This document shows, piece after piece, positions 1 to 64,000 of a DNA stretch of 64,000 nt. A program made the translations under genes and the position numbers. The notes beneath the pieces were generated by a model, which worked only from the letters and a program-made list of their open reading frames with translations, made no database searches and was not told where the DNA came from. This stretch comes from Protoeuglena noctilucae. Its lineage: Eukaryota. Location of the stretch: the NCBI GenBank assembly GCA_958009085.1, contig OY253671.1, forward strand, positions 620,001 through 684,000, given 5' to 3'. How positions within the stretch are numbered: position 1 is the first letter of the stretch; every line of letters begins with the position of its first letter.

Positions 1-1373
1 CCATGTACACTTGCTCACCCCTGCGGCGCAGCAAACGGAGCGTTCGGCGGCGCCGGCCCAAGGCACCTGGCGCGACAAGCGCACTGCTTCCGCTCCACAC
101 GCACCTTGGGGGTCCTGCCTCACGCGCCCGCTCTGACAGGGGGAGCCCCAGCTGGCCCACGGGGAGGCCCTCGGGCTCCTCGATGCCCACCTCCCGAATG
201 TCCAAATGCCCCTGCAGGTTGGGCTGTGCCCGGCGGCCCTGGCCGGCGACGGCCGCAGCGCCCCGGCCGGCTGCGTTGGGCGGCCTCGCGTTCCGGTCCC
301 CCGGGGGCCCGGGCGAAAAGGCCACCTGCGTCGCTTTCCGAAGCGCCAGCGTCTGAGCCACAGACATCATGTCTGCAGCGGACATGCCCCTCGCGTGCGT
401 GTGCGGGGAGTGGTCATCTGCGGCATCAACCGGCGCCCCGGCGCGGTCCGCGGGAGCCGTGGAGGTCACGGAGCGCGCGGACTTCGCGACGTCGCCCGCA
501 GGTGGCAGCGGATGTGCGGCGTCTGGCAGGGGCGGGAGGGGTTGCAGGCTTCCCGACAGGGGCGGGAGGGAGTCCAGGTGGGTCTGCGCACAGGACGGGA
601 GAATGATGAGTCGCGAATAGCAACAGTACACCCAGCGAGAAGCGGCGACCAGCCCTGGCTCCCTCACTTGCTCGCCAGCGCTGACGCGGGCCTGGAAGGC
701 CGCTGCTGCCGCGCCGTCGAAGGTGGCATGATGACGGCCGGCGGAGAGGATTCTCGCATCGCTGAGCGCCTTCCCGGACGTCCCGAGTGACGCAGACAGT
801 GCCTCCAGCCTCCGGACCCGGTCCGTGTTTGCCGAAAAGAGCTTCACGCGCTGGAGGGAGGTCGGGGCAGGCGCGTCGAGGGACGAGGGCGCATGGTGGG
901 AACGGCACACAAGAGAGGCATGCAGTCACCACGGAAAGGTGAAGCGCTGATGCGCGTGCGCACCTGGACGGCCTCCTGCGACGGGGGCCTGGGCAGGGGC
1001 AGGCCTGCTGCCCTCTCGTCGGGGCTGCCCGTGCGCTCGTAGAGGCGGACGCCACCCTGACGAAAATCCTCGATGTTGACGCGGTCATGGTCTCGTCGCC
1101 GCACGCGCTTGGTCCATATGACCTCTCCGTGCGCTTGCGTCGCCCGCTTCTTCGCGTCTTCCCCGTTCGCCGCCCTGCCTGCCTCGCTAACGTGCTTATT
1201 TCCGTGTTCCTGCGAATGTCGCGACGCGATGTCGCTCCTCGGGCTGCCCCCCAGCCGCGGAGGCGTGGGACATGGGAGCAGCGCTGCAGGCGAAAGCGGC
1301 TCACCCGTGCCACCCGCGCCCTCCCCGGGCTCCCATTCAGAGCCTCTTGTCGCCCGGCAAGGAAACCTTCCAT
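1..1373 (-). CDS. Hypothetical multi-exon protein, runs off the window start
   Basis: Coding-like exons (EHGNKHVSEAG...VIWTKRVRRRDHDRVNIEDFRQGGVRLY; KLFSANTDRVRRLEALSASLG) joined by GT-AG introns with donors near 1305, 963 and 667. No family recognised and the start codon is uncertain. Confidence 0.5.
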
Positions 1374-1987
1374 CTTCAAGGGCTTCCACTTGAATGCGAG
1401 GGCGTCACTGCAATGAGGAGCATTCCTTAAAGAATCATTCCTCAACAATCCTTTGGCCCCCGCTGAGATGCAGTTCGAGCCTGTTGTACCACAGAAAGCT
1501 GAGACAGAGACAAGGATCCCCGGGGACCGTGGCAGCTCACCCCAGCCATCAAACGTCTCCTGCCATGCCGTTGCTCGCTGTCCCGTCCTCCAACGCCTCA
1601 ACACAGCATCAGAACGGGATGACAGAACGCGCACACGTGTCTCTGTGGCGGTTGCGCTTCGACTTTGCATGCACTCGTGCCTAGATGCAGCGCACCGAGC
1701 AATTCATTGCATCAGTCCCTACGACGGTTTCTGCACTCTGTTCCGCCACACGAGGTCCAGACAGACTGCGTTTGGGTGCCCGCCTCGGTGCGTACATGAC
1801 ACCAGCTCCGACAAACGACGCAAGAGTTTTTGCATCGTTTTCCGCGCGCTTCGCTTGTTGCCAACCAGGTCCTTGGCTTCTTTCGTCGATTCAAATCTTT
1901 CTAGGCCTGAATATCAGAGACTGACCATCGCATTTCTCGCCCGAACAGCATCACTGTTCGCAGGCATGGGTACGGAGGCGGGGAGGC

Positions 1988-2902
1988 ATGGGCAAATACT
2001 TTAGCCGATTAAGAGGACCTCAGGTCACTCAGGATGACCGGGCCGTGCTCAAGGCGAGGAGGAACCGACGGGGCAAGCAGAAGCACGTCCTCTCGCTCGC
2101 TGGGCTGCGGATATTCGACCCCCGACCCTGCTCCTCGCAGCTGAAGGAGCAGAAGCGTCGGCTGGAGGGGGAGCGGACCCGGTGCGAGTCGGTCATCGAG
2201 CGGTATGACGAGGCCATCAAGACGCTGCTGGTGCAGGGGCGGAAGAAGGACGCGCTTTTCACCCTCAAGATGCGGAAGATGCACGAGAAGCAACTGGACA
2301 CTCTGATGAACTTCATCATGAAGATGGAGGGACTCCTCCTGGACGTGCAGGCGAGGGGAGGGGCGTATCCGAGCAGTGCCTCGTGACGAGGGACGTGTGG
2401 GAAGCTTTACGCACCCGTCCCCGCTGCGCGCTATCTTCGCAGGGCGCTCAGACCACTCAGAACGTGACGAACGCCATGAAGGAGGGCGCGCGGGTGATGA
2501 AGTCCATCATGGCGGAGGTCAAGGTCGAGGACGTGGAGCGAATCATGGAAGACACGCACGGTGCGAGCGGAGGGCGGCGGGAAGCTGTGTTTGGTCTCCT
2601 TGCATTACCTCCTGTCGCTCGTGGCAGCTGTGCCACCAAACGTGGGTTCACGCGTCGCCTGTGCAGAGGCGCGAGAGTGGATGCGGGAGGTCGCAGACCG
2701 GATGAACATCCAGGTGGACGCGGCGCAGGAGGAGCAGGTCGAGAAGGAGCTGGCAGAGATGGAGCGCAGCATGGCGGTGAAGGCGGAAGACCTGCCGTCC
2801 GTCCCAACCACCGCGCTCCCCAAGCAGGCCAACCGGGACAGAGAGGAGGCGCAGGAGAGGGCTCGGGATGCAGAGGCAGAAGCGGAGCTCGTGCCCGCAT
2901 AG
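1988..2902 (+). CDS. VPS20: ESCRT-III subunit VPS20/CHMP6 (Snf7 family), 4 exons
   Basis: MG N-terminus (myristoylation), VTQDDRAVLK|LKEQKRRL, KKDALFTLKMRK, VEDVERIMEDT, acidic tail with LPSVPT. Introns 2054-2140 (GC-AG), 2351-2442 (GC-AG) and 2561-2666. Confidence 0.92.
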
Positions 2903-3024
2903 AAGTGCATGCGCCTGTAGCCGGACACGACACCCTTCACTGCCGCCTAGGCCGCGCGCGTCACAGCCCCGATGCAGCGCAGGCGCCATCGCGGGCCAGC
3001 GAGCCCCGTCGCGCATCTCAAGTC

Positions 3025-5393
3025 CTAGATCCGCGCGTTGGCGTCCGTGGGCCGGTACGTCTGTGCAGTCGACAGCATGATGTACAGCACAGCGAGACGA
3101 TTCACCTCCTTGACCGTCTTGGTCGCCAGCGCCGTCTGCGTGCACGCCGTCACATGCCGACATTGCCACGTCGCTTCCGGGACGCCCGCGACAGCAGCAG
3201 GCGCCACCCTACTCCCCGTGACGCCCCACACACACGCACCTGCCCTCGCGGCATGTGGACCAGCTCTGCCGAAGCAGAGGCCGACTCGGCCATGCCGGCC
3301 TCACTGCCGCCCCGCAGCTCCGACGCTGCGCCGTTCTTTGACACGGACAGCACCGCGCCTGCCTCTACCGGGTCATGCACCTCCTCGCCCTGGGCCGGGT
3401 CCTCTGGGCCGTCGTTCGACATGATCGTCTCCACAATCGCGTCAGCGATGCTCGCCAACATGGGCTCGTCGTCGTGAGGGGGCTCCTGGGGCGCATGCCC
3501 GAAGGACGGCGGCTGTGTCCGCGACCCCCGGGGCGGCGACCTCGCCGGCTCGTCTTGCACGGCGTCACGCTCCAACTCCTCTCCTGCAGGCAACGGTCCC
3601 AATGCTCGTCACGCATCGACCGAGCACCCCAGGTGCCCCAAGGCAGATGTAACAGCATCCATGCGGGTGCAACCGTCACCGGCCCAGTCCAGCTGCCGCG
3701 CGCCCGCCTCCGCGTCGTCGTCTCCCACGCCACCCCGGCCCCATCGCGGCCACGCCCAGTCACTCCCCGGGCTGTGAGCAGAAGCCCCGACCTCGGTCTC
3801 CTCCCTCTCGTGTGCGTTTGCAGCCTCGAAGTTATCCGTCCCCGACCGCGCCGAGGCACCAGCGTCGTCCAGGCCCCCGTCCGGGGCGGCGGAGGCTGCC
3901 TCGGACCGCTCACCCTCCGCCGCATGCGACGACCAGTGCTGCTTGGCTGCGTCCGTGAAGGCGCGCATCGAGTCCACGGGGCTCCACGGAGATCGCGGCT
4001 CGGCCCGGCTCGGTGCGCTCGAAAGCGGAGGCCTCTCCGGCGCACGACCCTCGGGCGCGCGACCCTCGGCCCTGGGCAGGTCGTCCCCGGAGGCTCCCGG
4101 CACGCTGACAGAGGCCTCGTCCTCAGGCCCGGCCGCTGCGTTCGGCTCACTGTCCGCTTCGCGCCGCGACGGCGTGGAGGCCCTTGACAGAACGTCCCAT
4201 TCCTCCGCTCGCCCCTCCTCCACAGCGGCACGCGCGCGGTCCGTCACGCTGCCCCGGCGCGGCGGAGAGAACCCGCCCGTCGCAGCCGCCACTCGGTCCC
4301 TGCGACCGCCCGAAGGTCCGATTGCGCCGACGGACTCGTGGGGTGAGTGACTGGGCCGCAAGCGACGTCGCACCTGTGGCAGCGACCAGCGGCATGGGGC
4401 CGTCCCGCACCTGATCTTGTCGACCTCGGACCGGAGCTCCTCCATCGCGATCTGTTCCTCGGTCCTGACCGGCTCGGACGTCCCAGTGGGGTCGACGGGC
4501 GACACAGACCGGCGCATGTCCAGATACCCCGCCCTGACAGCGGCGGCGACCAGGGCAGCGGCGAGTGCGACGCCCCCCACGGCAGGGGCGTAGGCGGGAA
4601 CGGAGGGCACGGCGGGCATGGCGGGGAGTCCGATCGCGGGCATTTGGACGCGGGGAAGGGCCGGGAGGGTGGGCCGTGGGAGGGAGGGCAGGGACGGCAG
4701 GGCGGGCAGGGACGGCAGGGCCGGGAGCGACGGGAGGGACGGGAGGAGACGGGACGGACCCCGTGGAGCGCTCCCGTCGGAAGTCTTGGCCGCTGAGTCA
4801 GCTGTCGTCTGCTGTCGCCGTTGCGGTGCGAGTGGCGCCGTGGGCGGCGAGTCGCTCGGGACGCGGACGGGCGTCCCCGGGGTCGGCGACCGCACAGGAA
4901 CGCGCCTCGGCGCCGAGACTGGCACCGGACCGAGCTCCGCCGCGTCCACGGACGCCGGGAGCTTGATAACTTGCCCTTCCACAAGGCTGCACTGGGCCTG
5001 CGAAGCGGCCGGGCGCAAGGAAAATGGTTCCAGTGGACGGTGCGGTAGAAATGATGGACACGTCCGCGGCGATCAGGCGCAGGCAACGCGCCCCTTCACG
5101 CCGGGCCGAGGCTGTTACGACGCACCCATGTCATCCCGTTCGCCTCCAGGACGTCCTTCGCCCGCAATCCGTGCGACCGGGCAATCTCGTAAATCGTGTC
5201 CCCACTCTGCACGAGCGGAGGGCTCGCAGACGATGCGCTGAGTTGCTTGGGGGTTGGAATGCCGCATGGCCCGCCGCCTCCTCACCTTCACGACATAGGG
5301 CCGTACGATGGCGCGGGCGCGGCAAATCACACGGGACCGGGACCCTCGCTGCCATCGCGCTTCATCGTGGCACCTCAGCCGATGCCGCAACAT
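3025..5393 (-). CDS. LysM-domain single-pass membrane protein with a putative plastid transit peptide
   Basis: Spliced LysM: YVVK|SGDTIYEIARSHGLRAKDVLEANGMTW|AQCSLVEGQVIKLP (introns 5207-5285 and 4998-5125, both phase 0). Followed by a Pro-rich linker, hydrophobic helix VGGVALAAALVAAAV, and a long acidic low-complexity tail ending TAG at 3025. Confidence 0.8.
4670..4750 (-). repeat. Imperfect 9-nt coding tandem repeat encoding (LPS/LPA)n
   Basis: Units ggcagggac/ggcagggcg on the + strand; translation LPSLPSLPALPSLPALPSLPSLP. Confidence 0.8.
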
Positions 5394-5749
5394 GGCACGG
5401 CCCACAACAGGTTTTCAAAAGCGAGCTTGGTCCACGCGCAGGTTGGAAGGGTGCGGGGGCATCCGCCGCGTCCCCCTCATTCCATGCGACAGCCGGCGCG
5501 CATGCACCACTCCGATGTGATGGTCAGCGTCGCTCGACTGGCGTCGGGACATGCGTGTCGGGCATCAGCGCCTCTCCAGCATTCGTTCCTGGCTGGAACC
5601 AACTGCTGCGTCTCCTTGGATTCATCACCCTGTCGTGGCATCCTTGGGCGAGCGGTTCACCGTCGCCAGAGGGGAAACTGATCCCACCAAACCTCTTGCG
5701 GCCCTTTGCCGCAGCCCAGCTGATCGGGGCCGCGCGAGGCTGGGCAACC

Positions 5750-7318
5750 ATGCGAGCAGGCCCCGCGCGCCTGTGCTGGGCGACGCTGTTGGTGCTCTTG
5801 CTGGCTGCGAGTGCGGCGTGGGGGCTCTCCGTTGAGCTCGAGCCGGGGCAGCTGACTTGCCTCACCCACGAGACGCAGCCAGTGAGTCGTGCTACAGATG
5901 GGATACACGAGGGCTTCGGAGTTCAAACGACGGCGCCGGAGGGATGAAATGGCTTTCTTGACCCGCGCAGAATCCCCACATCCAGCAGACGCAGGAGCGG
6001 TTCATTCTCGAGGGCAAACTCATCGTTCCAGGTATGACGAGCTGGGGGCATCGTCGATGCCATGAATCGCGGCGGCGCGGCGCGGTTCAGGAGCTCCTTG
6101 TCGTGCATGCGACCTTCGGTCCCTCGCGCGCAGGGGAGCGGGTGGAGCTCCTGAACCACGACAGGAACGTGAGTTTCGTCGTGACAATCACGCAGCCGGA
6201 TGGTCACCGGGTGGATTACCTCGGAGACGTGTGGAACATGGAGGACGTGCGGGCCGAGGTCCGCGGCTTTGGGACGTACCGCGTTTGCATCCGCAGCAAC
6301 GCGCATCGCAAGGCCAGCATTCGCGAGGAGCTGTTCTTCCACGCCATGACGGACTCCGGCGAGGTGGGGCAGCGTGGACCGGCCGGGGGAGCGCCAGCCT
6401 GAAGCCCGGCCGCTCCCTTGCTGGATTGCCGGTCTGCCTGCGCCCCGCAGGTCGTCCAGTCGGCGGAGTTTTTGGCCAAAGAGACGGGCCGGCAGGTTTT
6501 CTCGGGGCCCCACGATCTGAAGGGCAGCCGGCCCAGCAACGAGTCCCTCGTGGGCGGCAAGCCAGGAGACGGTGACGCTTGCAGCCTCTGTCGCGGCGCT
6601 GCATTCGCTACTGCGAGAACCGCGGCTGCGTATGTGCACTGCGCCAACACCATTCGAAGGGCTTGTGGGCAGCAGTAACGGTGCACCGTTGCCTCTGTTG
6701 TTCACGTCGCGCTCCACCTCCCCGTCGCCCCCAGGGGTGGACAAGCCTTCGTCTCTCTGGGACAAGACGCACGGTCACGACCACGACGGCGCGCCCAGGA
6801 CTGGCTCGGGAGCTCTGGCCACCAAGACCCATGGCAAGACGGCCGTGGCCTTCGCCGACCTCATTTGGAAGCGCCTCGACAGGGTCCACGTGAGAGCGTG
6901 AAAGAGAACGTGCTTTTTGGTGCCAGCGTGTCCGATGCAGTGCAGGGATGGCGCTTGGCTTTTGACGCCACAGCTGGCCCACTGTCGCCCTCGCTTGCAG
7001 AACGACATCGTCGGCATCAACGTGCGGCTGGAGAGGCACAGCCAGACCTTGCTGTCCAACCAGTACCGAGCCAATCTCTGGGGCTACACCGAGGTGAGCC
7101 TCACGCAGGGTCAGCTGCTCAGGCCGGCGGCTCGGGGTGTCTGTGGGCAACGGCAGCGGCCCACAGGGCTGGTCCTGGATCCCACTCGCCCGTCGCCCTT
7201 GCAGTTACTCATCTTCGCGGGCACCGCCGTCTTGAACATCCTGACGCTGCGGTGGATGTTCTCTGGGAAGGAGCGGCACGGTCGCTTCGAGGGGCTCGGT
7301 GGCGCATTCGAGCTTTAA
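5750..7318 (+). CDS. p24/emp24/gp25L (GOLD-domain) cargo receptor, about 7 exons
   Basis: Signal peptide (LLVLLLAASAAWG), LSVELEPGQLTC, GTYRVCIRS, coiled coil RLERHSQTLLSN, C-terminal TM helix and short tail. Confidence 0.85.
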
Positions 7319-7461
7319 GTCGCCTAGGCTAGGACTACCTTGTTTTCTTAGCTTGCGTTTCTATCGCTCTCTAGTATTTCCTCGCTCCCAAGTTCTCTTT
7401 GCACTGGCGGCGCAAAGGTGAAAGCATGTGCGTGCTTGACTATGCAGCTGCTAGGTCACCC

Positions 7462-10400
7462 TCACTGGGGCGGCGGCGGCGGCGGCGGCGGTGGCGGCGG
7501 ACCGTCCGGTGGCAGGGCGCGGTCCGAAGGCCACGCCTGGGGCATCCCAGGGGGCGGGGGCGGCGGCGGCGGAGCGCCCTCCCCTCCCTCGCCACCGCCG
7601 GCGGCCCTCCGAGCGCCGCGCCTGCCGGGACGCACAGCGCCCGTCGGCGCAGGCACGGACGGCCCGGCACCCTCCCCGGACCCGAGCGGGGGCGGCGGGG
7701 GCGGCGGGGGCGCCATGCGCTGTGCCGCGCCCGGCATCTCTCGGTCCGAGGGCCACGCCTGTGGCAGCCCGGGAGCCTGGGGAGGCGGAGGAGGCGGCGG
7801 CGGCGGGGGCCGCGCCGGGCCCGCGGCGGGGGCTGGTGCTGGGGCAGGCGGGGGTGGGGGCGGGGGCGGCGCGCGACCCCCGGGGCTCTCGGGTCGCTTC
7901 TTGGGCCCCGTGATGCCCGGCGCCGGAGACGCGGCGTCGTAGGCCGGGACGGCCGTGGGCACGAGCGGTTGCGGCCCCTCCGGAGCGCGGTCGACGAGCG
8001 CCCGCGCGGAGTCTGCGTTCCGCGCCGCGACCCCGACGGCCGACGTGCGCCTCGGCTTGTCCGCGGCGCCGCCGACGAAGATGGGCGCTGCGTTGGCGAT
8101 GACGCTCGCGTCCATCTGCCCCGACTTGCTGTCCGGGTCGAACACGGGCGCCTTGCCCTGCTCGCGGTCTCTGGCGCGCTCCTCGTGCTTCCGCACCCTC
8201 TTCTCCTCCTCCGTCTCGTCGTTCTCGAAGAGCTTGGCGAAGAGCCGCATGAGGTACGTGCAGCTGGCCTCGCCCTTGGCGTGGAGCGCGCTGGGCACCT
8301 CGGGGAGCTTGTTGCCCACAAGGTGCACCTCGGTGAAGCGCGAGTGGGTGCACAGGCGGTACGGCAGCCGCGTCAGGCGGTTGTTGCCGGCCTTGAAGAC
8401 CTCCAGGAACACGAGCCGGCCCATGCCGCCGGGCAGCGCGGCCAGCTGGTTGGAGGAGAGGTTGAGGGACCGCAGGGCCCCGAGGTTGCCGAAGTCGAGC
8501 GGGAGGCTCTCCAGGGAGTTGACGCGGAGGTCGAGGTCCTGGAGGTTGGTGAGCTTGCAGAAGCTGTCTGGCAGGTGCGTGAGGGCATTGACGGCCAGGC
8601 TGAGCGTGGTGAGCTTGCCCAGGCGCCCGAACTCGGTCGGAAGCGTCGTCAGCGTGTTGTTGGACAGCACCAGCTCCTCCAGCGCCGTCAGGCGGCAGAT
8701 CTCGTCGGGGAGGAACGTCAGGCCATTTGAGTCTGCGGCGGGGGACGCGCCACGGGTCGGCTCGCACTGCTGGTGTCGGCATGACACAACTGGCCGCATG
8801 CACAGCCCAGCTCCGCGGCCGGTGAAACACCCGCCGGACACTAGCCAGCCGCGGTCCGTGGCAGGCGCGCCCGCTGGATGCTCCGCTCACCCATGCGCAG
8901 GACGCGCAGGCGGTCGAGCTGCCCAATCGTCTCGGGCAACTGCGTGCAGGCGTTGTTGTTGATGTGCAGCACCTCCAGGTTGGGGAGCTCGCACAGCTCC
9001 TCCGGAAACTCCTCCAGCTCGTTCTTGTCTGCGAGAGATGGAACGGCAGCGGTGCTTCGAGGTGCGCCCCAGGACGCTGGCGCCCGCGTGGCACCGGCCG
9101 ACCCCCGTGATGCACCGCGCCTCACCGAGGAGGATGGTGTGCAGAGCAGAGAAGTTGGGGAGCCAGGAGGGGAGGACGGCGAGTCGGTTTTCGTTGAGGT
9201 TGAGAGACCCCAGGAAGCGCGCATGGGGCTGCAGCTGGGCGGGCAGGTCCATGATGCCGCACTTGGAGAGGTCGATCTCGGGGGCGCGCGGGTTGAGGAA
9301 GGCGACGACGTCCAGATCCGAGTGCCCCGGGGCGAGGCGGATCTGGTTCCACAGCCGGGCGAGCGGGTTGCCGTCCAGCTTGAGGGCCGTGAGGGCGGCG
9401 AGCTCCCCCAGGCCATCGTGCAGCTCCACGATGAGATTGTCCGACAGATCGAGGTTCCGCAGGGCCGTGAGGCGGCCGATGTACTCGGGCACCTCCACGA
9501 GCTCGCACTTGGAGAGGTCGAGGTGCGTGACCTTCTCGTTGAAGACGTGGACGAGGAGCAGCGGGTGCTTGTGGTAGAAGGACAGGTAGGGCTGCTCCAG
9601 CGCGTTGCCCTCCATGCCCAGCTCCACCAGGTCCGACAGGTTGCCCAGCAACGGCGGGACCTGCTGCACGCCCGTGAAGTCGAGGTTGAGCGTCACGAGG
9701 CGCTTGAGGGCCGGGATGACCTCGGGCATGGCGGACCCGAGGGGGTTGAAGCCGACGTTCAGGTGGCGCAGGGCCCGGAGCGACGACATGGACATGGGCA
9801 GCTCTGTGATGCGGTTGAAACTCACGTCCAGCGCCTCCAGGTTGGCGAGCAGGGAGAGGTCCTCGGGCAGCTCGCTGATCTGCACCGGGCAGGGCGCACG
9901 GCCGCGGGTCAAGAGACAGCTCACGGGCGCGGTGGTGGGCCCCGGGCAAGGCGGGCGCGAGCTGGCGCGCGGCGGGCCCGCTCGTCGGCTGGGAGTGCTC
10001 ACCTGGTTGGCCGCGAGGGAGAGCTTGCGGAGGGTCGTGGACGCTTGCGCGCAGACGGGCACGGTGGCGAAGAGGTTGTTGGCCAGGAGGAGGGTCTCGA
10101 TGGGTGCGTTGTCGAGGGCGGGGGGCAGGTCCATGAGCTGGTTGTCGCAAAGGGAGAGCGTGCGGAGATGGACGGACTTGGCGAGCGACTCGGGGACCTC
10201 GGTGAGCCGGTTGGTGTTGGCCGCGAAGTGCTCGAGGGCCGGGAGGGTCGACTCGTGGAGGCTCTCGAGCAAGTTCATGGACACGTCCAGGATCTGCAAG
10301 AACTTCATGCCGTCCAGGAGGTTGCCGCACGTGGTGAGGTGGTTGTTGCGGAGGTCGAGCGCAGTGACGGCCTTGACGGTGGCGATCTCGGGGATGAGCG

Positions 10401-12341
10401 TCTTGAGGCCCATGCTCTTGAGGTCGAGCACGTTGGTCTTGCGGGCCTTGTTCAGCGCGTTGATGGGGTTGGCGCCGTACGTGAAGTCCTTGAGCGACAG
10501 CACCGCGCGTGTGTACTCAACCTGGGCGCGGAACTCCCGCTGGAGCTGCTTCTTGGTCGCCAGCATCTGGCGCTCCAGGCGGGGGTCCGCGGCCAGGCGC
10601 GCCCGCATCTCCTCCGCGGCGCGCCTGGCCTCGGCCTGCCGCCGCTCGAGGTCGAGCGCCTTGTCCCCGGAGACGGCCGTCTCCAGCCGCCCCTGGAGCG
10701 GCAGCTCGGCCGCCGCCGCGTCCAGGTCCTTGGCCGCCGCCGTGGGCATGTGCGAGAGGATGCCCTCGCGCGCCGCCCGCTGCTGCGCCTTCTGCTCCGC
10801 CACCAGCTCCTCCATCAGCATCTCGATGTACGTTGCGTCCGTGGTCACCGTCAGCAGGTACGCCTTGATGGCCGTGGGGCCGCCCGCCAGGACCTGGTCG
10901 CGGATCTGCAGCTCCGGGTTGCCCTCGACGTTGATGGTGGAGAGCTTGGCGCACGCGCCGAGGGACGCCGGGAGGCGCCGCAGCCGGTTGTGCGACACGT
11001 CCAGGGTCAGGAGCTCCGTGAGGCGGTCCATGAGGTCCGGGAGCATGATGACGTGGTTGTCAGCGAGGAGGAGGATCTGAAGCTTCTTGATATAGCACAG
11101 CTCGATCGGGAGGACCGTGATCTGGTTGTGCTTGAGGTCCAGCACACGGAGGTTTTTGCAGTCCGACAGGTGCGACGGGACGCTCTCGATCAAGTTGTTG
11201 TTGGCGCTCAGCACCTCGAGGTTCTGGCACAGCCCCAGCTCCATCGGCAGCGTCGTAAGGAGGTTGTTGCTGATGTTCAGGACCCTGCGCGCGCGACGGG
11301 CGAGGGGGCGGTCGTCCCGTACACCTCTCCCCTTGGGATGCACCTTGAGCTGGGATCAACATGCATCAGACACGCGGCAATCGGGCGGAGGGCGGCGCCG
11401 TCGTCACCTGAGGTTCAGCAGCTTGCCGATCGCGGGCGGCAGGGCGGGTATGCGGTTCTCTGCCAAGGACAGCTGCTCGAGCTGCCGCAGCGTGCCGAGC
11501 GTTTTGCCCACGCGGATCAGCTCATTGGACGCGATGTCGAGGACCCGCAGGGACCCCATGTCACGGAGCTCGTGAGGGAACTGGGGCAGCTGCGGAGGGC
11601 CGAAGGAGCGGGGATCATGAGTGTGCTGCACTTCACGGCGGCCCAGGTGGGACACAGGTAGCGGACTCCGCCCGCCGACGCACCTGATTAAACGCCATGT
11701 ACAGTTCCTCGACGTTGAGTCGCTCGAAGGAGCTGGGTAGGAAGGCGATCTGGTTGCCCTGGACGTCGAGCATGCGGAGGCGGTTGAGGACGGAGATCTC
11801 CTCGGGCAGCACCTTGAGGTCGTTGTAGCTGAAGTCGACCTCCTCCACGTTCAGCATCCGGCGGAAAGCGCCGCTCGGGAGGTCCGCGATGTTGTTCCAC
11901 GACAGGTTGATTGCCAGGAGCCCCGGGCCCTTGTCCCCGACGTCGTGCGGGAAAGCGTTGAGGCCCGCCTTGGAGTGCTCGTAGCGCTCGGCCGTGTGCA
12001 CCTTGAGCCCCGCCTCCGCCTCGGCCTCCTTAATGCGCTTCTTGACGCGCCTGCGCTCGTCGCGCTCGCGGGCTCTGCGGGCAGCGAGGGGGCGGGCAGG
12101 ATGCGCGGCACGGCCGGCAGCGGCGGGCAGGTGGCTGGGAGCATGCCGAGACTCACTTTCCGGTGCGGACCTTGTCGCGAAGAGTGCCGCCCTTCAGGCT
12201 GTCCGCGTGCGTGACGCGCGCCCTCGGGGCCTCGGACCCCGGGGGTCCCGAGCCCTGCTTGCGGATGCCCGAGCCCTGCTTCATGACCGAGGACCTATCC
12301 TGGGAAAGGTCCGAGCCCTTCTTCCCTCCAGACGCCTTCAT
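7462..12341 (-). CDS. Large multi-block leucine-rich-repeat protein with a polyproline C-terminus
   Basis: Dozens of LxxLxLxxNxLxxLP repeats across at least 7 exons, an internal coiled coil and a poly-Pro tail. The true start may lie upstream (acceptor-like site at about 12382). Confidence 0.9.
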
Positions 12342-13774
12342 CTTCGCCGAGGCCGCAGCGGCCGCAGCGGCCTCGCCATCCCTGCGGGGCGAGGGCACGG
12401 GGGGCGTGCTCGCTCACCCAGGGCCCAGAGGCGACGCTGGCAGTTTCCTGATACTTAACATCAGTCGGACACTTGCGATATCGGCACTCCGGGGTCCACA
12501 TTCGGCACCCTAGCGGTGCGCCCAGGGTCCAGCATGTGTGTCCTTTGTGCAGCCATGGGGGGAACCGGGTGGGGCCGCACGACCCCCCCGAGCGGTACTG
12601 ATGGTAATTGGGGCCACATCGGAGCTTCGCTGGCAACGAAGACGACGCGGGACCCAGGAACAAGCTGGCAGGTCCGCGTGCCTCTCACTTCGACTGTCCC
12701 GCTCCCATCTCGCACCCAATAGCTAGAGATACATGCACTGAAGCTACGTCTTCCCGCCACTGCCCGATAGACGCGGAGGGACGCAAATGGCCGCCCAGCG
12801 AGCACCCCGCGTGCTGGGAGGCGAGCGTCGGGCGGCGCAGCGAGCGCAGTTGTGCATAACTGAAGCAGCGGAGGACGGCTGGGCGCGAACCACCGTGACA
12901 GGCAAGAGACTGGCGCCAGACGTGCCAGACCGTTGAGCGGCGCCGGGTTACCCCAGGCCCTCAGGAGGCGTCCCGGCCTACCTTCCTGGCAAAAGTCCGC
13001 ATACTCCTGTCCTCAGATACCCAACCTGTACTTTTCCCTGTCGACGCTGCGTTCGCTCGAGGTGAGGGACCACTGCAGGCACTTTCTGGGGCCCCTCGGC
13101 GGACGGATCGTCCTTTCCGATAGCGCCCGTGAGGCCGGCGGTCGATTTCCCCCTTCGAGCCGCCCCAACGACGCGACTCGCGTGCCCCCGGCCTGGCAGA
13201 GATTCGCGGCCTCGCCCGCCCCTCCCCCGGCTTCCGCGACGGGCGATGGGGCTCGAGCGCCACGCCTCGGGGGAGTGCGCCGCTACTGGACGGCCGGATC
13301 TCCCGGGGCGCCGGTCGTTGCTTTGGACCCCCCAGCTGCACCAGGGCTTGGAGACATCTCCGGGCCTGTGGGGCCTGCCTTCTTTCCTCCGTTTGCCGCG
13401 TCCACGGAACCCCCCTCCGCGCTGACCCCGGCAGCCCGCGCAACGGGCGACCGTGACCACACTTCGAGGGCGCGCCCTCCTCCCTCGCGGTCGCCTGGGC
13501 CCGCCGCTCGAGCATCCCAGACGTATCGAAATCGAATTTCACGATTGTCCAGCCCCACCGCGGGCCGAGATCGCCGCTACTTCGCCCGCAGCGTCAACTC
13601 GCAAGGCGGGGAAGATCTGGCCGCTAGCGCCGTCCCCGACCCGCGCCCTGCCCCTGCGTTTCGGCGCTGGCCTGCTCGCATACGCACGGTCTAAAGCTTG
13701 GGCTGGCGCGAGCGCCGGACAGCGTGCCGCGACGGCTCCACCCAGCGTGCCTGCCCACCGCCTCCTGCGCGCAG

Positions 13775-14468
13775 ATGGCTCTCTCCGTCGCGTCTCTCCG
13801 CGCCGCGGCCCCCGCCGGCCTGCGTACCGGGCTGACTGCCCGCCGCCAGGCCCCCTCCCGCCTCGTCGCCCGCGCCGACAAGAAGGCCACCAGCACGAGC
13901 ACGAGCTCGGCCTCGCCCTCGCTCCCGGCCGTCGACATCGACACGGACAAGATCATCAAGGACCTGTCCGAGGTGCGCGGGGGCCTTTAAGCCACGCAAT
14001 TGGCTGACGCGCCCGTCGATCCGGCCTTGAGGCAGTTAGCGTTGCTACGCCACCGCAGAAGTGGGACAAGGTGGAGGACAAGACGTCCGTGATCGTCTAC
14101 GGGTCGGGCGCGGTGGCGCTCCTGTGGATCTCGTCCACCGTCGTCGGGGCCATCAACGGCATCCCGCTCATCCCCAAGTTCCTCGAGCTCGTGGGCCTGG
14201 GCTACACGGCGTGGTTCACGTACCGCTACCTCCTCTTCAAGGTGCGGCCCGCCCGCTTTCACTCGATGAGTCTCGATAATCCCTTGTTCTCACCGCTGCG
14301 CGTTGGCCGGTCCTTTGCTGATCGCCTGTCCGCTTCGACGGGACGATCCTGGTCCCACGTGACGCAGTGGTGGACCCTGTGCCCGGCTCGCTCTGCCCGC
14401 AGTCTTCCCGGCAGGAGCTCCTGTCCGACATCGAGGACCTCAAGAAGAAGATCTCGGGCGACAACTGA
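13775..14468 (+). CDS. CURT1: CURVATURE THYLAKOID 1 (CAAD domain) thylakoid membrane protein, 3 exons
   Basis: Transit peptide, KWDKVEDKTSVIVYG, two TM helices, IPLIPKFLELVGLGYTAWFTYRYLLFK|SSRQELLSDIEDLKKKISG. Confidence 0.95.
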
Positions 14469-14555
14469 CGTCCTTGGTGTGACCGTGCACAGGCCTCTAG
14501 CATCTCACGACGATGTTGAAAGTCTGTTAGCCTCGCTCAACTGGCGCAGGCAGCT

Positions 14556-16451
14556 TCAGTTAACATGACCCGGTGCCCCGCATCCGACGCTAATGAGGAT
14601 GCACAGGTCCTCTGGCTTGAGCTTCCCGGCCCACTTGCCACTCCGGACAAGCTCGGCAAAGGACGCGTTCGGGATCATCAGCTCCAGGCAGTACATCCTG
14701 CGCAGGCGGGTGCACAAAAGCTTCAGTCTCGCACCGAATGCACAAGGCGGCATGAACACGACCCCGAAGCATGTTCCCCACCCGTCGTCCGGATCCACGT
14801 CTATCCCATGCATGGACCCGGGCCGGAAGACGACCGCGTCGCCCGCTGCGACGGGGAAGCGCCGCCCATTGCAGAACCCCTCGCCGCTCCCGGCCAGGAT
14901 GAAGAAGAGCTCGTGCGCCGTGTCGTGCACGTGGGGCGGCGTCAGGTGTCCAGGGTCGAACGCCTCTACCCCAAACGTGAAGGGCGTCCGGCTAGCCTCG
15001 TCATCCGCCAGCGGGTCGAACGCGAGGCTGAGGCGGTTGGTCTGGTTCGGGAAGTGGTACGCCTGCAAAGCCACGGGTCGCTCGGCATCACTGCAGTCAC
15101 CACCCACCCTGCACTTCCACCCTGCACTTGGCAGCCCGGCACTGCGGCCCCGCGCCGCACCTGGAGCTCTGTGAGCGTCCGCACGCGCACGTCGTGCGAG
15201 AAGTCCACCATTGGGCCTGGCGAGGGCGACCGTGGGGGCGACCTGGCCTCGCGTGACCCACCCGAGTCGCCCTTGACAGGCTCTAACGCCCCGTCCCTCC
15301 GCACCTCCGCAACCCGGCCGAGCCCGAGCCAGTCGGGGACGACGGTGAACAGCCTGCCGACCAGGGCGAGCGGCGAGTCGAAACCGAGACCTGCTGCCCG
15401 GTCGGCCTCCGCGGCCTTAGGAGCCCTGCGCAGCTGTGCGAGCCGGCCGGCCATGCGGTGCGACAGGATGCGCTCCACCGTCTCCATGGGCAGCTGGCCC
15501 ACGTGCTCGCCCTGCCGCCAGTGCCGCGCAGCTGCCCCCGCCACCTCCCGCGCCCGGTCTTCGTCGTCCTCCAGAACCTCCGGCATGAGCAGCACGAGGC
15601 TTGCCATGCCGAAGACGTCGCCCTGGAAGCTGTCCTTGCAGTCCCCCGACCGTGGCTCAGCAGCGGCCGGGGACCCCTGGGGCTCCGCCAGGGACACGAA
15701 GTGGCGTGCCGCCCCGGGAGGGATGAGCAGCGAGTCTCCCGGCCGCAGTTGCTTGATGACTTGGTTCTCCGGCCCCGAGTCGCACAGCTCTGCCGTGCCC
15801 TCCATGATGAAGTGCAGCTCATAGCACTCGTCGTGTCCGCGAGTGGGCGCGCCGCGGTTCCCACAACAACTCTCACGCCCGGGGTAACAGAGCAGCTCAA
15901 CTCCGAGCGCAAAGGGGATGCCGTCCGTGTCTGCGGGCACCACGCGAGATTCAAGGCCCGTCTCGCTCAGGGGGGCATGAGTGAGCGACAAAAACCAGCC
16001 GAGGATGTTCGTTTGGCGCTCACCCGGATCGAGGAGCGGGACAATGAACCTCCCGTTACTGACTTGGTACACGCTGGCCCCCCGCATGCGCGACGTCGCG
16101 GGTTGCTCGTCCTCCCATGCCGCAGTCCTGCACGCTGGAATCCGGACGCTATACGCGGGGCCCACGCAAACGCTCGGCATCGGCACGCGATAAAGAAGGT
16201 GTCGACGTGTCAAGGAAACGCGTCGTCTGCGCGGAACGCGGTCACGCGCACCTCGATTCCCCCCAACTGTCGTCGCGCGCGACTGCGGGCGCCATCGCGT
16301 CGCGATGACACTCCGAGACCGTGCGATACCATGCGGAAGGGCGATACAAGGCACTGGGCCGGGGTGGCGCGCATGAAAGGGCCGTCTCGGGCACTCCCCG
16401 CCCGCGCGGCCAGCATGTGAGAGCTGCGCCGCTGGACGAGGCGCCCAGCAT
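14556..16451 (-). CDS. Bicupin (two cupin domains) protein
   Basis: C-terminal cupin GHLTPPHVHDTAHELFFILAGSG...GDAVVFRPGSMHGI. N-terminal cupin GHDECYELHFIMEG...LRPGDSLLIPPGAARH. Start codon approximate. Confidence 0.85.
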
Positions 16452-16915
16452 CGGACGACGCGCCCGCCGTACGCGGCAAGGACCTAAGCCTTCCGAACTG
16501 CAATGACGCGGTGCAATTGGGCAGCAGATCGGCACGATACAGATCCTAAACCCTGATTTGCCCCCGACTCGCAAAGGGAGAGAAGGGAGGTCCCGAAAGG
16601 GAGACCGGCGGGCCGAGGTGCACGTTCAAATGCCGTTCGGCCGCTCGGCGCGCACCAGCTAGCGAGAACGTGAGGGAGCGCTGGAAACCAAGGTCATCCC
16701 CGCAAGGGCGGTCTCGGTGGCAAATGCAGTGCCTTGCCTCCCATTTTATCATACACCCTACCTGATATGCATGCTCCGGCACGTGCTTGGACCCGAGTTG
16801 TGGCAAAAATTTGTCGTGATTCGTTTTGCTGCCGCACGTTCCGGCTGAGCTGACAGAGGTGTTCTGAGGCACCCGACATCGGCGGCCCGGCCGGGCCGCC
16901 GGGGCCAGCAGCGCC

Positions 16916-19679
16916 ATGGCTCCTGAGCGTGCACCGAGGGGCTCCGGAGGTCGCCTGGGTCTCCTGGCAAAGCACGGATGGGACTTGGCCTTGCTGGTGG
17001 CGCTGTACACGATGCAGGGCATTCCCATGGGCTTGGCGCTCGGGTCTGTCCCCCTTTTGCTTCAGTCGCAGGGCGCATTTCACGGATCTGGTGAGCTTTT
17101 GCCGCGCCTCTTGCGTTCGGGTCGCCGATCTCTTTCGCCATAATCGGCTGTCCTGGCCCTCCGCGACGGCTGGCATCGGGGATAGCGCTGCTGCCCGACT
17201 TCCGGTGACTCCTCTGCGCCCAGGGTCTTTTCTCCATCGCCACGTACCCCTATACCCTCAAGCTCCTGTGGTCCCCCATTGTTGACACGCTCAGCTTTCC
17301 GGGGTTCGGCCGGCGGAAGTCCTGGATCGTCCCCGTGCAGCTCCTGGCCGCTGCGCTCCTCGTCGGCGCGGCCCCGACGGTGCAGCGACTCGGTGAGCAC
17401 CGATCGAGCGACCGCGGAGCGCGTGATTGCTCACCGCTTGCGTTTCCTCGACAGCGTCCCCCGCCCCCGCGCAGTGGACGCGGGTCACGGCTCCGTGGTG
17501 GCCCTCACCTCGCTCTTCACCGTCCTCATCTTCCTGGCGGCCACCCAAGACATCGCTGTCGACGGCTGGGCCATCGAGCTCCTCCGGGGCGGCAGCGCCG
17601 GCTTCGGCTCCACGTGCCAGACGCTGGGCATGGCGCTGGGATGGTTCCTCTCCTACACCGCCTTCCTCGCATTGAATGACCCGGAGTTCTGCAAGGCCTA
17701 CGTCAGCCTCTTCCTCTCCGAGTGCCCCGCGGTGAGTGGCCCAGCGCTGAGCAGGACCCGGCAGATGGTGGATGGCTTGTCGGCCATGTGAGCTGCGAGG
17801 GCCCGCATCGTGCCTGCAGGGCGGGATCGTTTCCATCCAGCAGTACATGGTCTACGCCGGCGCCTTGCTCGCGGCTGCCACGGTGCTCGTCGCCCTCTGG
17901 CCCGAGGAGCCTCGGGGTGCCGTGCCGGTCGAGGAGTCTAGCGGTGCCAGAGATGCAGACGGCAAGGACGCCCCCGCCACCCGGGGCCTGCGCGAGGCTT
18001 ACCAGGAGCTGTGGGAGGTCCTGCGCCTCCCGAACGTGCTGCGACTGGCCAAGCTGCTGCTCTTCTACAGGCAAGCGGCAGCGCAGGCACAGGCGCTGGC
18101 AAGGCGGGGGTGCCTGGTCGAACTCTTGCTGATGTTCAAGCTGTTGTGGGCCCGCAGGCTCCCCTTCCTGCCCACGGAGCTGGCATTCAGCCTAAAGCTG
18201 GTCGAGCGAGGCGTCAGCCGGGACTCCATCGCCTTCCTGTCGCTGTCCATGCTGCCCGTCGACCTGGGGGCCGCTGTGCTGGCAGGGAGCCTCTCGAGCC
18301 ACTACGGGCCGTCCCTGCCCTTCAGGCGAGCGACCGAGTCGGGCAGATAGAAGATGGACGGGGCTGGGCTTGCTGTCAATCGCCGGAGACCGTGAGCGGG
18401 ATCTAGACTTGCTCGCTCCGCGCCCGCAGGCTGGGCATGTGGCTGCGGTTCGCCACGGCTGCCTTCGCGGTGTCGGTCGTCTCTTTCGCGGCCAACAGCG
18501 TGAGGGGCACGTGGCTGCTCACGGCCCTCATTACCGTCAGCATGGCCGCCACGACGTGCGCCACGACGCTCATGTTCACCGCCCAAGGCACGCTGGTGAG
18601 CCCCGCAAGTCTCCGCCAGGTCAGTTTCGAACTCTTCTCAACGAACGTTCAAGAGCCATTTCCACGCAACAATGCACCTCTACCGCGCCGCAGTTCAGCA
18701 AAATCTCCGACCCCGAGATGGGCGGCGCGTACCTGACGCTCCTGAACACGATCGCCAACCTCGGCTACAGCGCCCCCAAGGTCATGATCTTCTACCTGAT
18801 GGACGTGGCGGCCGTCCGCGCCTGTGACGCAGGCTCGGGCTCGGGAGTGCTGGGCGCGGCAATGTCTGCAGTGGACCGCGTACTGGCTGCGCTGGGCTTA
18901 CAGGTGAGATCGTCGCGAGGTCTCTTGTTCATTTTCTGGCTGAGAAAAAGCATGTCTGACACAGGCTGTGGCACCTGTGCACCCTAGTGCGCAGCGTCTT
19001 ATCAGGTCTGCAACATCTATGCGCGCAGGGTTGGATGGAGACGCACCGGGCGTCCTGTCGGGAGCACGGGCTGCTGCTGGACGGCTTCTACGTGGTGTCG
19101 CTAACTTCCCTCCTCGTTGGGCTGGTCTTCGCCGGGACTCTCTCGCGTGAGTTCAACCGGGCATCCCAGCGGTCGATGTCATCCTGGCGGACCGTGAGGG
19201 CCCTGCGAGTCAGTGCGATAGCGCAGGACGGTGCGACGGGGAGCCTCGATGGCGCTGCTGGGGGTTTGGATGGGGATGGGGTCAGTGAGGGGGTCCCAAA
19301 GGACGGGGAGGACGGGGCCGGCGAGCGGGCGGGGCAGGGGCCGGAGGCGTCGGTTCGGGGAGAGGGAGCGGGCGAGGTCGCGGCGAGGGCGAACGGGGTG
19401 ACGAGGAGGGGGAGTGTCGAACACGCAGAGGCGGACCGGGTTGCCTGGCCTGCTGCTGCGAGCGGGGAGGTGGGGGGACGGGGCGGGGGTGCCGTGGTCG
19501 CTGTGAGGTCGCTGAATCGCGGGACCGCTGTTCCAGGCGCGGCGGGGGCGGACGCAGGGAGTGATTCGCACAGTGGCCAGGGCACGCCTAAGGGCCTGAC
19601 CACCCGCAAGTCGTGGGGCTGCGTGGACCGGCATCTGTCGCCCTTCGCCATCGCGCGATATCAAACGCAGGGGCGCTGA
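16916..19679 (+). CDS. SLC33A1: Acetyl-CoA transporter 1 (SLC33A1/ACATN, MFS)
   Basis: LYTMQGIPMGLALGSVP, YPYTLKLLWSPIVD, GRRKSWIVPVQ, AATQDIAVDGWA, FSKISDPEMGGAYLTLLNTIANLG, LDGFYV. Confidence 0.92.
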
Positions 19680-20258
19680 GGAGCCCCGGTCGCTAGGGTG
19701 GCAGTGCGACGATCACCGACAGGGAGGCGCTGCAGCGAAGCTAGGTGCGGCCGACATGCAGCAGAGCTAGAGCATCAGGGCTGAGGGTGTCAGCGGACAT
19801 GCCAGGCAGGCAGGGATTGCAGGCGGCAAGCTGCAGCTTGCCACGAGAGACTGGTGACCCAGGTCTAGAGCCGCATGAAATATATCTATGGGCAGAAATG
19901 ATATCGTGGGGCGGCGCGCTTTCGCTGAGGAGGCGATCGTCGGCCGGAAAAGAGAGGCTCAACCAAAGTTGGGAAACCGAAAGGCCGCAGCGGGGTCTAG
20001 AGCTACAGACATCCATGCACACACACACGCACCCAAGGCTGCGCTTCCTGGTGGCGTGGCCGCCAGAAATGGGCACATTTCGGGTGCTGCTAAGATAGAG
20101 CCAAGACCCGGCCTGCAGATGACGGGACCTCGATGGATACCCCTGGAGGAGGACACATGATACGCAAGTCAGTCAACGCGTGGCACTCATTGCTCGGAGG
20201 TCAGTCATCGCAGGTCAGGATCTGTGACTGGCAATCAGCAAATCGTTCGTCGCCTATG

Positions 20259-22739
20259 TCAGTCCCTGCAGCTCCCCTCCGTGGAGAGGGACCGCCGCCG
20301 AGGACAGCCCTGGGCCTCCAGGGACCGCCTCACAGTCTCCAGAGACCCTCTCTTGTGGATCGGGGGCTCCACGGGGGCGAAGCCTGGCATCCGAACAGCG
20401 GTGCCGAGCTCAGAGGCGCCCGGCGGCGTCCCCTCCACCGCACCGCCTGCCGTGCCCGAGGCGCTGCGAGCCCTGGCGCGCGCGTCGGTGTCCACCCGCT
20501 CCATGCGGGCCAGCTGCAGGGTGGCCTGCGCCGAGTACCTGCGTGGCGGCATCGGGCCTCCACCCGCGGGGCTCGGTGCGACGGCCGAGCTGCGCCTCGC
20601 CCTCTGCGGTTGGCCGGCACCTGCGGACACAGACACGGACATGGTTCAACCATCAGCGTGGCTTCCAACGTCGGCATGGCAGTGTCACCGGCGACTGAGG
20701 GCAGTGTCACCGGCGAGCCGCTCACCCTTCCCGAAGCCCAGCCACGTCGCCAGTTTCTGGAGCGGTGTTGGCAGCGATGGCGCCGGTGGCTTGGCGTCGT
20801 TCCGGGGAGGTGACTGGAGGGTCCCGAAACTGACATCGGGCTGGGTAGCCGCCGACTCGAGCCTGCGGAGTGCGAGGGGCAGATGAGGCTGGGCACGATG
20901 GGTGCTGTGGACTCGCTCTCTCCCACATGCAGAACAGCAAAGTCGGCTTGCCTGGAGCGGATGTCGTTGCCTGCGGATGTAGCCGTGGCCATGGCCACCG
21001 GCACCCGGCCCTGGGGTCTCGGGGTCGCCGGCGTTTCCGAGATCCGGCGAGACCGGGGTGACAGGCTTGCGGCGTGGTGTATGGGCCCCTTGCGCACGAA
21101 CTGAGTCAGGACCGCGAGATCCGGATTTCCTGGGAACTGCGGCTGGCAGGTCGCGAGCTCTGGCCTTGGGGGCCTGCCGCCTGGGACGTGCCCTGGGGCG
21201 GGGTCGAGCGGTGGAGGGTTGTGGTTAGAGCTGACAGGGCTGGCTCGCATGGGGCTGGGTAGGGCGTGCAGGCGCGCACCTGTCAGCAGATTCGACAGCA
21301 GCTGGTCCGCGCGGCCCAGGGCCTGCCACTTGAGGCCGTTGCCGATCGTGACCTTGCTGGACAGGGCCGCGAGGGCTGCGGAGCTGGCCTGTGTGGACCC
21401 CGAGGGGAGCTGGATGCTCAGGAGGCGCAAACAGTCCTCGCAGTGCGGTCGCAGCCACGGGTGGCTGATGAGGTCGAGGGCCGAGGGGCGCGCGGCGGGG
21501 TCCGACTGCAGCGCCAGATGCAGCCAGTTGCGCGCGGCGTCGCTCAGGGCGAGGTCGGGCGCGGGCCGCGCCGCCCCCTGCGCGATCGCCGCGCGGGTAA
21601 GCTCCGGCGTGTCGCGCGCGAAGGGCTGGATGCCCGTGATGCACTCGAACACGACGAGGCCCAGGGAAAAGACGTCCGTGGCGAGGCCATAGGGTTTCCG
21701 AGACCCCTCGCCCTCTTGCACGATCTCAGGCGCTGCGGGGGTCAAGGCATGAAGGAGGGGTCCTTTGGGGCAGTGGCTGCAACTGGGCTGTGTTGGATGC
21801 GACACCTCGTGCATACCAGCGCCCATCGCTGCGCGTCCCTCACCGAGGTACGGCAGAACTCCGACGCGCGCGTCGGCCCTCTCCACATTGCAGTCAACCG
21901 CCTTGGACAGGTCCGCGATGTGGAGCGCCCCATCGGAGCCGACACACACCGACTCGGGCCGCAGGTCCCGGTGCATGACCCCTGCGCCGTGCAGGACGGC
22001 CAAAGCGCAGGCCAGAGGCGCAGCCACCTCGCGGACCACGACGGCCTCCTCCGCCCTCCCGCCGCGCTCCCGCAGCCAATCCCGCATCGTCTTGGATCCG
22101 ACGTACTCGGTGCAGACGTGCACGCTCTCGCCGTCCTCCCACGCCATGTAGAAGGTGGCGATGTTGGGGCCCATGGAGCGCGCATGAATGGCGATCTCCC
22201 GCAGGACCTTGTACCGCCCGTACTCCCCCAGGCGGGATCTGGTATGGGACCGGAGCACGGCGAGGCGCCCCGACGCCCGGTGCTCCACCACGGCCACGGA
22301 GCAGGCGTCCGTGTCGTGGCCGTACAGTCGGGCGAAGTCATTGACCGAGTACAGCACCGCCCGCATGTCGGCAGGCTGCCTGGGCCCCGACACGGGGAGG
22401 TGCACGGAGAGGTACGCCTGACGCGCCGTGCCTTCGGGCCCCGTCGACGCGGCCGGCAGGGTAGGTAGCACAGTCAGCGCATTCATCCAGTCTCCCGACA
22501 CTCGGGATGTGCGGCACGGGGACGTGGCAACGCTGGTCGAGTACCGGGCCGTCGTCGGCCTGCGTCGCGCGACAGTCATTGTTGCGGCACAAGTCATGCA
22601 AAACGGTGCAACTCGCGTGCCGGCAACCCGGGAGACGCGGTGGGTGCGCACCTGGGTCCCGCTGAGATGAACGCAGAAGCAGCCCGCTGACCGTCGCTTG
22701 GGGAGCGTCCCAGCCCCAGTTCCCGACTTGCATCACCAT
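20259..22739 (-). CDS. Aurora-like Ser/Thr kinase-fold protein, probable pseudokinase
   Basis: KVLREIAIH, HRDLRPES, IADLS, GVLPYL|APEIV, DVFSLG and RPSA subdomain motifs at about 21450-22370. Both gene ends approximate. Confidence 0.8.
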
Positions 22740-23024
22740 CCTCCAGGTCCAGGGATGCAAAGAAAGGCCGTTGGACCGCGCGGGCCCCCGAAGCAGCAGT
22801 CCACATGTAACAAACTGCTCTGAATTAGCTGGCTACTCTCGCACGAGCGACATACTTAGGTCGACATCATCGTGATCATGCCGTTCCTTGGTTCCTGGGG
22901 CCCCTTCGTGCCTGCCGTCGAGTCAACGGGTTTAACTCTCAAGACTGGCACCGCCGCACGCTTTCGAAAGCTGCCCCACCAGCGAGGCAGGAAGCACTTT
23001 TCGGTACTTAGCGGCCAATGTGCG

Positions 23025-26000
23025 ATGCCGGAGACGGTGGAGGTCGAGTCGAGGACGTCTGGCAGCGTGGAACTCGTGGATGCCCGCGATGGCGAGGCCA
23101 GCAGTTCTGCGCATCTTTTCTACGGAGTGGTCCTCGATGAGATCCTTGCGGCGAGTCGACGAAGCATGCGGCCCACCGTGGAGCAAGCGCCGCTCAGCAC
23201 AACTGGCACGCTCTGCGCCGCTCCTCGGGATTGGAGCCCCGCGCGCATCTCCGACCTGCGATGGGGAGAGCATGTGCCGCGCAATGACACCGTGGGGCAC
23301 AGCGCGGCCGCTCGTGCCCACGCACGCAGGATAACGGGGCACTCGCTGTGCTGGGCCAGGGAATGGGCTCTGTCAAGATCGCGGCGCTCATCTGCGACCG
23401 TCTGACCCGCCCCGCTCGCGACCAAGCAGCTCAAGTAGCGGATGCGGAGGCGTCCTCGGGAAACGGCCCAGCGGCGCCTCCTGGGGACCATGCCTTGGGC
23501 GCAGTGTTGGTCCTGGGCGCGTACGAGTGGCAGCGCGACCTTCTGCTGGGCGAGATGGCGCGCATCGGCAGTCCACTTCAGGAAATAACCGGCGAAGTGC
23601 AGGCCACCGACCGGACCCGGCTCTACGCCTCCCCCATGGCCCTCCTTGTCACGTACCGCATCCTCGTCGTCGACCTCCTCCGCCAGGTGCGCGCGGCCGC
23701 CCCTAACGAGTCTGTTAGATACACGGCCTTTCAACGCTTTGCTGAGTTGCGGCAAAGCAGCGTTTCGGTCCACAAGCACTTCCAGGCCCGCGCAGGTGTT
23801 CGACCCTTCCAAGCTCTGCGGCGTCGTGGTCCTCAACGCCCACCGCATCGATGCAGACACAGGGGAAGGGTACTGGTGACGGCCGCTGCCACGAACTCCG
23901 CCTGCCACGCGCCGCACAGCACAACGCTCCGTCCGCAGCTGTGCTGCCCCACCCGCCCATCCCTGCTGGCACTCTTCCCACCGCCTAGTGTGCTCGAAAC
24001 GCTGACGCCACCCCAGCCCCGGCGCCCCCGCAGCGTGCGCCTCTGCCGCCAGCAGGGCTCCTACCGGGGCCCCGTGGTTGGCCTCACGGAGGACGCGGCG
24101 GCCCTCGCGTCGGGCTTCAGCAAGGCTGAGAAGGTCCTCAAAGGCCTCCACGTGCGCCGGCTCCTCGTGTGGCCGCGATTCCGAGCGGAGGTCAAGGAGA
24201 GCCTCGGGGCCAGGGCCCCCGAGGTGGTCGAGGTGCAGCAGGACCTGACCGAGTGCCAGAAAGCGGTGCAGGGAGCCATTGGGGACATCGTCGAGCGATT
24301 CCTGAAGGAGCTCCGCCGGTTCAACAAGATCGACGCCACGGAGCTGACGCTGAAGCGGTGAGCGCTCTCCACGGTCTCTGTCCACCGGTGCAGCATGCAC
24401 GGCACTCGTCGGGCCACGCGACCGGCCAACATGTGCCACTGCCGCAGGGGTCTGCTCAAATCCTTTGACGAGATTGTCCGGGGCCAGCTGAACCCCATCT
24501 GGCACACTGTGCCGCGGCGCACCAAGATGATTGTGGCCGACTTGGCCACCCTCCGCAACCTCGCCGTCGGCCTCCTTCGCTACGACTGCGTCACCTTCCT
24601 GAGGTACCTGGAGAGCCTCCGCGCCGCGGACGGCGCCGCGTCCCTCTGGCTGTTCGACGACGCGGCCTTCGCCGTCTTTGACCAAGCCAAGCGGCGCGTC
24701 TATCACCTGGCGCCCCGAAAGGCGGCGGGGGGCGGCGCAGGTGGCCAGGAGACCGCCGAGGTCATCCCGGTGCTGGAGGAGCCGCCGAAGTGGAACGCGC
24801 TGCGGGTCGTGATGGAGGAGATCCAGGCGGAGCGGGCGGTGGCGGCGGCGCAGGGAGCGGACCCCGGGGCGGTCCTGGTGGTGGCGCAGGACTGGCACGC
24901 GTGCGGGCAGCTGCGCGCGGCGCTGCGTCCCGGCGGCGGTCGCGCGCTCCTCGAGGAGCTCTTTGCGAGTTACCTTGCCAGCCACGTCCGCGCTCCCAAG
25001 GCGAAGAAGGGGCGGGCAAAGCGCGGCAGAGGCGGGGGCGGGGGCGGGGGCGGGGCGGCGGACGTGGACATTCGGGGGATGCTGATGGCGGGGGAGGTGC
25101 CGGGGGAGCGGGAGGCCCTGCTGGCGACGGCGGCGCGCTTCTCACGACAGCGAAAGGCGCGGCAGCGAGCGGACCTGGCGGGGCAGCTGGGGAAGGGGCG
25201 CAAGAGGCGCGGGGCGGCGGGAGCGGGGCAAGCCGGGGAAGACGGGGAGTCGGGAGCGGGGAGCAAGCGGCGGCGGGCAGGCGGCGACGGCGGTGGCGAG
25301 GGTGGCCCGCGTGCCCGGGTCGGCAAGAAGGCCCCCGAGCCAGCCGAGGCGTTAGCGGAGGAAGCGAGCATCGCCGGGGAGGCGGACGTGCCCGCGCCGC
25401 TCCTCGACGGTGTGACGTTCTACGCCATCGAGAGTCGCAGCTTCGACGTCCTCTGGGACATAAGCCCCTCGTACGTGGTATTCTGCGAGCCGGACCTGGC
25501 CTTCATTCGGCAGCTGGAGATCTTTTGCGCGGAGCGTACGGCCCCCCGGGCGTTGCGTGTCTACCACTTGACGCACCCCGAGGGGTCCCTGGAGGCTCAG
25601 CGGTACTTGGGGGCCGTGGAGCGGGAGAAGGGCGCCATGGAGCGGCTCATTCGGTCCAAGGAGCGGATGGTGGCGCCCGTGGACGCGAGGGGGGAGCAGA
25701 TCATCCTGGGCCAGCACTCGGTCGAGCAGGCGTATCAGGAGGGAGCGCTCGTGGAGGTCCTGGGTGCGGCGCGCGCCAACGCCGTGACGCGGCAGGCGGG
25801 CGGGCGGGGCCTCGCCGTCCCCCGGGGCGCCCCTGCGCCCAAGTACGTCGTCGTCGACACCCGGGAGTTCGTGTCGGCGCTCCCCGGGGTCCTACACCAG
25901 GCGGGTCTCGTGCCAGTGCCCGTGACGCTGGAGGTCGGCGACTACGTGCTCTCGCCCGAGATTGTCGTCGAGCGGAAGGCCCTGCCGGACCTCTTCGCCA

Positions 26001-26654
26001 GCCTCAACAGCGGGCGGCTGTACGCCCAGGCGACCGCCATGTGCCGCGAGTACAAGACGCCGGTGCTGCTGATCGAGTTCGATGCCGGGAGCGCCTTCGC
26101 CCTGCAGTCACCGGACGACCTGGGCTCGGAGATCGATCCCACGTCGATATGCTCCAAGCTCTCGCTCCTGTGCCTCCACCACCCCCAGCTCCGCTTGCTG
26201 TGGAGCCGCTCCATGCACCACACGGCCGCGATGTTCCGGGACCTCAAGGCGAACCAGGAAGAGCCCGATGCGACGGCGGCCGCCAAGGTCGGTGTGGCTG
26301 CAGAGCAGGATGAGGAGGACGGGCAGGGCGGTGCAGAGACGTTCAACCAGGCGGCCGTGGCGGTGCTGAAGACGCTGCCGGGCGTGACTGAGGTAAGGAA
26401 GCGCAATTTAGATGGGAATACAGGATGCTTGACGCTCGTGTCACCCCCAGGCAGGCTGCGGAACGGCGCTCGCACTGCGCATGCACGGCCCGGACTCTCG
26501 TACGCAGGTGGGCGCGCGTGCTCTAATGCGGCGCTGCGAGACGCTCGCTGGCGTCGCGGATCTCAGCGAGGCAGAGCCGACCGCATGCCTGGGTGGCGAG
26601 AGGGCTGCCAAGGCACTTTGTGAGTTCCTCAGCGCTGCGTGCCCCGTCCCATGA
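23025..26654 (+). CDS. XPF: DNA repair endonuclease XPF (ERCC4/RAD1/UVH1)
   Basis: VTYRILVVDLL, LLVWPRF, LEEPPKW, nuclease motifs VVVDTREF...LEVGDYVLSPEIVVERK...SLNSGRL, and C-terminal HhH (LPGV). Confidence 0.96.
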
Positions 26655-26848
26655 GCACAGGCCCATGAGCCCAGGCTTCTCTTGCGTTTCTTTTCCTATA
26701 TCAACAGCGTAGGCTCTCACGATTACGCGTCTGCATGGCATGTGGCGTCGATATTGTCACTTTCGAGAGGATAAGTGCTTGCAGCACGTATTGCTTTTTG
26801 CTTGCTAAGCACGTTCAACATGTCACGCCCTTCTGAACCAAACCCGCG

Positions 26849-28148
26849 TCAGCTCAGGTCGACGGATCCCGCGAAGACGCGCTGGGCGGGCCCCGTCATG
26901 TAGATGCGGTTGTCCTTCTCCTCCCACCGAATCATCAGCGGCCCGCCTGGCAAGTCGACGCGGCACTCCCGGTTCAAGCGGCCCTCCAGGACCCCGGCCA
27001 CGACCGTGGCGCACGCGCCCGTGCCGCACGCCAGCGTCGCGCCGGCCCCGCGCTCCCATACCCGCATCTTGACGTGCGAGCGGGACAGCACCTGCACGAA
27101 CTCGGTGTTGGTCCTGGCGGGGAACACCGTGTTGCGCTCGAACAGCGGGCCCACGGCCGCCAGGTCCAGAGCGTCCACGTCAGCGATGTCGCTGCCGTCC
27201 CGCGAGTACACCAGGGCGTGCGGGTTGCCCATCGACACGGCCGTGACCGTCCACACGGACCCCGCCACCTCCAGCTTCTGACGGATGACCCGGTCCCCGT
27301 CGGTGGGTGCCAGCGTCGTCGGCACCCGCTGCGGTCGACGGGGGAGGACGGACAGGCGTCGGCCAGCGCAGCACAGGATTGGCAGGCAAGCTTATGTGCC
27401 ACTTCGTCAGCAGGCGAGCTTGCGTCCCGGGACTCGCCTGCCCCGCGAGGATGGGCTCCCCCATGTCGACGCAGACCTGCCCGTCTTGCATCAGCTCGGG
27501 GACGATCAGACCCGCGAGCGTGTGCACCTTGTGCTTGCCGGTCGGGGTGCCATCCACGTCGGCCACGAAGCGCGCCAGGCACCGGATCCCGTTGCCGCAC
27601 ATCTCGGGCTCCGAGCCATCCGAGTTGAAAATCCGCATCGAATAGCCGGTGTCGCCCACCGCAGGCAACGCGAAGATGACGCCGTCGCCCCCACTGCGAG
27701 CGTGGGGACCCGTTGCGCATTCTGAGCGCGAGAAGCCGCGACCTCATGCTGCCGCGGCGCGCCTGCTAGCAAAGCCCGTCGATACCAGCGGAAGCCCTGC
27801 CACCGTGGCCCTCACATGCCGAAGTTGCGGTCGCAAAGCTTGACGGCCTGCTCCGGAGTGATGATGGGCTCGGTCTGGTGACGGTTGTCGACCAGGATGA
27901 AGTCATTCCCAAGGCCCTGGTACTTGGTAAATGTCACGGCCGCCTGCGGGCGAAGCAGTCGGCACAAACTCGCCCCGGAGAGACGGGCCGAGGCACATCC
28001 AGTCCCCCGCGTCGCAGATTGCCCCGGGAAGCAGCAGCGCGGCATCACGACCATTTGTGCGTGTCACCTGTGCCTGGACACGCCGATGCGCCCGCATCTG
28101 TCGCAGCCCCAGCCGGGGCGCGGCCGTCACTGCCGATGCACTGGCCAT
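26849..28148 (-). CDS. dapF: Diaminopimelate epimerase, plastid-targeted
   Basis: Transit peptide, [44 protein letters not shown] (both catalytic Cys present). Confidence 0.97.
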
Positions 28149-28467
28149 GCTACCCACCAGCGCCAGCTACAGGCGTCCACGCGACAGCACAGCTTTACAA
28201 TTCTGTAAGGCTTTCTGGGCAAGTGTGCCGATCCTCGAATGGGAGGTCCCGCAGTTCCACTGGCGCAGAAACCCGCCGTTTCAGGGCCAGAAGGGTCACC
28301 AGCTGGAGCTGACAAGCAGAGATCCACCTTTCCGTCTCTGCTTTTGCCGGAGAGACGCAGCAGTCTGCCGTTTCCGCGTAGCCTTTGGGTGGACATGGCA
28401 CGCTGCTGCTCTTGACGATCTGCCTCTCACGCACGGCTCCCAGCCATCGATCTCGTGCGCGCCAGTC

Positions 28468-31400
28468 ATGCAGGGGGTCCCTACCCAGCCGCCTTACGCT
28501 CCGGCGGGGGGCGCGTATCACGGGCTGCCCCCGCCCGGCGAGGCGCCTCCCCGCGAGGACGTGCAGGCCTACACAGCATGGTATTGGCACTTCATGGACT
28601 ACTATTACCCCCAGGAGGTGATTTGCTGATTTAATGGCTCGCAGGAGGTATTCTGCTGCCCCCGATCACTCCCCGCCGCCTGCCTAGGCCTCTTGATTTT
28701 TGATCCCTCGACGATGCGTGAGCGCGCGCGTGGGCTGTGGCGCCGCCTTCTACCTGTGACGCGGGTGCAAAGACTGCGTATTCGCCCACGCTTCGCCCGC
28801 GACATCAGGGCCTATCTCCGCTCGTGCAGGCAGCGCGGATGCGGCAGGCGATGGTTCAGCCCGCGTACGGCGCTCCAGGGTACTTTGGGGCCCCTGCCCC
28901 GTCGTACTACCCAGGATATCCTCCCGGACAGGCAGACTTTGGTCGGCCCCCTCCAGGGGCGCCCGGGCCCCTCTCCCAGCCCAGCACGCCTGGGACACCT
29001 GCCCCCGCTCCCCCTCCTGGGCCGCCCCCTGCGCCCGCCGGCCCAGCGCCGACTTCCTTAGCCCCCCGTCCCAACGGCGTCGTTTCCCGGCAGGGCCAGA
29101 CGCAGTGGCAGGAGGCGACGGTGTCGAGGCCGAACCCGTCCTCCAAGGGCGGCCAGTGGGCGTGGGCCAAGTCGGTGAGCCTCGCCGTCCTGACACAGAC
29201 GCGCCATTGACCGTACTCCTTGCGTTCACGAGCCACATTCCGACTTTCGCGCTTCCCGCAGGCCCCCGCTTCGTCCTCCGCATCTCCAGCGTCCGCATCC
29301 GCATCCGACCCCGCGCAGGCCGTGCGAGCCGCCGCGGAGGCAGCTGCTCGGCGTATAGGCATCTCCATGGGCCAGCCTAGCGGGCTCCCCACGCACGTAC
29401 GGCCACAGATCCCGGCGTCCCAGTCGGCAGCACCTGCGTACACCGCAGTGGGTGCGTCCGCGCTGAGCCAGGGCCAGCCGTCGCCTTCCGAGTTCCCGCC
29501 AGCGATAAAAAACTGGGTGCGGAGGTCTTTCGCGGCCGCGGAGAAGCTGGGGACGGCAGAGATGGCGCGGATGCAGCACGCGCTGAAGACGGTCATCACG
29601 GGCGCTCAGAAGCGCGGGGAGGTGTGGCAGATCGACTGGGATATGCAGGTGAGAGCGGCAGACGCCCGGCGCGCGTGTCGCGGATCCCCGTTGCCACTGC
29701 TGGCCCGTCACGCTCCGCGCCCTGCCCCCCGCTGCAGCCCATCCCTCTGATATCCGAGCAGCAGGCGCCCCAGCCACAGCAGCGGGTCTATTTCGAGCAG
29801 CATTCGCGAGAAACGTCCCTGGGAGAGGCGGGCACACCCCGGGGAGGCGTCCGGCGCGTCAGGTGAGCGACGATGGGAGTGGACAGTCGCGTGCTCTGCG
29901 CGCTGCTTCGCGGCCCATGGCGCCTATCAGCCGCGACAAGCGGCAGCGGTTGCTCGACCTCTTGCGATCGCCACAATGGCCTAAGTGCTTGCGTCGCAGC
30001 GAGTCCCCGTAACGATGGGTTGCCATCTTGCGCGCTCCCACTGCGCACCCCCGCGTCCCACTCCCCTCATCCGTCGGCACTCGCAGGGAAGAACCGTGGT
30101 CGGACGATGACAGCCCGGCTGTAGAACGGCAGGCGAAGCGCCAGGCGCGGTTTGGGGAGCCCATCAACTTAACTATGCAGTCCAACAAGGGCAAGGGCAA
30201 GGGCAAGAAGAACAAAGGCCAGAAGGCAAAGACGCTCGTGTTAGGTCCTCCCGTGGCGATGGACGACCTCCCGCGGTGGCACGACGCTGCTCCGGATGCC
30301 CCGCCCCGCGTCCGCGTGGTGGGCACGTGCACGGCCCTCGAGAAGTCCTACTTCCGACTCGTGGACACGCCGGACCCGTCCACGGTCCGGCCACCCGCTG
30401 TCCTCGCCCAGGTGAGCATGGCTAAGCGTGTGCTACCGTCAGGGCACTAGGGTCGACGAGCTCGCTGAGTCCCTGCGATGCCGCTTCCTGGACATGCGTT
30501 CCCTGCCTGCCCGCGTGACGCTGGCGCGGCCGCTTGCGCCAGGCTCTGTCAGCAGTGACAAAAGTGTCACTGGCACGTGGCGTGACGCCGACCCCGCCCT
30601 TGCGCTTCCAGGCCCTGGCGCGCCTGCAGCGGCGGCTGGACGCCGGCGAGGTGGACTACTTCTACGCCTGCGATCAGTTTAAGGCAATGCGGCAGGACGC
30701 GCAGGTTCAGAACGTGCGGTCGGAGCTGACGGCGCGCATCTACGAGTGCCACGGCCGCGCCGCCCTCGATTACGGCGACATGGGGGAGTTCAACCAGTGC
30801 CAGACGCAGCTGGCAGCGCTTTACGCGGAGGGCGTTCCGGGCAGCACCGCGGAGTTCACCGCCTACCGCATCCTCTACGCCAGCCTGCACAGGGACAAGG
30901 AGGGGTACGCCCTCCTCAGGTGCGCGGCCGGTGCTCTGCAGACACCGCCGCTCCCTGGGCTCTCCGTGCGGCGCGACCGAAAGGGTGTGGCAGCCTCGCG
31001 ACTTGTGTAACCGCCCAGCACTTGAAGGTCTCAACCACGGCCCCCGCCCCACCCGCAGGCTCCTGAAGTCCGTGCTGTCTTCGCCGCTGGCAAGTGACGC
31101 GGGCATCCAGTGGTGCCTGCGCGCCCGCCAGGCCATCTTCCAGAACGGCTACCGCGCCCTCTTTCGGCTCTTAAAGACCGCGCCCTGGAAGTGCGCCAAG
31201 CTGCTGTCGGTGCGGGTGGAGCAACTTCGCGTCGACGCGCTCCGGGCCATGTGCGCGTGCTACCGGCCTCACATATCCGCGGCGTTCGTCGCCACCCAAC
31301 TGGGCTTCGCCCCAGAGGCGCGGGGGGATGCGGGGGCTGAGAAGGCATGTGTCGCCTTCTTGTCCACGCACGGCGGCATCGTCAGGCGAGTCGCGGCGCA

Positions 31401-31679
31401 ATGGTCTCACTCAGCCACCGCGGCGTGCAATCGCCCCTTCAGGCTCATGTGTGCGGCCGGGGTCGAGAGCAGTGCGCTGTGCTGGCCGTCTCCGCTGCGC
31501 GTCGTTACATCGCCGGCTCCGTCCTCGCTCGCAGGGCCGTCAAGGAGGGCGGTGCGGAGGTCCCGGCGCTCGACACGCGGGCCTCCCAGGGCAAGCTCTT
31601 CATCCCCAAACGCGACATGGTCTCCCACGGCGACGCCAACCTCCAGATCGACGCCTTCCTCGCCGCCATCCCCGGCTGA
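28468..31679 (+). CDS. SAC3/GANP/THP3-family protein (LENG8/SAC3A-like)
   Basis: [15 protein letters not shown]...[49 protein letters not shown]-terminal HGDANL. Confidence 0.92.
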
Positions 31680-32797
31680 GGACCGGGACCACCCACGCGT
31701 CAAGACAGGCACGCGCGGCTCCCGTGGCGATGCGGCTGGCGAGGCGCAGCATGCGGCCATCGCTTTGCTGCCACAAGACGCGTCGATTGTCGTCGGCGTT
31801 GCTCGCCCGCCACGTCGGGAGCCCCGGCGACCGCGAGGAGTCGAGCTTCGTGTTCCTCTTCGGGACTCTGTTTTCTGCATATCCCCTGGTCCCAACTCGG
31901 CCACCCCACTGCGTACGCTCAGCGGCACTCGGTGCCCTCTCGCCAGCTGCGGCTCTCTGTTCCTCTCATGCCATGCCGGGTCTAGTTTGGGGCGCGTTGG
32001 GCTACGTCAGGCGATCATCTGCGGGGTGTGCGTGGGGACTGCCGTACGTGGGGTCGTCTTGGGTTGCGTCGGTCGCCTTTGGCGGCGTTGGGCATCCGTT
32101 GTGGTCGGGTGCTGCGCGGCGTTTGCGGAGAGTCCGACACCATGTCGCAGGGAGAGTCACAGTCGCTCATTTCAGGAAAGCGTCCGCCCCTCCCAAGGTC
32201 TACTGCGCGCCATTGTCACACGTCGTCTGGGCGGGTGGGTCCGGTACTCCTGTCAAGCACGCCTGCGCACGTGGCTACCGCACCGGGGGCTGGCGACCGC
32301 ATTGGTTCGTTTTCTGGGCCGCGCCCGAGTGTATCCCCGCGCCTGGGGTGGGAGGGGTGACGAGGTAAGTGCAGGTGAGTGTCCAAGTGTTCAAGTTGAG
32401 ACCATCGAGACATGGTCAACCGGGGCGTCTGTGCAAGGCCCTCTCGTCGACGGCTTCGGGCGATTAAGAACGCGGGCGAGCTCGAAGTGGGCGTCCGAGG
32501 CTCGTCGTGCGGGTCGGAGTCCGTCGGGTGGGGCCGTGGGCCGAGGCAGCGGTGCGTCTTCATCAACCATGTCAAGGGGGGGGAGCTCAACCCATGGGAG
32601 ACTCGTTCGATGTTCCCAAGAGACTTTGTTCGCGAGATATCCATTTGAGAGCTCTAGGGGCGCAGCGTCACTTCCCATTGCTAAGCCGGTCGCACCGCCA
32701 TCACGTGACCCAAGCGTGGCGGGCGCAGCGCAGGCGCTTGAAGCAAACTTCTCGGCCATTTCGTCACAGAATCCATTTCTTGGAACCACCCTGACTC

Positions 32798-35700
32798 TCA
32801 CGGCGTCCGGTCCCTTTCCAGGTCGTCCATGCTTTCCTCGAAAAGGGCGTCGACCAAAGACTCCCCGCTCATTTTGTGCTGCAGCTCGGCAGCGCCCTCC
32901 CCGCACTCCTCCGCCTCCGCCCGCCCGCGCGCCGGACCACCCGGCAGCAAGGTCGCCCCGGGCATGGCCCTCGCCGCCCCTGCCGCCCCCGCGCTCGCAT
33001 CGGCGCGAGTGCCGTCATCACGCGGCGACCCTTCCTCCGCCTCCTTCCTCTTGTTCTTCTCCTTCGCCATTCTGCGAATCGCCGCCACCACTTCCTTCAC
33101 TGCGCCCACCACCTGCGCCCGCTTCGCCTCCTCCTGGAATTTGGCTTGGCCGCCCTGACTCAGCTGCCGCATGATCTCGGTGCCCTCCTCCTTGAGGAGC
33201 ATCGCGTTCAGCTTCCTGCGAAGGTCGCAGACGGGAGCGAGTGCGACGAAGCCGTCGGCGGTAAGATCAGCGCCACCAGTTGCATGGTACCGCTGGTGTC
33301 GTAGAGCGTGTGTGAGGGAGACGGTCTGTAATGGTGCAGTCCTGGCGCCTGGACCCTCACCTGCGTCCCTTCTCCTTCAGTCGGTGCATGCAGAGCGTGA
33401 CGTGGATCTGACCCTTCTCCTTGAGCAAAATCCTTGCCAGGACCTGTCCCATGTCCTCTGACACCCCGTGGTGTGCCGCACACAGCGCCTGCGAGCATCA
33501 AACGCCGCGCCAAGGCGGGTGCGCTGCCGACTCGCAGCGTTTGCAAGCATGCGCATGCTTTCTGCATAAGCGTAGGCTCACCCTGGTGATGCCCTCCTGA
33601 CCCACGAAGCCGTCGTCGTCTGCCTCCGCGACCATCGAAGACTCCACTGCCTGGTAGTACTGGACACTCTCGAAGAGGTACTGGTCCCTGCGATGAATCA
33701 AGACACACAGTCCAGGTGAAACCAGCCTGGGACCACGCCTGCACGTCAGGGACCGCACCCACACAGCACGTTGCCCCAGCACATTGCACCACGGCGTCAT
33801 CCCATGCGGCGCTCACCGGACGGCCTCCGCGAAGTGACCCTGGTTGAAGTTCTCATCTTCGGCGAACAGGATCTCCGGATCAACCACGGTGGGGCCGGGG
33901 ACGTCCGCAGCCAGGCCCTCGACGACCTCGGCAAAGTTGTCGACATCCTTCCCGCCCGGCTGCCCCACTCGGAAAAAGACCTCCAGCGCGGCGACGACCT
34001 CGGCCTTGGGCACGCCGCCGCTGCGGCCCCGCAGGAGGGTGCGCAGCAGCCTCTCGATGTCGGCCTGCAGTGCCTTCTGCTCCTCGTGCACGCACTCGAC
34101 CACCTCGCCTGCGGGTGGGGTGCCAGGTTAGTTGGGGATGCGTCAGTGACAGTAACCGGGACTATTGACAAGAATGGTCCCGTCAAATCGAGTCGCAGAG
34201 CTCCGGACGGCCAGGCTGGCAAGGCACGACAGCGTGCGCGACTCGGCGTGCACGCGTGGCTCTGGCATGCCTCACCCGTCAGGATCTTGAGGAAGAGCTC
34301 GCAGTCAGCGTCGAACTGGAAGCGCCAGAGTCCGAACAGGAAGGAGTAGCCAGCCTCCACCACCTGCTGCAGCCCTCCCAGCTTGGCCTGCAGGTAGTGG
34401 TACGTCGCATCCGCCAGGGACGGCGGGGACCCCTTGGAGGCCTCCGCCAGCCTCGTACGCAGCTGCCAGATCTCCTTCGTTATCCTCTCCGTCTGCGGAG
34501 CGCAGGAGGGAGCGCCGTCGCACCCACAGGTCGGTTGCAAGGCACGACGTGGGCACACTGCCCAGGGCCTCGGGGGTGCTCGCAGGCAGCGTTGCGGGCC
34601 AAAACACGTCGATGGCAGCCAAGCGGTGGTGCGTGTCGACTCGCCTGTGCCTTGCTGAACCCCTTGTTTTTGATCTTGGCGTTGGTGCGGAGGAAGCGCG
34701 GGACGTGGGCGCCTGAGCCGATGCCTGGCAAGACGTCGACAGCGGCCGACTTGTTCCCAGACGTCATCTGCAGCATCATCACAGAGCGGAGTGTCCCATG
34801 AGCCATTGCGTGAGCTCGTCTTCGTGCCAACTCCAGCTGCCCCCAACGGTGCTTGGCACGAGATGCGTGTTCATACCTGGTCCAGCTTCGCGACAAATCG
34901 CAGGACGGCGTCCTTCTTCTCCATCTCCGCGCGCTCCTTGCGATTCTTCGCCTCCAGCAGCATCCGGGCCTTGAAGTCCTCCAGCACCTGCAGCTTGGCC
35001 CCTGCATAGCCAAGGAAGCGACAGCTGTCAGCCGCAGGGGTCCATAGTGTCTCTCTGGGTGTGTTCCCAGACATATGCTTGTGGTAGTAGGGTACCGCAT
35101 GCATAGCGAGGGGCGCCGGGGCACAGCAAGCGAGTCCCAGCATACCGCAAACACCGCATGTGGTGTTGGCGGGCAGCCGAGCACGGCAGAGCTCACGTGT
35201 GTCATCAAGGGTGCCCTCGAGCTCCGCGATCCTCTTTTTGAGCTCCCGCTGCCGCCTCGTCCCGGCCTCCACCCTCTGCACAGTGGAGATGCGGGCCCCT
35301 TCGATGGCGGCCATGCAGTCAGCGGCATTGAGGGAGGACCCAGCCAAGCGGCCGAAGTGGTCGGCGGGCAGCGAGAAGCCCTCTCGCGTGGCCCCGGCCA
35401 GGATATCTACCAGGGACTCGGGCACGCGCCCTGCTGCACGGCAGAGAGGCAGGCGGCGGCCCGGTCCGCGACACCCAACAGCGACTCGAGCGCAGCGGCG
35501 TCGCCGGACTGGAGGGCGCGGACCAGCTCATCCCTCGCGCCGCTCTTGCCGGAGTGGCGCAGCTGCCCGGCAAGGGCTCTGCGGGTCGCGAGGGGACGGT
35601 GTTGGTGCTTGTGACGCTGCCAAGCACGCATGTGGGCTGCAGCCACCCTTTGGATAGTTGGTGGCTGCAGCCGTTCAGCCCTCACCCGAGGCAGTCGCGG

Positions 35701-38405
35701 GCCAAGGCCGTGACGTCCACGCCGTTCCTGCACGTCCCCAGCAGCATGCGCGACATGACGTCCGTGGGGTGCTCGCGGCACTGAAGGGTGGCGTCCCGTA
35801 TGGGCGCGGCGTGCTCCTCTGCCACGCGGCCCTCCTCCTCGAAAGCATCCAACGACTGCGAGATGACAAGTCCAACAGATTGTTCTGGGTGATCTCACAG
35901 TCGGCATCTGTGCAATGCGAGGACGCATTGCGTGTGCCGCACGGCCGACGCACCGGACGTGGGGTCAGCTGCTCCACGGCCTCCCTCAGCCGCACGTTGT
36001 CCTCTCCGAAAGCCTCCAGGCGCATCACGAGCTCCGACTTGTGCTCCAGCTCTTGCTCCAGGCGGGCGACGCGCGCCAGGGCCGTCTTCAAGTGCCTGAG
36101 GCAAGGAGGCGAGAGACATGCTTTCAACTGGAAAGAGTGCGTGCTGTCAGCTGGTTGCTGATTGAATGGGACTCCGTTCTGCCCGATCTCCGCTGCACAG
36201 CACAGCGCCGCACAGCACAGCAGAGCGCGTCATGACGCGGCCCTCACCCCTCGCTGTCCATCAGGCGAGCCCGGAGTGCCGCGACGCGTGACTCGTGTTC
36301 CATCAGCGGGATGGACTCCTCGGTGGTCGTGGACACGGCAGAGTTGACGCTCGTGGCCTGCTGGAACATCCGACGGTCACCCGCCCGGAACGAGAAGTTG
36401 CCAAAGTGCCTGGGGAAGATGGACAGGAGGATACGAAAACAGGAGATGGTAAGGGGAGGGCTGTGACAAAGGTGCTACCTCCTTAAGACTCGTCACATGG
36501 TGTGACATGGGACTGTGGTGCGCAGACTGGTTGGAGTCGTGGCTCTCACCTGAGCGCGTCACCCCGTGCCATCGTGACTGCCTTGGCCATGGACATGGGC
36601 CCGACGCTAGCTTCGTCGCCGCGGCCGAAGGAGTACTCGAGGGGGGCGAAGTGGTGGAGGCCGCGGGGCACAGTCCGGGCCATACGGGTCAACGCCAGCG
36701 GGTGGAGGCTGGAGAAGGACTCCGGGAGAGCTGCGGGGTGGGCCAAAGTTTCAAGTCGTCAGCACTCGCCCATCTCCATGCTATTACAGACAACGCGAAG
36801 GACTGAGGGCAGGTGAGCCATGGAATGGACTCACATGGGAAGGGCCCGGGGTTGGCCTCGTCGCCCTCTGCCTCCTCGCCGTTAGCCGCAGCGGACTGGA
36901 ACGGCATCGGGATGTCGGCGTTGAAGGGCACGAACTCCTCCCCGGTCTCATCCACTTCGGCTTCTGCACCCTCGCCCCCTTGCCCCGGGTGCCGGCGGTG
37001 GCGGCCCCGCCCGCGCCGTCTCTGGCTCATGAGGTCGCACCTACGTGGAGAACGCGACAAGTTTGTTACATGCGAGGGTCATTCGACAGGTCTCGGGGTC
37101 ACGTGCCACGACTTGAGGCCACAGCACGTCTCACTTGAGGCGGTCCATGAGGCCGTGCCACCGCTCGTTCTGACGCTCCAGGTACTCCACGGCCTGACCG
37201 AGGGCCACGAGCTTGGCCTCGGCTCGCCCGTGAAGCGTGGCCATGGCTTTCAGAGCCCAGAGAAAGACGGCGTTCATGCCCGCGCACACCTGGGGGGTCA
37301 CGATGTGCGACACGTTGCACATGCATGTTGCACCTCGTGTCGCAGAGCACCTGTGGCAGCTGACGAGCGTTCTCTCGCGCACGCCAGTGTCACTTGCCTT
37401 GCCGAGGAGGTCGCCTCGCTGCTGGCAGCCCGTGGCCACCTGCCGGGCCAACTCCGCATGGCAGGTCGCGTAAATGTGGAGCCCTTGCTCCGCCACGGTG
37501 GCAACGTCCTCGACCTCCTCGGGTGCCACGGACAGCGACGCGGTGTTGAAGGCATCCACCTGGCTCTGCAGCCACCGCTCTGCAAAGGCAACGGAGAGCC
37601 GAGAGCGGGGCTTCTGTGATTGTCCCAAGGGAGCCAAGAGCCGTTAAGATTCAATATCCTCATCGCTTCTGCCACTCACCGAGAGCAGTGACGCCGTCCC
37701 TGGTCGGAGGGAGGCGCTTGGCAGCCGAGGCGGCTCGGGAGGCGAGCGCCCGACTACTCATGCCCCGCGCCCCAGTCCCCACGGGTGTGATGTGGTGATC
37801 GAGCCACCAATCCACAAAGTCCCCCAAATGCACCCCGTGGCCCTTATCCTTGACAGCCCAGGCGGGCATCGGGGCATTGGCCACCGACCTGGCTCCAGCC
37901 ACCTTCTCACGCTGGCCCTGAGGGGTCGCCGGCGCGGTGCAGGCCGAACTGCCTGGAAACGTGCTCGCCACGCTCCTCAGCTGGGCCGTGTCGTTGACCT
38001 TGCGGAACAACTCCTGGAGCTGGGAGGGCCTTGGCGGGACCACGCGAATGAAGGCGTCCTGCCCCTTCGCAGCCGCGTCACTGGCGTCGGGCTTGAAGGC
38101 CATGTGAGCTTTGGCTGGCTCGTTGATGGGCTCCAGGAACTTCAGACCCCGCCGTGGCTGCTGCACCTGTCCAAAAAGGCAGGGCGCAAACGGTCACACA
38201 TGACCAAGCTCAAAGCGCCTGGGGAGCTCGCCCCCGGGCCCCTTGCGGCATTCACCTTCTCGGAAGTTCCCTTTAGCGCTGCTTTCAGCGTGCGGACCTG
38301 GCCGCCATCGCCTTGCGTGCTCGCGTGGGCCGAAAGGCTGGAGGTCAGCTGGACGGCCCCGATGCGTTCCAGCTGGCGCTGCAGCTGGCTTTCCGGATGC
38401 ACCAT
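32798..38405 (-). CDS. Large coiled-coil flagellar-type protein: N-terminal axonemal dynein light chain-like domain plus TSNAXIP1-like C-terminal region, about 17 exons
   Basis: ELARQVATGCQQRGDLL in the N-terminal part. LTPRP, GIGSGAHVPRFLR, TERITKEIW, DADCELFLKILTGE and LFAEDENFNQGHFAE in the C-terminal part. The exons checked at the domain junction join in compatible phase. Confidence 0.72.
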
Positions 38406-38798
38406 GGCACTCTTTGCGGCAATATTAGCGTAAGATACTAGGAATGCGGCCGTTAAGCCACTCTACGGCGACCTGCGCCCGAACAAAGCCCGAACCGACA
38501 CGCTCCGCTTCGCGTCCAACGGGTGGGTGATGGCGTTCAGCGAGCTGCCTTCTTCGACGTACAGCCAAAATACGTGCATGGGAATGATGCAAGGTGGGCA
38601 ACGTAGCTCAGAGTCGCGGGCTCGAGCAAGGAACACCTCTCGGTCCTGAGCGTCGTTCTGGACGACCCAGCAGGCACCCGTCGGCAATACTCAGCAGCTA
38701 TACTGAACGGCCTTCAATCGTGGCGCCCGCAAAGAGGCCCAGCGCGTCTGCCAGATGCCAGGATGCCAGTGCCTCGCAGGCACTGCGTGCTTGTCCGC

Positions 38799-40792
38799 CT
38801 AGAAGCCGTCGTCCTCCTCCAGCGCCTCGGCAAGCTCCTCCTCCGTCATAAGCGCGTGCTCCTCGGTCCCGTTGGCGCCCTTGCCCTTGGGCTCGAACCG
38901 CATGGCGCGCATCGCGTCGTTGTTCAGATCCAAGCAGAAGGAGATGCGCGCGTGGAAGGCGTGCTGCGACAGATAGCACAGGAGGGAGCATTATTGACTC
39001 CCACGTCCACCGACCTGAGCTGCTCGCCTGTCACCGCCTAAGCGCCACCGCCGCGACGCGTTACAGCCAGTCCACCACCTGCCCCTGCCTGGCCCGCCCA
39101 CCTGAGGCTCGTAGGTGGAGTAGATGTCCAGGACCTCGTTGCTGACGAGGCACCCGGCGTCGTGGTCGATGCTCACGTCCACGGACCCGTCCCGGATGGC
39201 TTTGGCGACCATGCACTCAATGTCGCGGCGGGACCCCTCCAGGCCCAGGCGCGCAGCCACGTCAGCCAGGGAGATGCGGGAGTAGGCCAGGGAGATGCGG
39301 CGGAGGCCGGCGCGGATGACGTTGTTGCGGAGACGGTCGATGAGGTTCGACGTACCGTCGGCCGCAAAGGCCGCCCCGTGCCGCTCCGACACCTCGCGGA
39401 ACTCCTTCAGCTTCCCACGGCGCACCACCTGGGTCACCGCCACGTACGGGGCCATGGCCGTCGCCATCTGAGGCTGCGGGCAGAGGCCACAGCGGCGCAC
39501 GGTCAGCCCCACAGCCGCATTCACGCTGCATGCGCCCCTCCCACGCGCGCTACCAAGCCCGCCAGGCCCTCGCCTGCATGAGCTCCGTGCGCTCTGGGAC
39601 CTCGCCCAGCAGCAGGCGCACGAGGGTGAGCCACTTGAGGGTGGTGACGCGGAAGCCACGGGCCACCGAGGGGGCCTTGCGGAGGGCCTGCTGGAGGCAG
39701 TCGCGCGCCTCGGTGTAGTTAAGCTGGATCGCGTGGATGCGGCCCATGTAGTGCAGGTGCCGGCAGAGCTGCTGCGTGGACCGCCCCACGTCTTGCTGCT
39801 GCGCCTGGGAGCGGAAGCGCTCTGCCAGGTCGTACTCTTTGTTCTGGAGGTAGTTGCGCAGGACCAGGTTCATGAGCGTCTCCTGCCCGATCTCGTCGTG
39901 CCGCAGCGTCGCCGTCCTGCATACAGAAGCGGGGTGGTTCTATTGCTGCATGGCCGGTCGCCCTGCCACAGCACGTGGCGCCGCCGGGCCCGAAAGACGC
40001 ACCTGTGCAGTTCGAGCAGCTTCGTGCGGACGCTGCGGAGCTGGCCCAGGCGCTCGTGCACCCAGCTGTAGTAGAAGTAGAGGCGCGCAGCCAGGACGTC
40101 CATCGAGCGACGGTTGAGCTCGGCGAGCCGCGCCACGGCCGCGTCGACGACCAGCAGCGCCTCCTGGTAGCGGCCGAGGTCGCAGAGCTTCATCACCGCG
40201 ACGAGGCACACGTAAGCCTCCGCCTCAGGCAGCGCCGTGGGCAGCGCGGCGTTGGGCTTCTCGTCCAGCTTGTCCTCCGCCGGGGCGTCTCCTGCGGGTT
40301 TCTCCGCGTCCGGCAGCATCTCCACGTCCACCACGGACACGAGCCCCGGCTCGGCGGCCGAGCGCTGCGCCGGGACGGCCTTGAGAGCCTCCATCGTCGG
40401 CCCTCGCAGCGGGCAGCCCTCCGCCAGGCACTCCGCGGCCACGGCCTGGATCTCCCCTGGCAAAATTTGCTTGCGCAGCCCAGCCGTCTGCCGCAGGACC
40501 CGGCCCATCAGCGCCCGCGTCTCCTTGGACTTGACCGCCCGCGTGAGCAGAACGACGCACGACTGCGGGGCAGCGAGGGGCTCCGCGGATCCCGCCTCGC
40601 CCTGGCGACGCGGCATGAGACACTCGCGACCTTCCAATCGCATCACACGCCGCTGCTGTGACTGCGCGAGCGCACCCGCAACACATCTTTGGGAAGCGCC
40701 TTGGCCTTCTCGCCCTCGCCCTTCTCCTCCTCCTTCTTCTTCGGCGCGGCCTGCTGGCCGTTCGCCTCCTTCATCTCAACGTCCTTGCTCAT
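38799..40792 (-). CDS. RPN3: 26S proteasome non-ATPase regulatory subunit 3 (RPN3/PSMD3)
   Basis: NRRSMDVLAARLYFYYS, GRIHAIQLNY, LLLGEVPER, PCI region RLRNNVIRAGLRRISLAYSRISL, YSTYEPQ|HAFHARISFCL. Confidence 0.97.
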
Positions 40793-41462
40793 CGTCCCTG
40801 TGCGCGCGTGCGGTGCGCGGGCGCTGACGGGCTTCACAGCGCGCGGAACCACAGCCGTGACCAGAAAATGGGTCGACCCGACTCAGTTACTTACAGACAG
40901 CTTGCGAAGGACAGATCGTCACGCCCCGCGCCAGCGCGCGACGGCGGGATGCTCGCTATCGGGCGCACACGGGCAACAGTGCGTCGTTCGCTCACCTGCC
41001 CCCCCCCGGCCCGTCGAGACGACAGATCCACCCTCTCCTCCGCCTGCAGCTGATCCACTGAGCTCCCGGGGTTCGGAAAGCGCCGCACAAGTCACACAGC
41101 TGTGGTCCACCAGTCACTAGAATTCCAAAGCAGGACGATGCCGGCGCGCGCGTCGCTCAAACGCTTTTTCCAACCAGTGTGGCGACAGGAATAGGGACGT
41201 CGGGTTTCACCGCCTGTCCTCGCGACGGCAGCCGTGTGCAAGTGCCCTGGCGCAAGTTTTTCCACGATTTTCGACGAGAGGCGCCTTTACTGACCCCGAG
41301 CTGCACTGGGCGTTGAGGGGCTCCTTTAGTTGCGAACCAGAGGCACAGCTTGCCGTCCTTTACGCCACAGGCTCTCCTGCGCAGCCGTGAGCGTCACTTT
41401 GGCAGCCCCCTGCGACGCCCTGGGAAAATATATCGCGTAGCCGGGTGCAGGAGGCGGAATCG

Positions 41463-44237
41463 ATGGCCGCAAAGAGCGGCGTGCGCTTCGGCGACATCCC
41501 GGGGCTCTCGCCCGAGACGCTCGACGTGCTCGCCGCCCATGGCTTTGTGCAGGCCACGCCGGTGCAGGTGCGGCGCCTGCGATTGGCTGCCGGATGTTTG
41601 CGACAACGAGCAGCGGCTTTGGCCCAAGGATGGCGTTTTATTCGACTCGGTGACGCTGAGAGATTCGTGCCTGCAGGAGGTCACCATCCCGCTGTTCCTG
41701 AACAACAAGGACGTCGCCGTGGATGCCAGCACGGGCTCCGGCAAGACCCTCGCATTCGTCGTGCCCATGGTGGAGATGCTGCGCCGGCTGGGGGAGCCCC
41801 TGAAGCGGGCGCAGGCTGGCGCCCTAATTCTCTCCCCGACACGAGAGCTCGCCCGCCAAATATGCGACGTTGCCACTCCGTTCGTCGCCACGCTGGCCAA
41901 GTACAACTGCGCGCTTCTGGGTGAGTGCGGCGCGCGCGCCACCGACGCCCAGGCTCGCAGCGCTTGCGCCATGCATGGGGCCACCTGTACCTCGCCCCGC
42001 AGTGGGTGGCCGCGACGTTGCGGACGACCTCCAAGAGCTTCGCCAGCACGGGGCGCAAGTCATCATCGGCACACCGGGCCGCGTGAAGGACGTCTTGGAC
42101 CGCATGGCAGCGGGGTTGGACCTGAAAACCCTGGGTGCGTGGCACAGTGCAGTGTTACCATCCAGGCCCTCCCCTCGCGATCCCACCCACACGCGGCCAT
42201 TCCCGCCTCGCCCTGCCTGCGCTGCCTGCAGAGGTCCTGGTGCTCGACGAGGCGGACCGACTGCTGGACATGGGTTTTCAGCGCGACATCGACGCCATCA
42301 TGCAGTGCCTGCCCAAGCAGCGCCGCACGGGGCTCTTCTCCGCCACGCAGACCGAGGCCGTGCAGGCCCTGGCGCGGGCGGGGCTCAGGAATCCCGTCCG
42401 TGTGAACGTGGCCGTGCAGAGTCGCTCGCCTGCGGGTGCGGGTGCCCCCGACACGCAACGCACGCCCGAGCGCCTGACGGCTGGGTACGTGGTCTGCCGG
42501 GAGGACGACAAGCTGCCTGTCTTTCTGGGTTTCCTACGCAAGCACGGCTCGACGCACAAGTGCATCGCGTACGTCCTGTCCTGTGCGTCGGTCGAGTACC
42601 TGGCGTCGGTGCTGCCAGAGTTCCAGAGCGAGGCTGGCGGGGCGTCCCTCTGGACCCTGCACGGCAAGGTGACGCGCTTTAGAGACGCGCCGCTAGCTGT
42701 CGCTCCGGCAGCGGTTACGGGGTGCGTGAGGGTGGCGACGGCCCCGTGGTGCGCAGATGAAACAGCGGCAGCGAGAGGCGGCGCTGGACGAGTTCACGGC
42801 CGCCCCACACGGGTGCCTGCTGTGCACGGACGTGGCGGCGCGGGGTCTGGACGTGCCGGACGTGCACTGGGTGCTGCAGCTCGACCCTCCTCAGGACCCC
42901 AACGCCTTCGTGCATCGGGTGGGACGGACCGCCCGCATGGGGCGCGAGGGCAAGGCCGTGTCGCTGCTGCTGCCGCAAGAGGCGGCGCAGTACCCGGCCT
43001 TCTTGGCGGTTCGCAGGGTGCCCGTGCAGGAGATGTCACTCGAGTCAGGCGAGGACACCTGGCCTCTGCTGCTGGGGTGCATCGAGCATTGCTGCCAGCG
43101 TCTGTCGGTGCCTTTGAAATGCGCTTTGTGTTCGTGACTCGCAGTCGCAGACATGGACTGGGCGCGGCCGGCGGATGCTATGGACGGGGCGAGCGGTGAG
43201 ACGTCGACGTCGGCACGAGGGGCGGCAGCGGTGCTGGACGCAGCCACGCTGTCTTTGCGGAGTCGCCTCAGGTGAGTGCCGAGCGCTTACTCCTGCATGT
43301 TAACGTCTCTGACCAGGCAGATGGACAGTCGCGTCAATGGCACCGCATACCTGCAGGGGTTTGTCGGAAACGGACCGGGAAGTGATGGAGAAGGGAACGA
43401 GGGCGTTCGTCTCTTACCTGCGTGGCTACAAGGAGCACCAGTGCAAGTTCATATTCCGATTGGCGGACCTCGACCTCTCCCGGCTGGCGTACGCGTTTGG
43501 GTTGCTGCGCCTGCCGCGCATGCCCGAGGTCAAGAAGGCCCGGGGCGAGGGGTTCGTGCCTTCCGAGGTCGACCCGGACACGGTGCGCTTCCGGGACAAG
43601 GCCCGGGAGCGGCAGCGCGTGCAGGGCGCCGCGCAACGGGACGAGAGGCGGGCGCAGGAGCGCGCCAAGCGCCAGGCCAAGGCCGCGGTGGCGAGCCAGG
43701 CCTCGGCCCTCCAGAAGCTCCCGCAGGCCAAGCGGAAGAAGCTGTCGGCTATGCAGGACGAGCAGGATCTGGAGGACGACTACCGTCTGCTGACCAAGGC
43801 GAAGGTGCGCTTGCGGGGCTGCGGGTAGGGTTTATGGGTGGCTGTTGGTCATACTGGCGATTGCACTTGAAGGGCAGGGACCCGGTGGCGGTGTATTGCT
43901 GTGTGGAATGGTCTGTGTTACGCGTGACAATCGTAATGTTTTGCCTTCGCAGAGGGGCAAGATATCAGAGGCTGAGCTGGACGAGGCGATGGGCGTCAAC
44001 AGCGACAAGGAGGAGGAGGAGGTGGTGAAGGCGAAGGACGATCTCGTGACAAAGGCAAGTGGTTGTGACCTGACTATATGGTCCTTTCATTCATGGCAGT
44101 CACGCTCACTTGCAGCCGTGAGTGCAGTTGCCCCAATGGTGTCATTTGCCGCCCTTGTTACGCAGGCCATGAAGAAGCGCCTCAAGAAGAAGCGCAGGCA
44201 GGCCATGGCCAAGCGAAGCGCGACGGAGGCACCCTAA
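41463..44237 (+). CDS. DDX55: DEAD-box RNA helicase DDX55/SPB4 (plant RH18-like)
   Basis: Q motif [49 protein letters not shown], and the DDX55-type tail [14 protein letters not shown]...LLRLPRMPE. Confidence 0.95.
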
Positions 44238-44333
44238 GCAGAGCCAATCAAGAGTGCCCGCCAGGCTGACTTGAAAAAGGAAAGCCAATCGGAACAGTCA
44301 GCAGTCTCAGCCGCCCGCTCCTATCCCCGAGCC

Positions 44334-46961
44334 TCAGGCTGCCATGTGGGCCGCCAGGCTCATGTGCCCGGCCTCGTCGCTCGGCCTCGGCCGCGCCAAC
44401 TCGCCCCACCCCGCCGGCACGCTCACGCGCCAGAATTGCGTGCCGTGCTCAGGTTCCAGCTGCATGCGGTCCCTACCCAGCCCCTCTCGGAAGGTGCCCA
44501 TGCCATGGAGATCCACTGCGCGCGCGAGCTGGCCCCCACGCGTCCCCACGACGCTCGCCTCGTCCACCGTCATCCGCCCCACCCCGACCCCACGGTGCGC
44601 GCCCCCATCGCCCCGCCCCGGCCACCCCCGCACAAACGCGTCTCCCGCCTGCCCGGCGCGGGCGCCCCCGTTGAAGACTCTGCCGACGCGCCCTGCCTCG
44701 TCGGCACCCCTCCATGCGTCCTGTTCGCCTGGGCCCGTCGCAGCTGCGAACGAAGCCACCTTCGCCTCACCCAGCCCCGGGGACCCCCGGGCCGCTCCGG
44801 CCAGGTCCTGCATGCTCGCGGAGGCCGTTCCCGGCCGACTGCTCAGGGCCGCGAGGCTGGGGCCCGACAGTGACCCCGCCAGGGACACCTCGCTGGCGCT
44901 GCGGGTCCGGACGAGGATGTCGACCCCGTCCACCATAATGCGGTCTGGGACGCCGCCCGCCGCTCCCGAGCTGGCCGCCAGGGGCGTGGCTCGCAGCTCC
45001 GCGTGCAGGCCGTCCTCCCTCCTCATGTCTCCCAGCAGCTGGAGGTAGCGCAGGTACAGAGGCGATGCGCCCCATGCGTCCAAGATGCCGTCCACTGCAC
45101 GTGTCGGGAGCATGGCGGGGCGTCACGCCGATCTGTCGCTGTGGCCCTTCCGAGCGGTCAAACCAAGTACAGGACCACCGTATGTATGTTCCTCGCCTTG
45201 GTCGCTGGTGTCGCGGATCTGGTCGGCCACGGAGCGCAAGTCGAGCGAGTCGCCGTCCGTGGTGACCCACGTGTAGACGGCGTCAGGAGGTTCCGGCTCC
45301 TGCGTGCGTGCCAGGAACGGACGTGAGTCGCGCCGCGGGCTGGGCACCACGCGCACGGCACCCCGCCTAGGCCAGCCTCACCGGGCCCCGCTTGACGATC
45401 GGGGCAAAGCCCCCCGCCACACGGCTCCACCCCTTCACTGCGTCCGGGTGGGGCCAGGCCCTCCACTGCGACCCTCCCCGGACCTCCGTCACGGCGCGCT
45501 TGTCAAACGACCTCATGACCACGGCGCTGAGCGACCCAGGCTCCTTGCCGTCCATGTGGCGCGCCAGCAGGTCGTCCAGGCCCATCCGCCCCGCCGTCCT
45601 GGCCCACTCCTCCATCGCCTGGCGCCTGCGTGCCTCCCGCTGCCCGTCCCTGGCGTCTACCTCCCCATGCGCCGCCACGTAGTGCGGGGGCATCTTGTGG
45701 AACGCGCTCTGACCGATGACGCGGCAGGAGGACGAGTCCGGCCTCGGCGCCTTCTTCTCGGTCCCGCCTTGAGGATCTTTGGGTCTGTGCGACACGCCTG
45801 GCCGTGCCGCAGCGTTCGCGGCCTGCAATGCCGCAAGCGAAGCTCTTGGCGTACTTGCCGGACAGTGGTTAGCATCCTCGCGCCGCCCCAGGTGCGCCCT
45901 CACCGGCCCTGCTGCACGCGAGGGTGTGTGTGACATCGGCGCCGACGGGGCCCCTGGTGCTCCCTTGCGGCCTCGACCCGCGGCACCCCCGCCCTGCATC
46001 GCTCGGGCCTCCCTGGCTGCGGCCGCCTTCTTCCTGCTTTCGGCGCGCTCCCGCCGTCGCCTCTCCATCGTCTGAGCCGCTGTCTCGTTGGCCTGTGCCT
46101 CTGCCTCCTGAATGGCACGGATCTCTGGCCTGCAGACACAACGTGGGTGTGACAGGTCCATGCAATGCGCCTGCTCCGCATCGACCGTGTCCCCACTACG
46201 TGGGCCTCGCCTCAGCGTCTCGTCGGCAGCCAGGCCCCAGCGCCAGGGCTCCGGATCACGAGCGGGGAGCTCGGCGAGGGCGGGATCGGAAGGTCCACGC
46301 CTGGACGGCGCTCTGGATGGACCGGCTGCGAAGGACGTCGAGGATCCCGGGCGGGCCACAGGGATCACGGAAGGACCCTCGTCCCTGCGAGCAACGACAC
46401 GGGATGCCGCGGATGGTCTCTTAAACCTGCGCCGTGTGTCGCAGCAACGGCACTGAGAGAGCGACAGCTGTACTCACTCCAAGGGACGCAGGAACCGCTC
46501 CGTCAGCTCCACGATCGTCGGCTTGGCGCCCCTAGAGAGCGATGCGGTCGCCTCTGCGACCAGGTCTGTGAGCGTCCCGAGCGACGCCGGCCATCGAAAG
46601 CCCAGCACGGTGTCTAGGGCCTCCATGAAGGCGTCCATTTTCCGTTCCCCCAGTCCCAGAGACTCCACGGATGCCGCGAGGGTCTCCCGGTCAATGCGTG
46701 CGACGCCGTGACCTGCAGAGCAGCAATGTGGCATATGATGAGCAGCACATCGATTGTAGCTCACTGTCCACTATCTGCGGAGCCACCAGTCACACCTGCG
46801 CCCTGCCACCATCGCGCCCGGTTCGCCTCGGTAGCATGGTAGAGCGTGGTGCGCAGGGCCTCCACGGCCCAGAGCTCTGAGACGAGAGCGACCTTCTTCG
46901 ACAATTGAGAAGATGACTCTCCCGTCGCGTCGCTGGGAAAGGCGACGCGCCGGGACGCCAT
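44334..46961 (-). CDS. Hypothetical multi-exon protein
   Basis: About six coding-like exons with splice-site consensus at their ends and a short coiled coil. No family recognised. Confidence 0.6.
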
Positions 46962-47141
46962 TTGCGCGCGCAAACCCGTTGTCAACACGGCTGACGCTTC
47001 TTCGCCGGGCGGTAGCTGAACCCGATTTTCGCTTCCGGAAGCGAAGCAACTAGGGAGTATGGTTTTGGAAATGAGGGCGGCGATGCGGCTGCTGTGTCCG
47101 TGACATTTCTTTTTCCTCTTCTCTGACATCTGGCAATTGCC

Positions 47142-47188
47142 ACTGGGCAACTAAGGGCAACTAAGTTAGTTGCCCTTAGTTGCCCAGT
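47142..47188. repeat. Perfect 23-bp inverted repeat with 1-nt spacer; each arm carries two tandem GGGCAACTAA decamers
   Basis: actgggcaactaagggcaactaa-g-ttagttgcccttagttgcccagt, read directly from the sequence. Confidence 0.95.
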
Positions 47189-47297
47189 CTTGGAGGCCTC
47201 GTGCCCTGGATATATCCCTCATTTCATACCAGCGTGCGCGAGGGCCCGCATCGCTCCAATTAGACAGCCAAATTTGAATTATGGGCACAGCAGGGTC

Positions 47298-49870
47298 ATG
47301 ATGGACGTGGAACGGACCCGCGAGGCCATCAGGAGGGCCGTGAGGGAACTGCAGCTCCACGAAACGCTCAAGTAAGTTGCGTTGGATCCGCCACGTGCGC
47401 AACCGCGCACTCCCAGCACGTTGCAGACCCGACAAGCCCGCCCTCTGCAGGCCGTACCGGGACGAAGGGAAGGATACCATCGTCGCACGCGCGGAAGCCC
47501 TCGGCATTATTGACCGGCTGCTCAGGGAGGTCAAGGCGCGGAGAGAGGCGGAGGCAGGGGGTCCGCCCGCAGTTCCCGGCTCACCACCAGACGCCACGCA
47601 GCAGCGCAGCGATGCTATCCGAGCGCCGTCGCCGCGTCTCGACCCGCCGGAGAGGCCCAGTACCTCTGGACGGGACGCGCGCCCCGCCCCTCCCGCACCT
47701 GCGCGCGGCACACGGGCGCTGCGGGTGCGCTTCCGAAAGGGCCAGGCCTTCCTGTCGTATCTCTCGAGCCCTCCAGCCCCCGGCGAGGAGCTGGGCCTCC
47801 ACATCTTCCACGCGGCAGGGCACTCCTTCGCCGGGCTCACCACCGCCAGTTCAGGTGAGTGACTGCAGCCGGCCACAGCATGCCAAGGCCCCGCCCAAGC
47901 CGTCTTCCAGAACCCCCAATGTGTATTGGCCCTGCACTTTCCCGCAGAACCCACATTCGATTGCGCCGTGGACATTCCGCTGGGGACCACGAAAGCCACG
48001 GCAGGCGACCTCCTCGACCTCGCAAGGCCCATGCTCGTCGTGGCGGTCGCTGTGCGAGGTGCCGGAGACGGGCCCTTGGATCCGAGCGCACGTGCGGCGG
48101 GAGTCGCAGACCTGCTGGGGACGGGGGTGCTGGACTGGCGGCCGGCTCTGGCCACGCGCCCGGGGTCCACGGCGCGGGTCTCGCTCGAGCTGCACCTGCC
48201 GTACGCGGCGCCTGGGGAGGGCGTTGCCGCCCCACTTCTGGCCGGCATCGTGGATGTCGAGCTGGCGGTGTCCCCTGCCCTCGCGGCCCCCGTGGCAACC
48301 TCGCGGGTGTCCAAGGTGAAGGGGCAAGCCTGGCTCCCTCTCGACCAATGGTGCTTGTCGCCAGTGCGGCCTAACACGCGCAGTGCGCCTTGCGACCCCG
48401 CCCAAAACTCCCCTCGTCACCGCAGGCCGCCTTCAAGGAGCGGGAAGAGGCCCTGCGTGCCTCGGCCGCCCTCTTCCTCCGCGCGAGGAGCTGGTGGGCC
48501 GGCCTCTCTGCGCTGGGACCCCGCGTGGTCCCGGCCCGCGTGCCCCTGGTCGCGCCAGGGGACGACGGCATCTTCCGCCCGACGTGCGCGCTCTTGCAGG
48601 CGGTGGCGCCCTCCGCGGCCGTGCCGTCGCCCGACCACGCGCTCCGCGTGTGCAGCCTCCTGCGGGACCGCGCGCCGCCCGTGCCCGGCTTCACGGACCG
48701 GTGGGTCCGGGCCGAGGTGGTCCTCGCGGCGGGGGTCGCGTCGCCGGTGGAGAGGGCCGCCCTCCTCTGCGGCTTCCTGCTGGGGTTTGGCCTGGACGCG
48801 TTCGTGGCGGTGGGGGACGCCGTCGACGGCCCCGACTACTGGTGCTTGACGCGCGACGGGGAAGGGGGCGTCGCCGTCTGGGACGCGCGGCGCGGGGTGC
48901 GTTACCCGAGCGCCGCGACGGCGCGCCCCGGGGCCACGCCCTTCCGCTGCGTCCACGCGGTGATCGGGCCTGGGGCGCTGTACGTGAACGGGCAGGGGAG
49001 CGCCGAGTCACCGCGGGACGCTGCGGGGGTCGCCGAGGCGCTGGCGGTCCTGACGCAGCGGCCGCTGCTGCACGAGACCGGGTTTGACCTGGAGGACCCC
49101 CGCCTGTGGCGCAAGTACGCGGCGGAGGGCGCTGAGGTCGCGGCGCCTCTGGCACGCGTGTCGGGTGAGCTCCATAGAGGGCGAACGGGGACCCCTGCGC
49201 TCCCGGGCGTGGCTTGAGCTCGAACGCCGCACCTGCAGGCCTCACCGCCGCCACGCTGGACCCCCGAGTGGAGGAGGCTCGGCTGGAGGAGGCACTGCGC
49301 CAGGGGCTCGGTGAGCCGCGTGCACGTCTTGCGCACGTGCCGTGCCGTGTCCTGGCTCACGCCGCTCCCTCCGTCTCGCCGCATGCAGACTCATCGCGGG
49401 CATCACGTGGCCTCCCGGCCGTGCAATGGGACCCCAGCCTTGCGGACCTGCTCTTGCCGGTGGCGGCCGCGTGCGAGAGCGAGGCCGTCAGCTGCAGGGT
49501 GAGTGAGGCGGTCGGGGCAGGCGGCGCGAGGCCAGGCCGCTCTTCCTGGATGCGGCATCCGTTGCCCCGCACGCAGCCTCAGCCACAAAGGGCGGACGCG
49601 GAGGAGGCGATCCGGAGGGCCATGGGACAGGGCGAGACGTGCGTCTGCGAGCCCGTCTGCCTGCCGTGCATGCGAGGGGATGCCCTGGCGGCGTCTCTGT
49701 CGGGCCGCCTGGGAAGTCGGTCGGCCCGGCGCGCAGCCGTGCGCGTCCACATCACGCCATACTCGTGGTCGGTCGTCGCCGTCTGGGCCGTGCTCGGGGT
49801 GGTCTTGAAAAGCCCAGAGGACCGACAGTCGAGGAGACGACCGAGCACCGTCACAGGGAAAAGGTGTTAA
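47298..49870 (+). CDS. CEP76: Centrosomal protein of 76 kDa
   Basis: GIIDRLL, C2 domain LRVRFRKGQAFL...LDWRPAL, RARSWW...RVPLVAPGDDGIFRPTC, transglutaminase-like ERAALLCGFLLGFGLDAFV, C-terminal PYSWSVVAVWAVL. Confidence 0.9.
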
Positions 49871-50429
49871 ATGACCTGTGTTTCTTGCACACTGCGAATT
49901 TGAACTGGCCGCCGCGAGCGAGCGGACAAACACGCGCCTGCTGTCCCGAGCTGCGGCGAACTGTCGAAAATCGCTATTGCGCGGTCTGCCGCTTCGGCAC
50001 CTGGACGGGCGCCCCTCCCACACCACGTGAGGCGAGGGTGGACGAGCTAGCCGCAATTTTTGTCGCGAGAGGTGCAGCCGCGCCACATTTGCGCTCATGT
50101 AGCGCTGGGGCGCGGTAGGAGCTCCGGGCAGGGGCGGGCCGGTTTTTTCACGTCTCATCGTGGCGGGAACGCGGGGCAGCGCCGGACGATGCCCGCGGGG
50201 ACCCGCCATCTGCGCCTTTCGAACCCAATTGCTCATTCTCACGCGTTCGCAGTTTACCTAGGGCGGACGGTGGCGAAGAAATCCATCTTGACCCTACCGA
50301 ACCGAAGCGCGTGCGCCCCGCCGTGGTTCCCCGTTGTGTCGGCACAGCGGAGCTGCGGGACGATGCTTGGTGGCGCAAGAGCGTGACGCAGCCCCGCATC
50401 GCCCCCCAGCCCGCTTGGCGGGGCCCGCC

Positions 50430-53400
50430 ATGGCGCCGCCCGGCGAAGCGAACCCCGCCGTCATGGAGGACGCGCCGTCGAGCCCCGTGGCCATGTGGAT
50501 GTGTGTCACGATACGCAGATTCTCAAAGCGTGCGCTCCGGTCTGGGCGGGCGGCCGGTTTGAGGGCCAGCCCCTGCGAAATGCCATCGGCTGCACGCCCC
50601 CTCGCAGGGGCGACGAAACGCCATGCAAGCTCGCCGGGGAGCCCGCGGACATGTCGGCGACTCCCTTCATGCAAGGCGACAATATCGCGCTGCTGACGCC
50701 GCCCACCGTGGCCCATTCCGGCTCCTGGGAGGAGAGCCTGCAGGTAGGCGCCCCGAAGCGCGGCGCCGCACCGTGACTGCATCGCGATGAGCTCTTCGAA
50801 CACAGTTTCGTTTTTCGCCAACCGCAGGGGTGGGTCGAAGCCGCGCGCGTTAACGGAGAGGCCACGCTAGGAACAATCACGAACGTTGCGGTGAACGAGA
50901 GCTCCCGGGCGGCGGAAGTCTGTTCTGCGACCGCGAGCAGCCTCGACAGGTGCGACAGGAACGGCGCTTATGCTAAGAAAGGCCAGCGCGGTCCGGGAGC
51001 GCACCCACCAAAGCGCCCCGCCCTCGACTATCCTCAGTCCGGACCGTGTGCCCTCGATGAGCCTCAACCCGCACTACGGGCGCCCTCCGCCGACCGCCCG
51101 CGCGTCGCCGGGTGACAAGCAGCCGCCGCCGACGCCGGCCCGCACCCCGCGGGGCCGCCGGGGCCCCAGCCTGGCCCTGCACATCCCCCTGGGGCCAATC
51201 GGCCACAGCCCTCGCCGCTCCGCGGCCGGGCGCTCGGCCAAGCCCGAGATCCCCCAGCTCTCCCGCGCCTGGGACGCCTCCTCCGTGACGCCCAGGCAGT
51301 CTCTGGACGGCGGCCTCTTCACCCCCGTCGACACCCCCAGCCGCGCCAGCACCCCACGCACCCCGGTCGAGGCCACGGACCCTCGCGTGCTGGGCAGCGC
51401 GCCCGAGGACTTCGGCCCCCGCGGCGCGGCCATCACCTGCCCCGCCTCGCCCAAGGCCTTCCGCAGCAAGCCCCTCCCCGCCAACAGCGCCCTCAACGAG
51501 CGGCGCGTGCTCGTGCACACGGGCCTCAAGCAGTCGAGCAGCTTTCAAATGCCCGGCACCTTCCGCTTCAACGACCACTTCCGCTTCCTCGGCATGATCG
51601 GACGATCGACGTTCAGGTGCGCGCGCGGCCGCCAGGGCCGGATTCTTCGGGCTCTTCCCGCCGGCCGCTCGTCGCTCACCCGCGCCCCTGGCCCCGCCCC
51701 CGCAGCATCGTCTACAAGGTCCAGCACCACGCGACCGGCGAGCACTACGCCGTCAAAGTCCTCACGCGGAAGCTGGTCTCACGCGCCGACCGAGAGCGCG
51801 CCCTGCGGGAGGTCAAGGTGGTGGCGGACCTGCCCGAGCACCCCAACGTGGTGTCGTACTACCGCGGGTGGCAGGAAGGCCGGCAGCTGCACATCCAGAT
51901 GGAGTACTGCGCCCGCGGCACCCTCGCGGCCCTGGTCCACCGATGGCAGGCCTCGCGGCAGATCCCGCCCGAGGTTGAGGTGTGGCGCGTGGCGCGGGAC
52001 GTCGCCGGGACCCTGGCCTTCATCCACGCCCACGGCATCGTCCACCTCGACGTCAAGCCCGAGAACGTCTTCCTGGGCGAGAACACCTTCAAGCTGGGCG
52101 ACTTCGGCCTGGCCATCCGCCTGGGCAGCGGCGGGCGGCAGGACTGGGAGGAGGGCGACGGGCACTACGTGGCGCCGGAGCTGCTGGCCTCCGACACGGG
52201 CCTCCCCACGGCCGCCGCCGACCTGTACTCCCTCGGCGCGACGCTGTTCGAGTGCGTGACGGGCGCACGCGTCCCCCGCAGCGGACGGGGCTCTTGCGCC
52301 CTCGACCAGCCGGTCTGGGACCACTTCTCCGCCGCGCTGCGCCAGCTGGTGCAGGCGCTCCTCAACCCGTGCCCGCCGGACCGCCCGTCGGCCCAGGACG
52401 TCCTGGACGGCATCGCCGCGCTCCCCATCGGCACGCTCCTCCCGCCCCTGCCGGCCGTCAATGCGCGGTCCAAGGGGTGGCACGGCGAGGACCCCATGGG
52501 TGAGGCTCGCGTGGCGCCTCCCGGCCCCGCCCGCCCTCTCCCTGCGCCCTGGCCCACCGCGGGGGCGCGACCCACACCCTCCCTGGCACCCCACGTCCGC
52601 ACCGACTTGGCGCCCCACCCCCGCAGGCCCCGACCCCGCCGCCTCGCGCCCGGAGACGCCCCTCTCGTGCGTCTCGCTCGAGTCGGACGGCCAGTCCCCG
52701 GAGGTCACCCTCAGGTTCCACGAGCAGGATGACCCAGAGATGGACCGCCTGGTGGGCGACATCACGCGATGCGGGCGCGCCTCCGCGGACGGACGCCGCG
52801 GGGCCTACTACGTCGACATGTCCGCGATGGACCCGGCGGGCCCGCGGCCGGGCGTCGTCCGGCCGGCGTCCCCGCAGTGGCACGCCCAGCTGAGCAGCAT
52901 CACCACGCGCGCCGTGTCGCTGCGGGCCAGGTCGCCCGTGCAGGGAGACCCGGCCCTCGGGCGCGTGTGGGTGCGCTCCCCCAGCTCCGCGGCGTCCACC
53001 CCGCGCGGCACGGCGTGGCGGCTGCGCCCGGACGCGCCTTGCGGGCCCCGCACGGGCGCCCCGAGCGGGCCGACGCCCCCGCCGGCAGCAGCCCCGAGGC
53101 CGGCTGGGTCTCGCCGCCCGCGCTAATGGGCCTCCCGGCGGCCGACGTCCGCCACGGGAGCCGCCCGAGCATCGGGTCGCTGTACGCCATCTCGGAGGAG
53201 TGCGGACGGGGCGCACGCCCGTCCCTGCCCGGCCACCTCCCGCGGGCCAGCGAGGGTTCCGTCCCCGGCTGGGAGTCGCTCCGCTGGGCGCACGTCCGCG
53301 GCCAGTTCGAGGCCCCCCAAGCGCCCACGGCGACCCACGTGCCCTTTGCCCCGCCACCGCCGCCCCGCCACTGGCCAGGCCAGGAGCCCCGCGCGGTCTC

Positions 53401-54807
53401 CCACGATCTCCCCGCCATGGAGCGCATGTCCCTCGACTGCCCCCGGGAAGCCGCCCCGGCGATGGATTTCGCCGAGCCTGTCTCGCCGGCGTTCTTTGGG
53501 CGAGCGGCCGCACTGCGTGCCTTCTCACATTGACTGCCGACCCTCCTGCGCTCCGCTGATCGTCCGCGCCCGCTCCGCGCAGGATGGCGCCGACCTCGGT
53601 GGCCCAGAGCGCGCCCCCGGTGGCCCCCGAGGCCCTGAGCCCGCCGGCCCCTGCGATCGACTTGGACGTGACGGGCCGGCACAGCCGCGAGAGGTCCTGG
53701 ATGGGGCAGATGCAGCGCGCGCGGCAGGCGACGACCGACCGCAGCGCTCCCTTCGCGGAGGCCCCCGCCTTCCAGCCCTTCGCCTTCGTCGCCCCCCCGG
53801 CCGCGCCCGACGCGGCCCTGCGCCGCCATGCCGTCGCCCGCCGCTCCTCCAAGTCCACCATCGACTCGCCGTCGAGCGCCTCCGAGGTGACCAGTCCTTC
53901 GCGGCTGAGGGCGTGGGCCAAGCGCCGTGCGTCCAGGCGTGCCTGGGCCACACACTGGGTGTCAGTCGCTTAGTGCTTGCACTGTGCCGCGTCCGCAGGA
54001 GGACAGGGATGACGGGCCGCGAGGGGGCATCTCCCGGGCGCTGTTCCGGGGATCGTCCTTCGCCCGGCCGACTGAAGACGCGGGTGCCCAGGGCGTGAAT
54101 GTGGAGGTGGCGCGGATGGCGCCGCTGGCGGACGCTGCCCCTGGGAGGGAGGAGGCGTTGCCCGCGCTGGCGGGGCGCCGCGTGCCGGTCTCGGAGGCCT
54201 CTCGGCGCGTCGCGCTCACCTCCGGCAGCGACGGCGTGCTCCTCACCCCGGCGGACAGCCCGCGCTCGGCTGCCGAGTCGCCGGGCGCTTCGAGGGACGG
54301 CGGCGGGGCGTCGTCGCCGTCCTTGGCACGCATGCCGGCCATCGCACCGAGGAGCCGCGTGCACAAGCCGGCCTCCGACTCGCCGCTCAAGTCGGCACAC
54401 CGGGACCGGCCCCGCACGCTGTCGCGCTCCCGCACGGCCACCGCCAAGGTGCTGGCGGAGGTGGCCGGGTGGATCCCGGAGGACGCGCCTTCCCCCGGAG
54501 CCACAACGGGGTTCGTCCCTACGCCCCAGTTCGGCAAGGTGACCCCCCATGGCAGCCTGGGGCCAGCGCGCTCCGGTCGGACGGGTCAGGGAGCCAGCAA
54601 GGCTACCGGGTGGTGCCCGGCAAGCGTTTGCATATGGCGGACATCCTTCCTGAGGTCCCCGCCCGCCCCGCGCGCCCGCAGACGCCCAGCCGCCGGTCCA
54701 TCTCCCTGCATGAGATGGCGCCGACGATGCCGTCGGGCACGCCGAGGAGCAGCACGGAGGACCAGGCCATGTGCGACGAGCGGAGGACCAGCGAGCAGTC
54801 ACTCTGA
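50430..54807 (+). CDS. WEE1: Wee1/Myt1-family protein kinase
   Basis: YAVK, HPNVVSYYRGWQE...IQMEYC, HLDVKPEN, KLGDFG and the family-typical EEGDGHYVAPE. SP/TP-rich N-terminus and long C-terminal tail. Gene ends approximate. Confidence 0.88.
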
Positions 54808-55200
54808 ATGCATGACCATCTACCACCTCTGACGCGCCCTGCGATGTTTGGTTACCCAGACCACCACGCCACGACCACCCTCGGCCCCCTACACCCTTTC
54901 CCAGTTTTCCTCTGACTAAGGTGCAGAGGCGCTTGTCCCAGTCCCTCTATGGCAATGGCTCGCTGCCATTGCCTTCTGCCGTGACGCCTGCGATGTGCAA
55001 GGCCGCGGCGATAAAACCCCTCGCAAGCGTCGCTTGCCAGGGTGTGCACTACTTTACTTCGCTTCCAACGATGCGGCGCGCGGCGGCCTGTGCGGAGGAT
55101 ACATGCTGGCATGCATGTGGCAATACGCGCTCAGCAGCTCTTGAAGCAGCCAGACTGCAAACTGGGAAAGGGCGCGACGCGATGCTTGGGGAAACACGAC

Positions 55201-56684
55201 TCAGGCAACGGGGAGGCCCCCGAAGCGTGGGATCTGGATGGGCGACGAGGTGGCCTGGGAGCGGCGCGAGGGGCTGGCCGGGTGCGAGAGCGCGGACTCG
55301 AGCGTCTCGCCCTCCTCGTTGTTCATGCGCTTCTCCTTCGAGTAGAGCTCGCTGCGGTCGAGGACGAGGAGACGCGCGGGACGTGGTGCGGGCAGAGTGT
55401 GTACAGGCGCCATGAGGGCGGTGTGTACAGGCACAAGCGCAAGTGCGTGGCTTTCAGGGAAGCTCGCGAGTCCCACCTGAGGCTGAGGGAGTGCTGGGCC
55501 AGCTGGTGGTTCCTGCCGGCCAGGTACATTCCGGCCGGGAGCTCCTTCCAGCCGTCGTGGGCAGGCACGTCGAGGGGCTCCGTGGCGACGGCCACGCTGC
55601 CGTCGGAGCCCAGCGTGTAGAACTGCGGGGCGGGCGGCGTGGAGCGACTCAGTCTCGGCTCACCTGCCGCCTGACCCTACCCTGCCCGGGCGGACTCGGG
55701 CGGCCAGGCGTGCACGTTGCGACGGGGCGCGCCCTCACCAGCGGCTCGCGCCCGGAGCAGTCCCGCGCTGCGAAGGCCGTCTGCCTGTCGTCATAGATGG
55801 CAAACGAGTAACTTCCCTCGAGCTCGTTGAGGAACACAATGGGTGAGTCACGGCTGCACAGATACATGTGCAAAACGACCTCGGCAGCTAGCGAGGCCGG
55901 GTCGGCCCGCAGCCAGTTCTTGCGGGCGACGGGCGAGTTGGGGATGCTTGCATTCTCGCCGCGGAAGAACGGCGACGTGGAGAGCAGCTCCTCCACGTTG
56001 CGGATGCAGCCGCGGAAGACGATGGTGGCCGAGCCATCTGGCGCGCAATACACGATGGGCTGCGTCCGCACCCCGGAGCACGTCTGGTGCGTCACGGGCC
56101 GGAAGCTGAGGAGCGCGCCGGGGAACTGCAGAGTGCGCGGGCGCCCCGACGGCGAGGACCTGCGGTTACGGCGTCAAGTAAGGTCCCTTACACGCATGAT
56201 TGCGAATACAATGCGAAGAGGTTTCACTGCGGTGCTCCCGGGGCTTCAACGTCGCGAAACCTCACCCCGACTCCCGGTAACTGCCGCCCAGCGCAGCGCC
56301 GTCCTGAGCATCGCCGGCGTCCGTGCTTCCACTCCCGGAGCTCCTTCTGCGGGAACAGAGCAGTCACAGGCCCGATGAGAGCCGAAAAGCCTCGGGACGC
56401 GCCGGGCCTGCAGGCTTTTGCACGCACCGGAAGGCGCCAAAGTGGCGGGCGGTCTTGCGGTCGAGGCTCGAGCGCGATTCAAAAAATCCCTTTTTCTGCG
56501 CACAAAGGGGCCACTTTTGATCATGTCGGGCCGGAGCGCGATGCGCAGCGCGCGTACGTGCTGGGCGTGACATGACTGGCCCAGCGCTGGGCGCCCTGCG
56601 ATTGCCGCGTCGCGAGGAGGGACTCACCGCCACCCACAAGTAGAAACCGCCTACTTGAGGGCTTTCATCGGGTCCTCCGGCCAT
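55201..56684 (-). CDS. Class-II glutamine-amidotransferase-like (DUF3700/Wali7/TSJT1-like) protein
   Basis: IVFRGCIRNVEEL, AEVVLHMY, LNELEGSYSFAIYD...FAARDCSGREPL|FYTLGSDGSV, ELPAG. No N-terminal catalytic Cys seen. Confidence 0.8.
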
Positions 56685-56953
56685 GGGTCGACGCACGGGT
56701 GGAGCCAGAGGAGCATACGAGCTTCTGGAGGCAGTCCAGCAATTCTCCTCGTTGCAGATAGCAAAGAGCGATTCCACGGGCTTGGCGATTGCAGCGCGGA
56801 TCGGCGAGAAGGAGCCTTTAGGGCGAGTTGAAACGCCAGTAGGTTTGCACCTCATAAGGAGAAGGGAGACCGAATCACGACCCCCGGTGGCAGAACAGCT
56901 TATTCATGTCCCCCTCGTGCCATGCATCCCTGACTCTGCCTCTGACTGCGCGG

Positions 56954-59730
56954 ATGGCGGCCGAAAATGTGCGAGTGGTGATCTGCGAGGATGCCCTGGA
57001 CAACCTGCTTGGCCTGGGATTGGGATCCCAGCAAGAAGTGCGCGGATGGGTGCTGGGCCATCAGCTGGGGGACTCCACGCACGTCGCCTGCGCGCTAGTC
57101 CCCTCCGTGGAGGGGGAGCGCGACGTCTTGGGCGACGTCCTCCGGGCTCTGTCGCTGGTGCCGCCCGGCATCGACTGCATCGGCGCTTTCTATGCTCTGC
57201 GCAAGGATGGCGGTCGCAAGGAGGGAAGCGCGGGGACAGAGGACCCCTTGACCGCCCTGGGCCAGGCGAGAGAGGCCCTCAGCATCGACATGCTGAGCTC
57301 TGACGCGGCCCGATTGCCTGCTTCGACGGGGGAGGAGGCCTCGCAGTGCCGGCGCTTCCAGCAGGCGCTGGCGTCGATGGGATGCAGGCGAGAGGCGTGG
57401 CGCAAGAGGGCGTGCGGTGCGGCGCGTCATGCCTGGCTGATGGCATGGCTCCACGCCCGCGCAGGGACGCCCGCCGCCCGCTGCTTTTGCACCTGGAGGG
57501 ACACGTGGCACCCTCGGACGGGCGCCCCGCCGAAGTCTCCGCCCGGGCCTACCTGGCAAACGTGCTGTCGGGGACACTGTCGGAAATCGCCAACCGGGTC
57601 GAGTGCCTACCAGCCCCGCGCATCTCCGACCTGCTCCGCCAATCGGGACTGGTCCTCTGCCGCGCCCGGGACTCCTGGGAAGTCTCGTTGCGACACCGGG
57701 ACAGTCGCAGTGTGTGCGCGGCCGTGGGGCGGTGTGGCGTGTGCTGCACGGCTCGAGCCCGCCCGCGAGGCTGGGTGGAGTGGCTGGGATCGTTGCTCTG
57801 GCCCCTGCCGTCACCGAGCATGGCCTTTGAGGATCCCGACGGGGCTGCAGACGCCGGCCTAGCAGACGGGCTGCGGTTGCGGCACTGGGGGGTGACGGTC
57901 GCAGAGTGGGGCGAGGGTGTGGTGCTGGGGTCTGTCCTAGACACCGCGGGCGAGCAGGGATCTACAGTTGGCAGCGCTTCTGCAGGGGTGGGGCCCTGGC
58001 CGGTGGAAATTGAGGCGGCGTGGGGAGGTGAACCCGGCACCTCGTCGGCTGATGGGGAGGGCAGCAAGTCTGGGGCGACGCGGGTGGTCTGCGAGGGCGA
58101 CTTGATGTTCTTCCTGCCGAGGGACGCGGGGCCGGCGGAGGGACGGTCGGCTCTGTGTGCTGCACAAAGGCGCAGGGGAGTGACCGTCTGCCGGGCGCTG
58201 CGACCGGCGACGTGGGAGGTGGGGACCCTGATGCAGGTGCAGACTTTGGCCTTCCAACCCGTCAGCCTCCCCTCCCCCGTCTCGGCCGCGTTCGTGCTCC
58301 GAGACGACGAGGAGGTACCAGACCCAAACAGCGGTGCCCAGACGGAGGGAACCATCGAGTCGCAAGCCTCGGCTGGGCGCCCGAGGGACGCGGCCCCGGT
58401 CACGCTGCCCAGGGTGGTCACGAGGGCGCTGCTGGGCGACCTAGACGAGTCGCAGCTGGCGGAGCAGAGGCGCAACGTTCATGCGGTGCTGGGGCTGCCC
58501 ACGTCGCGGCCCCTCTTCCTCGCCGGGCAGAGCTGGGACGTCGCGCGCGTGCGAGCGTGGGCGCGCGGGGAGGGGCCGGCGGGCGCGCGGGCGGAGGCGA
58601 GGGAGTGCTTTGCCATTGCCGGATGCTGGGACAGCGCAGGCGCGGCCGACGGGAGGTGGGGGGACCTGTGGGAGGAGCTGGACGCGTGGCGGGAGGCGGG
58701 GAGTATTAAACACCTCCGCAGCCTCCACGCCCGGGCGCCGGGGCTGCGGAGCCCACTCCCCGACACCTCTGTGCGTGCGTGCGTCCGCGGCGACTGGGAG
58801 TTATGGCACTACGGTCAGGGAGGCTCGCAGGACCGCGGGTGGGGTTGCGCGTACCGCAGCTTGCAGACCATCGCGTCGTGGTTCGTCGCCCAGGGTCTGG
58901 TTTGCCGGCCGGTCCCAATCATCCGAGAGATCCAGGCGAGAGCCGTTGCCCTCTGATACTTGGAACGTGCTCGTGGCGTGAGAGTGCACAAGCGATTCTG
59001 ATTTGGACTCCACGAGACTGCCTGGCTTACCGCATTGGCCAAGCGGTCTAACCAGCGCATTGCTCCGCAGGAGGCGCTGGTGGAGGTGGGCGACAAGGAG
59101 CAGTTATTCGTGGGCAGCCAGTCGTGGATTGGTGCTGTGGAGTTGGGGTTCGCGCTCGACCATCTCCTGGGCGTCACGGGGCGCATCGTGCACGTCCGCA
59201 GCGGCCTGGACATCCCAGCCCACGCGGCAGAACTGGCGGAGCATTTCCGAGTCCACGGCAGCCCTGTCATGGGTGAGGCTACGCTGCCCACGCGGCCCAC
59301 GCGCTGCATCGCCGACCACCTGGCGGATGCGGCAAGGCCAGCCGAGGTTGCATTACCAAGGTTGCTTTGCACTGCCGCGCGCAGTGGGTGGAGGGGTGCT
59401 GGCGTACACGATCCTCGGAGTGGAGCACGATCCGGCGAGCGGGGATTGCGCTTTGCTGGTGGCGGACCCTCACTACACGGGGCCTGACGTGGAGGACAAG
59501 GCGAGGATGGGAGGGAGGCACAGAGAGCCCTGTTGAGCGGTGACTGAACTACGACTCTACGTGTGTCATTACCACTGACGCTGTCGTCGCCTGGTCGGGC
59601 TTTGCAGGTCTTGGCCGGCCGTTGGGTGGCGTGGAAGCGGCCGACGGACAAGTCCGCGAGCGGGGGCGACCTTTTCAAGCCCAGCGCATTCTACAATCTA
59701 CTCCTGCCGCAAGTCCCCAAGGGCCCTTGA
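56954..59730 (+). CDS. UFSP2: UFM1-specific protease 2 (peptidase C78)
   Basis: HYGQGGSQDRGWGCAYRSLQT, FVGSQSWIG, GGGVLAYTILGV, DPHYTG and FYNLLLPQ, with a long N-terminal extension as in UFSP2. Confidence 0.95.
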
Positions 59731-59795
59731 ACACCTCAGCCGCTCTGCCACTCACACACCTGCGCCTCACTCTGCCACCCCGTGGCGCCCCTGGC

Positions 59796-62700
59796 TCATG
59801 CTTCGGTCGGCCGCCGTTCCTGGCCAAAGCGGTCCCGCTGGGACGAGGGCATCCCCTGGCGCTTCGGCGGGGGCAGCGGGCAGTTGCTGGGCATCTGGCG
59901 CTCTAAGTGGACCCAGTGGGACACCTCTCCGGTCCTCATCTCGTGCAGCCGCTCCTGGCGATGGCGTTTCCTGCGTAGGAAACGGACGCCCATTGGGTCA
60001 GTCGTGACGCAGCCACCGCTCTCTTCAGCTAGTGAAACGGCCATGCTGACAGCAGCTCGGCGGTACTCAAAACCGCAGACCCTGCGTTCGGTAGCGGCGC
60101 GGCACCCCTGCACTCTCGGCGCCCACCGCACCGACAGTGGGCAACGCAGCTCACCGCATCGCGTCCGCATCGTTGAACGCCCTCCGCGCGGCGTCGTCCT
60201 TCTGCTCCATGGCCTTGTGCTGCGCCTCGATGGCCTGCTTGCGGAGATGCTCCCGGCGGATGATGGGCGGGAGGTCGGAGAAGTCGCGCTCCTGGGCGTC
60301 GAATGGGATGTCACTGTGGGTCTCGAACAGGCGAGTCCACCAGGACTTGGAGTGGTCGTTCGGGCTCACGTACAGCTCTGCGAGGAGACCATGGGCTCAA
60401 CAGCTCACGTGCTCACAGCACGTGGCGCTCTCCATATGCAGCGAGGCGCGACCTGATGCAGTGCTGCCCGAACACCGCAGGTGCAGGGGCGCGCATGCAA
60501 AGCACCTGCGTTCGTCTTCTCGAGGAACAGCACGAGCCCGTCTGGGCCCTCTCCGCCGCCATAGTCCCACGTGCTCTGCACGCGGTTGATGCCTCGGTGC
60601 AGCTCGCCTTCCAGCCACACCTCGCCCGTGGTGGCGTGGCTGACCTTGACGCTACGCGGGCCGAGCTCCACGCGGATGTCGCGGCCTCGGAGCCCCGAGG
60701 GCACCCGCAGAGCCATCACGCGCACCTGCGAGGGCGGCCTCCTCACTCTGCACCCCACAGCACGATGCATGCCCAGCGCCTGTCCCGCGCCAGAGAGCCT
60801 CCAAATCGACCCTCACACACGTTGCCGACTGCCTGACTGCACCCGACACCCGGGCAGACATCACCCCTGAACCTACGAAAGCGCCTGCACCCGCTATGCA
60901 CCTCTGAGGCCGACTGGCGCCACCGCACGGACCGGTCGGCGACCTCCACCCACACCTCGTTGCCCTCCCGCTCCCGGATGTCATAGTACACTCTCGCCAT
61001 GGCCACCCCGCCCGTCTGCTTCCTCTCGGCTGTGCGGCCATGGGCATCAACCAGGCGGTAGATGCGGTGGGGCATGTCAATCTCCTTCTTGGGCCGAGTG
61101 GGCTCGCGCTCGCCGGCCCCGGACGTCCCGGTGGGGTCCTGGGCCCGAGGAGCGATGCGATGAGGCTGCAGGAGGTGGCTGAGGTCCTGCCAGGTCACCT
61201 GCAAGGACCAACACGCTGGGCCTTTACGAGGTTTACGAGGTGAGCGTGAGGTGACCCTTGAGCTTAGGGACCTTGGCAGGTGCAGCGGATGGGTGCTGTC
61301 CGTATCAGTGTTGCACATCGCAGCCCTCGCCTCAGAGCGGTCGTTGCAGGGCTCCCCGAGGATGCCGACAATTTCGTCAAGCAGGCTGGCGTCCTGGCCC
61401 AGCACACCCCGCACCCCGCAGGTGCCAGCGGCCTCCGTCAGAGCAGCCGACACAGCGCGACTGTCAGGCCCGCTAATGAGCGAGCACTGCGGAAGCGGCG
61501 AGCGACGCTTGTGCGGGGCTGCAAGCCACCGCATGATTGCAGCACGAACCTTGCCTGCCGGCCTGCGCAGTCAGCAATCATGCATCACCCGCAGGCTCAC
61601 CAGGCTGACCACGAGCACAGGCTTGCCATCCGTGGCGTCCCTCGTCACGCGAGCTCCCTCGATCGACACTTGCTGCAGCGGCACCCCCGCATACGCCGCC
61701 ACTGCCTCTCGCATCGCCTCCCGCGGCCGCGACCCCAGCTGAGCCGCGGAGGCACCCGGGAACGCCACGCGCACGCAGAGCTTGCACAGCGCCGCGCGCT
61801 TGGCGGGAGAGACCTCCGCTTGAGTGGACGCCCGGACACCGCTGCCCCCGTCGACCCCACCGCCCCCGATGGCCGATGCCGAGGGGCTCTCGGCCTCTGC
61901 CTTGCTGCGGCCCTTCCGGCCCCCGCTGGTCTCCTCGCCCGCCGACCCCAACGGAGGGCTGGCGCACTCCCCGTACCTGTGGGTGTCCTCGCTGCCCACG
62001 TCGCTCCCTGAGCCCCTCCTCTCCGCCTTCCTTTCCCGGGCAGTCCCCCGGCGCTCGTGAACGCCCTCCGCCTCCTCTGCGCTCTGCCTCTCGAGCAGCG
62101 ACAGCGCCCCCAGGTGCTCCAGGACAGCTGGGTCGACGTTGGCCGGCAGGCGTGGGCCGACGCCAGGCATCGACGACATCCCCAGGGGCCCATAGACAGT
62201 GTCCAGCACCGACTGCAGTTCTCCCTGACTCAGCTGGGCCCCGGCGTCCTGGAGCATGCGGGCCCACTCGCTGTGGTCAGGGTCGATGTCAGTGGCCCGT
62301 GTCAGGCACCGCACGGCCTCCCGAGGGTCGCAGTCCTCGTGGCCCGCCTCCGCAAGACAGGCCTTTCCGCACAGAGCCCACGCCTCGCCCAGCAGCGCCG
62401 TCTGCCTCTCCCTCTGCGGGCATGGGCCGGCAGCAGCCCAGAGCGTCGCACCACACGCGTCGGGACGGTCGTCCGGCTGACCCGCCCTGCGCTGCCTGAG
62501 AGACAGCCGAGTCTCGCGCACACCTGCTCTCGGCTCCCGGACGCCGTCGCGCGTTGGCTCGAGTGCACGGGGCCCTGCATTCCCTCAGCAGTGCCCCCGC
62601 TCCTCTCAGGGCCCCTCGCCTCCCGACCCTCGGCGCGACTGAGCACGCTCTCGACCGCCTGTCTGGCATGCTCCCGCGCCTGTAAGAAACACTTGGCGCC

Positions 62701-63930
62701 GCAGTGCGCGTGGCCCAGCTCCACCAGGGCCTCCTCAGTCGACACGCCTGACAGCAGGTACCGACTCAGGCGCGCGTGGTACTCCAGGTCCGCAGCCTGC
62801 ACGGCGGAGGCCAAAACGTGCTGCCTGAGCGGTGTCAGCTCTGCAATGCGCCGCATCCGATCCGCCTGCCAAAGCCGAGAGTCCCCTATGCGGCCGGCAG
62901 CGTCACTTAACACCCCGCACAGCCTCGCCTTCCCGTCTGCTTCTGACATCTCCCCCGACAGGACCTTATCCTTGACCACGTCCTTCAACCGGCGGTTCTC
63001 CCGCATGACGTGCTGCGTCAGTCCCTCCACCAACTCCTCATCCGTCGCGACCTCCACCCTGCAACCATGGCACGACCAGTGACTGGTCATCGCAAGCTAA
63101 AAAGGCTCCGGCCGTCTCGACTGACCTGGTGATAACCACGGTGCGTCTCAGCGAGTGCCACCACCCTTACTCACCGGACAGGGACCGTGAGCCCCGTGGC
63201 CTGCCCCGCGACCATCGCCTCCTCCGACAACGCCAGCACCTCCCTCGACACCTCCTCCTGCGTCATCTTCCGCACCGCCTGCTTGAGCTGGAGCTCCGTT
63301 TGCTTCCTGCAGGAGCAAGCAAGCGTTGCTCCGGCACCTGCGTCACCCCCTACACGTCACAGCAGCCTCCTAGGTGCTGGCGGCTTTGGCGCGACTCCCT
63401 CGATGTCCGCACAGTGTCTCGCCTGGACGCATCGTCTGGAGCGAGCCGGTGGCTGACGCCGTAGTGCCGCGCGGCCTTGCCAAACTCCTTGAGGGCCACG
63501 TAAGCGGTCGCCGCGCGGTAGTGCGGCTTGTCCCACGCCGGCAAGAATTCCGCGGCTTCCAGAGCATCCTGGAGAGCCCGGGACGCCTCGCCGCACGAGC
63601 ATAGCGCGAGGGAGCGATTGCTCAAGAGGCGCCCTCGCATGTCACGGCTCTCCACCATCCCGAGCGCCTCCGTGTACCTGTGAGGCGCTCGAGCTCGGAG
63701 GATGTCACTTTGGTATAATGATGTATCTGTGCGCGTCATCGAGGCTCCTTGGCCGCGCACCTGGCCACCGCCCCGCGGTAGTTCCCGCGCTTCATGTCCT
63801 CGTTCCCCCGGTTGCGCAAGTGCTCCACGCGCATGTCCAACAGCTTCATTGACCGCGAAGCCTCGACACATGGCTTCACCGCCTCGGGGACAAGGATTCC
63901 CCGCCTCTGGACGGTGACCCGGCCCTCCAT
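59796..63930 (-). CDS. TPR-repeat plus CS (p23/NudC-like) domain putative co-chaperone
   Basis: TPR motifs LRNRGNE...YTEAL...LLSNRSLA...WDKPHYRAA. CS domain WRQSASE|VRV...LEGELHRGI...STW...LEKTN...WWTRLF followed by DFSDLP. Start codon approximate. Confidence 0.8.
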
Positions 63931-64000
63931 CGAAGCCGTCCTTCGTTCCCCTCCCTCCCACTCTCGGTGCGGCCGCCGATCCCGAGACCCGGCCAACCGT

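What the first reader, a model, noticed from the sequence alone, without database searches (positions are those of the whole stretch)
2054..63422. Unusually high frequency of GC-AG introns across the window
Seen: correct splicing calls for GC donors at 2054, 2351 (VPS20), 18071, 18326 (SLC33A1), 23151 (XPF), 27437 (DapF), 31386 (SAC3-like), 34644, 37397 (TSNAXIP1-like), 39573 (RPN3), 43049, 44055 (DDX55), 46210 (hypothetical), 58936, 59501 (UFSP2) and 63422 (TPR-CS). That is 16 of roughly 120 introns by my manual estimate, about one in eight. They share a tight consensus AG|GCRAG (XPF has CG|GCGAGT), and many rejoin conserved protein sequence in the right phase. Established: GC-AG is typically about 1% of introns in model eukaryotes. 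Inference: this lineage has relaxed recognition of the +2 position (a variant U1/U6 snRNA or U1-C), or strong GC pressure tolerated when exonic AG and +4/+5 AG are optimal.
Basis: partly seen in the sequence, partly recalled or inferred. Interest (0 to 1): 0.75.

Follow-up and report, generated by a model that had tools for sequence, protein, structure and literature searches.

The report
Many GC-AG introns in green alga
This GC-rich marine green-algal DNA really does splice roughly one intron in six from a GC instead of the usual GT start, a habit already known from other GC-rich algae, so it matters mostly for correct gene annotation.

Summary
All 16 coordinates carry a G-C dinucleotide in an AG|GCRAG-type context. 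Metatranscriptome contigs show 15 splice junctions in 27-47 kb; 3 are GC-AG, at the claimed 27437, 31386 and 39573, each in three runs of one study. That rate is very unlikely if the true rate were 2% (P=0.003).

- **RNA arithmetic** fits 43049 and 44055.
- **Homology or Pfam collinearity** supports 2054, 2351, 18071 and 58936; 59501 and 23151 get weaker support.
- **My own gene finder alone** supports 18326, 34644, 37397 and 63422.
- **Unresolved:** 46210.

The gene finder calls about 127 introns, 20-25 with GC donors even when GC is heavily penalised.

The motif itself is not over-represented: 41 copies against 36±5.5 expected. The evidence therefore lies in its use as a donor, not in its count.

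These look like ordinary U2-type GC-AG introns, tolerated under GC pressure because the rest of the donor is near-perfect. The same pattern is published for Emiliania (~60%), pelagophytes (~14-17%) and GC-rich chlorophyte annotations (up to 8.5%). I rate it a new member of a known kind, of modest interest. The genome-wide rate and the snRNAs could not be tested.

The parts
2054..2140 (+). GC-AG intron 1 of the VPS20/CHMP6-like gene (87 nt, in frame, no stop)
   Evidence: HMM built from 4 homologs: spliced 155.3 bits against 138.1 retained, best of 58 donor/acceptor alternatives. Homologs place the post-intron residue at their positions 23-26. My gene finders missed it.
2351..2442 (+). GC-AG intron 2 of the VPS20-like gene
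   Evidence: Snf7 profile reaches 74 before the intron and resumes at 77 after it. Top of 45 alternatives; the best GT alternative scores 4.5 bits lower. Predicted at every GC penalty.
18071..18157 (+). GC-AG intron in the SLC33A1/Acatn gene (87 nt, in frame, no stop)
   Evidence: The upstream part matches Acatn profile 195-289 and the downstream part 294-329. The human chain shows about 43 fewer residues here. My gene finders did not predict it. The intron-encoded peptide can also mimic profile positions 286-292.
18326..18429 (+). GC-AG intron in the SLC33A1 gene
   Evidence: Ab initio at every GC penalty. Read-through hits a stop after 8 codons and there is no credible GT alternative. The downstream exon has no Pfam or PDB match.
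23151..23329 (+). GC-AG intron in the XPF/UVH1 gene (donor CG|GCGAGT)
   Evidence: Ab initio at every GC penalty. The joined N-terminus aligns to the XPF HMM from position 9. The homology margin over alternatives is under 1 bit.
27329..27437 (-). GC-AG intron in the DapF gene
   Evidence: RNA contig junction in X9, X11 and X12.
31386..31534 (+). GC-AG intron in the SAC3/GANP-like gene
   Evidence: RNA contig junction in X9, X11 and X12. Only the +3 register gives GY..AG, and it reads GC..AG.
34493..34644 (-). Predicted GC-AG intron in an unnamed gene (32799-34779)
   Evidence: Ab initio at every GC penalty. Donor flank score 6.6; the best in-frame GT alternative scores -7.4. No RNA cover and no family hit.
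37290..37397 (-). Predicted GC-AG intron in gene 34872-38405
   Evidence: Ab initio: version 1 predicts it at g>=0.05 but not at g=0.01, version 2 at every g. No RNA cover.
39474..39573 (-). GC-AG intron in the RPN3/PSMD3 gene
   Evidence: RNA contig junction in X9, X11 and X12. An intronless relative (L001) is collinear across the junction.
43049..43144 (+). GC-AG intron in the DDX55/SPB4 gene
   Evidence: Ab initio. The RNA contig length needs exactly 269 nt removed, which equals 88+96+85. The homolog HMM does not discriminate here.
44055..44165 (+). GC-AG intron near the DDX55 3' end
   Evidence: Ab initio. X9 bin depth 5.88 at contig depth 9.61 gives 408 covered bases, as the model predicts. 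The HMM slightly prefers other boundaries, by up to 2.6 bits.
46130..46210 (-). Candidate GC-AG intron (81 nt) in the 5' part of a hypothetical gene
   Evidence: Donor flank score 4.9 and acceptor score 5.2. Neither gene finder used this donor; version 2 joins the same acceptor to a GT donor at 46477. Coding signal here is weak. Unverified.
58936..59070 (+). GC-AG intron in the UFSP2 gene
   Evidence: Peptidase_C78 profile reaches 60 before the intron and resumes at 62 after it. Predicted at every GC penalty.
59501..59607 (+). GC-AG intron before the last UFSP2 exon
   Evidence: The upstream exon matches UfSP2 chain residues 412-445. Read-through hits a stop after 11 codons, and the C-terminal exon lies in another frame. 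A weak in-frame GT at 59489 (flank score -4.9) cannot be excluded without RNA.
63307..63422 (-). Predicted GC-AG intron in the TPR/CS-domain gene
   Evidence: Ab initio at every GC penalty. Donor flank score 5.6; the best GT alternative scores -8.6.
20863..20951 (-).
   Evidence: Predicted at g=0.01 by both gene finders. Donor cag|GCAAGC.
45095..45196 (-). Additional predicted GC-AG intron
   Evidence: Predicted at g=0.01. Donor aag|GCGAGG.
53500..53582 (+). Additional predicted GC-AG intron (kinase-containing gene)
   Evidence: Predicted at g=0.01. Donor tgg|GCGAGC.
57388..57464 (+). Additional predicted GC-AG intron (UFSP2 gene, N-terminal part)
   Evidence: Predicted at g=0.01. Donor cag|GCGAGA.
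61199..61330 (-). Additional predicted GC-AG intron (TPR/CS gene)
   Evidence: Predicted at g=0.01. Donor gag|GCGAGG.

Best explanation
The window comes from a GC-rich (68%), intron-dense nuclear genome of a marine green alga. About one intron in six to eight is an ordinary U2-type GC-AG intron.

The likely mechanism has three steps.
1. Strong pressure towards G and C keeps turning the T at donor position +2 into C. Whether that pressure is mutational or biased gene conversion is not known.
2. The change survives only where the rest of the 5' splice site pairs almost perfectly with U1 and U6 snRNA: exonic AG at -2/-1 and RAG at +3 to +5.
3. The single C-A mismatch at +2 is then tolerated by an unaltered major spliceosome.

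Acceptors stay AG.

Shown here: the GC donors exist in the DNA, at least three are spliced in RNA, several more rejoin conserved protein, and GC donors have the stronger flanks.

Inferred: the cause (GC pressure), the spliceosome involved, and that the rate holds genome-wide.
For: **RNA.** 3 of the 15 RNA junctions shown are GC-AG, each in three runs. P(>=3 of 15) is 0.003 at a true rate of 2%; the 95% interval is 4-48%.

**DNA.** Six DNA or undetermined runs hold 100% of the sampled 31-mers of 37000-46900, a stretch that covers five claimed donors.

**Gene finders.** Two self-trained versions, seeded with the 15 RNA introns, give GC donors as follows.

| Version | g=0.15 | g=0.05 | g=0.01 |
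|---|---|---|---|
| 1 | 28 of 126 | 24 of 126 | 18 of 124 |
| 2 | 25 of 127 | 23 of 127 | 20 of 127 |

Here g is the prior share of GC donors. Both recover 13 of the 16 claimed sites.

**Homology and profile collinearity.** These support 2054, 2351, 18071 and 58936. An intronless relative is collinear across 39573.

**Compensation.** The full AG|GYRAG consensus occurs in 20 of 26 GC donors against 12 of 104 GT donors. Claimed GC donors have flank scores of 3.6-6.6, against a median of 3.7 for all predicted donors. The best in-frame GT alternatives score <=0.2.

**Composition.** 67.9% GC overall, GC3 about 0.9, introns about 67% GC.

**Precedent.** Emiliania huxleyi has about 60% GC donors, which its authors attribute to 65% genome GC (PMC4028052, passages). 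Aureococcus has 14-17% and Pelagomonas about 14%, likewise attributed to GC content (bioRxiv 10.1101/2024.10.30.620910, one passage). Published green-algal annotations reach 8.5%.
Against: - Only 3 of the 16 sites are proven at junction level. 15 further RNA joints were not shown to me.
- The AGGCRAG motif is no commoner than chance, 41 against 36±5.5 expected, so some sites supported only ab initio may be false.
- The GC-versus-GT consensus comparison is partly circular, because the gene finder penalises GC donors and keeps only strong ones. In the RNA-proven set the contrast is 3 of 3 against 4 of 12, which is not significant.
- Homolog HMMs do not discriminate 23151, 43049 or 44055.
- My gene finders missed three claimed in-frame introns and one or more RNA-proven introns, so the denominator is approximate.
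- GC pressure as the cause is an inference from correlation across lineages. Chlorella variabilis (67% GC) is annotated with only 0.7% GC-AG, though that may reflect GT-only gene calling.
- One 64-kb window may not represent the whole genome.
Confidence: 0.75

Rival explanations
1. The lineage has a changed 5' splice-site recognition apparatus (variant U1 or U6 snRNA pairing region, U1-C, or Prp8/U5 contacts) that relaxes the reading of position +2. GC donors are then accepted as a matter of course.
For: The share is far above the 1.5% median of 121 plant annotations. Nothing in the window speaks directly for this rival.
Against: GT remains the majority donor: 12 of 15 RNA junctions and about 80% of predicted introns. 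GC donors are restricted to near-perfect flanks, which is what an unaltered U1 would need. Unrelated GC-rich algae show the same pattern, so a lineage-specific change is not required. No snRNA gene lies in the window and no genome is held, so the rival is untested rather than refuted.
Confidence: 0.08
2. The excess is largely an artefact. Chance AGGCRAG motifs in GC-rich DNA were read as donors, and the real genome-wide GC-AG rate is ordinary, with a few true cases happening to fall in this window.
For: The motif count is at chance level, 41 against 36±5.5. 5 of the 16 sites rest on ab initio prediction or less.
Against: 3 of 15 RNA junctions are GC-AG (P=0.003 at a 2% rate). Four more sites are supported by independent homology or profile collinearity. 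Motif copies lie 27 on the sense strand and 10 on the antisense strand of gene models. Read-through hits a stop within 4-29 codons at 7 of the 16 sites, and there is no credible GT alternative.
Confidence: 0.07
3. A subset, the short in-frame stop-free introns 2054-2140, 18071-18157 and 46130-46210, are facultatively retained ('exitron'-like), giving two protein forms, and the weak GC donor serves regulation.
For: All three have lengths that are multiples of three (87, 87 and 81 nt) and no stop. Both gene finders prefer to read them through. The E. huxleyi paper links GC donors with frequent intron retention (PMC4028052, passage).
Against: By composition, about one intron in three has a length divisible by three, and about half of 29-codon stretches lack a stop at this GC content (my estimate). 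So 3 of 16 is what chance gives. For VPS20 the retained form scores 17 bits worse against homologs. I have no RNA data over these three sites.
Confidence: 0.1

Closest known systems
GC-AG-rich introns of the haptophyte Emiliania (Gephyrocapsa) huxleyi
   Same: A GC-rich algal genome (65%) in which GC donors are common while acceptors stay AG. The authors attribute this to GC content. Gene callers that use only GT mispredict genes (PMC4028052, passages).
   Different: There GC is the majority donor (about 56-65%). Here GT remains the majority and GC is about 13-20%. The lineage is different (haptophyte against green alga).
Pelagophytes Aureococcus anophagefferens and Pelagomonas calceolata
   Same: A very similar share (about 14-17% and about 14% predicted GC-AG) in GC-rich marine picoalgae, again attributed to GC content. 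The low-GC relative Aureoumbra has 0.32% (bioRxiv 10.1101/2024.10.30.620910, one passage).
   Different: Those genomes are intron-poor (0.1-0.9 introns per gene). This window has about 2 introns per kb. They are stramenopiles, not green algae.
GC-rich chlorophyte annotations in Pucker & Brockington 2018 (Ostreococcus tauri, Micractinium conductrix, Micromonas pusilla, Chlorella sorokiniana)
   Same: The same broad lineage. These four have the highest GC-AG shares of 121 plant and algal annotations: 8.5, 7.0, 5.8 and 5.7%, against a median of 1.5% (supplementary table rows).
   Different: The share in this window is about twice as high. The paper's text, in the passages I read, does not single these algae out.
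Ordinary GC-AG introns of animals and land plants (about 1%)
   Same: U2-type introns, with GC donors carrying a stronger consensus at the other donor positions. This compensation is recalled from the older splice-site literature, not checked in a call.
   Different: The frequency here is ten or more times higher.

Membership tests
U2-type GC-AG introns | Intron begins with GC and ends with AG at the junction actually used in RNA | tested here: met
   Three junctions (27437, 31386, 39573) in three RNA runs, with no GT-AG register possible. The other 13 rest on indirect or predictive evidence.
U2-type GC-AG introns | Strong remaining 5' splice-site consensus (AG|GCRAG) compensating for the +2 mismatch | tested here: met
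   15 of 16 claimed sites have AG|GCRAG. 20 of 26 GC donors against 12 of 104 GT donors carry the full consensus (partly circular). In the RNA-proven set it is 3 of 3 against 4 of 12.
U2-type GC-AG introns | Not U12-type: no RTATCCTT-like donor box | tested here: met
   All 16 donors read GCGAG or GCAAG. The U12 donor box is recalled, not taken from a call. Chlorophytes are reported to lack minor introns and minor snRNAs (PMC11347168, passages).
U2-type GC-AG introns | Removed by the major spliceosome with standard U1/U6 pairing | not testable with these tools
   No snRNA gene in the window and no genome held.
GC-rich algae with raised GC-AG share | High genomic GC content | tested here: met
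   67.9% GC over 64 kb, with GC3 about 0.9 in confirmed exons. This covers the window only.
GC-rich algae with raised GC-AG share | GC-AG share well above 1-2% across the genome | tested here: inconclusive
   Within the window: 3 of 15 RNA junctions and 20-25 of 127 predicted introns. Genome-wide testing is not possible.
GC-rich algae with raised GC-AG share | Acceptors remain canonical AG | tested here: met
   15 of 15 RNA junctions end in AG.
Introner elements (repeated, transposon-like introns) | Introns share sequence with one another | tested here: not met
   All-against-all blastn of 130 introns gave only 6 hits. All were trivial: overlapping models, or the LRR repeat region.

The most novel reading that the evidence does not exclude
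This marine green alga carries the highest GC-AG share yet seen in the green lineage (about 15-20% genome-wide, twice the top published annotation). It does so because its 5' splice-site reading has itself shifted, through a lineage-specific change in U1/U6 snRNA, U1-C or Prp8, rather than only through passive tolerance.
Probability: 0.08. Interest if true: 0.6.

Novelty: new member of a known kind. Interest (0 to 1): 0.3.

Why it matters
**Annotation.** Gene callers that allow only GT donors will mis-join or truncate a large share of genes in this genome. At about 6 introns per gene and about 17% GC donors, most multi-intron genes contain at least one. The public protein collection already holds unspliced ORF calls from this contig that read through introns.

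**Biology.** The window adds a green-algal case to the haptophyte and pelagophyte examples. It strengthens the link between genome GC content and +2 T-to-C donors, and offers an intron-dense system for measuring how much flank consensus is needed to tolerate a GC donor.

It does not open a new question.

Tried and rejected
- **Whole genome.** None is held, so there are no genome-wide donor counts and no snRNA search.
- **Rfam on the window.** 0 matches.
- **ORF listing.** 308 ORFs of at least 120 aa. It is useless in 68% GC DNA.
- **Word search for SLC33A1 homologs.** Using the 168-aa exon with 'longer' lengths, nothing was found. This spent one of three searches.
- **PDB searches.**
  - The VPS20 exon hit only a weak coiled-coil match to a dynein regulatory protein.
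  - SLC33A1 part A, exon 18431-18595 and the last UFSP2 exon gave no hit.
- **Homolog HMM scans of alternative junctions.** They were decisive for the GT junctions (6 of 6 model junctions ranked top in DDX55; 4 of 4 GT junctions in XPF) and for VPS20. They were not decisive for 23151, 43049, 44055 or the predicted 23394. For 23394 homology prefers another acceptor, so I do not count that donor.
- **Orthologous-intron comparison.** The single metagenome scan returned 2 loci. L001 is an intronless RPN3 from a 58% GC relative, and L002 is a 25-residue fragment. No orthologous intron could be compared.
- **Run X10.** It is labelled RNA but gave 0 joints, and its contigs run through RNA-proven introns. 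I did not use it as evidence for retention.
- **Parts of 33-38 kb.** They had almost no RNA cover, so I draw nothing from that.
- **Introner hypothesis.** Rejected.
- **Literature.** Searches for GC-AG together with Chlorophyta, Chlamydomonas, green alga, or prasinophyte names found no paper that states a GC-AG share for a marine prasinophyte or core chlorophyte. Two prasinophyte genome papers contain none of the words splice, donor or non-canonical.

Full report
**What the window is.**
The 64-kb window is 67.9% GC. Exons confirmed by RNA have about 0.9 GC at third codon positions and about 0.45 at second positions. It is densely packed with short introns of about 80-220 nt.

Pfam hits on exon translations identify these genes:
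- VPS20/Snf7
- an acetyl-CoA transporter (Acatn)
- XPF/ERCC4
- DapF
- a SAC3/GANP-like protein
- RPN3/PSMD3
- DDX55/SPB4
- UFSP2 (Peptidase_C78)
- a TPR/CS protein
- kinases, an LRR protein and a CAAD-domain protein

The best named relatives of XPF and DDX55 are core chlorophytes (Pedinophyceae sp., Micractinium, Chlorella, Coccomyxa) at only 47-57% identity. I read it as a green alga without a close named relative in that collection. The DNA is held by marine metagenome runs and by runs of a coded organism, and four metatranscriptome runs hold parts of it. No whole genome is held.

**Check of the sequence claim.**
All 16 coordinates have G-C in a donor-like context, ten on the + strand and six on the - strand. 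Fifteen read AG|GCRAG, and 23151 reads CG|GCGAGT, as stated.

The motif itself is no evidence. AGGCRAG occurs 41 times on the two strands, against 36.0±5.5 in second-order Markov simulations. What counts is whether these copies are used as donors.

**RNA evidence.**
I laid contigs of four metatranscriptome runs on 27001-47000. Fifteen joints were listed and fifteen more were not shown. After checking every equivalent register, twelve are GT-AG and three are GC-AG:
- 27329-27437 on the minus strand (DapF)
- 31386-31534 on the plus strand (SAC3-like)
- 39474-39573 on the minus strand (RPN3)

Each was seen in X9, X11 and X12, all from one study. These are three of the eight donors claimed in that stretch.

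Three of fifteen has probability 0.003 under a 2% rate and 0.0004 under 1%; the 95% interval is 4-48%. X10 gave no joints, and its contigs run through proven introns, so it tells nothing.

Two more claims fit the RNA tables arithmetically.
- **43049.** A 2389-nt X9 contig has 418 nt between genome positions 42666 and 43354. That equals my model with introns 42669-42756, 43049-43144 and 43272-43356, which remove 269 nt in all. With the two neighbours fixed, only two GY-AG introns of the needed 96 nt keep the frame open, and both have GC donors. If all three introns are left free, 46 combinations fit.
- **44055.** The X9 depth of 5.88 in bin 43676-44342, at contig depth 9.61, means 408 covered bases. 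That is exactly the model exons with both the 148-nt GT intron and the 111-nt GC intron removed. The same arithmetic reproduces the RPN3 bin (472 bases, 87.2). Neighbouring DDX55 bins carry extra contigs and do not fit as cleanly.

**An independent gene model.**
I wrote a small hidden-Markov gene finder. It has coding states, intron phases, shadow states for the opposite strand, and donor and acceptor weight matrices. I seeded it with the 15 RNA introns and let it train itself. A second version uses three-periodic Markov chains and an intron model.

| Version | RNA introns recovered (of 15) | g=0.15 | g=0.05 | g=0.01 |
|---|---|---|---|---|
| 1 | 14 | 28 of 126 | 24 of 126 | 18 of 124 |
| 2 | 12-13 | 25 of 127 | 23 of 127 | 20 of 127 |

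The last three columns give GC donors out of all predicted introns; g is the prior share of GC donors.

Both versions recover 13 of the 16 claimed donors. Version 1 loses 37397 at the harshest penalty. Both also add others with good consensus: 20951, 45196, 53500, 57388, 61330 and 62928.

The three misses (2054, 18071, 46210) are short introns whose length is a multiple of three and which contain no stop. The models prefer to read these through.

At the claimed sites the donor flank scores are 3.6-6.6, against a median of 3.7 for all predicted donors. The best in-frame GT alternative using the same acceptor scores <=0.2.

**Homology evidence.**
- **VPS20.** An HMM from four full-length homologs scores the form spliced at 2054-2140 at 155.3 bits against 138.1 for retention. 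It is the best of 58 alternatives, and the match runs end to end. The junction 2351-2442 is the best of 45, with the best GT alternative at 150.8 bits. Pfam Snf7 positions run 74|77 across it.
- **Transporter.** The part before 18071 matches Acatn positions 195-289 and the part after 18157 matches 294-329. Against the solved human protein, the unspliced exon has about 43 surplus residues there. A caveat: the intron-encoded peptide can itself imitate positions 286-292.
- **UFSP2.** Peptidase_C78 positions run 60|62 across 58936. The exon before 59501 matches the solved UfSP2 chain at 412-445. Read-through stops after 11 codons, and the last exon lies in another frame. A weak GT 12 nt upstream cannot be excluded.
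- **RPN3.** An intronless relative from a metagenome (L001, 58% GC) is collinear across the 39573 junction.
- **XPF.** The join at 23151 restores an N-terminal block that aligns to the family HMM. Alternatives score within 1 bit.
- **DDX55.** The model aligns end to end (837.6 bits), and all six GT junctions rank first. At the two GC junctions other boundaries score up to 4.2 and 2.6 bits higher, so homology does not settle them.
- **18326, 34644, 37397, 63422.** These have only the ab initio support.
- **46210.** It has a strong donor and a strong acceptor at 46130, but it lies in weakly coding sequence. My second model joins that acceptor to another donor.

**Frequency.**
The denominator of about 125-130 is approximate, because the models miss some introns.

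**How it most likely works.**
These introns look like ordinary U2-type introns.
- Their lengths match the GT introns (median 108 against 110 nt).
- Their composition matches too (both about 67% GC).
- They share no sequence with each other, so they are not introners.
- None has a U12-like donor.

GC donors carry the full AG|GYRAG consensus far more often than GT donors: 20 of 26 against 12 of 104. That comparison is partly circular, because the finder penalises GC donors. In the RNA-proven set it is 3 of 3 against 4 of 12.

The simplest reading is that pressure towards G and C converts +2 T to C, and that the change is tolerated only where the remaining pairing to U1 and U6 is near perfect. 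That cause is inferred, not shown. The alternative of an altered U1, U6 or U1-C could not be examined, and nothing requires it.

**Comparison with what is known.**
- Emiliania huxleyi uses GC in about 56-65% of donors, with AG acceptors. Its authors ascribe this to 65% GC and note that GT-only gene models fail (PMC4028052; abstract and passages).
- A preprint reports about 14-17% predicted GC-AG in Aureococcus, about 14% in Pelagomonas, and 0.32% in the low-GC Aureoumbra (one passage).
- From the supplementary splice-site table of Pucker and Brockington 2018 I computed shares for 121 plant and algal annotations. The median is 1.5%. The four highest are GC-rich green algae: Ostreococcus tauri 8.5%, Micractinium conductrix 7.0%, Micromonas pusilla 5.8% and Chlorella sorokiniana 5.7%.
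- Other GC-rich algae are annotated with almost none (Chlorella variabilis 0.7%). That may reflect how those genes were called.
- My searches found no paper giving a GC-AG share for a marine prasinophyte or for this kind of alga.

**Verdict.**
The phenomenon is a known one, seen here in a further lineage at about twice the highest share in published green-algal annotations.

Its main value is practical: gene calling for this genome must allow GC donors. Interest is modest. The genome-wide rate, the snRNAs and 13 of the 16 junctions still need direct RNA evidence.

Noticed in passing
window 24431-26620 (+) and 1988-2386 (+): The public protein collection holds unspliced, prokaryote-style ORF calls from this contig. 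P0001 (730 aa) maps without gaps to 24431-26620. P0210 (132 aa) contains the residues encoded by the 2054-2140 intron. Such entries are intron read-through artefacts.
   Followed up: partly
window 2054-2140, 18071-18157, 46130-46210: Three of the claimed GC-AG introns are 87, 87 and 81 nt long, in frame and free of stops. ORF callers and both of my gene finders read them through. By my rough estimate this fraction is about what chance gives at this GC content, but retention would yield an intact longer protein.
   Followed up: partly
window 35672-36338: Run X10 shows a mean word depth of 148.5 in this one bin, while the other three RNA runs show 0 and the neighbouring bins are near 0. It may be a contig from another organism or a repeat.
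   Followed up: no
window 27001-47000, run X10: X10 is labelled as a metatranscriptome but gave no spliced joints. Its contigs run through introns that the other runs splice (for example 30421-30791), so it holds DNA or unspliced RNA of this organism.
   Followed up: no
L001:1918-3390: A metagenome contig (58% GC) encodes an RPN3 relative, with 36-59% identity per exon. It has no introns at any of the four positions where the window's gene is interrupted, so it comes from an intron-poor relative.
   Followed up: partly
window 23330-23505 (+): The XPF exon structure here is uncertain. My model uses a weak GC donor (tct|GCGACC, 23394), while the homolog HMM prefers an acceptor at 23471 by about 14 bits. 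I do not count this donor.
   Followed up: partly
window 7120-12708 (-): A large leucine-rich-repeat gene has the highest coding score in the window. Predicted introns at its 3' end (7141-7897) differ between model runs and include repeat-related similarity between 7465-7670 and 7777-7872.
   Followed up: no
window 45822-45903 (-): An X9 RNA contig piece ends at 45821, and another piece boundary lies at 45381. These match a GT intron 45822-45903 and the predicted intron 45300-45381. The hypothetical gene therefore extends further 5' than my first model had it.
   Followed up: partly
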